Source of the DNA: Octopus sinensis
Taxonomy: Eukaryota
Direction: 5' to 3'
NCBI RefSeq assembly: GCF_006345805.1
Contig: NC_042999.1
Location: 17,484,001-17,548,000 of the forward strand
Length of the DNA: 64,000 nucleotides
The translations under genes and the position numbers were made by a program. How positions within the stretch are numbered: the first letter of the stretch is position 1; every line of letters begins with the position of its first letter. The notes beneath the pieces are model-generated. The model was not told the origin of the DNA. It did no database searches and saw only the letters and a list, made by a program, of their open reading frames with translations. This document shows positions 1 to 64,000 of the stretch, piece after piece.

Positions 1-914
1 TCTATATGACTATACATTTACGTATATATTTCATACGTATTTATACACAGATACATCATACATACACAGAAATATATGCATTTATCAATGTCTCCTTCAG
101 TGTATGGGAATTAAATTTTATAATGTATAAATTCTTTAAAAAGAAAAGTATGCAGACATGTCACAGACAATAGTTGAGACGAGAATACGTAAAAGCAAGT
201 ATTTCTGAGTGCTAAATGAATTATATTAGAAGAGGCTTGCAAAGTTAGATATACACTGAAGATTGAGTGCTTTACAAGATGTATTCTTCGTTGCAGACAT
301 CGTTACTACTTTTATCTTGCATAAAACCTGCAAATATTTAAAATGGTTGATAAAATATGAAAACAAAAATCGATAAATTTATGCTTGGATATGTTTTTAT
401 AAATTCTATTTAACTATAGCGTCATAATATAAAGTTATTTACTTCCAAACTAAGTGCAGTGTAGATATTTAACTTATTTTGCTAAATGATGTAACAAACG
501 TTTTGATACTTAAAATTCTGTGGCTTATGCTTGGTATATTAATATTATATCGTTCTGAAATTTTAAAAATTCTATAGGTTTTTGGGCACAGAGAAATGGA
601 TTCCAAGGTTTGATCCACAGAAAATATGAATTATAAAACATTTGAATGCTTTATACTTCCAACAGTTTTAATGGTGTTTGTTTATTTTTATGTTCCAATG
701 TTTGAAGTGCCAATAGCTACAGATGAACTTATAGTCTAAATGTGGAATCTTCCATCGATAATGGAACAATGGAATTTGAAAACTCTCACGTTGTAATGTG
801 GGAACTGTGATATACGCTGTGGTTGGCTTTAACAAAAATACATATAAAACATCAGTAATGCATATGTACAGAAAATATTTTTCAATATAAAATTGATAAT
901 CGTAAGCAATAACA

Positions 915-938
915 ATTATTATTATTATATTATTATTA

Positions 939-989
<51 letters not shown>

Positions 990-998
990 CATTATTAA
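915..998. repeat. (ATT)n microsatellite
   Basis: Near-pure ATT array seen directly. Confidence 0.95.
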
Positions 999-1079
999 TA
1001 TTCTCGTTAACATCTTCTTTCAATTCTGTTTCCATTTCTTGCCTAGTGTCTACCTGACACCTATATTCATGTATCAAAA

Positions 1080-1292
1080 TGTGACCGCATGAGTACCATT
1101 GGCGATTTTTTTTCCCTCCGTCTTCCCTTCTCTGGTCCTTTCCTTTTCCTATGTTTTCTGACGAAGAGCTCCGCTCGAAACGTAAAACCCTCCATCTGCC
1201 CTTCCTTCTTGAGCGTTTAATAATACTATATTTGTTCCACGTCCTCGCGTTGTTGTGTTTTCTCTTTGTGTTTCCATGTTTGGATTAACTTT
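1080..1292 (+). mobile_element. Family A ~210-bp hammerhead-bearing Penelope-like terminal repeat, copy 1
   Basis: Homologous to 16115-16324 (-) and 19861-20066 (-); shared start TGTGACC and shared end TGGATTAAC; contains CTGACGA..GAAAC core; 3' end abuts (TA)n. Confidence 0.8.
1154..1188 (+). ncRNA. Minimal type-I hammerhead ribozyme motif (family A)
   Basis: TTT-CTGACGA-A-GAGC-tcc-GCTC-GAA-ACGT-A-AAA: core boxes, 4-bp stem II, palindromic ACGT stem III (dimer type), GUA triplet, short stem I. Confidence 0.65.
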
Positions 1293-1305
1293 ATATATAT
1301 ATAGG

Positions 1306-1511
1306 GAAAGTTCATGAAAAAAACAAAAGACGAAGACAGGTGGTGTACAAAACAAACAGATGTATTAGTATAACGCTCAGGAATTGAAAAAGTATTTTAC
1401 GTTTCCACCCTACACTCTTCTACAGAAAGTGACACAGAAAAACAAAACAAGGAGAGAAACAAGGAGAGAAAAAAAAAACTTGTGTAGTGGCTACCGATCT
1501 ATCATGGCGAC
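1306..1511 (-). mobile_element. Family A2 related ~205-bp Penelope-like repeat with decayed HHR, tail-to-tail with copy A1
   Basis: Minus strand reads TTT-CTGTAGA-AGAGTGTAGGGTG-GAAACGTAAAA (1395-1428) then GAGCGTT..TAATAC as in family A; (TA)n on both sides. Confidence 0.55.
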
Positions 1512-1927
1512 TATATATATAAGAATATACACAGACAGGCACTCACACGCGGGTCCACACGCACGCACACATGCACAGAGAAACACGCACCTACACACAC
1601 TCACACACACAATCACATATGCATATATATTCTCGCACTCATTATATATTCATAATACATCCATATGTACAAAACCTATATATTCATGCGTGCAATTAAG
1701 CTTGTAAATGCAAGTGGCCCTTAACTGTTGAAGGAGAATGTAACATGTTCTTATGTATCTGATTTTGTTACGAGTTCATTCGGTGCAATTATCTATTTAG
1801 CCATATTTACATGTAAATCATAAATCATACTAATTGAACATCTGGAAGAAAATAATCTCGTGCAAATATCCCAAATGAACGTCTTTTTCTTTTTTCTTTC
1901 AGAAACGTTAATAAAATAACACTACAT

Positions 1928-1934
1928 ATATATT

Positions 1935-1986
<52 letters not shown>

Positions 1987-2005
1987 TATATATATTATAT
2001 CTATA

Positions 2006-2065
<60 letters not shown>

Positions 2066-2102
2066 GATATATATATATATTATATGTATATATATATATA
2101 TG
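1928..2102. repeat. (TA)n microsatellite, imperfect
   Basis: Seen directly. Confidence 0.95.
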
Positions 2103-2605
2103 CGTACATGTACACTAGCAGCCAAACACACATCATGCAATCTCTGGGACTTTCAGTTTATATCTGATTTAAATGATATAAAGAAGAAAGAATTAGTGAT
2201 GTGTTGGGCCATGTGTGAATGAATGTGTAATGCTGCTCATGTTTGCCAGTAAACAGAGAGGAAGAGAGTTGAATGCAGTTGAAGTACATTCATGACCAAT
2301 ATTTCTGTACTGAAAATTGTGCGTTTAAATACATATAAAATATTTAGAGATCGCCCAGAAGACATATTCTTGAATACGTTCTGTCGGTATGCATAAGTTT
2401 GTTATTCTGTCACAGATGTTCGCGATATTCCTGTGAATCACTTCGGTGACGTGCATGCAATGGTGTGTGTAAGTACTCAATGGCTTTTGTGAATATTTGC
2501 GGCTTTATACCTGTTTAACACTTCATGTAGAAACACACGCTCTCATTCATAAGAGTACACACTGCATATGCAATCAGGACAATATGTGCACACACACAGA
2601 GGCGA

Positions 2606-2698
2606 ATATATATATATATATATATTATATATATGTATACATATAAAAAACATATTACACACGCATAAACACTCACACACACACATATATACACACAC

Positions 2699-2739
<41 letters not shown>

Positions 2740-3030
2740 CATACGTATATATGTATGCATATATATATATATAATATATATATAGTACGTATATATATGC
2801 ATATATATATACATACGTATATATATATATATATAATATATATATATATATACATACGTACATACATATATATATATGCATATATATATATATATATACG
2901 TATATATAATATATATATATGCATATATATACGTACGTATATATATGCATACACACACACACACACACACACATGTAATTATACACACGTTCACACACAT
3001 GTATGTGCATGCGTATGGAGGTATATATAT
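2606..3030. repeat. Compound (TA)n/(CA)n/(TACA)n microsatellite
   Basis: Seen directly; source of the YI/CV pseudo-ORFs. Confidence 0.95.
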
Positions 3031-3419
3031 GTATATACATGATATTAATAAAAGCAAGTACTTAAAGAACATGTATTCAGACTGACATATTCTGACATGC
3101 ATTTAATATTTACACAGAATAAATCGTAAACGAGTACTAGGACACACATTCGCACACAAAATCAGGCATAAATGAATCGAAACACCCATAAATAAAAACA
3201 TTCATACGTATATTCATATCTGTATATATATATATATAAGCGCGTACGCACCTACGTATATGCTTCAGCGTATGAATACGTCATGCATCCAGATATGTGA
3301 GTGTGCCTATGGGTTATAATTATTTATGCAGAATCCTAGCGGAAGTCTGTGAATAATTTTTACGCAATAAAGCATATGAATTGAACATGTTCTTATACAG
3401 ATATTATAAATGTATCCGT

Positions 3420-3455
3420 TAAATATATATCACAATATATATGTGTGTGTATATA

Positions 3456-3513
<58 letters not shown>

Positions 3514-3544
3514 TATATGCATGTATGTATGTATGTGTATACAT

Positions 3545-3603
<59 letters not shown>

Positions 3604-3699
3604 TATATATATCGCATTATACATATATATATCACAAAATATATGTATAATATGTATAAATATATACATATAAATACATATACATGCATACGTGTGTCT

Positions 3700-3738
<39 letters not shown>

Positions 3739-3800
3739 GAAAGCGAGAGACATACATACGCACACATATATAGATGCATATATAAGCATATACACACGCA
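3420..3800. repeat. Compound (TA)n/(GA)n microsatellite
   Basis: Seen directly. Confidence 0.95.
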
Positions 3801-4873
3801 GAAACGCACATATGTATATATAAATGATACATAATTAATATTAACATATGAATATATATGTTGTATGTGTAGGCGAATAAAAGCATGTGTGTAAATGTCT
3901 GTATTCCCTGAGAAAATTATAGTACACCCGCCCCACATATATATATATATATGTATATATACATGCATATATTTGTTATGATAGATAGACAGTTCGATAT
4001 GTTAATGTAAGTACACTGCATTTTCTCATCGCGACAGTGCTATATTTTCGTGTGTTCTCCGTGTGAATCTAACAAGAAACAAGCTGTTGAAAATTGGAAA
4101 GAAAATGGAAAGACTCACAGAAGATTTGAATTCTCTGTGTAGAATCACTAGAGCATATAAGAGATGCAGTGTTCTGTGAAGTCAGCTGCCAGTAAGAGTT
4201 GTTAGCCAGTATTGACAAGGTGGAAATTCTAAGCATATACCTGTCAGTATCTATCGACCGCAGTTCGGCTTTGTTGCACAAATATTAATTCAACTTCTAC
4301 CAAAAATCTGAAGGACAAAACGATGGAATGTATATATCTCTCTTTCTTTCCGCCATTTTCTCCCTATCTGTATATGTCTCTCTGTCATTCTTTCTTCCAT
4401 TTTATAAACACGCAGTCATGTGATATCGCACATGCACACATTATCCCACACTCGCACACCAATACATACGTGCTTCTTATTAAATATATTTATATTTAAC
4501 ATTTGAACGCTAATTCGAAGGAACGCAAAAATTCTTATCTATAGTGTACCACAATTATGTTTACGAGGAGATAGTGACGTCGAAGTTTTCTCTTACCGCT
4601 AACAGACAGATTTCGAAGGAAATGCCACGTTTTTCTTTGTTTAACACATGCACACACTTCCACGGGAGCGCACGCATGCGTACGAAAAACGGAACTTACG
4701 AATATATACAATGAATTAAAATTTATGCATATATGTGTCTGTGTGAGTGTGCTTCTGTGATTGTGTGTGTGGATGTGTGTAAATAAGCACATGTAAGCAT
4801 GTGTATATGCATGTATGTATGTACGTTAGTATGTATATGTCACACACAGGCGCACACACACTCTCTCTGTCTT

Positions 4874-4912
<39 letters not shown>

Positions 4913-4913
<1 letters not shown>

Positions 4914-5306
4914 CTCTTACTCTTTACTCTCTTTTATTTGTTTCATTCATTTGACTGTGGCCATGCTGGATCACCGCTTTTAGTCGATTAAATAGACCCC
5001 GGACTTATTCTTTGTAAGCCTAGTACTTATTTTATCGGTTTCTTTTTGCCGAACCGCTAAATTACGGGGGCGTATACACACCAGCATCGGTTGTCAAGCG
5101 GTGTTGGGGGGGGGGGCAAACACAGACACAAAACACGCACATACACACATATAATATATACGACAGGCTTCTTTCAGTTTCCGTCTACCAAATCCACTCA
5201 CAAGCCTTTGGTCGGCCTGAGGCTATAGTAGAAGACACCTACCCAAGGTGCCACACAGTGGGACTGAACCCGGAACCATGTGATTCGTAAGCAAGCTACT
5301 TACCAC
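4913..5306 (-). mobile_element. S2 tRNA-derived SINE
   Basis: Reverse complement of the 14364/22877/40487 copies, including B-box-like GGTTCAGTCCC and tail CATGGCCGCAGTCAAATGA; extreme 5' end missing. Confidence 0.85.
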
Positions 5307-5560
5307 GGGAGGGAGAAAGCTACTCGACAAAGACGCCGAAAGAAGAAGTACCCCAAAAGGCTGTGTCCCAGTATGGTCGCAGTGTAATGACTGGAATAAG
5401 TAACAAGAAAATAATTTTAAAGATGCAAACACACACATGCACACGCACACGCACGCGTACACACACACACGCGCGCGTAGACACATATATAATTCTGTAA
5501 AATACATCTTTTAGTACTAAATTTGAAATACGTCACCTTACCCTTTCTATTTTAATATGT

Positions 5561-5950
5561 GAGTGGAGGCGCAATGGCCCAGTAGTTAGGGCTGCGGACT
5601 CGCGATCATAGGATCGCCGTTTCGATTCCCAGACCGGGCGTTGTGAGTGTTTATTGAGCGAAAACACCTAAAGCTCCACGAGGCTCCGGCAGGGGATGAT
5701 GGTGATCCCTGCTGTACTCTTTCACCAAAAACTTTCTCTCACTCTTACTTCCTGTTCCTGTTGTACCTGTACTTCAAGGGGCCGGCCTTGTCACTCTCTG
5801 TGTCACGCTGAATATCCCCGAGAACTACGTTAAGGATGCACGTGTCTGTGGAATGCTCAGCCACTTACACGTTAATTTCACGAGCAGGCTGTTCCGTTGA
5901 TCGGATCAACCGGAACCCTCATCGTCGTAACCGACGGAGTGCTTCCAAAA
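5561..5950 (+). mobile_element. S1 tRNA-derived SINE, tail type 1, full length with TSD
   Basis: A-box TGGCCCAGTAGTT and B-box GTTTCGATTCC; 12-bp TSD ATTTTAATATGT at 5549-5560 and 5951-5962; near-identical to 56748-57141. Confidence 0.9.
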
Positions 5951-6025
5951 ATTTTAATATGTAATTAGTTGTATTTCATCACTTTGTATATAACAATAAT
6001 ATTCTTTAAGCGTACGCCTTTGAAT

Positions 6026-6320
6026 TATGCAAATATGGAAATACGACGCCTGGAACAGCAAGCGTATTTAAATTTCTGTAAATCATATTGATTTTTTTTG
6101 AAGAAATTTTATTTTTACGACGTAAGATCTAACATTAAAAATTGGGTTTATAACTGTTCTGAACTGAATAACTTTTCTTCAAAAACTAAGTAAAGTTACT
6201 CTCTTACTCATGTAGAGGCATGTGCTCGAATATCAGCTATCGCTGGACGTGCGGAGAGGCTCCACTACGCGACCGCCAAAATGTGCTTGTATAGAGAGGG
6301 CATGAATAATGTAAGATTAC
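6026..6320 (+). repeat. Left arm of ~300-bp inverted repeat (partner 8421-8726)
   Basis: Aligns by eye along its length to the reverse complement of 8421-8726; both start at TATGCAAATATGGAAATACGACGCCTGG. Confidence 0.85.
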
Positions 6321-6327
6321 GCAGCCA

Positions 6328-6621
6328 TAAGGCGGTGAGCTTGCAGAATCGTTAGCACACCGGGAAAAAATCTTAGAAACATTTTAAAAGGCAGCGAGAT
6401 GGCAGAAACGTTAGCACGCCGGGCGAAATGCGTAGCCGTATTTCGTCTGCCGTTACGTTATGAGTTCAAATTCCGCCGAGGTCGACTTTGCCTTTCATCC
6501 TTTCGCGGTCGATAAATTAAGTAACAGTTACGCACTGGGTGCGATGTAATCGACTTAATCAGTTTTTTCTGTTTTTGTTTGTCCTCTCTATGTTTAGCCC
6601 CTTGTGGGTAGTAAAGAAATA
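6328..6621 (+). mobile_element. S3 SINE with duplicated head, TSD-flanked
   Basis: Two AAGGC(G/A)G..GCAGAA.CGTTAGCAC heads in tandem; TSD GTAAGATTACGCAG(C/T)CA at 6311-6327 and 6622-6638 (16/17). Confidence 0.88.
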
Positions 6622-7209
6622 GTAAGATTACGCAGTCAAAATTCCTTCTGAAATAATACTGCTCAGACATGCTGATCAGAGGGTTAACACTGACAATATC
6701 TCGGCAATAATCGCGCAGTTTCTTTTCTGGTATGACACAACCAACGTATTTTATTTACCAATTTATCTTATCCGATGTACTTTTACGTTTTCCCAAAGGG
6801 AAAAATAACAATCAATTCCACCATTAGCAACTTCCATCGTTCTCTCTCTCTTTCTCGTTCCTTCTTTTTCCCTATATTTCGTGCATATATCATTGTTAAC
6901 CAACACCTGCGCATATACGATTCTTCTAGATGTATTGCAAGTTTTTTCTCTTTCCATTACCAATTTACGTTTCATAAAATATCTAACGATATACGGATAT
7001 TTGATCATAACCTATCTCTTTAATATAGAAAATAAAAATATTTCCTGTTATTTATTTCTTGTTTACAGAGAAATATTGTTTTAAAAAAATTGTCTTTTAT
7101 ATTTTTCTCATAATTATTTAAGCAATTCAATATTTTTAAATATAAAATATAAATGGTTTTGTTATAAATACCGTGTGTTTTCTTATCAATATTTCTTCTT
7201 TACATGTCG

Positions 7210-7365
7210 GACAAACAGGTTAGTGTCATTTCGTCCGTTGTTCCGCTCTGAATTCAAATTCCGTCGCAGACAACATGTCTCAGCGTGTCGGGGTCGATAA
7301 AATAAATAACAGATGATTTCTCGCCGCTCATGAAATTACTGGCCTTGTGCCAAAATTTGAAACAA
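7210..7365 (+). mobile_element. S4 SINE (S3-like body, alternative tail CTGGCCTTGTGCCAAAATTTGAAAC), diverged
   Basis: TCAAATTCCG and GGGGTCGATAAAATAA motifs plus a tail shared with the 29700 and 36880 copies. Confidence 0.6.
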
Positions 7366-7469
7366 CATTTCCTCTAGTTCTTATGCATCCTTCTTTCATT
7401 TTATTGTGAATAGCACACCATTGGATGTCTGCTATACGTTACATGTCTACTTATCTTGCCTTGAAGCAT

Positions 7470-7532
<63 letters not shown>

Positions 7533-8024
7533 TAGTTGAATGAATTATCTTAGTATGGATAATTCGGTTAACCGATACCTGGGTAGCAAATTCACGTCAG
7601 AAAAACACGGTTGAAGCTATATGCAAAGGGCAGAGATCACTGCTTTCGTGTGGAAATTTGTGTGTTATTTTAATACAAATAAATGAAAGAATGGAGTTGA
7701 ACGACGATTTAACAAAAGTCCTTTATTCTCGACATATTCCTAATTTCGAAGGAATAAGGGGTGCATTATGCCGCCTTCGCATCAGGAAAAACAATGAACT
7801 TATGTCAGCATCAAGATGAACAAAAGCTCTTAGATGACTGCCCACACGGAGTCCGTAGCGATAATGAGTGTTTCTTTAAAATATTCCGTTATAAGCAGTG
7901 ACGCCAAAAAATAGTTGAATGTAGAAGATTCTAGAAAGTTCAAGGGTTCAAACAAGGTTGGAGGGGAGAGATCTAAGAATAGGAAGGTGACAGGGTGCAA
8001 GTCATGTATATATATATATATGAA

Positions 8025-8255
8025 GGGGCGAGCTGATAAAAACGTTAGCACCGGGGCTGAAATGCTTCGCGGTATTTCGTCTTCCGTTACGTTCGGAGTT
8101 CAAATTACGCCGAGGTCGACTTTGCCTTTCATCTTTCGGGGTCGATTAAATAAGTACCAGTTACGCACTGGTGTCGATATTATCGACTTAATCCGTTTGT
8201 CTGTCCTTGTGTTGTCCTCTCTGTATTTAGCCCCTTGTAGGTAGTAAAGAAATAG
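8025..8255 (+). mobile_element. S3 SINE
   Basis: Colinear with other S3 copies; ends TAGCCCCTTGTAGGTAGTAAAGAAATAG. Confidence 0.85.
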
Positions 8256-8318
8256 GTCTATCTATCTATCTAATCTATCTATCTATCTATCTCTATCTAT
8301 CTATCTATCCATCCATCC

Positions 8319-8395
<77 letters not shown>

Positions 8396-8420
8396 TGTGT
8401 ATGTGCGTGTGTGTGTGTGT

Positions 8421-8726
8421 GTATTCTTAAATTATTCATGCGCTCTCTATACAAGCACTTTTTGCGGTCGAGTAGTGGAGCCCCTCTGCACGTCCAGCGA
8501 TAGCTGACATTCGAGCACATGCCCCTACATAAAGAAGAGAGTAACTTTACTTAGTTTTTGAAAAAAAAAAGAAAACACATTATATATATCAAAACAGTTA
8601 TAAAACCCAATTTTTAATGTGAAATCTTACAATGTACAAATGAAATTTCTTCCGAAAAAATCAATATGATTTACAGAAATTTAAATATGCTTCATGTTCC
8701 AGGCGTCGTATTTCCATATTTGCATA
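8421..8726 (-). repeat. Right arm of ~300-bp inverted repeat (partner 6026-6320)
   Basis: Reverse complement aligns along its length to 6026-6320. Confidence 0.85.
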
Positions 8727-8823
8727 TGTGTGTGGTATGTGTTTATATGTTTGGATGTGTGTGAGCGTGTGTGTGTGCTTAAGTGCGCATCTTTGTGTGT
8801 ATACGTGTGAATATATATATATA

Positions 8824-9190
8824 TGTAGTGTTGATAGCTCTGGTGTCGCGAATAGCCAGTTAGCTTGTTAAAAGATATATATTAGCGACGGAGGCAGCAT
8901 TAGTACCAAAGGTAATATTTATTCCCTCTTCAACGTTATATAGCCAGCGGATAGATTGCGACGCCAGCCTCTGTTCTGTCACATATTGTCTCTTTATACA
9001 GCCCGCGGGAGATGAGTCGGTGATATCTCTAGCGCTCGAGCCTCCATAACCAATGAGATCAAAGAAGATCCAAATGAGGAGATTTGGTAGTCTCGATGAT
9101 GGAGCTGCTGGGGAGTTATTTCCCCTCTGGCTATATAACGAACAAGCACGCCAAATGCCTATATGACAGTCCGTCGTGGTAAATACCACA
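8824..9190. mobile_element. Possible solo LTR or structured repeat (TGT...ACA)
   Basis: GC-richer block starting TGTAGTG and ending TACCACA; internal 17-bp inverted repeat at 8934-8950 and 9124-9140; no clean TSD. Confidence 0.3.
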
Positions 9191-9284
9191 GTAAAGTTTT
9201 TACTAACAGAACATTCACGTTTAAGTGGGAATAAACAACTCTTTCACTGTAATCGTTTGGATACAGGCATTTGCGCCCGGAGAA

Positions 9285-9612
9285 TAAGACTCCTACATAT
9301 ATTTTTTAAAACCTGGTACAGTTTTGACGAACCGCTAATTTATGGGCACATAATCCCACCAATCCCAGTTGTCAAGTGGAGGTGGGTGACAAACAAAGGC
9401 AGAAAGACACACACATACAAAAAAATACACACACACATACACGCATATGTACGATTAGCTCCTTTCAGTTTCCATCTACGAAATTCACTCTCAAGTCTTT
9501 TTTTTTTCTACTACATGTCCAAAGTAGAAAATACTTGCCGAGGATCCCGCGCAAAGGAAACGAAACAGAAAACGTGGTTGAGAAACAAGCTTCTTACCAC
9601 ACAGTAACGCCT
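9285..9612 (-). mobile_element. S2 SINE, diverged
   Basis: GCTTCTTACCACACAG head, TTTCAGTTTCCATCTAC, internal CA/TA repeat and GTTGTCAAG motifs. Confidence 0.7.
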
Positions 9613-10056
9613 GCGAATCTCTATATTTCGTAGGAAGGGGAAAGCCGATTACACCACCACACTGTCCAACGGGTACTTATTTTATCGACCACGAAAGAAT
9701 CTAAGGCAAATCGATCAACATAGGATTCCAACGAAAGAGACACGAAGTACCGGTCAACATTTTGTAAAGATTTAGTTCCAGGTGCTGTTGCATTGCATGG
9801 GACCCTGAGTACGTGTATTTTAGCACAGCCTCGGGCTGACCAAGCCCTTCTTAGTGAATTTTCTAGATGGAAACGAAAGAAGCTCGTCGTTATACACACA
9901 CACACACACATAAAAAGGAAAATATATTACATATTAAAAGACGTACACGTAGGACAGACACTGAAGAACTCCAATTGTTCTTCAGTTATCAATCGGAATG
10001 TTAATACTCATGCTTTTTATGATAAGACTGAGGACTTCGCATATCGGCGGCACCAG

Positions 10057-10093
<37 letters not shown>

Positions 10094-10110
10094 TAGATAG
10101 ATACATACAT

Positions 10111-10141
<31 letters not shown>

Positions 10142-10449
10142 TACACACAGACACACACACGCACACACACACACACACACACACATATATACCGTTTCGA
10201 ACAGCAATGTTAATATGTAAATAACATGGTTGAAAAACTAGAAATCAATTTAATTGTAATTATAGTAATGAGATATTACAGTTCTCCTCAGTGAGAAAAA
10301 AGAATACATAACCAAAAACATTATTATTGTTACAGAAGACTTGATTGGGTGAGTGTCACATAACATATTCAGATATACATATTATCCTTATGAAAGATGG
10401 GTGCATCCTAACATAGTGTCGTTGAGTCGCGCTTTGTACACACACACTA

Positions 10450-10481
<32 letters not shown>

Positions 10482-10515
10482 TATATATATGTATACATAC
10501 ATGTATATATGCATA

Positions 10516-10822
10516 TGGAGGCGCAATGGCCTAGTGGTTAGGGCAGCGGACTCGCGGTCGCAGGATCGCGGTTTCGATTCCAAGACCGGGCGTTGTGTGT
10601 GTTTATTGAGCGAAAACACCTAAAAGCTCCACGAGGCTCCGGCAGGTGGTGGTGATCCCTGCTGTACTCTTTCACCACTCTTTCTCCCACTCTTCCTTCT
10701 GTTGGCCTGCTCTCTTAGCCAGCGGGGTGGCGTCATTCGATAGCTAAAACAATGCGAACGCATTGTGACCAGCGATGTGTAACAGCATCTGATGGTCTGG
10801 TCGGTCACGTGATCACGTGATA
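10516..10822 (+). mobile_element. S1 SINE, tail type 2
   Basis: Head and middle match 5561/56748; diverges after CTCTTTCACCAC into a tail ending GGTCGGTCACGTGATCACGTGAT. Confidence 0.85.
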
Positions 10823-10858
10823 TATGCATATATATATATACAAATATATACATGTATG

Positions 10859-10890
<32 letters not shown>

Positions 10891-11499
10891 CACACATACA
10901 TACATACACACATAAACACACAAACACTCGTACATATATACATACAAATATATTATGCATCAATGAAACCGTGCCATGGGCGACACATTCTTCATTTTTG
11001 CTGGAATGTGATTGACTGCGGATTCTAACACTACTGACAGCACTCTATGCAAGTTGAATGCCCTTGTTGCTGCTATAAATTCGTTTGTAAAATTCCTTAT
11101 ACGAATATACAACTTTCACGATTCTTTATTGCATTGTAAGATTTTCGACTATTGTAGAATATGAGCTGGGAAGAATAGCATCTAAAATTTTGTCTCACTA
11201 TGAACTGGATTCCAAAGCCGCTTTTTTAACCTGTTCTCGGAGTTTTTGAGGAATGATCTAGTATGCTAATTTTAATACTACGAATTCAACGTACCAAATT
11301 ATCAGCTTGGTGTCAGTGAATACTGACGAATTCCTACGATTTCGAGAATTCGTTCATTTATGAAAGAACTGATGTCGTTATGGATTTTAAAATTTCGGAG
11401 GGGAAGAATTTCAACAGTGCACTCTGCTATTAAATATGAAACACTTAAGTTTCCTACCGTTCAACGTTCGAGAAATAAACTTACCTCTTCATCCTTAAC

Positions 11500-12000
11500 C
11501 TTCCTGTTGCTTGCGATGTCGCACCGACATTCACCTTACTATATACTGTACTTTTTTATTGTCTATCCACATCTTCCTAGGCATCATTAGAAATATTATT
11601 GTTCCTACACTTACACAAATCAAGCCTTGTCAATTGTGTACCTTGGCATCTACATTCATATCCATAGAAATATTTGCAATATTTCCACTTCTACGCACTC
11701 CAAACATTTCTATATCTATTGATATAAGTTGCATTCAATATTCTCTTCGCTAGATATACATAAACTTTGTCACATATAAAACGTTATTTTTTAAAGAATT
11801 TCTTTTATATTCCCTACTTACAAAGTCTCAACATAATCTGAAATACCTCTACTCAAAAATGCATTTGAATCTTTTTCCCTTGCAAGACACGAACTTAATG
11901 TCCAAAATTCTCTGATATTTTCCAACATTACTACAACGGTGATTTGAATTTTATTTATACGTTGATTTAAGGAATTTAGATGTAAAAGAACAATTATGAA
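11500..12000 (-). pseudogene. Heavily decayed RLE-type LINE 3' region (tentative)
   Basis: Minus-strand fragments LISIDIE and RKMWIDNKKVQYIV resemble the (I/L)ID..P and E..RMW..P.IVG segments of the Dong copies; many stops. Confidence 0.3.
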
Positions 12001-12135
12001 ACGTCCCAAGTATAAAAAAGAAATGTCATTTTATTGAGAACATTGTAAAGACGGTATTCGAAAATTGAAGCGCCATTATTGGGACCAGAAACTAAAACAA
12101 TGTTTTCTATTACCACAAGGTTACCTTCTGGCAAA

Positions 12136-12240
<105 letters not shown>

Positions 12241-12294
12241 GTATTTTATTGTTTGTATGTGACCTCAGCGCTGAGCATATATTTATGAGATTAT

Positions 12295-12450
12295 GTTACG
12301 TTCTATGTTCAAATTCCGCCGAGGTCGACTTTGCTTTTCATTCTTTCGGGATCGATAAATTACGCACTGTGGTCGATGTAATCGACTTAATTCCTTTGTC
12401 TGTCCTTGATTTTCCTCTTTATGTTTAGCCCCTTGTGGGTAATAAAGAAA
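12295..12450 (+). mobile_element. S3 SINE, 5'-truncated
   Basis: GTTCAAATTCCGCCGAGGTCGACTTTGC through TAGCCCCTTGTGGGTAATAAAGAAA. Confidence 0.85.
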
Positions 12451-12580
12451 CATATATTTTGATATTACTGAAATACAATGTTTCTACATATATTTTAATT
12501 AATCGACCCTGAAAAAAAAGAAAGAAAAGCAAACGCCAGGAGGTGTTCACTTCCATGAATGCTGAAATGAGACCGTAAAG

Positions 12581-12765
12581 GCCTAGAAAGGGCATTGTTC
12601 TTATTTTTTTTATTGCCCACAAGGGGCTAGAAAAATCATTGTTCTTATTTTTTTATTTCCCACAAGGGGCTAGAAAAAGCATTGTTCGTATTTTCTTATT
12701 GCCCACAAGGGGCTAGAAAAGCATTGTTCTTATTTTCTTATTGCCCACAAAGGGCTAGAAAAAGC
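12581..12765. repeat. ~43-bp minisatellite, about 4.3 units
   Basis: Unit GGCTAGAAAAAGCATTGTTCTTATTTTCTTATTGCCCACAAGG starting near 12581, 12625, 12668, 12711 and 12753. Confidence 0.9.
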
Positions 12766-13259
12766 GCTAACGTTACTGCTAAATTATCAAACATTCAATT
12801 GCAATCATTGTGCTGAAGACAAATGTATATATATATTTACCAAAAAGATTTTTTGATTAGGTACCAGCGATATCATAAGTCACACAAATATTTCTATATG
12901 ATATATATGTAGAACATTTTAAGGATGTTACAAATTCGGAGAGGAGAAAGCAAAATCTAAAGAGAAGCAAAATGCAATTGATTATTCAAGTCTGCCGTTT
13001 CCTGGCGTTCACTGATTTAGATAAAGACTAGCATTTTCCTCCCTATTCTCCATCCTGCATATAATATTATGGCTACAACCACTTTCTCTCACACGGATTG
13101 TAGTATTGCCTATCTGCATGTGCCATAATATAAGCATTAATAACAACAGCTAAAGCAATAACAACTAAAACAGCAACAACGAAAATATTGACAAAAGCAA
13201 AAAATATTATATGCTGATGTGGACGACAATAATGATGATGGTGATGATGAGATTATGGA

Positions 13260-13900
13260 TGGACAATATATAGTTGGTAACTGCATAGGGTAAAGGAAAA
13301 AAAGAAACTGGAAATGAATCTACAGAATGTACACGGGCTTAGGAAAAGAACTAATATAATAAACGGTTTAGAAAAAATACGCCATGGAAAGAGTTAAGAG
13401 TGGGAAATTAATTTAGAAGACAAATAGTTTCATCCTTAGTGACTAAGAGAGATAAGGAAATTGGAGCAAGCGCTGACTTACCAATAATTAGGAGTCAATG
13501 AACTAGGCAGAGTACAAAGCACAAAATTAAAGAAAGTGTTTAGGAAAAATGGTATGTACTGCAATTTGTGCTGAAATTAATACCAAACGGGTATATTGGG
13601 AAAAAATAGGCATGAATTGTTTAGCTAACTTAGTAATAACAGCAAGTTATAATATTCTCAACTAGAGACTAATCGGATTGCTGATAACAATACCGAGTCG
13701 GATCAAAAGAAAAGTCAACCTACCTAAAATTTAAAGTAGAATTATTGTATTTGCCCTAATTAGAGGGAGGTAAATGTATAGTGTTTCGATTGGTAAGATT
13801 ACGAAAGTATTCAGTAAAGAAGTGAAAACCTATGGAAATATTACGAAGGAAAGCTAATCGGTTTTATGGCTTCGACGACGCTAGTAAATAAAAAAAAAAG
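13260..13900 (+). pseudogene. Heavily decayed R4/Dong-like LINE segment (tentative)
   Basis: A-rich; TAATAACAGCAAGTTATAATATTCTCAACTAGA resembles the LIAAQDQSLPTR-coding segment of the Dong copies; preceded by AAC/GAT repeats. Confidence 0.3.
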
Positions 13901-14050
13901 ACACAGAGGTAACGTAGAATATGTCTGGATTTCTCGAAATTGCCAAAGTCAATAATAATATCGGCACAGGTTATTTTTTAAAGCATTCATCAGGTACAAT
14001 ATAAAGGGTGATGCTTATTAACTTCATATCGTTCAAAGAAGGGAGACAGA

Positions 14051-14082
<32 letters not shown>

Positions 14083-14363
14083 CAGAGACAGAGGGAGAGA
14101 GAGAGAGAGAGATAGACAGACAGAGAGAGAGAATCTTCACTACTGGAAGCGAAACTTTCCCAGTATACGAAATTATCATCACTAGATTAGTGAGTGAAGT
14201 AGGCGTCAGTTATCAGTGTCGATGGTCCACAGATGTGCCTACCGTTCTGAAAATGTCTACTATAATATAATTAATAATAAATAATACAGTAGAGTTTCAA
14301 TATATTTGAGAAAAATACACAAATTAAGGCAGGGGTGTTGAGAAATTACAAAAAATTATAGTC

Positions 14364-14770
14364 GCAGGAGTGGCTGTGTGGTAAGTTGCTTGCTTAACGA
14401 CCACATGGTTCCGGGTTCAGTCCCACTGTATGGCACATTGGGCAAGTGTCTTCTACTATAGTCTCAGGCCGACCAAAGCCATGTGAGTGGATTTGGTAGA
14501 CGGAAACTGAAAGAAGCCCGTCGTATATATATGTGTGTGCGTATGTGAGTTTGTGTGTGTGTGCGCTTGCCCCCCCCCCAACAACAACAACGCTTGACAA
14601 TCGATGACGTGTGTTTATGTCCCCGTAACCAAGCGGTTCGGTAAAAGAGTCCGATTGAATAAGTACTAGGCTTACAAAGTATAAGTCATAGGGTCGATTT
14701 GCTCGATTAACGGCGGTGCTCCAGCATGGCCGCAGGCAAATGACTGAAACAAGTAAAAGAGTAAAAGAGT
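14364..14770 (+). mobile_element. S2 SINE, full length
   Basis: GCAGGAGTGGCTGTGTGGTAAG head, GGTTCAGTCCC B-box, internal TA/TG repeat, tail ending (GTAAAAGA)2. Confidence 0.9.
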
Positions 14771-15097
14771 GATAGACAAAGATCCAATGAGAATTTAGAA
14801 AGTAACACAAGATGAAATTAGGAAAGGCATCACAGTGGACGTGGTTGTTGTGAAAGTGATCCTCAGTTATGTTTTCAGGGCAGAATAAGAAGTTTGCGTC
14901 GTGAGAACTAAGAAACGTGCTATAGGTCACAGGATGGGGATCCGCTTGTTTTCCTTAATTTCTAAGCTAGTTTTTGAACAAAATTTTTAGGGTCGATAAA
15001 AGAAGTGCAAGTTGAATACTGGGATCATGGCTAGCTGCTTACCCTTTCGCGCGGAACTTTCTGGCTATGAGCCAAAATTTGAAATCATTATCAGATA

Positions 15098-15447
15098 TAG
15101 TAGTAGTAGTAGTAGTGGTATTAGCAGCAACAGCAGTAGAATTAGTAGTAGTAGTAAGTGGTAGTAGTGATAGTAGTAGTAGTGGTAATAGTAGCAGCAG
15201 TAGAATTAGTAGTAGTAAGAGGAGGTGGTAATAGTAGTGGTAGCAGCAGTAATAGTTGTAGTAGTGGTGGTAGTTGTAGTAGTAGTAGCAGCAGCAGTAG
15301 TAGTGGTAGTAGCGGTAGTAGTAGTAGTAGTAGTACTAGCGGTCGTAGTAGCAGCACAGCAGTAGTAGTAGCGTTAGTAGTAGTAGTACTAGTAGTAGTA
15401 GTGGTGGTGGTGGTGGTAGTAGTAGTAATAGTGGTAGTAGTAGTAGT

Positions 15448-15481
<34 letters not shown>

Positions 15482-15525
15482 CGGTATTATTATTATTATT
15501 AGTAGTAGTAGTAGTAGTTATGGTG
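15098..15525. repeat. Compound (TAG)n/(CAG)n/(TGG)n microsatellite
   Basis: Seen directly. Confidence 0.95.
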
Positions 15526-16073
15526 TATAAAATAAGATTATATGTAATAACGAACAACTTACGTAATTTCTATATGAGTTCTAACGAACCTAAGTGTTAG
15601 GGGGCAAGATTACGAGGGACTGGATTACGAGACCCTGCAATAATGAGCCACAAAATACATACAAATAAAATAAGGAATATATAATTTCGTCAGTTTTTCC
15701 TCATGGTGGAATTTTAACGCTTTAATTTCTTCGGTCTACCATCGAATATTAATCTTTCATTTGCATGAAGCGAGATCAAGAATCTCGATATCGATTAAAC
15801 ACCGAATAAAATACAATTTCATAAACCTGATTGGCTTTCAAGTGAAATAGCAGACAAAATAAAGAAGTGCAAAAATAAATAAATAAAAGAAAGTAGGAAA
15901 ATATGAAGTAAAGTAAAATGTCAACCACAAATAGGAGATAAGCCGTTACCGAGGTAATACGTTTGTAGTGTTTAAGCAACTGCTCGGAACCAGAATTGTA
16001 AACGTCAGCAGAATTGATGGGTTATTGTACACTTTATGAATCACTGTTCAACAATTATTGCTTAATGCACGTT

Positions 16074-16114
<41 letters not shown>

Positions 16115-16119
<5 letters not shown>

Positions 16120-16324
16120 TAATCCAATCAAGAAAGCACAAAAAAAACACAACAACGCGAGGACGTGGAACAAATTATAGTATTATTGGACGCTCAGAAA
16201 AGAAGGGAAGAAAGAAGGGTTTAACGTTTCCAGCGGAGCTCTTCGTCGGAAACATAGGAGAAGGAAAGATCCAGAGAAGGGAAAGCAGAGGAAAAAAATC
16301 GCCAATGGTACACACGAGGTCACA
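16115..16324 (-). mobile_element. Family A hammerhead-bearing element, copy 2, inside a (TA)n array
   Basis: Reverse complement of 1080-1292; HHR at 16219-16253 reads GTTT-CCGACGA-A-GAGC-tcc-GCTG-GAA-ACGT-T-AAAC; (TA)n on both sides. Confidence 0.8.
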
Positions 16325-16494
16325 TATATATATATATATATATATAGTAGTGGTAGTAGTAGTAGTAGTAGTAGTAGTAATAGTAGTAGTAGTAGTAGCA
16401 GCAGCAGCAGTAGTAGTAGTATCATTGGTAGTAGTAGTACAAGTGTTAGTAGTAGTAGTAGCGTTAGTTGTAGTAGTAGCGGCAGTAGTTGTAG

Positions 16495-16527
<33 letters not shown>

Positions 16528-16538
16528 TATATATATAT

Positions 16539-16591
<53 letters not shown>

Positions 16592-16811
16592 TGTGTGTGT
16601 GCGCGTGCGTGCGTGTGTGTGATGGTGTAACAGTCAGGTGCTTTTATGTTTAGGTTCGTATACTTTATGTTCGTAGCATGCTTGAAAGACTAATATCAAG
16701 TATAGATCAATGTCATTACGGACTATAAACTGCATCGGCAGCAAGAGCAATGGTGATAATATTGACTTGCGAATATAGGCTGTGTTACTGCACATTACAG
16801 CTTTGTTACCC

Positions 16812-17048
16812 CAAGGCGGCGAGCTGGCAGAATCATTAGCACGCCGGGCGAAATGCTTAGCAGTATTTCGTCTGCGGCTACGTTCTGAGTTCAAATTCCG
16901 CCGAGGTCGACTTTGCCTTTTATCCTTTCGGGGTCTATAAATTATGTACCAGTTACGCGCTGGGGGTCGATGTAATCGACTTAATCCGTTTGTCTGTTCT
17001 TGTTTATCCTCTCTGTGTTTAGCCCCTTGTGGATAGTAAAGAAATAGG
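16812..17048 (+). mobile_element. S3 SINE, full length with TSD
   Basis: TSD TACA(G/A)CTTTGTTACCC at 16796-16811 and 17049-17064 (15/16). Confidence 0.92.
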
Positions 17049-17140
17049 TACAACTTTGTTACCCTGTCTCTCTCTTCGTGCTGGAACATGCAGCTCATAT
17101 ACGGTACTCCAAGCATCTTTTTGAATGGAAAGGGCACGTA

Positions 17141-17357
17141 CAACGGCGCGCTGAAATGTTCCTGACTTTTGGTAAAAGAAAATATCGGAGGACCAGTCAA
17201 TTATGATTTTATTCGATATATTCCCATCTTAGATTCACACACTTATTGTAGCAGTCCATCAGTTTTTTTAAACCCTGTAAAAGAACTGAGAAGCCAGGGT
17301 CTCCAGTCAAGCCTTTGGTGATACCCTTAAAGTCGGAAACTTTCCAGCACACCCTCG
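17141..17357 (-). mobile_element. Mariner-type non-autonomous deletion derivative (217 bp)
   Basis: TA on both sides; imperfect ~28-bp TIRs CAACGGCGCGCTGAAATGTTCCTGACTTT and (reverse complement) CGAGGGTGTGCTGGAAAGTTTCCGACTTT; minus strand DCYNKCVNLRWEYIE* resembles the mariner transposase C-terminus (KC...G.Y.E*). Confidence 0.75.
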
Positions 17358-17964
17358 TATATGTATAGTTCTGAATGTCTATTAGTTACCAATTGCTCTC
17401 TACTCCTGGTATTCATATGCGTTGAATCCTCTTATTTGGGTGGTATTCTCAGTCCAACTGTTCTGCTCTTTTTGTAGTTTTCTGTAATTCATATAGCATC
17501 CAATTCAGAAGGTCATCTGGTGCCCATTACAATATTTTCTCCATTGATCTCTGATTTAAAAATTATAATTTGAATGTATGAAGACTACTCCGTCTGGTAT
17601 TATGTATCGTTTGTACCTTTACGGAGCATGTATTTTTCTTCATTTATTTTCGGCCTTCGATATCGAATAGTTTATATTATTTCTAATAAATATATATTTC
17701 TGTGGATTTTATGAAGTATATTTTGTAGCCGATAAAATTTTGCTGCGTCAAATGCGATGTTGGCTCTCTCCACCTTACTCTCTTTCCAGTGAACACCTTA
17801 TACTGGTAAACATTCTTCTTTAACAGGAGATGGGGAATTTTGTACATTATTTACATTATTCACAGTATTTACATTCGACGAATATTTGTCTTCATCTTGT
17901 TTGTTGTTAACACAACGTTTCCGCTAATATACCCTCTAGCCTTCATAAGGAATCTTGGGGAAGT

Positions 17965-18201
17965 TTGAAACATCGCAAAGCTGTGACACGAGGAGATGTT
18001 GATAAATCGGGTATAGCTGATCATATATGGAAAAGTCCCCTGTGGGATGAAGTAATGATAACAGAAACACTACTGGAAAATACGAAAACTAAAAGAAGCA
18101 GCACATATGCTAGGACACAACGGCCTCCTAAGCAGAGTACAGATATGAACAGCATATGGGAACCGGTATTAAGTAAGGATAGGAGAATATTAGATTTATA
18201 A
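17965..18201 (+). pseudogene. Penelope-type GIY-YIG endonuclease C-terminal remnant
   Basis: (E)HRKAVTRGDVDKSGIADHIW..PLWDEV.I and, after a frameshift, HYWKIRKLKEAAHM match the PLE EN pattern EH..S..A.H..W..I..R..KEA. Confidence 0.7.
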
Positions 18202-18230
18202 GCCCTAAATTTTACTCCATAATTGCCCAC

Positions 18231-18301
18231 GGGCATATGGCGTAGTGCTTAAGAGTGCGGGCCACTAATCCCAAGATTCGGAGTGCGTTTCCAGGCAGTG
18301 A

Positions 18302-18305
<4 letters not shown>
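18231..18305 (+). mobile_element. 75-bp tRNA-derived unit followed by (AAT)n/(AAC)n
   Basis: A-box-like TGGCGTAGTGCTT, anticodon-arm-like GCGGG-CCACTAA-TCCCA, B-box-like GAGTGCGTTTCC; ends CTG then (AAT)n; not a canonical cloverleaf. Confidence 0.7.
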
Positions 18306-18349
<44 letters not shown>

Positions 18350-18410
18350 CAACAACAACGACATCGAAAAGTACCTTAGGAATGAGAAGCCAGGTTCGAA
18401 ATTTCCGCAA

Positions 18411-18456
18411 GACACCTGAAGAAGACTGCAGGGTATATCAGTCGAAACGTTGTGTT
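18411..18456 (+). ncRNA. Hammerhead ribozyme motif (family B)
   Basis: GACAC-CTGAAGA-A-GACTG-cagggtatat-CAGTC-GAA-ACGT-T-GTGTT: 5-bp stem I, 5-bp stem II, palindromic ACGT stem III, GUU triplet. Confidence 0.75.
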
Positions 18457-18949
18457 AACAACAAACAAGATGACTACAAATATCCGCCGAATATAAATAA
18501 GGAGTGAATTAATTTCTACGTTATTTTCGTACTTACAGTTTCATTAGATGTACAAAGGTAGGATGAGTGTATGTATTTCTTTAAATGTATTACCGATTCG
18601 TTACCCTTGGATATGAAGAGGATTTTCGGTCGCTTTTGTATTGATTCTTGGTTTTTGAAAACCATTTTTAACTTGCTTTTTATCCCATCTCAAGAGTTAT
18701 TGTTAAATATTGCAAACAGGAAATTCATGATCTGATTGTTAAGTGGTTCATAGCAGTGTTTCTCTTTTGTAGAGTCTGAGCGAATGCACGGCTGTTACAG
18801 AATCTCAGTTTTCTAAAGCAGCAGCGCTCATTGTTCCGAGGAATCTCGTCTGTAATGACATTTTTTTTTTCTTTTCTCGCTGTTCGTTCGCATTTACTGC
18901 ATTTCTCTGTTTCGTCTTCTGTTTATGCGACATTGATTTTTGAATTCCA

Positions 18950-19560
18950 TTTTACGTAATTCTTCATAAAATAATTTTAGGATGCCGTGAGGTTATTGTT
19001 ATTTCCAACCATTACTTTTTCTTTTTTCCCTACCGATGGCTTCTCTACGATTTACTACAGATCCCTTTGCTTCAGATACGTAGTTTTATATGCTGTATTT
19101 CATTTTATATTTTATACTCCATTGTAGTTGCCATTTGTTTTATTCTCCAGTTATTTATTTTCCATCTTCTATGCTTCATTTCCTTGTTATTTTTCGATCG
19201 TTTGATATTTCTACGAGCAGATTTGACTGTTCCTATTTTCCATTGTAGCAACAATTCCTATTCCAACTGTTGTTTCACTATATTATTTCTTTTAACCTAG
19301 GGATATTGATGTTCGTGTGTGGTTTTATTAATTCTGAGGTAGACCAGTTTTACGCCCTTTTTGTTCTTGGTATTGCACCATTGAGTATATACTTCCGAAA
19401 TACTTTTGATTGTCTTGCAAGATCCATGATCTATTGATATTAGTCTTTAATTATCTCTACATTCAGCTTCTCATGTCTTTAGAATTTCTCTATATTCCTT
19501 TTTCATTCATACATTTGTTTGTATTGCTATGGTTTGTGTTTTCTTAGACGCATCTTATTA
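18950..19560 (-). pseudogene. Decayed R4/Dong-like LINE 5' ORF region (tentative)
   Basis: Minus strand is A-rich, with fragments resembling IPRLK, KMENK and LKQR found upstream of the RT in this clade; multiple stops. Confidence 0.3.
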
Positions 19561-19860
19561 CTTTTATGTTTGTTATTTTGTTGTCATTTTTGTTTTTTTT
19601 TTCTTTCGGCATGTTTCGGTTGTTTTCCGTAGTACCGTTTAGAATGGTATTTGTGACGATTTACTTGAGAGAAAAAAATACAATTGTTATCTACATACAC
19701 TAGGAATAGATAGGTTTTTGTGATTATGTGTATACTACTCCAATATACTGTGGTCAACAAAGTGATATCTTGAAATATTTTTTTGGGACTGTAAATTATA
19801 AATTTTACAAATTTCTTTCAAATTTCCAATTGGCTACATCAGGCTTAGTATAAAGATACT

Positions 19861-20066
19861 GTTAATCCAAACAAGAAAACACAAAGAGAAAGCACAACAA
19901 CACGAGGACGTGGAACAAGTATAGTATTATTGGACGCTCAGGAAAGGAAAGAAAGCAGTAGGATTTAACGTTTCGAGCGGAGCTCTTCGTCGGAAACATA
20001 GAAAAAGGAAAGATCCAAGGAAAGGAAGACGGAAAAAAAATCGCCAACGGTACACACGCGGTCACA
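19861..20066 (-). mobile_element. Family A hammerhead-bearing element, copy 3
   Basis: Same termini as copies 1 and 2; HHR at 19963-19997 reads GTTT-CCGACGA-A-GAGC-tcc-GCTC-GAA-ACGT-T-AAAT. Confidence 0.8.
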
Positions 20067-22876
20067 TGTAACCCAGTACCTGTAGCAACGGTAAAACATC
20101 AAATAATCCTAAGATCTTTAAATGAAGGAAGCCACTTTAAAATAGAAGTACAATTGGGTGACTATTTATAAGATAAATTCTCAGTCACAAACAGAATAAA
20201 ACTTTAAACAGTCAACCGAGTTAATGCCTGTTTGTTTTGCCTGGTAAGATGAATATGAGAATGTGAAAACTCGGCTCTTAAGAAGGCTTATGGATTCTAT
20301 TTGCACCAGTGTAGGAGCAGGTTATGAACACAGAGTTGGCCACCAGCATTTTGTGACCAGATGTAGTAACAGGTATTTCCACATCATGTATATATCCGAA
20401 GTATATGTGATTGCATAATGACAAAGCTGGAGGAAGGTCGATCGGTTTGATGTTTGGTTTTGAAGGCTTAGTTCCAGCATGCTTCATGGTGTGCTCCAAG
20501 CGAAATAATTTGCAAGTGAATAGCAAATCCCTTTCTCCATCACTCACACAAGTCACAGACGATTTGTGAAGATTTATAGGAATTGCCTTACATCGAGATT
20601 CAGATATGTAGACAGATAACACAAATACACGTATCTCATGTTTCAGCAAGAGAATATATATGGTTGTTCTATCACCTCTCTGCCAGCAAACTGGTGTCGC
20701 AAGAAAGGGATCACGGGAATATCAATCTATCTATCTATATCTCTTTCTGTCTGCCTACCTGTCTGTCTGTCTGTTTGCCTATCGGTCTGATTGTATGTCT
20801 GCTTGCCTGTCTGTCTGTCTGTTTGGTTATCCCTATGTATCTGACTAGCAGTCCATCTTGACCAGTGTTATGTTTAAAAATCTTAAGTTGTCGCCTATGC
20901 AGTAACACTTTCAACCATATCTGTTACATCTGCTACAGTTATTTTCTCACTTTTATTTCATAAGTCCGAACTGGACGAAGCTGATTAGAAGCAAGTGTTT
21001 TTTGTTATTCGATTTCTTCTAAAAGATTAAAAATTTCTCTTAATTTTATTGACCATTTTATTGACCCATTTTTTTCTATATACACACATCCGTACTCAAA
21101 TATATATTTGCATACATACCCATCTCCCAACAACAGCTTCTTTTATGATGTAATACTTGCTGTATGTATTTGTATATCTACTCCTTACCCCAGCCCAAAT
21201 ACCCAACACAGATTCACATCCTACACATCACCCTCTACTCCGCGCAGTGTGGCACCTCAGGTGCACCGATGAAAAGCTCCTTCCTTCTAGTGATATGCAA
21301 GCTATGTTCTACAGCGCGTATGCTTCAATCGTAGCGGAGAAAATGACAGGTATAACCTAACGAAGTCAAGGAATCTTTTTTAATGTGTGTCTGCTATGTG
21401 GGCGTACGATATTTAATATTGCAATAAAAGTGTTGCAATCATGCAATAATTAATTTATTCGATGAAATGCAAGCTAGAGTGAAAATAATTAGATATTTTA
21501 TTATTTGTGAGACACTGTGTATTCTAACGGTGTTCGCTCAATGGTAGCAAATGACATGGAACATATGCCGGTTTTCAAACGTAGTTACGAGGAATATTCA
21601 AATATTGACATTGAACAAGTTGAAAAATACGTTTAAAGCCTTTTTCAATGCTGCAATTCAAACAAATAAATCGTGTTTGTATTAAGAAAAAAATCTTCAA
21701 CTTTATCAACAAGATTAGCGATAATTTAAAATTGTAACAGAAGCAGATATTTGTCAATAACTTGCATGCAAATAAATATAGATTGATGAACAAGCTGCCT
21801 ATACTTTTGTCATTCATAACGAACGGGCGAAATAAATATAACACCAATGAAATTTTTAACAGAATATAAAATCATATTACGAGTCACTCAATCACGTTTT
21901 TTTTCCATCAGACAGCAATGAATACAAATATTTTTGAATTGAGGTAGGAGTTTTAATTAAACCCGAAGTTTCCTTAATTGATATAGTGTATTAAAATCCT
22001 ACAGCTGTTCAGATTGGTTTATTTCAACACCGATATTGAATAAAGAATTAAAATTATTAAATACCAATTATTGGAAATTGTTAATATGAAGTATGAAGGC
22101 TGACTAAAAGAGGCATTTTCTTGAAATTATGCCACTATGAAGTTGTATAATAATACGCCCTGTAATTATTATCGATAAAATGGTAATGATTTGATATGAA
22201 GGTGTTGAAAGAGCTTCACAGATCTGCATTTCTAAATTTGTTCTTTTGCGTAAAAATTGTTCTACATATTTGATGAAGCATTTTGAAAATAAAAAACCCG
22301 ATTAAAAAAAAAAAATTCTCGCTCGATAAACACAAAATCTGTGTATTACATTTAGTATTTCATGAAACATTTATGTTGGTGGTGGATCATAAAAAACTAT
22401 TGCACATTCATGGAGCAAATGGGTTAAAAATACCTATGTGTGCGTCAAGTAAAATTACAATTATCCTTAAAGGTAAATGCTAACTCTGGTAAATACTCGT
22501 AGTGATACATATTAACATTAAACCAGAAATACACAAAGCTTAAATAAATGTATGAACGTATTTTATTCCGAGTCGATAAATACAACACAACTTCAGACCG
22601 AGATAAATCAATACGTATTTGCTCCAGTTTTGATAAATTCGAATTAATTTAATCAATTCACATTACTTTCCACTCAAGTTGATAAAATTGATTTATATAA
22701 AATGCTACCTGATAGAAAATACTAAATTTCCCTGACTCATGTTATATTGCTTATATGCATACAAGAAATGACACGAACAAAAATATATACCTACTTAGAG
22801 TTTGTTGACTTCTATTCCATACAACAACCATATAGTTCATACGAGCTGATCGAATAAACTTATATGAAATAAATCA

Positions 22877-23036
22877 GCAGGAGTGGCTGTGTGGTAAGTA
22901 GCTTGCTTTCGAACCACATGATTCCGAGTTCAGTCCCACTGCGTGGCACCTTGAGCAAGTGCTTTCTACTATAGCCTCGGGCTGACCAAAGCCTTGTGAT
23001 TAGATTTGGTAGACGGAAACTGAAAGAAACCCATCG

Positions 23037-23071
<35 letters not shown>

Positions 23072-23283
23072 TATATATATAAGTATGTGTGTGTGTGTGT
23101 TTGTCCCCCAACATCGCTTGACAACCGATGCTGGTGTGTTTGCGTCCCTGTAACTTAGCGGTTCGGCAAAAAAGACCGATAGAATAAGTACTAGGCTTCC
23201 AAAGAATAAGTCATCAGGTCGATTTGCACGACTAAAGGCGGTGCTCCAGCATGGCCGCAGTCAAATGACTGCAACAAGTAAAA
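22877..23283 (+). mobile_element. S2 SINE, full length
   Basis: Colinear with 14364 and 40487; internal (TA)n(TG)n. Confidence 0.9.
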
Positions 23284-23425
23284 TAGTATATGATACTCTG
23301 AACCTCCGCACGAGCACCAACGAAATACTCACTACATCGCCACCCGCCCTGCTAGAAATAGCAGCTAGATTTTTTTCTCTCAGAACGCATCCTACAATCA
23401 AACAAATAGCATATTTAAAGATATA

Positions 23426-23658
23426 TATTTCTTTACTACCCACAAGGGGCTAAACACAGAGGGGACAAACAAGGACAGACAAAGGGATTAAGTCGATTGC
23501 ATCGACTCCAGTACGTAACTGGTACTTAATTTATCGATCCCGAAAGGATGAAAGGCAAAGTCGACCTCGGCGGAATTTGAATTCGGAACGTAAAGACAGA
23601 CGAAATACGGCTACGCATTTCGCCCGGCATGCTAACGTTTCTGCCAGCTCGCCGCCTT
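23426..23658 (-). mobile_element. S3 SINE, full length
   Basis: Reverse complement of the S3 pattern from AAGGCGGCGAGCTGGCAG to GTAAAGAAATA. Confidence 0.9.
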
Positions 23659-24283
23659 TCGAAGATATAGATTACGATACACTATTGCACGGTAAAATGA
23701 CACTATAGATAATGAAGGATGGCTTCCATCATTGGAATGCTCATTCTGTGCTGAACAACAACAACACCAATAACTAGTGTCTGCATTACATCTTTAAAAA
23801 TGCCAAATTCGATTTCGTGTTAAACATGTGCACTGTTGATTATATTGCAGTTCAGTTTGATTACATCATACAATATGTTAGCACGTTTAATATAATCAAA
23901 TCTGACAGTCTGGTCTAGAGAGAAAAAAGCTTTTATATACATTCCAAAATGGAATCCATGATATTTCAAAAGTGTACATGATATTAAATATGCATATCAT
24001 TAACATCACTCCTACGCAAGTTTTGAATCCAAATTTCTATGATAATTAGGCTTAGGTAAGAATACAAGCACAGTTGGATTAAAAGTAAATATGCCTCGCT
24101 TTCCTAGATAATCAGGAACGTCACAAATATTTAAGCTTGAATCGTCTACACAATGTTACTTACTTAGTGTGAGAACATATATATGTTAATCGTTTGTTAT
24201 AAGTGTGTAATTACCTACCCTTCAACACGAAATACCCGTCCATTGAAAGACAGTTTATTCACGCACACGCATTCATACATAAA

Positions 24284-24284
<1 letters not shown>

Positions 24285-24361
<77 letters not shown>

Positions 24362-24384
24362 AATACCCCAGTAAATAGCCGCAA

Positions 24385-24457
<73 letters not shown>

Positions 24458-24460
24458 GTC
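24285..24460. repeat. (ATCT)n with a 25-bp interruption at 24361-24385
   Basis: Seen directly. Confidence 0.95.
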
Positions 24461-24518
24461 TGTCTGTCTCTCTATTTTTCTTTCTGTATCTGCCTGTTGG
24501 TCTGTCTGTCTGTCTCTC

Positions 24519-24590
<72 letters not shown>

Positions 24591-24596
<6 letters not shown>

Positions 24597-24966
24597 GAAA
24601 ATGGGACAAGAATGCAAAACATCCGGACAACCAGGTGATACAAAAAAGGGACAACAAAACATCCAGATAGATGATACAAAGAAAACAAGGACGGGTCAGT
24701 CGAAGTTTTCTTTCCTCAGTCTAGAACCAGATTATCTTAGCAATTTCCGCTAATTATACTTGAGATTGCTCCAATCTGGCCAGTCCCAAGGAAAACTAAG
24801 CTAAGAGCTTTAGATTTCTTGGAAGAAAGCAGCAAATGTATGCAACAAAATAGGACGGAAAAAAACGGACAAAGTTACACAAATACAATTAAACAATAAT
24901 AACAGGATATAACAACAGGTGTCTTTCGACTAACGTCGAATTAAATTAAGCTGGCGTGTGTGGAAA
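24591..24966 (-). mobile_element. Possible Penelope-like terminal fragment between two (TA)n arrays
   Basis: Pyrimidine-rich minus strand; CTGAGGA-AAG-aaaa-CTT-CGACTG resembles a decayed HHR core; internal ~30-bp duplication CAAAACATCC..GATACAAA. Confidence 0.4.
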
Positions 24967-24985
24967 TATATATATATATATATAA

Positions 24986-25575
24986 TGGTTGTATACTGTC
25001 AACTTAACGTGACAGTAGGGGATTACACCACCGCTGTTTAGCCCTAGGAAGCATCGACGCTTCCTTTTGGCTTCGACACTCTTACTGTGTCCTTATATAT
25101 TTACGAAGGGGAGACAAATACCCCCAACAGCTAGGCCTGCATCTAGTATACAACCATTATATCGCCACACCACCGTAAATATCTCTATGAGATATTTAGA
25201 AATTCAATATTTCGGATTTTGGTAATCAGTGAATAAACTTCACTGAAAATTAGATATATATATATATTTACGAAATCTAGACAAATATTCGCAGCTAGCC
25301 GGCTAATGCTACTTTAGACCGATGAAGGGCAAGGACCCTGAAACATGCGCGTCTCTAGATGCAGGCCTAGCTGTTGGGGGTATTTGTCTCCCCTTCGTAA
25401 ATATATAAGGACACAGTAAGAGTGTCGAAGCCAAAAGGAAGCGTCGATGCTTCCTAGGGCTAAACAGCGGTGATGTAATCCCCTACTGTCACGTTAAGTT
25501 GGCAGTATACAACCACTCTATCGCCCCACCACCGTACATATCTCTATGAGATATTTAGAAATTTAATATTTCTGA
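24986..25575 (+). mobile_element. Family C Penelope-like insertion with 161-bp inverted duplication and ~70-bp direct repeat
   Basis: 24986-25146 is the reverse complement of 25355-25515 (2 mismatches); 25146-25216 is repeated directly at 25505-25575; (TA)n at both ends and inside. Confidence 0.85.
25313..25359 (+). ncRNA. Hammerhead ribozyme motif (family C, U4C variant)
   Basis: TTTAGA-CCGATGA-AGGG-caagga-CCCT-GAA-AC-atgcgc-GT-C-TCTAGA: 6-bp stem I (one G-U), 4-bp stem II, GUC triplet at 25351-25353. Confidence 0.78.
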
Positions 25576-25946
25576 TATATATATGTATGTGTGTGCATGT
25601 GTGTATGCATGTGTGTATGTATGTATCAAAGGTAATGAGTCCTGGAGGAGCAGTGCTACCAGGAGTAGTGCTAGTGCTAGGGGAAGAAAACTCTAGGTAA
25701 ATCACCTGAATAAAGGTAAATGATTATTGAGGGACACGAAATACGCAGTGACACCAGTAAAAACCAGTGATATGTCCAGATGCATCGTAAGATGAATTGT
25801 GAAAAACGTAATGCAGAAATGTCTATTATTTTTAAAAACCAGTTCATTAAGATTCTTATTATCTGAATCTAATAAACACATTGCTATCAGTTCTCTTTGT
25901 TTATATATTATTGGCTAATCATCTCCGAAATGCTAATCATTGTTTA

Positions 25947-26411
25947 TCTTTCTCTATATAAACGGCAGTTTGTCTGTCTGTGTGTCTGTGTGTCTGTTAG
26001 GTTGTACCCTCACCCTGTCCACGGCTTTCAACCGATTCTGATGAAACTTGACACACACATAGCCCAATGTCATAATTCAAAACTAACGTAGCGAACATTT
26101 TGAAAAGTTCCCCCAGTTCTGAAAAAATCGATAAATTCGACATGGGGTCGAGAATCTGAGCTTTTTATATGCAACACATTTTCTGGGCTGTACGTGGGCT
26201 GTTCACGCGTTGGGAGGCGCAATGATGTTTTCATGTTTTCGCCCAAAGGGACAGCTAGGAACATCGTATACACAGAAGTATTCGAGTGAAGAGAAGACAT
26301 TGCAACCTACACATGCGCCTTCGTTCCCTAGAGGAAACGGACTAGATTGGGATTAGTCGTTGCCTACTAGGGGCTCTTACATACCCGGGCAACACCGGGC
26401 TATGCTGCTAG
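25947..26411 (+). mobile_element. Non-autonomous Helitron (465 bp)
   Basis: A|TC start, subterminal hairpin CCCGG-gcaaca-CCGGG (26384-26399), CTAG|T end, no TSD, internal GTCT/GT repeat near the 5' end. Confidence 0.85.
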
Positions 26412-27619
26412 TTCCTTTATATTAGGGATTTTGTTTCAAATTAAAATCGCTTTTCCTAACAGAATGAACGTAATTTTTCTTCGGCGCCAGAGATGTTTAG
26501 GAGAAAGTGGAAGAAATCAAAGAGAATAACAAATAAAAGGATGATTTACAAATTTGGTCATCGCGTTGGTTTTGAGGGTTCACAAATCAAGGTGACATGC
26601 GCACTAAATGGAAACTGTTTCCTTTCTTCCGAATTTGCATTGAAGCTATTTTGAATAGAAACAATGCATTTATATAAGGTGTTTCTGTAATCCTTCTGTT
26701 TTCAGAATCAATCATTTGTTTCAGGCGGATTCATTTGACAAGCATCTATCCCTTTGATGGGTGAAAAACGAGAATTGTCAAGTAAAAGAAATTATCGATC
26801 GGAATACATTTGGCGAATTCAAAGGCGTCAGCGTGTGATTGGTTATAATCTGTAAACTTATCAACATAAAAATGACTGAACATTTGTTTAAAAACGATTA
26901 TTTATTACATTAGCTTCTAGTTCAATGCATTCGTTTGCAAGTATTATGAGCGTGGGAAACTCCTTATGTTCAATTAGAGTTTGGAAAACGCCCTTTCCCA
27001 GATGATGTTCTATTCGCGGTCTTCGATTTAAGAATGTCATTTGAGTGTCTATGATGTAAAACATCGCATTACAAGAACATATTCTCGCATTTGTTATTCC
27101 ATTTACTGAACCGTTATTCTCTTCTTCAAATACGCACTTGTTAACACGTGATTTTATAAGCAGAATAACATGATGTACAAGTGCAGCATCTTAACGCTAA
27201 TTAGTAACCGTAAGGTGTATTCTCATGTTAATTGTGATAGAAAATAATGTAACCGGTTTAATACGAATGTTTATACCTCAAGTAATTTTAAGTGATTTAT
27301 ATGAGGAAAAAATTCATCTTCAGAACAGAAGAGAAATTAGAAAGAAAAAATAACGTGTATTTTGTTATTAATTAGAGACCAGCTGTATCAATAAATTCCA
27401 AATCTTTTTTCTTTTTTTGAAACGAAATGACATTGCAGTATTTCAGCAAAATATATCTAAATGCATATTTATATAAATTGCAGTTTTCTATTGTTACACT
27501 TCGTGAGTGCTTTCCGTTTCTCTGAGCTCTTTGTATTCGTTCGCAGTTAAGTCACCGATTTTACGTGCATTCCAAAACCTTATTTTGTGTTTTTTTTAAC
27601 ATTGCTTCCTATTGCATAC

Positions 27620-27621
27620 TG

Positions 27622-27682
<61 letters not shown>

Positions 27683-27827
27683 TGATAACAATAACAATAA
27701 TAATAATGATGATAATAATAATAATAATGATGATAATAATAACAATAACAATAATAATAATGATGATAATAATAATAATAACAATAACAATAATAATAAT
27801 GATGATACTAATAATAATAACAGTAAC

Positions 27828-27886
<59 letters not shown>
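27620..27886. repeat. (AAT)n array with GAT/AAC variants
   Basis: Seen directly. Confidence 0.95.
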
Positions 27887-27888
<2 letters not shown>

Positions 27889-28437
27889 GCCCTGATTCAG
27901 TACCACACGGTGGCTCTTATGGCTTCTCAACTGATTGGAAGTGTTATCATGTACATTGTTTTGTCTTGGTATAAAAGATTGGCTACAGCAAATATTCTGC
28001 TCAATACCGCAGATTTGCTTGTCAGTTGTTTGACCTTAACCATTTGAGCATGTCCCTTGGTGGCTGACTATATGTGCATTTATGATCACAAGCAGAAGTA
28101 GTGGGGGAGCAGCATAGCCGTATGTTGAAAGGAATTCTTAGAGGTTTGGATAATTCTCCTATGGAATCATAGGTGGTTCGTTCAACATCCTTAAACAACC
28201 CTTATTCAGGGACCTTTTGAGCGAGATGCGCTACTCAACCTGAAGAATATTCTAACTGGGCCCCATCTGCAAGGTCATGTGCTGTTTATCTTGATATGAG
28301 ATCACCATGTCACGCACATATGGTTGTGATGCATGTGCCTGGTGTACCCTTATCAGACGGGTAGTCATGATGGGTATATTGGGCTTCGTATATTTTACCC
28401 CAGTGTCACTTTGATGGCATACACTGCTTTCTCACTC
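27887..28437. mobile_element. 551-bp non-coding element X embedded in (AAT)n
   Basis: Complex sequence with sharp boundaries ATGCCCTG... and ...CTCACTC, (AAT)n on both sides, directly upstream of a Dong copy. Confidence 0.55.
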
Positions 28438-28447
28438 AATAATAAAC

Positions 28448-28489
<42 letters not shown>

Positions 28490-28492
28490 GTA

Positions 28493-28551
<59 letters not shown>

Positions 28552-28556
<5 letters not shown>

Positions 28557-29592
28557 CACGAGCAAAACAAAAAACTGTTTTCAGTATTTAAGGAAGCTGA
28601 CAAATACAAACAAGAAATCATACCACCTAATAAATATGAAGAAGAAGAAGAAGAAGAAGATGATGAAGAAACAACAAAAGCTATAAAACAAATAAAATCC
28701 AAACTAAAAATAGAACAGCAACGAACCATGATAAAACGATGGCAAGAAAAGCCCCTTCTTGGTAAATACTGGACTAAACTAAACGCAAAAGAAATTGACA
28801 AAGAAAAATCCCAGCAATGGTTGAGAAGCTCAGGACTCAAAGCAGAGACGGAAGGATTTTTAATTGCAGCACAAGACCAAAGCCTCCCCACCAGAAATTA
28901 TCAAAAACATGTAATGAAAAGAAATATAACAAGTAACTGCAGAATATGTGGAGATGGACAAGAAACAATAAATCATATTATCTCTAGCTGCCCAGTCCTG
29001 GCTAAGAAGGAATATATTCACAGACATGACAGATTTGGAACCTACATACATTGGAAGCTATGCCAATATTATGGAATAACAACAGAAAAAAGATGGTATG
29101 TGCACACACCAGAAAAGGTCACAGAAAACGAGAAAGCAACCATACTCTGGGATATGCCGATACACACAGATAGAGAAATTAAGGCCAACAGACCAGATAT
29201 AGTTGTCAGAGATTATGAAGAAAAAAAAAATGCTTTCTAATTGATTTATCAATACCGGCAAATGACAACGTGTCTCTAAAAGAAATGGAGAAACTCTCAA
29301 AATACAAAGACCTGGAAATAGAGGTAACCGGAATGTGGAATCTAAAAACAGAAACAATTCTTATTAGGCATGATAAAAAAATATTCAGACAAATACGTAA
29401 CAAAAACACCAGGACTTACAAACACATATAACATACAGAGAATTGCACTACTAGGCACTGCACACATCCTATGCAGAACACTTTCCATACAATAACCATC
29501 AGAGCATCACAGCAAATCACTGCACATACCCAAGGCACACAGAGCTGCGCTCGGTAGTGAAGTGAAAGCACGCTACAAAAATAAAACTCCTG
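28552..29592 (+). pseudogene. R4/Dong-clade RLE LINE, 5'-truncated copy (CCHC knuckle, RLE domain, 3' UTR)
   Basis: CRICG..ETINHIISSC zinc knuckle, RHD, WD..IHTD..IKANRPDIVV, then frameshifted LID..P..DNV..KEMEKLSKYKDL; ends CTG(AAT)n; highly similar to 54820-55948. Confidence 0.9.
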
Positions 29593-29616
29593 AATAATAA
29601 TAATAAAAAAAAAAAA

Positions 29617-29650
<34 letters not shown>

Positions 29651-29699
29651 TAATAATAATAATAATAATATTAATTATAAATAATAATAATAATTTATT

Positions 29700-29920
29700 G
29701 TAATGCGGTGAGCTGGCAGAATCGTTACTGAACCGGGAAACAAGCTCAGTTGTATTTATTCTGATTTTATGTTCCGAGTTTTTATTCCGATGGAGGTCAA
29801 TTTTGCATTTCTTCCTTTCGGGGTCGATAAAATAAGCACCGTTTGAACACTGGGGTTGATGTAATTATTCCTCCCTTGCCCTAGAAATTACTGGCAGGTT
29901 GCCAAAGTTTGAAACCAATA
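29700..29920 (+). mobile_element. S4 SINE, diverged
   Basis: GGTGAGCTGGCAGAATCGTT head, GGGGTCGATAAAATAAG module, tail TTGCCAAAGTTTGAAACC. Confidence 0.65.
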
Positions 29921-30129
29921 TTAATTTATTTCATTTTTCCTGATACTGTTTTTTTCTATATAATCAGTATTTACGTATTGTTCTAGGAAGAATGATGTGC
30001 TCAATAGGCAATTATTTGAAATCCATTCTCACATTTTCAAATGGAACAGAAGCAAGTTATGCACTCATGTTTATCACGCTGCCATACAACGGTGAGTGTC
30101 TTCTGGTAAGGAAATAATAATCATCAATT

Positions 30130-30938
30130 TATTTATTTACTATTGCCCACAGGGGGATAAGCATAGAAGGGACAAATAAGGACAGACAAAGGGATTAACT
30201 CGATTACATTGACAACAGTGCGTAAATGGTACTTATGTACTCGACCCCGAAATGATGAGAGGCAAATCGACCTGAGCGCTATTTGAGGTCAAAGGTAAAA
30301 CACGGAAAAAAATTCCTATTTCTTTACTACCCAGAAGGGGCTAAACACAGAGGGGACAAGCAAGGAGAGACAAACGGATTAAGTATATTATATCGACCCC
30401 AGTGCGTAACTGGTACTTATTTAATTGACCCCGAAAGGATGAAAGGCAAAGTCGACCTCGGCGGAATTTGAACTCAGAACGTAGTGGCAGACAAAATACC
30501 GCGTAGCATTTCGCCCGGCGTGCTAACGTTTTTTATTTCTTTATTGTCCACAAGGGCTAAACATAGAGGGGACAAACAAGGATACACAAAGAGATTAAGT
30601 CGATTACATCGACGGCAGTGCGTAGCTGGTACTTGATTTCTCGACCCCGAAAGATGAAAGGAAAAGTCGGCCTCGGCGGAATTTGAACTCAGAACGTAAC
30701 GCAGACGAAATACCTATTTCTTTACTACCCACAAGGGGCTAAACGCAGAGGAGACAAACAAACGGATTAAGTCGATTACATCGACCCCTGAGCGTAACTG
30801 GTGCTTAATTTATCGATTCCGAAAGGATGAAAGGCAAAGTCGACCTCAGCGCAATTTGAACTCTGAACGTAGCGGCAGATGAAATACCGCTAAGCATTTT
30901 GCCCGGTGTGCCAAATTTTGTGCCAGCTCACCGCCTTG
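30130..30938 (-). mobile_element. S3 SINE four-unit head-to-tail array
   Basis: Four tails; junctions at 30713/14 (AAATAG|GTATTTCG), about 30531 (AAATAA|AAACGTTAGC) and 30315/16 (degenerate). Confidence 0.88.
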
Positions 30939-32533
30939 TAATCGTCAGTTTATTAGTGCATGTTTAAACTATGTTAAATATAAAAAGTACATTCGATATA
31001 AAACACTGATCTTATAAGATTCAGCATGAAATCAAATAAGAACCGAGTGGCTCCATATTGCAACGTATTTATTTCATCTGTATACAATGAAGTTAACTAA
31101 GGAACTAGATGATCGGACATGTTGCGCGTTAGATACTGAATACCTTCCGTTGTTCACAGACTAACCTTATGTTAGACTTAATATGTCACACATTTTCAGA
31201 AGGTCACATGGCACGTTACATGAATTTAGCATACTCTGATGTGTTACAAGCATTTGAGATAGTTTCTAGAATGATTAGACAATCTTCCATCCTTTAATTA
31301 CTCTTGACATACGCATCGGTACTCATTTCTTCCTGGATTAAAGGAGAAAATAAATATTCTTTATAAAACAGGAGACACATATTAAAAAAATTATATAACT
31401 TAACTATAACTATAACTTATATATTATATCATAGATATAATATAAATATACAGCTGGTGAAAATGTTTTCTCTTGGTAAAAACTATATGCTATGTACAAT
31501 CACCGACGAATGCTCACGTTATTTATAGTGCACTACCAGTCATACGACCTAAGTTTTGCAGCAGTATCTCATTCTCTAGATGGCAGAAGTACATTGATTA
31601 ATTCTGGCTGATTTCATTCACCTACCACTCTTAAATCAACATTTTTGATTGCTAGATTTAGCACTTATTATTCCAACATGCATTCCATCCTAAACTTGTA
31701 AACTTCAGCAAATCCCTTCCGTCAAAGATTTCCATAAACTCGTCGTACATAAGTTTAAGTCATCCATCACCCACGTCAATCACTTCCAATATTGGTCTGC
31801 CTGGAATCGACAAAGTTATTGCCTGCCATCAGCTGTCTAATATATGAACAATATAAATTAAAGCTATTCAAAGTGAAAAGTTGCGTACTCATAGAGACCT
31901 TGTAAATCCATAATAAAACGGTTTCATCTAGCGTTGGCCCACACCACATAAATAACATAAATAGCCTCTGTTAATTACATCATTACAAAAGCTCTTCCGA
32001 AGAATGATTACAGCTGCATACAATTTTCTTTGCTCTTTTGTTTACGAGATAAATGATAGCAAACTTTAACTACTCGCGTGCAGTATAATTAATTTTATGG
32101 ATCAAGTTACTTTACCATAAATGTTTATTCTCATGAATAGTTCAATAAAAACAATACAATTATTCTCATTTACTTTATCGTTTTAGATTATCTCTCGATC
32201 ATTTAAACAATTTTTTAAAAGGTTTGAACTTCAGTATCAAAGTTGGCTGTCATCAGTATGAAGAAAAAATATCACCACTTTGAAGATTTAATTCATTTAA
32301 ATCCGGGTTGCATTGTAACCATCTTCAATGCCTATACGGTTAGAAAGAAAATTGAAGCGATTACTTTTATTTAAATACGTTATTGTTATTCGTAATGTAA
32401 ATGAATGTAAGCGCCATGAAATTCTAAATTTGCATCCGTTACTCGATCACGTTTACAGTAATATACTTTGCTAATGCCATTTCTTTAAATTTCGCATCGT
32501 ATATATCTTCCGAATCTGTATATTGTAAATACA

Positions 32534-32952
32534 AAGGCAGCGAGCTGGCAGAAACGTTAGTACGCCAGGCGAAATGCTTAGCGGCATTTCGTCTGCCGTT
32601 ACGTTCCGAGTTCAAATTCCGCCGAGTTCGACTTTGCCTTTCATCGTTTTGGAGGTCGATAAATTAAGTACCAGTTACGCACTGGGAACGATGTAAACGA
32701 CTTAATACCTATTTCTGTACATGTTTGTCCCATCTATGTTTAAACCCTTGTGGGTAATAAAGAAATAGGTATTTCATCTGCCGTTACGTTCTGAGTTCAA
32801 ATTCCGCCGAGGTCGACTTTGCCTTTCATCCTTTCGGAGGTCGATAAATTACGTACCAGTTACGCACTGGGGTCGATGTAATCGACTTAATCCGTATGTC
32901 TGTCCTTGTTTGTCCTCTCTGTGTTTAGTCCCTTGTGGGTTATAAATAAATA
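32534..32952 (+). mobile_element. S3 SINE dimer flanked by one TSD
   Basis: Junction AAATAG|GTATTTC at 32768/69; TSD GAATCTGTAT(A/G)TTGT(A/T)AATACA at 32512-32533 and 32953-32974 (20/22). Confidence 0.9.
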
Positions 32953-33418
32953 GAATCTGTATGTTGTTAATACAGAGTACACGCACACACACGCATACAC
33001 ATATTCACACACGTACGTACATATGTGTCCACATATACATATTCACACATACACACAGAGAGGCTGGAGTATAGTTGTTAAGATGCACGCATAGTAGCTA
33101 ATGGCTTGTACCAGGTAAAGATCGCGAAACGTAATAAATTCCAGTCTAGTATCGAATGTAGAAGTGCCACTGTTCTTATGATATGAGCTGTAATTCGAAA
33201 TCAATAATTGATAAACGTATTTCGAATTAATGCTCTTGCTTATGAAAAGAATGGAATAGTGCAATTCTATGAATGTCTATAGAATTCCGATGTTGAGATC
33301 TCTGTTTGAGCCTATACGCAGGTCTATACAAAATGCTTGGGTTCATCAGATATCATATCAACGAAGAAACGTAAGAAAAAAGCGAAAAAATGATAATGGG
33401 CATATCTAAGCAAAGTGG

Positions 33419-33717
33419 GTGGAGATATATGGCCTAGTGGTTAGAGCAGCGGACTCGCGGTCGAGTGTTCGCGGGTTCGAATCTCAAACGGGGCGATGTG
33501 TGTGTTTATGAGCGAAACACCTAAGCTCCAGGCGGCACCGACAGAAGGTAATGGCGAACTTCTACTGACTCTTTCGCCACAAATTTCTCTCACTCTTTCC
33601 TCCTGCATCTAGCTGCTCGCCTGCGACGGACCGGCGTCCCGTCCAGGTGGGGAACCTATACGCCAATGTAATCGGGAGACCTGCCCTTATGAGCCAGTCA
33701 TGGCTCAAGAAGGAACA
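33419..33717 (+). mobile_element. S1-related SINE, tail type 3
   Basis: S1-like head (TGGCCTAGTGGTTAG, GGTTCGAATC) and middle; tail GACGGACCGGCGTCCCGTCCAGG...ATGAGCCAGTCATGGCTCAAGAAGGAAC. Confidence 0.8.
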
Positions 33718-33892
33718 AAAAAAAAGCAAAAATAAAATATAGAAATTGGAAGTTTCGGTGAAGTTTATTCTTTCTCATATTAAATAAGGTCTTCTAACCA
33801 TATCGTTGAGTAGTGTTTTTAAAATGTGGTGCGAGAGTGAACTACATTAGGGGAGCAAAAATATTTAATAATTAGTTTTTATAACAGTGATT

Positions 33893-34143
33893 GTGTAGGC
33901 ACGTGGCTTAGTGGTTAGGGTATCATGATCGTCAGATTGTGGTTTCGATTCATCGACAGGGCGATGCGTTGTGTTCTTGAGCAAAACACTTCATTTCACG
34001 TTGCTCCAGTCCATTCAGCTGGCAAAGATGAGTAACGCTGCGATGGACTGGCGTCCCTTCCACCCGGGTAACGCATATGCCATAGAAACCAGAGAACCGG
34101 ACCCATGAGCCTGAATAGTCTTTAAAAGAGCACATTTATTTTA
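33893..34143 (+). mobile_element. tRNA-derived SINE with TGTGTTCTTGAGCAAAACACTT core, TSD-flanked
   Basis: A/B-box-like head; GATGGACTGGCGTCC segment shared with 33419; TSD TTTTTA(T/A)AACAGTGATT at 33876-33892 and 34144-34160 (16/17). Confidence 0.8.
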
Positions 34144-35486
34144 TTTTTAAAACAGTGATTAAAATGTTTTAGCATCAGTATTTCTTCAGCCAGGAGAACG
34201 AGAGAGGAATACCACCGTTTAATGTAGACTGGTATATGTAAGGAAAGGCTAATAACTTGGACCCACGAATATACTACATAATACACAATACATAAAAGAA
34301 CATTAAATACTACATAAAAAGACAAACAAAAGACAACAGTGCAGGCGAAGACCGTACAACATCAATACAAAACATTATATAAAAAAGTAACAATAGAAAA
34401 AGGTGTCGTGCAGCGTAATTTCACATGGGAGCTATGAAATGTGACATAAAGAGAATTGACATGCGGAGTGTAAGGAAATAGGTTGAATAAGACCTTTGCT
34501 TTATGACATTCTACGGTATTGAACATCAAAAGTAATGCCGTTACATTTTAAAGGATTTCATCGAAAATATGTTCTCCGATGAATACTTCTCTGGAGTAAA
34601 ATTTTACGTAAAGGAAAAAATAGTCAATTTTATGTTATTAGGTATATACAGGCTACAAGACGTATAGACATGTCTCTATTTTGTTCGAACCACAATAGGA
34701 ACAAATGAAATGCAATTCATACACGAACACTGAAGCTCATACAGAAAAGAACACGCTTACAAACAAACACACATTGTGTGTTAGAATAAATTGGTTTTAT
34801 TTAATTCCCACCAATACCCGCGTTTGGAAATGGGTTTCTCGATTTCCGTTGTGTTAAAAATGAAACAAAAACAAAAAATATAAAATAAAAACAAGCAAAT
34901 AAACGCAAAAAAAATTTTTTTTTTCTTTCCTTTGTTAAAATTGCCTGCACAACTTCATACAGTATTCAGATCTTGAATATCCAATGGCACATTCATATTC
35001 AATAGGAGTATTTTTGCCGACCAATCAAATTACGAATGCGTCTCCACATTGATCTTCGAATTATAATACTTCAGTCCTACCTTGGGAACATCGAATCATG
35101 CAAATTGCATTAATTTCCCTCATATGGAATATTTTTTTGATTCTTTGAAGAAGCAGTATATATTGTTTGTGGGTACATAACTATTAATTTACAATGCGGT
35201 AGTATGCATATAATTATAAGCTACCTTCGCTATCGATTCTTTCTCCCTTTTTATTCTTCAGAATCACAATTCGCTTTTATCATTGCAATACACTTTAGTT
35301 TACTTGCTGATAAATCATGAAAGCATATCTCGGTATTTTGCGAGCATAATAGACGCATTGTTATTTCTATGATAATTTTCTTAATATTCTTTGCCAATAA
35401 TTCGTTTGAAACATGAGTGAAAAGCTAAGGGGAACATTTAAAAACAGTAGCTTGATGTATATCTCTATACCTGCATGTGTATACAT

Positions 35487-35528
<42 letters not shown>

Positions 35529-35695
35529 ATATGTATATGCACACGGACACACCACACATACATATGTGCATATATAAATATGTGTGTGTGCTTCTGTGTG
35601 CAAGTGTATGTGTATCGTGTGCGTCTCACATCTTCTTCTATCGTTCTCTCTGTCTACAGACAAACATATATATATACCTACATGCATACATACGT

Positions 35696-35732
<37 letters not shown>

Positions 35733-36304
35733 CATTTATGTCTATACATGTATGTCTTTTTGTGTGTAATATGTATGTGTCAGTGTGTGTGCGTACATAT
35801 GTGTATGTGTATGCGTGTGTGTATGTGCGTGTGTAGATGTGCGTGTGTCTATGCGTGTGCGTATGAATTGTGGCTTGGGAAATCAATGACCTCGATTTTG
35901 TCCGATATGTCTTCTCCATTGAACCTGATGTTGTGTAATAATCATGTAAGAAATATTGATAAATAACGCTAGTGTTATCCTCTCTGCAGCGCATCTTGAT
36001 GTGGGTTAATTTTCTAAGGTTCTCTGGAGCCCTCAATGCATACAAGTAGTAATCGTTAGAGATTATCCGACGCAACCCAAGAAAATATTGTATTAATATT
36101 TCACTAATAAACGCGAACCTAAAAGAAGTAAAGCGATTGGCAAAAGGCCTCTTCATTCGGAAGGCATTGAGTAAAATGACTAAGAAATGATGGCTGTGGA
36201 ATTGACCTATTTATTTACTAACATGTAAGTCAAGTTAATTTTGAAACGGCTCAGTCCTGTTGTAAATCTTTCCCAAACTTGACACAATTGTTAATACAAA
36301 CACA

Positions 36305-36490
36305 CACGCACAATCACAGACACATATAGGACGAACGTTTTTCAATTTCCGTCCACCAATTCCACTCACAAGGCTTTGGTCGGCTCGTGGCTATAGTAGA
36401 AGACACTTGTCCAAGGTAACACGCAGTAGGCCCAAACCGGGAACCATATGGTATGGAAGCAAACTTATTACTATGCAGTCACGCCTGTGG
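36305..36490 (-). mobile_element. S2 SINE 5' half, diverged
   Basis: TTCCACTCACAAGGCTTTGGTCGG and CTATAGTAGAAGACACTTG motifs. Confidence 0.75.
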
Positions 36491-36492
36491 CA

Positions 36493-36543
<51 letters not shown>

Positions 36544-36879
36544 TGTGTGTGTATGTGTGTGGGTGCTGTGCACGTTCAGTATATTTGAAATCACTTGTGT
36601 ACGCTATTCTTCAATTCAAACGCCAATATTCATAGTCTCACCATCAATATTTCTACGATATCAAAGCCTCATCATCAGGATAACAAGTTGGTGTCTTGAC
36701 TTACGCAGTTTGGGGGACAAATGCAGAGATGTGCATCGAGTTATATTTACTGACCTGTAGATTTATATGTCACTAGAGGAGAACATTTTGTTTGTGAATT
36801 GTTTGCGTTGCTTGTATATTTATTTTCAAATTATACCCTGTTATTTGTCAATAATCATTTACGTTTAAGGCGATGTACT

Positions 36880-37082
36880 AGCAGGATCATGAGGGTGCCG
36901 GGTAAAATGCTTAGCGGTGTTTTGACCGTCTTTACGTTCTGCATTCAGATTTCGCCGAGATTGACTTTGGCTTTCAACATTTCTGGTTCTATAAAATAAA
37001 TGCCAGTCAAGCTCTGGAGTTGATACAATCGACTCTCCCTTCCCCTGTAATTCCTGGCCTATTGCCAAAATTTGAAAACCAA
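36880..37082 (+). mobile_element. S4 SINE, diverged
   Basis: AAATGCTTAGCGGT body and tail CTGGCCTATTGCCAAAATTTGAAAACC. Confidence 0.65.
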
Positions 37083-37652
37083 TGATTACCTAATTTTGTT
37101 TCTTCTAATGCATTGCTAACTAGATGCACGGTTCTGTGCTTTGAAAATGCTTCTTACCAATGGCATGGTAAAGTGTTGAAAATGCGTCGTAATTGTATGA
37201 CCAGCGTAAAAACTTCAGTAGTGAACTATAAAATTCTACGATTGCCACCGTCTATATAAACCAATCTTGTCATAAGTAGCTTGTTGGTAGATTGGCGTGC
37301 GTGTGAAGTAAAGATAAAAATAATTTATTTCAGTGTTTTACTCACATGAGAAGTAGATCCTCATTTGGCGCTATGAAGTTTCTATTTTCTTTTCATGTGT
37401 CCATCTCTCCTATGGTTAATGTTCATATGATGCATATAATTCAACTTACACTGTGTGTAATTTTTGTAACAGGACCAGTGTCTGCAGTATTATTCGTTGT
37501 ATATATGGCTGAGTTTAAAATTGTGAGTTGCCAAAATCGTAAGCATACCTGACAAAAGCTTTAGCGGCCTTTCAATTGAATTTATATTCCCAGTTCAAAT
37601 TCCGCCGTGAACGAATCTGCCTTTCGTCCCTTCTGGATCAATAAAAATGGGA

Positions 37653-38017
37653 TGGAAGCACTCCGTCGGTTACGACGACGAGGGTTCCGGTTGATCCGAA
37701 TCAACGGAACAGCCTGCTCGTGAAATTAACGTGTAAGTGGCTGAGCACTCCACAGACACGTGTACCCTTAACGTAGTTCTCGGGGATATTCAGCGTGACA
37801 CAGAGAGTGACAAGGCCGGCCCTTTGAAATACAGGTACAACAGAAACAGGAAGTAAGAGTGAGAGAAAGTTCTGGTGAAAGAGTACAGCAGGGATCACCA
37901 CCACTCCCCGCCGGAGCCTCGCGGAGCTTTAGGTGTTTTCGCTCAATAAACACTCTCAACGCCCGGTCTGGGAATCAAAACCGCGATCCTATGACCGCGA
38001 ATCCGCTGCCCTAACCA
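37653..38017 (-). mobile_element. S1 SINE tail type 1, slightly 5'-truncated, nested in an older S3/S4-like SINE
   Basis: Reverse complement of 5561-5950; host SINE halves at 37555-37650 and 38020-38110. Confidence 0.88.
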
Positions 38018-38267
38018 ATATTCAAATAAAGTACTAGGCAAGCACCAGTGTGGATGTAATCGATTACCCCGCCTCCTCCACAATTTCAGGTTTTCTGTAT
38101 AAAGTAGAAAGCACAAATGTCTCAGTTTGTTGCGTTGCTAAGTGATCTCATGTCCTGATGTATGGGAGCAGGGCTGTCGTTTCTACAGTGTGCCTTGGAC
38201 GTATAATCCCTGAAAACCTCGTTCTAATCATATTGGTAAGCAAGCTACTTACCACACAACCACTCCT

Positions 38268-38385
38268 TTTTATAATTTGCATGTATATATTTTATTATAA
38301 ATGCAAAACAACACCACGGAAGAATCGACGTAAGCTTAAATAATAAACCGCGATATGTGAATCGCGACATGGTGAGGGATTATTT
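38268..38385 (+). mobile_element. Right half of the pogo/Tigger-like MITE
   Basis: Matches 41170-41300, including GAATCGACGTAAGCTTAAATAATAAACCGCGAT and the terminal GAGGGATTA. Confidence 0.7.
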
Positions 38386-38422
38386 TTACATCTGCAATTC
38401 CATAGTATCCTTAGAGTTTATA

Positions 38423-38839
38423 TACTCTTTTACTCTTTTACTTGTTTCAGTCATTTGACTGCGGCCATGCTGGAGCACCGCCTTTAGTCGAGCAAATCGA
38501 CCCCGGTACTTATTCCTTGTAAGCCCAGTACTTATTCTATCGGTCTCTATAAGCCGAACCGCTAAGTGACGGGGACGTAAACACACCAGCATCGGTTGTC
38601 AAGCAATGCTAGGGAGACAAACACAGACACACAAAGATATACACAAACACTTATATATATATATATATATACATATATACGTCAGGCTTCTTTCAGTTTC
38701 CGTCTACCAAATCCACTCACAAGGCATTGGTCGGCCCGGGGCTATAGCAGAAAAGACACTTGCCCAAGATGCCATGCAGTGGGACTGAACCCGGAACCAT
38801 GTGGTTAGGAAGCAAGCTACTTACCACACAGCCACTCCT
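38423..38839 (-). mobile_element. S2 SINE, full length
   Basis: Close reverse-complement match to 40487-40945. Confidence 0.9.
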
Positions 38840-39920
38840 ATATGTATACAAGAATACTAGAAACAGGATTGAATGGTGTTCTTTACTTAAAACTTATTAG
38901 AATTGTTTTGACATATTTTTACGCTCGTCGTACATGGGTGAGATGATATCATTAACATATTGTGCAATCATTATCATCCCTCAAAAGCGTTTTGTGCTTC
39001 CTGAAGCGTTTGTTTAAAGTAGTCCTTCGTTAGACCATGCTGCCATTTCACAGAATGTGAGAATGAATACTCAAAGTTGTGTTACTGAAAATACCACACT
39101 GCCTTGTGTGTGTGGAGGCGCCAGGCATATACTTAACATAGTTGCACTAAGTGACGTTCATCAACGTTTATCATTAGCGTCCACCTGCCACTCTCTGTCA
39201 ATTCCAATGTTTTCGTATCGCGTTAAAGTCTCTCTTTTCTCCTCCCCTTCAGATATTTCATACTAACACCAACTCTCCCACTGTTTCTTCTACTGAAATA
39301 TATGTGTGATTAGATAATGTAGCAACTGGGGAGAATCATAATTGTCATTTATTATGTATATATCGTACGGGCATTCCCTCGTGTAAATGATTTTTAAATA
39401 AACAAAGAATGTAGAATTACATAGAGATGTATGCATGTGCCTATACATCTGCAAGAATATGTGTGCGTATATGATGCATGCACGCATACTCGCAGGGACA
39501 CACACACATACGCCTACATATACAGTGGCGTGTTTATATATTTCTGAGCATGGGTTAGAGAGATATTAAATGTAGTTGACAGTTGTAATAACGTACGTTG
39601 ACTGACTAAATTTCATAGACATTTAATCATACGTACAAACATCCCATGCACATACACACTTAATCACTCACTCGTACTCTCTCCGTATCTTTCTTCTTTT
39701 CTCCCTGTCTCTCCCTCTCTCTCTCCTTGTTTTCTTTTCTCCCTCTCTCTCTCTGCCTCACTTTCTCTCTCTCTTTCTGTTTTGAATCGAATTCCGCTCG
39801 AAGTCAATAAAATATTTACAAGTATTAAATCAGGTTTATAGTTTGGAGCAAATCCAACACTACAGCAATTGGTATTTTGCCAAAAAATGAATTTTTATCA
39901 ATTTACGTAACTATGTATCT

Positions 39921-39952
<32 letters not shown>

Positions 39953-40486
39953 TCATCTCTATGTCTCTTCACCTCTCTCTCCATCTCTCTCTCTCTCTCC
40001 ATCTCTGTCTCTGTGTCTGTCTCTCTCTTCCACTCTATATATTCTGGCTTAAACAATTTTATGTGTTTTATATATCTTTTTTTATCTATTTATAATTTAT
40101 TCATTGTCATTACGTCTAATTTTCATTAAATCTTCATGGAATGAAGACGGATTATGCTATTTCCTCACACACCACTGGACATAAACCCTTCAATAAACTC
40201 CAGTTATATTATACAGAAAATTCTCGAGGAAGCAAAATACACTTTCTCTAATAGATATAAGTATGTACGTCGTTATTAACTAACAAAAATCGAGGCGCTG
40301 ACAGAATCGTTACTGCGCGGACGAAACGTAAAGCAGCAATTCACTACGTTCTGAGTTCAAAACCCACCGAAGTCGACTTTCCTTCATCACACGTTGTGGA
40401 AATGTGCTACGTCCATAATCCACAGATTTGTAGTTAGAAATTATATTCCGTGAAGAAACATATACCGGTATTATATTTGTGCATCA

Positions 40487-40647
40487 CAGGAGTGGCTGTG
40501 TGGTAAGTAGCTTGCTAACCAACCACATGGTTTCGGGCTCAGTCCCACTGCGTGGCATCTTGGGCAAGTGTCTTCTGCTATAGCCCCGCGCCGACCAATG
40601 CCTTGTGAGTGGGTTTGGTAGACGGAAACTGAAAGAAGCCTGTCGTA

Positions 40648-40726
<79 letters not shown>

Positions 40727-40945
40727 ATGTGTGTGTGTTTCTGTGTCTGTGTTTGTCCCCCTAGCATTGCTTGACAACCGATGCTGGAGTGTTTACGTCC
40801 CCGTCACTTAGCGGTTCGGCAAAAAGTGACCGATATAATAAGTACTGGGCTTACAAAGAATAAGTCCTTGGGTCGACTTGCTAGACTAAAGGCGGTGCTC
40901 CAGCATGGCCGCAGTCAAATGACTGAAGCAAATAAAAGAAAAGAT
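40487..40945 (+). mobile_element. S2 SINE, full length with expanded internal (TA)n(TG)n
   Basis: Colinear with the other S2 copies. Confidence 0.9.
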
Positions 40946-41063
40946 AATCATAAATACCGGCAATAAAATATTAATTGAGTGTGAAGTTGTAACCAACTCA
41001 TCTTGATATACCAAAAAATTATGTTGCATTTTTGGCAGACACAAGAACAACTAATATATTACA

Positions 41064-41300
41064 CAGTAATCCCTCAACTATCGCGGATGTTACGGTCCTA
41101 AATCCCTCGCGAAAGGTGAAAATCCGGGAAGTAGAAACAGAACTATACTGTATATTTTCAAAACTTATTTCTATAATTTGTATATATTTATTTTATTATA
41201 AATGCAAACCCGCACCACGGAGGAATCGACGTAAGCTTAAATAATAAACCGCGATAAGTGAACCGCGGTAGGTAATCCGTGATATGGCGAGGCATTATAT
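41064..41300 (+). mobile_element. pogo/Tigger-like MITE (~237 bp)
   Basis: Imperfect TIRs CAGTAATCCCTCAACTATCGCGG and CCGTGATATGGCGAGGCATTAT; a second partial copy at 38268. Confidence 0.65.
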
Positions 41301-41479
41301 ATAGTATATATATAAGGTGAGATGTTTTAAGCAAGTTTGCCTAAACTATGTGTAATCGCTTTGTTATTCTCCTGCTGTGTTTACCATACTTGGTCTGTGT
41401 CAAATAGTTCATGTTATCCACTTGCATTTCTTTCTTAGGTGAAATTGTCAAATATCTCCTGAAACAATCTAACTACCGG

Positions 41480-41700
41480 AATCGTTAGAACGCAGTACAA
41501 CATTTTTTGCGTCGTTTCGACTGTGTTTACGTTCTGAATTCCAGGTTCCGCCGAGGTAGAGTTTGTCTTTCATTCATTTCAGGGTTTATAAAACAGGTAC
41601 CAGGTGATAACTGCGGACGATGTCGTCGACTATCCCACTCCGCGAATTTGTTGCTCTTGAGTCAAAAGTTGAAAACAATATTCTATGTCTCTAAACCAAT
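41480..41700 (+). mobile_element. S4 SINE, diverged
   Basis: GAATCGTTAG, TACGTTCTGAATTCC and tail CTTGAGTCAAAAGTTGAAAAC. Confidence 0.55.
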
Positions 41701-41744
41701 ATCCTAAAATGTCTTCAAATCAGATTCATAGTATTCGGTGATTC

Positions 41745-41990
41745 AAGATGGCGGAAGGTTGTGAACTCTCAGGAACGTTTGCACGCCGGGCGAAATGTTT
41801 AGCGGCATTTCGTCTGTCTTTACCTTCTGAGTTTAAATTCCGCCGAGGTCAACTTTGCCTTTCATCCTTTCGGCGTCGATAAAGTAAGTACCAGTGACGC
41901 ACTAGGGTCGATATAATCGACTTAATCCGTTTGTCTGTCCTTGTTTGTCTCCTCTACGTTTAGCCTCTTGTGGGCAATAAAGAAATAAGA
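41745..41990 (+). mobile_element. S3 SINE
   Basis: Colinear with other S3 copies; ends GTGGGCAATAAAGAAATAAG. Confidence 0.88.
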
Positions 41991-43228
41991 TTGTGGTATT
42001 AGCCTTTTTGTGTCATATGAATTCGGTCAATTTAAGCCCAAGTATTTCTCGTTCGGTGTGGAGACAGTTGGGAAAGACCGTACATATTCCAGCCTAAATT
42101 ATGAAGTTGATAAAGGAAGTATTTATGGCGGCGTACATGCAACCGTCTTTATTAGTTATTCATTCACCGTTTATCAACGATTACATGGCACGCTTAATTG
42201 TGGAACCTGCTACGCTTATCATGGACTAATCTGTGATATCTTTAATATTTTTCTACGAATATTGAAAAATAAGTACCGAATCTGTGGATTGTTTGGACGC
42301 TAATCCTTCTTCACAATTATAAAAGAGTGATTTAAGTCAAAATAGAAGGATTAGCAGTGTTTCTCTTGCCTCTCATAATATAGTAATATTTCTACTGGCA
42401 TCACTAAACAAAATGAAAAAGGCGTTGCCCCGGAGGGTTAGGAAGATGCTCTAGAACAGACAATCTGACTCAAGGAGCTTGCACTTCCAGACACCAATCT
42501 CCGCCCCGATGGCGTTGAGCAGGGATATGATCCTGGGGCCAAGAACGCCGGAGCTCTCAGGCTCCGGATGTCGATCTGTCAAAGATATTGCTTGTACCGC
42601 AACAAGAACCGAAGTGACCATCACAGTCCTCAAGTACCTAGGACACACTGACTAGCGCTTGTGTTGACTTGAAAATGCTGTGAGGCTGCGTATTTCTTCT
42701 ACAGGTCTTCATGAAGAGAGAAAAAGTTGAAGACGCACGATGCAAACATGGGGCGTGGAGGGTTGTATTCTCTACCTGACCAAGAAAAACGAGAGGGTGA
42801 TCAAGAAAATTGATCACTGATTTTATCATTCTCTTTTTAAACAAATCCTCGTGAAAAACAAAATTGAATTTAGGGAAAAATAATTTGATAACTTACAAAA
42901 CAATTACTGTTTATTTTAATTCTTTCGAAGAATATGGTGTTACTTAGGGACTTAGAATTGCATTTTATGAAGAAATGTATACAGGTATAAAGTGAAATTC
43001 ACATGAAAAACAACATTACACATATGTCCTTGATTAAAACATTTAAACATTATTTTAGAAAACGAAACTTAAGGCAGCAAATATAAAATATATAGATTAA
43101 TTATGCCTTGAATTAAACAAGAAATATAATTATAATGCTTTATATTCATATTGATCTTTCACGGAAAGTAAATAACACGTGATGGTTTTTTTGCAACCAT
43201 AATGAATTATACGCACACACAAACACAG

Positions 43229-43292
<64 letters not shown>

Positions 43293-43299
43293 GTATCTG

Positions 43300-43364
<65 letters not shown>

Positions 43365-43721
43365 ATGTATATATGTATTATGTATATGTATATATGTGTA
43401 TATGTAATATATGTATATATATATATATGTGTGTGTGAGTGTGTTGCATGTATGTGTGCGTATATACACTATATACACACGCGAACACAAAACACACATA
43501 TATACTTATATATCTTGTATACATATTTGTATGAATACATGCATATATGATATATATAAATATGTATTTATATAAATATTAGCATACGTATACACACACA
43601 CACAAGAATATATATATATATATATATATATTTTAGTATATATGTATATAGTATATATATATATATAATATATATATATATAGATATATATATATATAGT
43701 AATGTATATTTATATATATAC

Positions 43722-43762
<41 letters not shown>

Positions 43763-44899
43763 ATATATAATATTTACATGTATAAACATGTATTTATATT
43801 CTTTCGCGCATATACACACATATACAAATGCATTTATATAATTATAGACACAAATATAAGCAAGTGTGTACACACATGTGTGCATGTGAATGCTTTTATT
43901 TCATTTGATTTCATAGTGAATGAAAAACGACTGCCTTTAATGCTAGCTCATCATAGTGGCCCTGTGGTTATTATCGATTACTTTCGTTTATTTACTAATT
44001 TATTTTCCTTTCCCGTGCAGACTATAATTAAAATTCTAAAAGGAAATTGCATTGAAGTGCAGGTTATCAGGTTATGTCAATTTTGTCCAAAAACGAAAGC
44101 TTGTAATTGATACATTGCTCAAACCACAACATTATAGTTATACGTGATGAGATGTCGATAGCTATAAGGAAACGTGTATTTGCTATAAAGTAACACAGTT
44201 TCACAAATATATTTAACTCTTTTATTTTATTTGTAATTTATAAGAATGTATTTTATATCTATAATTCATTACTGACTGCACTGTCCGTAATACTTCCGCT
44301 GTTGCAGACTTATTAATCTGCCATGCAAGAAGGCATTACTGTAGCAATTTTCTACACGTGGTCAATTAGAGAAGAACAAACGCGAAATGTTAAGACAATC
44401 AATGATGTCAATGGCGTAAACGTTTCATTTAACTGGTGATCCTATTTTCACTAACATAATTCTTAGTTCGAAATTGCTGAGTATTTAATGGAGCTAAACA
44501 AATTTCAAAACCGAAGCACTAATGACATCATTGTGTCAGAGTACTTACACTAAAGGTCTAATGCGTGGCAAAGTGAAACAAATTTTCGCCTGTATTTTCC
44601 TTTCAACTGTGACTATGAACGCTCGGTTTACGCTTCCTAATCTCATCACCTACAGAAAAATCAGTGATTAAGAATTTGTTTTCACGCTAAACGTTCAGAG
44701 CCTCTGTTGCTGATGAAGTGAACGTTGAATTAATTTATTGATTTCACTTTTATCTTTGGTGCGGATTATAATCTACTTCTAGGATGTTTAGGCAAAAAGT
44801 TTTCACGACTTTACTTCAAAATGCCGAAGATCTTCAAATATTCCGTAGTATGTGTTCATTTGTGTTTATCAGGCTATCGCTGTTGTTTCAATGTGTAAT

Positions 44900-45325
44900 A
44901 TACTCTTTACTTGTTTCAGTCATTTGACTGTGGCCATGCTGGAGCACCGCTTTCAGTTGAGCAAATCAACCCCAGGACTTGTTCTTTCTGCTCACTTTTC
45001 TGCCAGTACACCACTGTTCTACTCTTTTAATTTTTTCAGTCATTTGACTGCGGCCATGCTGGAGCACCGCCTTTAGTTGACAAAATCGACACCAGGACTT
45101 ATTTCTTGTAAGCCTAGTACTTATTCTAATCCTGTCTTTTGCCGAACCGCATCGGTTCTCAAGCGACGTTGGGGTCACAATCACAGACACACATAAATAT
45201 ATACATATATACATACATACTTATATATATATAATCTACCAAATCCATTGACAAGGCTTTAGTCGGCCCGAGGCTATAGTAAGAGACACCTACCCAAGGT
45301 GGCACGCAGTGGGACTGAACCGGGA
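44900..45325 (-). mobile_element. S2 SINE with an extra tail fragment (44900-44985)
   Basis: TTTCAGTCATTTGACTG.GGCCATGCTGGAGCACCGC occurs twice in tandem; head remnant at about 45325. Confidence 0.8.
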
Positions 45326-46599
45326 ACAATTTTTCAACAAATGTTAGATAATAACAATTTTTTAACATATTTTTGATAATAACGATATTTAAGAAAAACA
45401 TTGTAAATGGCCGTCTGAGCGCCTGCCAAGCAAATGGGAAGCAGTAATTGAAGTAAATGATGGATATGCTGCAGAATCATCATTTAAAGATGTGTTTGTT
45501 ACGTTGTTATTGTTGAATAAAATTTGTTGAGAAAAAGCCGCAAAAATTATGCACCAACCCAATAGTTAATCCTGAAAGAATAGTTGCTTGTCAAAATTGC
45601 TTCCAATATTATACTTGGATTGTTCATTGAACTAGAGTCATGCTGGCCTAAAGGCTGCGGCAGTTTAGTTGACCAACTCGCATGAAGTAAGTACTTAATT
45701 TCGAGTCCGAAGCTTTAATAGGAGACAAGTATTTGGAGCGCGTCTCCGGTGTCCATTTTGTTTGTGTTTTCTTATATGTTAGCGTACGCAGCAGTAGAAG
45801 CTTCAGAGACGTCAGAATAATAATGCTTCATTTTGGGCCTGACTTGAGCTTTGTAGCGTATCAAAATTGTTGGAGTGATGTATCATCTCGTACCGAAGAA
45901 AGATCTAGTAATTGAGATGGCATAATAGTTATGTGAAAGGCGTGTTTTCAGCCGAGAAAATATTCACAATACTCCGTGATTTCCAGGTATGGAACTGAAC
46001 AATTTTAATGATTAAGACGCTACGTTATTATATTTCCATATGTTTCAGTGATATTTTCATGAAAGATTTCTATGATGCATTCACAGAAGCACTAAAACAC
46101 ACACAAACATACACACACGTAGAAAACTAAGTACGTGTGTATTTGTGTAGCCTTATGCCCGGTGGTTGGTGTGTTGGCTTTCCGGTTGCAAGACCCTAAA
46201 TTTGGCTGTGCGTTGTTCCCTGAAGGATGGTGCTTCAGTTCACGCTGCTCCCGTATACCCAGTTCACAATGTAGTAACTGTCTCTCTCTTTGTCTCTCTC
46301 TCTCTCTCTCTATCTGTCTATCTGCCTATCTATCTCTCCCTTTTGTCTCGGTTTCTCAAACTCTGTCTTTCTCACTACTTCTTCGTCAGACATTCTTACA
46401 TCTCCCGCTTTAACATCGCCAATCACCGATAGCACAAAACAGGGAAGTTTGATAGTGTCTGTATGACTAGACAATTAGAGAGGCACGCAAAACCAATAAT
46501 TAAATCACTGTGCGTTTTACAAACTCATGCAAATTTGCGAGTACTATTAATTGCTTGACCCTTCGTATGTACGTATACATTGATAATCACACCACCAGA

Positions 46600-46885
<286 letters not shown>

Positions 46886-47039
46886 CAAGCCACTTCTTAA
46901 CGGGTCTACGACAAACAATTAATATACCTCAACTTTAGAATAAAAGAAAAAAATATATATACACACACAAATACTACACTCCATAGAATCCATTACTAAT
47001 CAGCCCCTTCATAGCTATATTTACACCCATTCATATTCT

Positions 47040-47290
47040 CCCTTCTCTGTTTTTTTCGTCTTCTTCTTCTTCCTCTTCTTCTTCATCATCATCGTTATCA
47101 TCATCATCGTCATCATCATCATCGCCACCATCATCACCACCATCTTCTCCTTCTTCCTCCTTCTTCTTCTTCTTCTTCATCATCATCGTTATCATCATCA
47201 TCGTCGTCATAATCATCACCACCATCACCATCATCGTCATCTTCTCCCCTTCTTCTCTCCTTCTTCTTCTTCTTCTTCTCCTTCTCCACC
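47040..47290. repeat. Compound (TTC)n/(ATC)n repeat, present as two ~100-bp tandem super-units
   Basis: TTC-run, ATC-run, CACCATC pattern at about 47060-47160 and again at about 47161-47290. Confidence 0.85.
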
Positions 47291-47721
47291 CCCTACCCCT
47301 TAAGTTTGTCACTATGTTTTTTAGTATAACACCTACGCTAATTCTATAAACAAGCCTGTCAATATAAATATTCTCCTGAATTGTACTGAGACTGCCAGCC
47401 GCCACTGACCATTCAAAATACGACCATCAGGGCACTCCCAGATTCTCCCCCCCCCCTTTCCTCACCAGCCTTCCCTCTACTACCCTACCAAGAACTCACA
47501 ACTACCTCGAACACACAAGTGCAAACAAGGAGTCAGAGAAAGGCAGAATGCCACTTAAATCTGAACACTACTATAGAAATATTCTTTTAAAAAAACTTTT
47601 CTTCTAATTTTTCTAAATTTAATTATTTAATCGTTAGGGTTGAAAAGTCTCAAAATGACCGAAACCGGTACTGAAATGTTCACTATAAAATATTTTAGCA
47701 TTTTCTATTTTTTACTTGTTT

Positions 47722-47797
<76 letters not shown>

Positions 47798-47820
47798 TAT
47801 ATATATATATATATATAATA

Positions 47821-48096
47821 TATGTAGGTCCCGGTTGAGTCGGGGTTAACCACAGTAAATAAGGTACTCAATACATAGCAGAGTAAATTAATTTATGTTA
47901 TAGAAGGAGCTTCTACAGGACTAGACTGTTTCATTCAAAAGAAATCATCAGGAAGCTTGGTGTCAAGACTAGTTTTGTCATTTGTACATTTAGGCAGATT
48001 TCTGCCTAAATGTATAAATGCCAAAACTATTCTTGACACCAAGCTTCCTGATGATTTCATTTGAATGAAACAGTTCTAGTCCTGTAGAAGCTCCTT

Positions 48097-48102
<6 letters not shown>
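47821..48102. mobile_element. Family D fold-back element (101/102-bp arms, 2-nt loop) carrying an HHR in each arm
   Basis: 47898-47998 is the reverse complement of 48001-48102 (4 mismatches, 1 indel); (TA)n on both flanks. Confidence 0.85.
48042..48092 (+). ncRNA. Hammerhead ribozyme motif (family D); mirror copy at 47908-47957 on the minus strand
   Basis: AGCTTC-CTGATGA-TTTC-attt-GAAT-GAA-ACAG-ttctagtc-CTGT-A-GAAGCT: 6-bp stem I, 4-bp stem III, GUA triplet; U.U mismatch at the base of stem II. Confidence 0.7.
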
Positions 48103-48151
<49 letters not shown>

Positions 48152-48407
48152 GTCGGTCTTTCTGTCTGTCTATATAATTTTATATATATGTATATATTAT
48201 ATATATATATATAGATATATTAAAGAATTAACAATAATAATAACAATAGTAGCAGTAATAATAATTTAATAATAATAATAGTAATAATAATAATAATAAG
48301 TAACAAACGAATGAGGACTTGATATTAGATAAATTTCATATATATATATGTGTGTGTGTGTAGTATGTATGAATTTATGTATGTATGTATGTATGTGTGG
48401 TATGTAA

Positions 48408-48447
<40 letters not shown>

Positions 48448-49192
48448 ATATATGTATATGTATATACGCGCGCCACACACACATATACATACACCCCACA
48501 AGCACAAATGAACTACTAAAAAATGTCATGATAAGCACTTCATCGAAGCACGTTTAGTATATTTTACATTAGCTGGAAATTTATCAATCCATCAGAGCAT
48601 TTAATTTCACGTTGTCGATATTCACGTGATTAGTACAATTTTCAACGCATAATTTTCTTGTTTTCTGTTTTAGCTACAAATGTGGATAAGTAAAGCAAGT
48701 TTGTATATTTAATAGCGGTAACTGTGACACTTAATGAGTTGAGAGGTTCCATGATAGCCGTCGTGCGCTGAAACAAAAGTGTAGGAGTTTCTACAAAGTA
48801 TAATGACATGACTATAACTGGCAATAGATATTTTTTTCTTCATGCAATTGTTATATATAAATTAATAGCTAACGACTAAATAGAATGCTCCTGAATTAGA
48901 ATGTCTAACAAATCTATACAAATTTCCACTACGGCTTTATTGTATTGACACAAATTCGTAAAACCAATTACACGTTAGTATCTATCTATCATATATATAT
49001 ATATCATAGAACCTCCCCAAACTAGACTCAATATCTAAGCGTTATGTATGTGTTAATATGTATATGAATATATGTTCGTGTGTGTGTGTGCCGGGGGGGG
49101 GGTGTATGCGTACATGTGCAATGTGTTTGTGTGCGTATTCAACGTATATTTGTGAGTTTCATGCGTGTATGACTTTTGCTTGTCTATTCTCC

Positions 49193-49226
<34 letters not shown>

Positions 49227-49302
49227 GGTATGCGTATATAACGTGTAACAGAGAAATACGAGCCCATGATTATTATATCATTCAAATAACGTTTATGCAC
49301 AG

Positions 49303-49381
<79 letters not shown>

Positions 49382-50279
49382 CAGCTAGCATTCCTTCTAT
49401 ATATAGAGATAGATATATTATATATAAGGTGTGCTAGCTTTTGAATGTGGCAAGAGTATTAGTAAAAAATGATGCAATACCTAGAAATAGTTATGATCGC
49501 AGTCATTTAAGAATGTATATATAAATCAATAGCAATTGGGCTTGAGTTTAATAGGATTTAGGTTATATGGCAACGTCATCACGGCTATTATACGTGATGT
49601 GTGTGAGGTAATTACTAATGAGGTCGTCTTACGTTCCGCACGGACACACACGTTAATGTACTGTATATGTATACGCGTATTTATGTATTTTATGAATGTA
49701 AGTATGGTTATATATAAGTATGTGATGTATGTATGTGTGTATCATGTATGTCATTATTCAGTTTTATTTTAAGATTTGTTGCCAATAGCAAAAGGGCTTG
49801 TCTCTAACCTAGATTCAAGTCTCCTTCATTGGAATTTCAACATCAACAACACGGTATTTTATATATATATATATGTACACATGAAGATTTCTCTGTTTTG
49901 TTTTATGTATGTCTTCTCATATATATATACTTGCATATCTAGACATGCTCATATATATACCTAAAAATCTGAAAATCTTTTACAATTTTCGCTGTTCCAG
50001 TGATGTATTGGATCTGCAGTCTTCGAATAAGCCTTTTCGTTTCTGAGTTTGAGAAGACCAAATGCTCAACTGTTGCTGGGAAAAGCAATCTAATATCCTA
50101 AAATCGATACGTCAAGAATGGAGACGAACACCATTCCTCCGGGTGATTATTTTGAAAAAGTGTTACGATATTAAGATATATTTTTGAGCATCAGTCCAAA
50201 CCGATGTTAGCATCAATACAAAAATAAAATAATATTTTCCTCCGATAATGTGTTGAGCACTAAATATTTTCGATGGCCG

Positions 50280-50339
50280 GATAACTGAAGAGGTGGCAGC
50301 GTGGATTCCGCCCCGATATCCGAAACTCGGAGTTTTATC
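50280..50339 (+). ncRNA. Hammerhead ribozyme motif (family E)
   Basis: GATAA-CTGAAGA-GG..(26 nt)..CC-GAA-ACTC-g-GAGT-T-TTATC: 5-bp stem I, pseudo-palindromic stem III (dimer type), GUU triplet. Confidence 0.65.
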
Positions 50340-50441
50340 ATGGCTACCGAATAATTGTCACATATTATATTTACAGATAAATTTCTCTATCTACATAATA
50401 TCGAGGTCTCTTTCATTCTTTTGTTGTCTTACCATTTCAAT

Positions 50442-50485
<44 letters not shown>

Positions 50486-51272
50486 TATATATGTGTGTGT
50501 GGTGTGTGTTGTAGTATTCTGGGATGCTCGAAGTTTTTTACCAACTAAACACACGCACTATACATTGGTTCATCAATGGCTTACTACTGTTCTTATTCTT
50601 TTATTTAACTCGTGTCCTTTGTCCCGACATTTTTCGTCACACATCAGCTACATTTTCCGCGACACTTTTCGTTCTCGTGTGTGCTCTTGCCCCACTTACT
50701 CCATTCTGCTTATATGATGTGTCTCCTTATATGCCCATGCGTTTGCATCCCTGTGTGTGTGTGTGTGGTGTGTGTATACGTTGTGCTTATCAGCAGTATG
50801 GCCTTCCCCTCAGCCCCATCCTCTCAACCCATTGTGCTATTGCTGTCCTAAGACCCAAAAATTTGGTATATTCCTGTATCTCTCTGTGTTTGTGTGTTCG
50901 TCAACGGTATTACCATCGTAGTCACGGTCGCTGCTGCTGTCGTTATTAGGTTGTTGATATTGTTGTGTCTGTCCATAAAATTCTTGAGTGTGTGTTTGTA
51001 TGCGTGTATACGTTCGCTTTGAATGTTGTTTGTATCCATGGCCTTATATAGATTTATTCATTTATTTATTTATTTATTTCATCTATATTTCTATCTTTAT
51101 TTCTTATATTTCTGACATGTATCTCTTTATTTAATTTATTTATTTATAAATTCTTTCTTTATACATTTATCTATCTCTGTTTCTTATATGTATCACAGTC
51201 AAGTGCATGTATGTCTATTGTGTGTGTATACCATGTATCTGCGTATAAATTGCATTGTTTCTCTCATCTTCT

Positions 51273-51653
51273 TCATTCTGTTTTCAATAATATGGTGTTG
51301 TGGTTGGTGTTACTATTCCATTCGTGTTTTTCTTTGAGACCCAGTCTATCTACTGGTATGCATGTCGCGTCAGTTCTATGCGTCGGTAATATTTTCACGC
51401 CTATGCTATTAAACAAGCCTTCGCGTACTGCCAGGGCGTGTTGGTAGAGCATAGCGGAGCTTTTCTCTTTGATCTCTCGCCAATTTTCCCCTATACGTTC
51501 TCCTATGCTGCATGCAGTCTCTCCAATGAAGGTAGCTTTCATGTTTCTGCACCGTCCCTCAGTACATCGTAAGCTATAGACTTCATTTCTAACCTTACAG
51601 TTAACCTGTGGAGTTATCCTACACTCAACACAATTGTTCCCCTTACAGGGGTC
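51273..51653 (-). pseudogene. Penelope-type Cys linker plus GIY-YIG endonuclease remnant
   Basis: The frame is open upstream of the listed ATG: DPCKGNNCVECRITPQVNCKVRNEVYSLRCTEGRCRNMKATFIGETACSIGERIGEN..., matching C..C..C..N.VY...C..C..YIGET..ER..EH of PLE ENs; cut off by (TA)n at about 51715. Confidence 0.85.
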
Positions 51654-51726
51654 TTATCAAAGGCATAGGTACTGCAGACCAGAGATCTATGTTCTGAATT
51701 TATATGTATTTAGAATATATATACAT

Positions 51727-51792
<66 letters not shown>

Positions 51793-52583
51793 CTTGTTGA
51801 AGGTGACACGGAGAGGGACTAAACCCGGCACCATGTGAATACGAAGCAAACTTACCCGTACTCAGCCAGTGAATATATGATCGATACAAGATAAGTAATA
51901 AAAAACTTTAAATATATTTCATAAGATATATTTCAATATTTCTGACGGTGTGTGTATTTTATTAGTCTAGTCTTCATTAGTATATACTTTTAACATTTAT
52001 CTTAATATTCGTATATCTGTTCAGTAAAGACAAAGCTTAAGTTATTAAATATTTCTGAAACTTTAATAAACTAAAGTTGTATGTTTTATTAGTGAACGCT
52101 GTTTGTTGTACAATATAATAAACCTACAGGAACATTGTACTAAAAAATGTTGACATTTTCTTGTTGCAAACTTTACCAACATATAATGCTGCTCAAATGA
52201 ATATATGTTAAATAAATATTACCCAAATGACTGAAACTTTCCCGTATTCGCTTGTGAAATAAAACTTGTCTTCAATGAAGCACGATAACGTATATCATTA
52301 TTGTTTTGTGCCAGGCGGTTATTAAATGATATCCAAATTTCTTTGTCATATTTGTAGAACGGGAACATTGAAAGCCAGACCAAAAATGTCAAGGTAATTT
52401 CGGTTTTGTGTATTCTCTAGGGTAAAATGCACAATCTTGATAATTTTATATGATATGCAATGCTTTGAATGTAATTGTATTAGGATTATTAACTTTATAT
52501 ACAAATGAGGAAATAGAATATATCTACTTTATATCAAGACACGCTCCCAAAACACGGTCGTCTGTATGTGCATATCTATTTAA

Positions 52584-52584
<1 letters not shown>

Positions 52585-52674
<90 letters not shown>

Positions 52675-52675
52675 C
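52585..52675. repeat. (ATCT)n microsatellite
   Basis: Seen directly. Confidence 0.95.
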
Positions 52676-53119
52676 ATATATATATATATTTGTAAATATA
52701 CACCAACGTACAGTCATATAGATAGAAATATTGACACAGGGGAAGACAGAGAGAAAAAGGGAGATAAAAAGACAATGAGACACACAGCCACCCAGACATA
52801 CACACATGCAGTGACAGAAGGAGAGAACGAGAGAAAGTCAGAGACAAATACTGAGTAAGAGAGATAGCGAAACACACAACCATGCAGGCAGACACATATA
52901 TTGATTGTGTTTTAAATAGTAAATTTGTATATACGTAAAAGTATAATGCTCCCGTATTTCCTATTCAGTTACATTGATTATGAATTACAGCGAATAAAAC
53001 ACATAATATATTCATATGACGTTTTTATCAGGAAAGATTTCAACGCACAACGTAAAGAGAGGGAAGAATTAACTAAAGAATTTTTTTCCGATTTTATGAC
53101 GATTGTAAGAGAAAACATG

Positions 53120-53190
53120 ACTAATACTAATAATAATAATAATAACAATAACAATAATAATAATAATAAATAATAATAATAATAATAATA

Positions 53191-53245
<55 letters not shown>
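53120..53245. repeat. (AAT)n target array upstream of the Dong copy
   Basis: Seen directly. Confidence 0.95.
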
Positions 53246-53249
<4 letters not shown>

Positions 53250-55948
53250 TACTCCGCAAATATAACATCACAGAAAAGCGCTTCTTTGAACAAAACAAAC
53301 AGTTCAACTCCAACCCCAAAAAGTTCTACCAAGAACTAGGCAAAAATAAAACAGAAATCACTACAGCACCAACAGCAGAAGAAGCGGAAGAATTCTGGAG
53401 AGAAATATGGTCGGCGAACGAAAAACCAAAAAAAAAAAAAATATTAAAACAACAAACTCAGCATCTGAGCAACTTTGGACCCCCATAACAACTGAAGAGG
53501 TCACCCAGGCACTGCAAAGACTAAGCAACTGGAAGGCACCTGGGAATGACAAGATCCCCAAATTCTGGTTGAAATATCGAACAGGAATGCACAAAAAGCT
53601 GGCTGAAAACTTTAACAACATACTAGCAGAGCCAGAGACAATACCTGAATGGCTCCCGAAGGGGAAAACCATCTTAATTCCCAAATCAAATGAGACAGCA
53701 AAACCAGAAAACTGCAGACCAATAACCTGTCTCCCTAAAATGTACAGGGCATTTACTTCAGTGATATCGCAAAAGTTGAACAAGCACTTGGACGAAAACA
53801 ACCTGTTTCCAGAAGAGCAGAAAGGATGCCGCAAAGGCTCATATGGCTGAAAAGATCAACTAATGTTTAATAAAGCCATAACTGAAGACAGCCACAGAAA
53901 GAAGATAGGCCTCAGTATGGCCTGGATCGACTACAAAAAGGCGTTTGATAGCATCCCCCACACATGGATCCTCGAAACACTAGCCATTAACAAAGTACCA
54001 TCAACAATTATAAAATTCATAGGGCACTCTATGAACAAATGGCAAACAGTGCTACACCTCCAAACAAAAGAGGGACTCATGAAAACCAAAGCCATCCCCA
54101 TTAGAAGAGGAATATTCCAGGGAGACACGCTCTCTCCACACCTTTTTCTGCTTTGAACAGTCACCTCTATCTGATATGCTAAATAGAACTGGATGCGGAT
54201 ATAAATGTTACGGCAAAACGATCAGCCACCTTTTATATATGGATGACCTAAAACTATACGCTGCAAATGACAAACAGCTGGAAACACTATTAAAGACAGT
54301 TCATGGATTTACCAAAGAAATAGATATGAAATTTGGATTAGAAAAGATGCGCCAAAGTAACCCAGAAAAGAAGAAAACTAGTTAAGAGTAGCAACATCAC
54401 ACTAGATAAAACCAATGAAATGAAAGAACTAGACCAAAGCCAAACTTACAAATACTTAGGAATCCATGAACTAGATAAGACACAACACACACAAATGAAA
54501 GAGAAAATAAAGAAAGAATATTATAGACGAGTTAGATCAATGCTAAAAACAAGATAATAGGTTTTAATACTTTAGCTGTCCCAGTTATAAGTTACAGCTA
54601 CAATATCCTAAATGAACTGACCAAAATAGATAGGAAAACAAGAAAAATTATGGCAGGATCTAGGATGCATCACCCATAATCTGACATAGAAAGACTATAT
54701 ATACAACGTATAGAAGGTGGTAGAGGCCTTATACAGCTGGAAAACTACTATAAAATAACCAGCATAGGATTGCAAAAATATCTACTTCAGAAGGAAGGAA
54801 AACTGATACAAATAGCGGCAAAACACGAGCAAAACAAAAAACTGTTCTCAGTAATTTAGGAAGCTGAAAAATACAAACAAGAAATCATACTACCTAATAA
54901 ATATGAAGAAGAAGAAGAAGAAGAAGAAGAAGAAGAAGAAGAAGAAGAAGAAGAAGAAGAAGAAGAAGAAGAAGAAGAAGAAGAAGAAGAAGAAGAAGAA
55001 GAAGAAGATAAAGAAACAACAAAAGCTATAGAACAAATGAAATCCAAACTAAAAATAGAACAGCAACGAACCATGTTAAAACGATGGCAAGAAAAGCCCC
55101 TTCATGGTAAATACTGGACTAAACTAAACGCAAAATAAATAGACAAAGAAAAATCCCAGCAATGGTTAAGAAGCTCAGAACTCAAAGCAGAGACAGAGGG
55201 ATGTTTAATTGCAGCACAAGACCAAAGCCTCCCCACCAGAAATTACCAAAACCATGTAAAGAAAAGAAATATAACACGTAACTGCAGAATATGTGGAGAT
55301 GGACAAGAAACAATAACTCATATTATCTCTGGCTGCCCAGTCCTGGCTAAGAAGGAATATATTCACAGACATGAAAGAGTTGGAACCTACATACACTGGA
55401 CGCTATGCCAACATTATGGAATAACAACAGAAAAAAGATGGTATAGGCCCACACCAGAAAAGGTCACAGAAAACGAGAAAACAACCATACTCTGGGATAT
55501 GCCGATACACACAGATAGAGAAATTAAGGTCAACAGACCAGATATAGTTGTCAGAGATCATGGAGTAAAAAATACTTTCTAATTGATGTATCAATACCGG
55601 CAGATGACAACGTGTCTCTAAAAGAAATGAAGAAACTCTCAAAATACAAAGATATGGAAATAGAGGTAACCAGAATGTGGAATCTAAAAACAGAAACAAT
55701 TCCTATCATAGTAGGTGCATTAGGCATGATAAAAAAATATTCAGACAAATACATAACAAAAACGCTAGGAATTACAAACACATATAACATACAGAAAATT
55801 TCACTACTAGGCACTGCACACATCCTACGCAGAACACCTTCCATACAATAACCATCAGAGCATCACAACAAATCACAGCACATACCCAAGGCACACAGAG
55901 CTGCGCTCGGTAGTGAAGTGAAAGCACGCTATAATAATAAAACTACTG
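53246..55948 (+). pseudogene. R4/Dong-clade RLE LINE, 2.7-kb 5'-truncated copy (RT, CCHC, RLE, 3' UTR)
   Basis: RT motifs WKAPGNDKI, CRPITCL, EEQKGCR, WIDYKKAFDSIPH, RRGIFQGDTLSP, LLYMDDLKLY, YKYLG; then CRICG..HIISGC and RPDIVV; several stops and frameshifts; (AAT)n on both sides. Confidence 0.95.
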
Positions 55949-56054
55949 AATAATAATAATAATAATTATTATTATTATAATGATGATGATTATAACAACG
56001 ACATCAGCAGCATTTGTTGAAGAATTAACACACAGAGACACACACACATTTATG

Positions 56055-56110
<56 letters not shown>

Positions 56111-56128
56111 ATATATATATATCAGGCT

Positions 56129-56505
56129 CAGGAGTGGCCGTGTGTTAAGTAGCTTCCATACCAACCACGTCGTACCACAGCGTGGCACATTGGACGAGTT
56201 TCTTCTACTATAGCCTCTTGAGTGGATATCGTGGACGGAAACTGAAAGACGTCCGTCGTATATATATATATATATTTTTTTTTTTCTATGTATGTGTGTA
56301 TGTATATGTTTGTGTGTCTGTGATTGTCCCCACCATCGCTTGAAAACCGATGCTGGTGTGTTTGTGCAGTAAGGTAGCGGCTCGTCAAATAAGACCAATT
56401 AAATAATTAATAGCCTTGCAAAGGAAAGTCCTGGGGACCGATTTGTTCTACCAGAGGCGGTGCTCCCGCATGGCCGCAGTCAAATGCCTGAAAAAATATA
56501 AGAAT
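56129..56505 (+). mobile_element. S2 SINE, diverged
   Basis: CAGGAGTGGCCGTGTG head, internal TA/TG repeat, tail CATGGCCGCAGTCAAATG. Confidence 0.85.
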
Positions 56506-56747
56506 ATACTTTCACATATGTATATATAATGTTATATACTTATATATGTGTTGGTGTTTTGCATGTTGAGATAATTATTATTGTTGTTGTTGCTGTCGTC
56601 GTCTACAATAGCCAATCTTTGTGAGTGGATTTGGTTGACGGAACCGGAACGGAACCCTTTGTATAGACCTATATATTTCTGTGTGCTTTGTTCCTCTGCT
56701 TTTCCCCTCCTCGGTTACATTTTGACAGTCGTTATTGTTGTGTTTAC

Positions 56748-57141
56748 GTGGAGGCGCAATGGCCCAGTGGTTAGGGCAGCGGACTCGCGGTCATAGCATC
56801 GTGGTTTCGATTCCCAGACCGGGCGTTGTGAGTGTTTATTGAGCGAAAACACTTAAAAGCTCCACGAGGCTCCGGTAGGGGATTGTGGTGATCCCTGCTC
56901 TACTCTTTCACCACAACTTTCTCTCACTCTTACTTCCTGTTTCTGTTGTACCTGTATTTCAAAGGGTCGGCCCCTTGTCACTCCCTGTGTCACGCTGAAT
57001 ATCCCCGAGAACTACGTTAAGGGTACACGTGTCTGTAGAGTGCTCAGCCACTTACACGTTAATTTCACGAGCAGCAGGCTGTTCCGTTGATTCGGATCAA
57101 CCGGAACCCTCGTCGTCGTAACCGACGGAGTGCTTCCATCA
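56748..57141 (+). mobile_element. S1 SINE tail type 1, full length with TSD
   Basis: 12-bp TSD TGTTGTGTTTAC at 56736-56747 and 57142-57153. Confidence 0.92.
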
Positions 57142-57864
57142 TGTTGTGTTTACACCCCTGTAATGACTAAAACGTCCCTGAAGTAGGTACTACAGCATGT
57201 CCGCAGACAAATGACCGAAACATATAAAAGCATACAAGCATATAGAGACATACATGAAAGTATTTAATATTTTATAATTATACTCTATCTGTAATATGTG
57301 CGTGTGTTTAGGAATGAATGAATGTTGATTAGCAGTCTTTATACTTGTAATTTACTTCTTCAAATGCAAAATTCAACATTGTATTATGTTGATGATTAAA
57401 TCACATCAAACACTAATGTTTTCATATTACATGACCTCCATATCGATCTCTTAGATTTAGTAAAATTCGTTAGTTGCAAATTTTCCGCAGATCGTTGGAA
57501 TACTAACGGCTTCATTTGAGATTGCCTAAAACTCAAAGATCTGTTCAGATTTATATCCATGCTTTGCAATCTACTAAATACAAAATATTTTTAATTATAT
57601 TTCCAGCAGACATATGAGTCAAAAACGTAAACGTCTTATGTAATAATAAGCCAAGATATATCACAATGGCGGAAGGAAATTGAAATAGAATGCTCGGATA
57701 GAGCTCTCCTACTGAAAGTTTGCCAGTTAGGGAAAACAAGGATTACCAGGAGGGTCTAAAGGCTGCCGAAAACGTGTGAATACCGGTAGAAACCCGCTAC
57801 CCACATATATCCTACCAGGAATAAGACCAAACCAGAGCTTTGATTCAAGTCTCAATATACACCC

Positions 57865-57956
<92 letters not shown>

Positions 57957-57960
<4 letters not shown>

Positions 57961-58060
57961 AAAAAATGAAGTTCGAAATGCTGCTGTATTATACAATTTT
58001 TATTTTTATATATACATTATAACATGTTTCAGTTCCTGAAATGAACCTTATCAAAAAAAG
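57957..58060 (-). mobile_element. ~100-bp fragment between (TA)n arrays with a decayed HHR-like core
   Basis: Minus strand TTGATAA-GGTTC-atttcag-GAACT-GAA-ACATGT-T: stem II and palindromic stem III retained, core mutated. Confidence 0.4.
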
Positions 58061-58167
<107 letters not shown>

Positions 58168-59438
58168 ATATATCTATATATATATATATGTATCTATCTA
58201 TCTATCTATCACTCTATCTATCTATACACACAGAAATACACACACAAGCACAAACATACACTAATCAAAAGAAGAAGACAAAGAACATACTTTAACTCAA
58301 TTATATACCAATAATAATTAAATAGATGTACATATCTAAATTATCATGAACAACTAAAATAATTATAGATTAAAATTTAACCATCTATAGTTATATAGAA
58401 TACAATAATATTTCTTAAACAAAAAGTTATAAGTCTTCTTGGGGGTTAAATGGCAGTATCATCGTTTCTTAACAGAAAGGCATATTTAAGTGACCATAAG
58501 AAATACGTTTTGGTTTAAATACTGTTTCGATCTAGAACAGAGATTTTCTAACGAACTATACATGCATGTCCATATGCACATATACGTCTTCACATGCAAG
58601 TGAACATTAATATGTATTTATTACAAAATGCAATACATTTTTCTTAGTAGTCACAGGGTATACTGTTCAAAAAGTAGAGAGTCGCACATTTGAACCACAC
58701 AACGTTTCGATAACTCAAGAATCATTCTCTTAACTATGTTATAATGCCAATTTCCTAATCGTGCATCGAACTTCACTATTTTTCGAGACATTGTTACTCG
58801 AAAAGAAATCATGCATGAAGTGTTTATGTGTGAAATTATAGTCAATATTTGAAGTCAGATTTTGAGCCTTAGACAACACAGAATTATATAATTTATTGTC
58901 GTTTATAAACTTCAAACACTAGATGATACGTCCTTGAATTCTTATTTTCAGGCTTCAGTAAGAGTTGTGTCAGAAAGAGTTGATAAAATTTCCAGTACAC
59001 AACAGGGAAGTAGACACGACGTCAAATGAAATTGCGTACCCCGTAAGCACGTTACTGAATGCTACTTCCACATCCGAGACAGGTGTCATTGCATTTACAG
59101 ACCAAGATATTGATGATCTATTCTCAAAAGAACTAATGCCTCATACGGATATGCATTCACTCACCACCTCTATATACCGGATGTACTGCTTTTACAAATT
59201 TCAGTTCAATAATTATTAAAAGTGTTTCTTTAGATCATTGCAAAGTAAAAGCATACAGTGATGTCCAACTAACACACATGACGTCTTTCATTAATTGGCA
59301 ATTCGCCATTCAACTGGGCGAATATGATAGAAATGTTGATACGATTGTTGGGCAACCAGATTGCAGACGAATGTAGAATGAATTCGACTACAATGCTAGT
59401 CCACGCTAAACGGTTATTTCGGAGAATTCAGAAGAGAG

Positions 59439-59596
59439 TATTCTGTTGTGTGTGGGAAGAGTGTCATTTTCTTTTTATGCCTTATAATGTAACACACGCA
59501 CCGGTAAAAATTCCACTTAAGTGTAAATTTTACCGGTGAGTGTGTTACATTATAAGGCAAAAAAAGAAAATGACTCTCCCCAGACGCAACAGAATA
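59439..59596. repeat. 158-bp loopless palindrome centred on TTAA
   Basis: Arms 59439-59518 and 59519-59596, about 7 mismatches and a 2-nt indel; TA at both ends. Confidence 0.88.
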
Positions 59597-59778
59597 TGAT
59601 TTATCACACTAACTCATATAAAGAATCTTGCAAACCATATCCAAAAGCGAAAGAAGAGAAGTAATTTTTCACTTATCTGGCAGATTTTAAGCATGGCAAA
59701 TAGTATAGCACAATGGATATGAGAGAAATGAGGAAGTACACAGCTCGTAATCTAGATAATGACTATAACTAACTTGCA

Positions 59779-60173
59779 TTCTGTAAGGGGTCCCTGGTCA
59801 GGGAATTCCAGCCTCTTTGAGAAGTATGAAATCACTTCTTAGCCACAATTCTTCTTAAGTTTAACTAGTTAATTAGCATGTCATTTAATTGCCTCCGGAA
59901 CAAGGCTGTTGACAGACGCCGAAGAGGCCTCAGAGCGGCTGAGACCCTTCAGCCATTTAGATACTCATCTAAGATTAGGCAACTCCATAGAAATCTTTCA
60001 TCCTGTTACCTACTGATCTCGTGGGACACGTTGCCATAGACCAAAAGAAGTTTGAAGGTCGAGAGAATGGGATTAGCTCTGCAGAAATAATATAATAATA
60101 CATTCCGGACACTTTCTATGGTAATTTATTAAGCGTTTAGATATAAGGCTAATGGAGTAAAACCCCTACAGAA
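59779..60173. mobile_element. ~395-bp element bounded by TTCTGTA(A)GGGGT inverted termini (solo LTR or MITE)
   Basis: TGTAAGGGG at 59782 and CCCCTACA ending at 60170; no TSD recognised. Confidence 0.35.
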
Positions 60174-61754
60174 AACCCCGAGGAAGAGACTCTAAGCCAG
60201 ATATGTAAAATTATTCTCAACCAATATTTGACATCTGTTGCCGCTTCATGGATGCTGCCAGCATATTCGCTCGTCCTTCCTACGTGACGCATTGCAAAAA
60301 ATTAAGAAAAAATACATTGAACATTATGGTGTCTGCTTTAAGATAAACGGCAAGGGATGGAACGCTTTTCATCATATGTTTGCTTTACGTAAGACTACTT
60401 GTAGCAACACATCGATAGTAAACAGATTTCCGAAACCATTAATTTCAGCATTCTGGTATTTGACATTGTAGCAGCTGAATGCTTAAACAATCTCTGAATT
60501 GCATTTTTTCTTGGTTTTACTTATTCGCTTTTGTTCTCAAGTAAATTTACGATATTGTTTTGAGCGTTGCTGTAAGTATTTTGCTTTCTAACCGTTTGTC
60601 TCTAAACTGTTTGCATTTTTAATGTGTCATTTGTTTCTCTCAGGATTACATTAACAATCCAATATTATTATCGGAATTCCATTGTTCATGCAGCTGTATG
60701 CTACAATCATCTCTACAACTTGCGGCTAATTGATGCCAAAACTGTACTTTTCCTCCATTATTTAGCTGCATGCATTTACAAAATGTTTTAGCAAATGCTA
60801 GAATTCAACAAAATCGTATGATATATTGAATAAAAAAGTGTTTCTGTTATTATTCAATGCATTATATTACAATCATTCTTTTTACTGTTATTGTCTATTC
60901 CTTGCTACAATTATTTAATATCGTACTAATACTACCTGTGCAATATTGGATACAGATGTATAATATCGATCTCTTTGTGACGAATGAATACGAATACGTT
61001 TTCGATATTTGTAATGATACAATCATTATCATTTCACACACAGAAAATAAATTAATTAGTTAATCGGAGGTCAATACAAAGATAAACATTTCTAATAACC
61101 TGCACAAACGAAAGAACAAATATACATTTATTCATCAATGCCTGGTTTTCCTTTACTTTTCATACCAAAGAAACAATTTAAAAGTCTACATTTACCGTAG
61201 AGAGGTTTCATCAAGAGAGATTTCAGCCACGAATAAACCCATTCATATTTCAACTTTTGTACATCAATAGTTACATTATCTGAAGTGTTCTGATATTTTT
61301 CAAGATTGTAAGGAACGATATTACAGTCATTTTGCTGTTACACGCTCTCTTTAATAGGCTATTCACAAACATGAGACATAATAGATTCCAGAAGGTCGTT
61401 TACTAGATGAGGGCTTCACAAACGGGAAATATGTCACAATATCTTTAACATGATAAATATAATATTATCAATAACATACCGAATTTGAAAATGAAGATAT
61501 TTTCCAACGTAATCAACATTATTACAACGCTTTAAACAATGTGTGCCTACATTATCAACCAAACTTTGGAAAATGTGAGTGAAATTTCCATCGTATCGGT
61601 ATTCACTGCTGCATTCAAGATTGTAAAGGGTAGTTCTGGGCAGGTTAGACTCCGATTCTGAGTACGGATTGTTTTTTTCATAACAATTGTCTCTAAATCT
61701 ATAAGCACAATTTAAAAAAAATCTGTCTTTCTACAACATGCGCAATTCATGAAA

Positions 61755-62407
61755 TTTAGGTGATTAGTCCTCGACTTCAGTGCTCAAGTGGTACTTATTA
61801 TATCGACCATGAAAGGCTGAAAATTAAAGTGAACCTTGGACATTTGAATTCAGAACCTAAGGACAGACAAAATGGCGCATATATTTTCTCGCAAATCATT
61901 TTCTCTGGCCTGCTAACCATTGTGTCAGCTCGCCGGCGTACAATTTCATAAATAACAGCAATTCCTTACAAACTAAAATAATTTAATATATATGTTTTTA
62001 CTATCCATAAGGGCCTAAACACAGAGGGGCCAACCACGGACAGACAAACGGATTAAGTCATTTACATCGATCCCAGTGCGTATCTGGTACTTAATTTATC
62101 GATCCCGAAAGGATGAAAGGCAAAGTCAACCTCGGCGGAATTTGAACTCAGAACGCAACGGCAGACGAAATACCTATTTATTTACTACCCACAAGGGGCT
62201 AAACACAGAGGGGACAAACAAGGACAGACAAACGGATTAAGTCGTTTACATCGACCCCAGTGCGTAACTGGTACTTAATTTATCGACTCCGAAAGGATAA
62301 AAGGCAAAGTCAACCTCGGCGGAATTTGAACTCAGAACGTAACGTCAGACGAAATACGGCTACGCATTTCGCCCGGCGTGCTAACGTTTCTGTCAGCTCG
62401 CCGCCTT
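61755..62407 (-). mobile_element. S3 SINE dimer (about 61990-62407) plus an older diverged S3/S4 copy (61755-61935)
   Basis: Dimer junction AAATAG|GTATTTCGTCTG at 62174/73. Confidence 0.88.
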
Positions 62408-63594
62408 AAAGAAAAACACATTTTAATATAACAAGTATGAAATCACAAGTTAACGCGAAAATATTCTTACCTACAATGATAGGAAAAGTTGAGATGACAT
62501 AAGCTATTCCTTTCGATATTTCTAAACTGACATATATGCCTGGACCAAATTCGTTAAAATTGCTAATAACCGTTTGATGTCTTATGAAATAAAATGCTAT
62601 TTATTACTATTTGAATTACTCTTAACAATATATAATAAATTTGAAAATAGGATATATTCGACGTGAAATACAATACAATAGCATAAACGTCTCCCTAACA
62701 GATGAAGATTAATCTCAACTGATATTAAATTTTATTCCTAGATTGTCATGAAAGTGTATAACCACCGACCGTTGGTAATTATTCCGGATACATACAGTAG
62801 ATAACTCATAGTTTAATATTATATTCAATCTTTTAAATATATACTAATCAATTTCGGTTGCATAAATGTCATTCATTATAAATATCAACCATTTATATAT
62901 AAACCGCTCCCAGTCGACTTACTAGATATATCGGGCAAATGTCCAGCCCATTATCAACTTCAATGGAAATATAATAGATGTGTACTTGTGAATTCACAGT
63001 TTTTAAAACATATTGCATAAGAGTATTGGCTGGAATGCCTTTGATCGTTTTCTGTTCCATTAGATTTCATATGAGGCTAAACAAGTGCAACAAACAGAAA
63101 CAGTGCAAGGACCGGTCTTATGTGATGTAACTTTTTTTTACTATATACCTTCAATTTAACGGTCAATGAATTCGTACGAAATGCCAATATTTTATGCTAG
63201 ACCAGTATAATGTATTTTTAACATTGGCGATGTCGATCATAGATAATTTTTGTTTTAAAACTGTGTATAAAATACAAATTCAACAAGTAATTATTTTCGT
63301 TTTTATATATTAACAAAATTATATTTGCTGCTTTATTAGGGTTCGAATACAAATGCATGTTCCGGGGTAGCAACTGCGGACATTTTCGCTTTGCAAGCCT
63401 TCCTATATCATAAATATCTTTTGCAGTAAGGAAGCAATGCGTTGGGATCCAAAATAAATAATGGAATATAAGCTAAACTATTACACTTTTCACCTATGTA
63501 TTTGTATATGTGTCAATGGTGTTTATGTTGAGAGAAGATACGTCATTTCCATTTATTACTCGTTGGTGTCTTACAAAGTGAACATGTTTCAACG

Positions 63595-64000
63595 CGGCGA
63601 GCTGGCAGAAACGTTAGCAAGTCGGGCGAAATGGTTACCAGTATTTCGTCTGCCGTTACGCTCTGAGTTCATGTTCCGCCGAGGTCGACTTTACCATTCA
63701 TCCTCTCGGGATCGATAAATTAAGTACCAGTTGCACACTGAGGTCGATATAATCGACTTAATCCGTTTGTCTGTCCTTGTTTGTCACCCATATGTTTAGC
63801 CCTTGTGGGTAGTAAAGAAATAGAAATAGCTATTTCGTCTGTTGTTACGTTCTGGGTTCAAATTCCGCCGAGGTCGACTTTGCCTTTCATCCTTTCGGGC
63901 TCGATTAAATAAGTACCAGTAATGCACTGGGGTCGATATAATCGACTTAATCCGTTTGTCTCCTCTATGTTTAGTCCCTTGTGGGCAATAAAGAAATAAG
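63595..64000 (+). mobile_element. S3 SINE dimer (runs to the window end)
   Basis: Junction AAATAGAAATAG|CTATTTCGTCTG at 63829/30. Confidence 0.88.

What the first reader, a model, noticed from the sequence alone, without database searches (positions are those of the whole stretch)
30130..64000. S3 SINE concatemers repeatedly join at the same nucleotide (AAATAG|GTATTTCG)
Seen: four separate loci show tail-to-body junctions at the same position: 30713/14, 32768/69, 62174/73 and 63829/30, with a degenerate fifth at 30315/16 and one exception near 30531. The repeated unit is ~185 bp. The dimer at 32534-32952 is bracketed by a single 22-bp TSD. The join falls at the 3' edge of the loop of the head hairpin CGAAATGC-ttagcg-GTATTTCG, and the tail GAAATA restores that stem (GAAATA-gg-TATTTC). 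Inference: a circular or rolling-template intermediate, site-specific self-insertion, or a multimeric master element. Random truncation would not give fixed junctions.
Basis: partly seen in the sequence, partly recalled or inferred. Interest (0 to 1): 0.72.

Follow-up and report, generated by a model that had tools for sequence, protein, structure and literature searches.

The report
Dimeric form of an octopus SINE
A short mobile element in this probably octopus genome often occurs as a one-and-three-quarter copy always joined at the same base; most likely the doubled form copies itself as one piece, which is a known and fairly ordinary kind of element.

Summary
The ~235-bp S3 SINE occurs in this window as 5 single copies, one randomly 5'-truncated copy and 5 doubled copies. 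The four-unit array at 30138-30937 is two doubled copies in a row. In all 5 doubled copies the complete tail (..AAAGAAATAG) is followed by consensus base 51 (GTATTTCG). This point lies just 3' of the 4-nt loop of a 13-bp head hairpin.

Target-site duplications flank whole arrays: 32536-32953 clearly, 30138-30937 well, 61991-62407 weakly. None is visible at the internal joints. The doubled element was therefore inserted as one piece. No regular array has more than two units, and left and right units differ systematically in their 3' parts. This excludes self-insertion and argues against a rolling or circular template.

The best reading is a dimeric SINE form. It would have been founded once or a few times by a reverse-transcriptase template switch and then amplified from dimeric source genes. 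Some rare variants are shared within a dimer, and the left units are not one clade. De novo re-creation of the joint at a structural hot spot therefore remains possible (about 0.3).

A genome-wide test could not be run because no octopus DNA is reachable with these tools. Interest is low to moderate.

The parts
30714..30937 (-). Array A1, dimer X, left unit: full S3 copy (consensus 1-235) with tail GGGTAGTAAAGAAATAG
   Evidence: BLAST (query 1-235, 80%); alignment
30534..30713 (-). Dimer X, right unit: starts at consensus 51 (GTATTTCG), tail type b (GGACAATAAAGAAATAA)
30316..30533 (-).
30138..30315 (-). Dimer Y, right unit: degenerate. It starts at consensus ~51 (GAATTTTT) and has a type b tail. 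It is 21% diverged from the consensus against 5% for its left partner.
30939..30954 (-). 5' copy of the TSD flanking the whole four-unit array (AATAAACTGACGATTA)
   Evidence: 14/16 match to 30118-30133, shuffle p = 0.01
30118..30133 (-). 3' copy of that TSD (AATAAATTGATGATTA)
32536..32768 (+). Array A2, left unit (full copy)
32769..32953 (+). Array A2, right unit (consensus 51 to tail)
   Evidence: TRF period 185
32513..32535 (+). 5' TSD copy of dimer A2 (AATCTGTATATTGTAAATACAAA)
   Evidence: 22/25 aligned bases identical, 0 of 500 shuffles as good
32954..32976 (+). 3' TSD copy of dimer A2 (AATCTGTATGTTGTTAATACAGA)
32566..32595 (+). Head hairpin in A2 left unit: 13-bp stem and loop TAGC. The second unit of every dimer starts at the first or second base of the 3' arm (32583/32584 in this copy).
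   Evidence: strand folding (-16 kcal/mol, z = -3.15); sequence
62174..62407 (-). Array A3, left unit (full copy; head-loop haplotype GCGTAGCC shared with monomers M1 and M4)
61991..62173 (-). Array A3, right unit (consensus 51 to a degraded tail)
   Evidence: TRF period 184
62404..62430 (-). Putative 5' TSD copy of dimer A3 (weak)
   Evidence: 19/27 match to 61964-61990, shuffle p = 0.05
61964..61990 (-). Putative 3' TSD copy of dimer A3 (weak)
63591..63829 (+). Array A4, left unit (full copy, tail repeat doubled: AAATAGAAATAG)
63830..64000 (+). Array A4, right unit (starts CTATTTCG, type b tail). The window ends at its tail, so a third unit cannot be excluded.
6388..6622 (+). Monomer M1
   Evidence: 88%
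8025..8255 (+). Monomer M2
16813..17047 (+). Monomer M3 with a 16-nt TSD (15/16)
23426..23658 (-). Monomer M4
41755..41988 (+). Monomer M5: divergent head, type b tail
12295..12446 (+). Solo copy 5'-truncated at consensus ~65 with its own 17-18-nt TSD. This is an ordinary random truncation, not a solo 'second unit'.
   Evidence: TSD p = 0.004

Best explanation
S3 is a LINE-dependent SINE with a tRNA-like head, a central domain shared with other SINE families here, and a 3' part ending ..GCCCCTTGTGGGTAGTAAAGAAATAG. It exists in a monomeric form and a dimeric form. The dimer is head-body-tail followed directly by a second body-tail that lacks the first 50 nt, including the A-box region.

Shown: the doubled element is put into the genome as one piece, because TSDs flank whole arrays. 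The joint is the same in all five dimers. Neither the monomer nor the dimer consensus contains a TTTT pol III terminator. A transcript started from the left unit's promoter can therefore run through to the right unit's tail, which is where the partner LINE's reverse transcriptase starts.

Inferred: the joint arose at the RNA/cDNA level. A reverse transcriptase copying one S3 RNA left it at the apex of the 13-bp head hairpin and resumed at the normal start site in the tail of a second S3 RNA.

Inferred: this happened once or a few times, and the product became one or a few dimeric source genes. The identical junction at separate loci is then mainly inherited rather than re-made at each insertion.
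For: Same junction in 5 of 5 dimers, always with the complete AAATAG tail variant and no filler bases.

TSDs flank whole arrays: A2 22/25 (0 of 500 shuffles), A1 14/16 (p = 0.01), A3 19/27 (p = 0.05). No severed S3 head lies upstream of any left unit.

Every regular array has exactly two units. Five monomers, five dimers and no longer array has P = 0.024 under an open-ended geometric process.

Left and right units are not interchangeable. All 5 left units carry the tail GGGTA(G/A)TAAAG, like monomers M1-M4. Three of 5 right units carry GGGCAATAAAGAAATAA(G). Right units are about twice as far from the family consensus in the 3' part: 38/295 against 43/621 differences, p = 0.004; without A1y p = 0.037.

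There is no TTTT in the monomer or dimer consensus. A B-box-like GAGTTCAAATTCC lies at position 75 and an A-box-like motif at position 13.

Dimeric SINEs that amplify as units, and SINEs with long internal duplications, are established (PMC10702118 discussion; PMC4758252 introduction). Template switching by LINE reverse transcriptase is the accepted origin of chimeric retrocopies (PMC5729268).
Against: No left-unit clade and no right-unit clade appears in a neighbour-joining tree; it is star-like with low bootstrap values.

Left units fall into two head-loop haplotypes that are also found among monomers. A3_L has GCGTAGCC, as do M1 and M4. The others have GCTTAGCG.

Two dimers share private variants between their own left and right units. 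In A2 these are the insertion CGG[A]GGTCG and a T>A change. In A3 they are GGT[T]GAC and GTAA[A]. Only 5 of 120 permutations of partners reach the observed rarity-weighted sharing. The right-unit tails of these two dimers are not type b.

This pattern fits several independent origins, or gene conversion, better than one old master. Only five dimers were available, and no dimeric source gene or transcript has been seen.
Confidence: 0.55

Rival explanations
1. The joint is re-made at many insertions. S3 RNA is cut in the 4-nt loop of the head hairpin, or the reverse transcriptase falls off at its apex. The enzyme then jumps to the tail of a second S3 RNA. Each dimer would be a fresh two-template product made from monomeric source genes.
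For: The joint sits exactly at the loop/3'-arm boundary of the strongest local structure. Rare variants are shared within dimers A2, A3 and A1y; 5 of 120 partner permutations reach the observed sharing. Left units belong to different monomer head haplotypes. The irregular X/Y joint (tail to position ~19) lies inside an array flanked by a single TSD, which suggests the enzyme can switch onto S3 tails. A 43-bp tail-module array at 12577-12765 restarts at about the same head position.
Against: No solo copy starts at 50/51; the only truncated copy starts at ~65 and has its own TSD. There are no regular trimers. The joint is uniform, with no filler bases and always the same tail variant, whereas free 3' ends vary: AAATAG, AAATA, AAATAAG, AAA. 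The consistent polarity, type a tail on the left and type b on the right in 3 of 5 dimers, and the distinct 3' parts of right units need an extra assumption. Gene conversion between adjacent units could account for the shared variants.
Confidence: 0.28
2. The duplication happened after insertion. Monomers inserted first, and each locus later duplicated bases 51-235 by slippage or unequal crossing-over.
For: TSDs around the whole array are also expected under this model. Shared private variants within A2 and A3 would follow naturally.
Against: The right boundary of the duplication would have to coincide with the last base of the element at five independent loci, and the left boundary with base 51. 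There is no usable homology between the tail end and the flanks. Microhomology between the tail and the head loop predicts AAATAGCGGTATTT or AAAGAAATGCTTAGCGG, which are not seen. Left-right divergence within dimers (mean 15%) is no lower than between dimers (16%).
Confidence: 0.05
3. A circular ~185-nt RNA or DNA, or a pseudo-circle held by tail/51-57 pairing, is copied more than once round (rolling template).
For: The unit is defined end to end as tail|51. The tail GAAAUA can pair with UAUUUC at 52-57; the whole 31-nt junction segment folds at -7.3 kcal/mol. Circular LINE products exist in yeast (PMC3510499).
Against: The left unit always carries the 50-nt head, which a 185-nt circle would lack. 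No array exceeds two regular units. Left and right units differ in linked tail markers in 3 of 5 dimers and in overall 3'-part divergence, so they were not copied from one template. The competing head hairpin is far more stable (-16 kcal/mol).
Confidence: 0.03
4. Site-specific self-insertion: a new S3 copy is targeted to base 50/51 of a resident copy.
For: The position is fixed, and the near-palindrome GAAATA-GG-TATTTC could in principle be a nuclease target.
Against: This model predicts resident head(1-50) + new copy + TSD + resident 51-235. Instead, unique DNA and the outer TSD lie directly upstream of the left unit's head, and no TSD is visible at the internal joint.
Confidence: 0.02

Closest known systems
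Dimeric and trimeric SINEs that amplify as one unit (primate Alu; tRNA-derived dimers and trimers such as the colugo CYN elements), as summarised in PMC10702118 (discussion) and PMC4758252 (introduction)
   Same: Two related SINE units are joined head to tail at an invariant junction. They are transcribed from the left unit's promoter, inserted as one piece and flanked by a single TSD. They coexist with monomers.
   Different: Here the right unit is a 5'-truncated copy of the same element (bases 51-235). It keeps the B-box region and lacks the A-box region. It is not a second complete small-RNA-derived monomer. Descent from a dimeric source gene is inferred, not shown.
SINE-derived tandem repeats and 'SINEs bearing extended internal duplications' in squamate reptiles (Vassetzky et al. 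2023, PMC10702118)
   Same: The architecture is the same: tandem repeats of part of a SINE, with a longer terminal unit that reaches the SINE terminus. In both cases the repeats arise repeatedly from abundant tRNA-related SINEs.
   Different: Squamate arrays reach up to 1000 units, homogenise and favour subtelomeres. Here every regular array has two units, the arrays are dispersed, and TSDs show that they moved by retrotransposition.
Tandem multimers of full-length Dip/B1 SINEs in the Gobi jerboa (cited in PMC10702118)
   Same: A high fraction of copies lies in head-to-tail multimers (about half here: 5 dimers against 5 monomers).
   Different: Those multimers are made of full-length units and reach up to eight. 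Here the second unit is always truncated at the same base.
Template-switch chimeric retrocopies (U6-L1 chimeras; PittSINE from TguSINE1 plus tRNA-Asp, PMC5729268)
   Same: The proposed origin of the joint is the same. The LINE reverse transcriptase leaves one RNA and continues on the 3' end of another, giving an acceptor with an intact 3' end joined to a 5'-truncated donor, all inside one TSD.
   Different: In such chimeras the donor breakpoint usually varies between copies; this rests on my own knowledge of the U6-L1 literature. Here it is fixed, and donor and acceptor belong to the same SINE family.
Octopus SINE families OK, OR1 and OR2 (Ohshima and Okada 1994, cited in PMC4758252 and PMC4824008)
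   Same: tRNA-related SINEs of octopus. S3 may be one of them or a relative.
   Different: No reference sequence was available, so identity is untested. A different SINE in this window carries CTTGGGCAAGTGTCTTCT. From memory this motif resembles the CORE domain attributed to OR1/OR2. S3 lacks it.

Membership tests
LINE-dependent SINE | Short, non-coding, dispersed in many diverged copies | tested here: met
   Sixteen units of ~185-235 bp at 10 loci, 80-88% identical to the query. The only ORFs are short and spurious.
LINE-dependent SINE | Head derived from a pol III small RNA, with A and B boxes | tested here: inconclusive
   B-box-like GAGTTCAAATTCC lies at position 75 and a weak A-box-like TGGCAGAAACG at position 13. 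ARAGORN and Rfam report no tRNA. The head folds as a long hairpin, not a cloverleaf.
LINE-dependent SINE | Variable-length target-site duplications and occasional random 5' truncation | tested here: met
   TSDs of 12-25 nt for M3, M4, P12295, A1 and A2. The truncated copy starts at consensus ~65.
LINE-dependent SINE | 3' end shared with a partner LINE | not testable with these tools
   The tail motif occurs only in S3 copies and in one 43-bp array. The LINE fragment at 28728-29590 has a different 3' end. No octopus genome was reachable.
Dimeric SINE amplifying as a unit | The same junction in all copies | tested here: met
   Five of 5 second units start at consensus 50/51 after a complete tail.
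Dimeric SINE amplifying as a unit | A single TSD around the whole dimer and none at the joint | tested here: met
   A2 22/25, A1 14/16, A3 19/27 (weak). A4 is cut by the window end.
Dimeric SINE amplifying as a unit | Readable by pol III end to end (no internal terminator) | tested here: met
   No run of four or more T in the monomer consensus or the 418-nt dimer consensus.
Dimeric SINE amplifying as a unit | Copies descend from dimeric source genes (left-specific and right-specific diagnostic sites) | tested here: inconclusive
   Right units differ from left units and monomers in the 3' part (p = 0.004, or 0.037 without A1y), and 3 of 5 right units have a type b tail. Against this, the tree is star-like, left units carry two head haplotypes, and some rare variants are shared within dimers (5 of 120 permutations).
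SINE-derived satellite (sSat) | Arrays of many tandem units, homogenised | tested here: not met
   At most two regular units per array. Units within an array are 9-27% diverged from each other.
SINE-derived satellite (sSat) | A longer terminal unit reaching the SINE terminus | tested here: met
   The left unit carries the extra 50-nt head.
Rolling-circle or circular-template product | Open-ended unit number, with units of one array copied from one template | tested here: not met
   P = 0.024 for the observed monomer/dimer/longer counts under a geometric model. Left and right tail haplotypes differ in 3 of 5 dimers.
Nested (self-)insertion | An internal TSD and an interrupted host copy | tested here: not met
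   There is no head fragment upstream of left units, and the outer TSD abuts the head.
CORE-SINE superfamily (OR1/OR2) | Conserved ~65-bp CORE domain | not testable with these tools
   No reference sequence is held, and the text search for S3 strings found nothing. The lead from memory points to another SINE in the window, not to S3.

The most novel reading that the evidence does not exclude
The junction is a true hot spot. S3 RNA would be cleaved in, or the reverse transcriptase released at, the loop of the 13-bp head hairpin, and the enzyme would re-initiate on the tail of a second S3 RNA in a large share of insertions. Dimers would then arise again and again from monomeric sources. This would be a structure-guided, high-frequency route from a dispersed SINE to tandem repeats.
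Probability: 0.25. Interest if true: 0.6.

Novelty: new member of a known kind. Interest (0 to 1): 0.3.

Why it matters
SINEs make up about 11.6% of an octopus genome (PMC13282606), and about half of the S3 loci in this window are dimers. A repeat library that holds only the monomer will split these loci and miscount insertions and their ages.

If the joint is inherited, this is one more dimeric SINE, of interest mainly for annotation and for subfamily dating in cephalopods. If the joint is re-made at a hairpin apex, it would give a concrete, testable mechanism for how SINEs seed tandem repeats. The squamate work (PMC10702118) left that question open.

Tried and rejected
1. Genome-wide sampling could not be done.
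   - A 20-mer from the S3 core found nothing in metagenome contigs.
   - It found only three matches, all in bacterial or archaeal genomes and taken to be chance, in genome contigs.
   - A SINE-encoded ORF hit only one UniRef entry, from Octopus bimaculoides, with no contig on record.
   - The LINE ORF's only close relatives lie on ~1-kb contigs.
2. A literature search for S3 sequence strings gave nothing. No paper on octopus SINE dimers was found.
3. 12295-12446 is not a solo 'second unit' starting at 51. The apparent match to positions 51-64 is the 5' copy of its own TSD, and the copy starts at ~65.
4. The joint is not the head/LINE-derived module boundary. Other SINE families in the window share S3 positions ~1-165 and diverge only after that, so base 51 is inside the shared region.
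5. The joint is not explained by microhomology. Pairing through GAAAT or TAG predicts joints that are not observed.
6. The LINE fragment at 28728-29240 is not the partner, because its 3' end differs.
7. The right unit's B-box remnant shows no relaxed constraint: 4.2% divergence against 6.7%, not significant.
8. The neighbour-joining clade A1x_L + A4_R (89% bootstrap) is an artefact of overlapping independent deletions.


Full report
**What the window is.** The window is AT-rich eukaryotic DNA packed with microsatellites and short repeats. It has no tRNA gene and no Rfam family. An ORF on the minus strand of the element under study has one database relative, a 56-aa 'uncharacterized protein' of Octopus bimaculoides. 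The source is therefore probably an octopus. LINE reverse-transcriptase fragments lie at 28728-29240 and 53407-53850.

**The element.** BLAST of the copy at 32534-32768 against the window finds the following:
- five full or nearly full single copies: 6388-6622, 8025-8255, 16813-17047, 23426-23658 (minus strand) and 41755-41988;
- one truncated copy at 12295-12446;
- four arrays.

The 234-nt consensus has three parts:
- a tRNA-like head, with an A-box-like motif at position 13 and a B-box-like GAGTTCAAATTCC at position 75;
- a central domain;
- a 3' part ending GTTTAGCCCCTTGTGGGTAGTAAAGAAATAG.

Other SINE families in the window share positions ~1-165 and then carry a different 3' end. Base 51 is therefore inside the shared head/central region and is not a module boundary. 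Single copies have variable TSDs, and the truncated copy starts at ~65 with its own TSD. This is ordinary LINE-mediated behaviour.

**Checking the observation.**
- At 30713/14, 32768/69 and 62174/73 a complete tail AAATAG is followed by GTATTTC(G/A).
- At 63829/30 the tail repeat is doubled and the next base is C.
- At 30315/16 the second unit is degenerate.

TRF reports periods of 185 and 184. The chance that four further second units start within one base of the first is about 3e-8.

The array at 30138-30937 is not a tetramer of regular units. It is a dimer (full unit plus 51-start unit) followed by a second dimer whose left unit is truncated at ~19. This matches TRF's period of 388. So there are five dimers, five monomers and no regular array longer than two. 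The last array is cut by the window end.

**Where the joint falls.** The head forms a 13-bp hairpin, CGGGCGAAAUGCU-UAGC-GGUAUUUCGUCUG (-16 kcal/mol, z = -3.15). The loop is consensus 46-49, and the second unit begins at G51, or at G50 if the last G of the tail is counted as head. The joint is therefore at the apex, at the loop/3'-arm boundary.

**How the dimers got into the genome.** Local alignment of flanks gives one TSD around each whole array:
- 32536-32953: 22 of 25 bases, and none of 500 shuffles as good;
- the four-unit array: 14 of 16, p = 0.01;
- 61991-62407: a weak 19 of 27, p = 0.05.

Unique DNA, not a severed S3 head, lies upstream of each left unit. This rules out insertion of one copy into base 50/51 of another. 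It also makes duplication after insertion unlikely, because the duplicated segment would have to end at the exact last base of the element five times.

The dimer is a single retrotransposition product. Its consensus contains no TTTT. A pol III transcript started in the left unit could therefore reach the right unit's tail.

**One origin or many?** This is the question that decides the interest, and 64 kb cannot settle it.

Evidence for inheritance from dimeric source genes:
- The joint is uniform. It always has the AAATAG tail variant and no filler, although free 3' ends vary.
- Arrays stop at two units (P = 0.024 under a geometric model).
- Left and right units are not equivalent. All left units have the tail GGGTA(G/A)TAAAG, as most monomers do. 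Three of five right units have GGGCAATAAAGAAATAA(G).
- Right units are about twice as far from the consensus in the 3' part: 38/295 against 43/621, p = 0.004; without the degenerate unit p = 0.037.

Evidence for repeated formation:
- The tree of units is star-like, with neither a left clade nor a right clade.
- The left unit at 62174-62407 shares the two-site head-loop haplotype GCGTAGCC with monomers M1 and M4. The other left units have GCTTAGCG.
- Two dimers share private variants between their own halves, including a 1-nt insertion in both units of 32536-32953. Only 5 of 120 permutations of left-right partners reach the observed rarity-weighted sharing.
- Mean left-right distance within dimers (15%) is not clearly lower than between dimers (16%; 11 of 120 permutations).

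Gene conversion between adjacent units could produce the shared variants. So could a few independent foundings.

**Mechanism.** I commit to the following, with the steps marked.
1. Shown: dimers insert as units by target-primed reverse transcription.
2. Inferred: the joint arose when the partner LINE's reverse transcriptase left one S3 RNA at the hairpin apex. It may have fallen off there, or the RNA may have been cut in the loop. It then resumed at the normal initiation site in the tail of a second S3 RNA. Template switching of this kind is the accepted origin of chimeric retrocopies and new SINEs (PMC5729268).
3. Supporting this, an irregular tail-to-position-19 joint lies inside a four-unit array bounded by one TSD. 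This is most simply a template switch, although insertion into the tail of a resident dimer is not excluded.
4. Inferred: the product became one or a few transcribed dimeric source genes that then amplified.

I put 0.55 on this and 0.28 on de novo formation at most insertions. A rolling or circular template is unlikely (0.03). The left unit always carries the head that a 185-nt circle would lack, arrays stop at two units, and the two halves usually differ in linked markers.

**Comparison with what is known.** Dimeric SINEs that amplify as units (Alu, tRNA-derived dimers and trimers) are well known. So are SINE multimers and 'SINEs bearing extended internal duplications', which grade into SINE-derived satellites with a longer terminal unit (PMC10702118; PMC4758252). 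The S3 dimer has that architecture.

It differs from Alu-type dimers in that the right unit is a 5'-truncated copy of the same element. It differs from squamate SINE-derived satellites in having only two units and in moving by retrotransposition.

Its relation to the published octopus SINEs OK, OR1 and OR2 could not be tested. I found no paper describing dimers of an octopus SINE. Curated repeat libraries were not available to me, so it may already be catalogued.

**Verdict.** The feature is real and non-random. It is a new member of a known kind, with a small open question about whether the hairpin-apex joint is a hot spot. Interest 0.3.

Noticed in passing
window 12577-12765 (-), with its start near 12790: A 43-bp unit repeated 4.3 times. 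Each unit is the S3 type b tail module (TAGCCCCTTGTGGGCAATAAGAAAATAAG) plus AACAATGCTTTTTC. The array begins with an S3-head-like fragment, GCAGTAACGTTAGCGC. Each tail is thus followed by a restart near head position 17-20, the same place as the irregular joint at 30531-30534.
   Followed up: partly
window 30138-30533 (-): The two halves of one dimer differ greatly in apparent age. Non-CpG divergence from the consensus is 5.0% in the left unit and 20.9% in the right (p = 3e-5). The excess is concentrated in the first ~50 nt of the right unit (20/48).
   Followed up: partly
window 28728-29240 (+), extending to ~29590: C-terminal part of a LINE ORF2 (zf-RVT domain). Its closest relatives are 93% (a Logan contig) and 78% (an NCBI contig); 50-60% relatives occur in corals and a sea cucumber. 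Its 3' end runs into (AAT)n and lacks the S3 tail, so it is not the S3 partner.
   Followed up: partly
window 53407-53850 (+): N-terminal fragment of a reverse-transcriptase ORF (weak RVT_1 match, below Pfam's cut-off).
   Followed up: no
window 7220-7363, 29702-29915, 36870-37078, ~41479-41680 (all +); 61700-61940 (-): At least one further SINE family with the same tRNA-like head and central domain as S3 but a different 3' end (..TTGCCAAAATTTGAAAC). None of these copies is dimeric in this window.
   Followed up: partly
window 5230, 14437, 22950, 36398, 38751, 40559: Six copies of another SINE type carrying CTTGGGCAAGTGTCTTCT. From memory this resembles the CORE domain, and this family, rather than S3, may be the published OR1/OR2 type.
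   Followed up: no
window 30714-30937 (-) and 63830-64000 (+): Two unrelated units carry overlapping deletions between the direct repeats TTTGTC...TTTGTC of the 3' part. This looks like recurrent slippage, and it created a false 89% bootstrap clade.
   Followed up: yes
minus strand of any S3 body, e.g. window 30283-30471: The S3 body carries a ~50-60-aa ORF (..LFLYYPQGAKHRGDKQG..DLGGI). UniProt entry A0A0L8H450 of Octopus bimaculoides is this ORF, so it is a spurious gene model on a SINE.
   Followed up: yes
window 15098-15518, 27622-27886, 43229-43799, 57867-58209 and many others: Very dense microsatellites: 92 TRF rows in 64 kb, including (TAG)140, (ATA)88 and (AT)286. Several abut SINE tails.
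   Followed up: no
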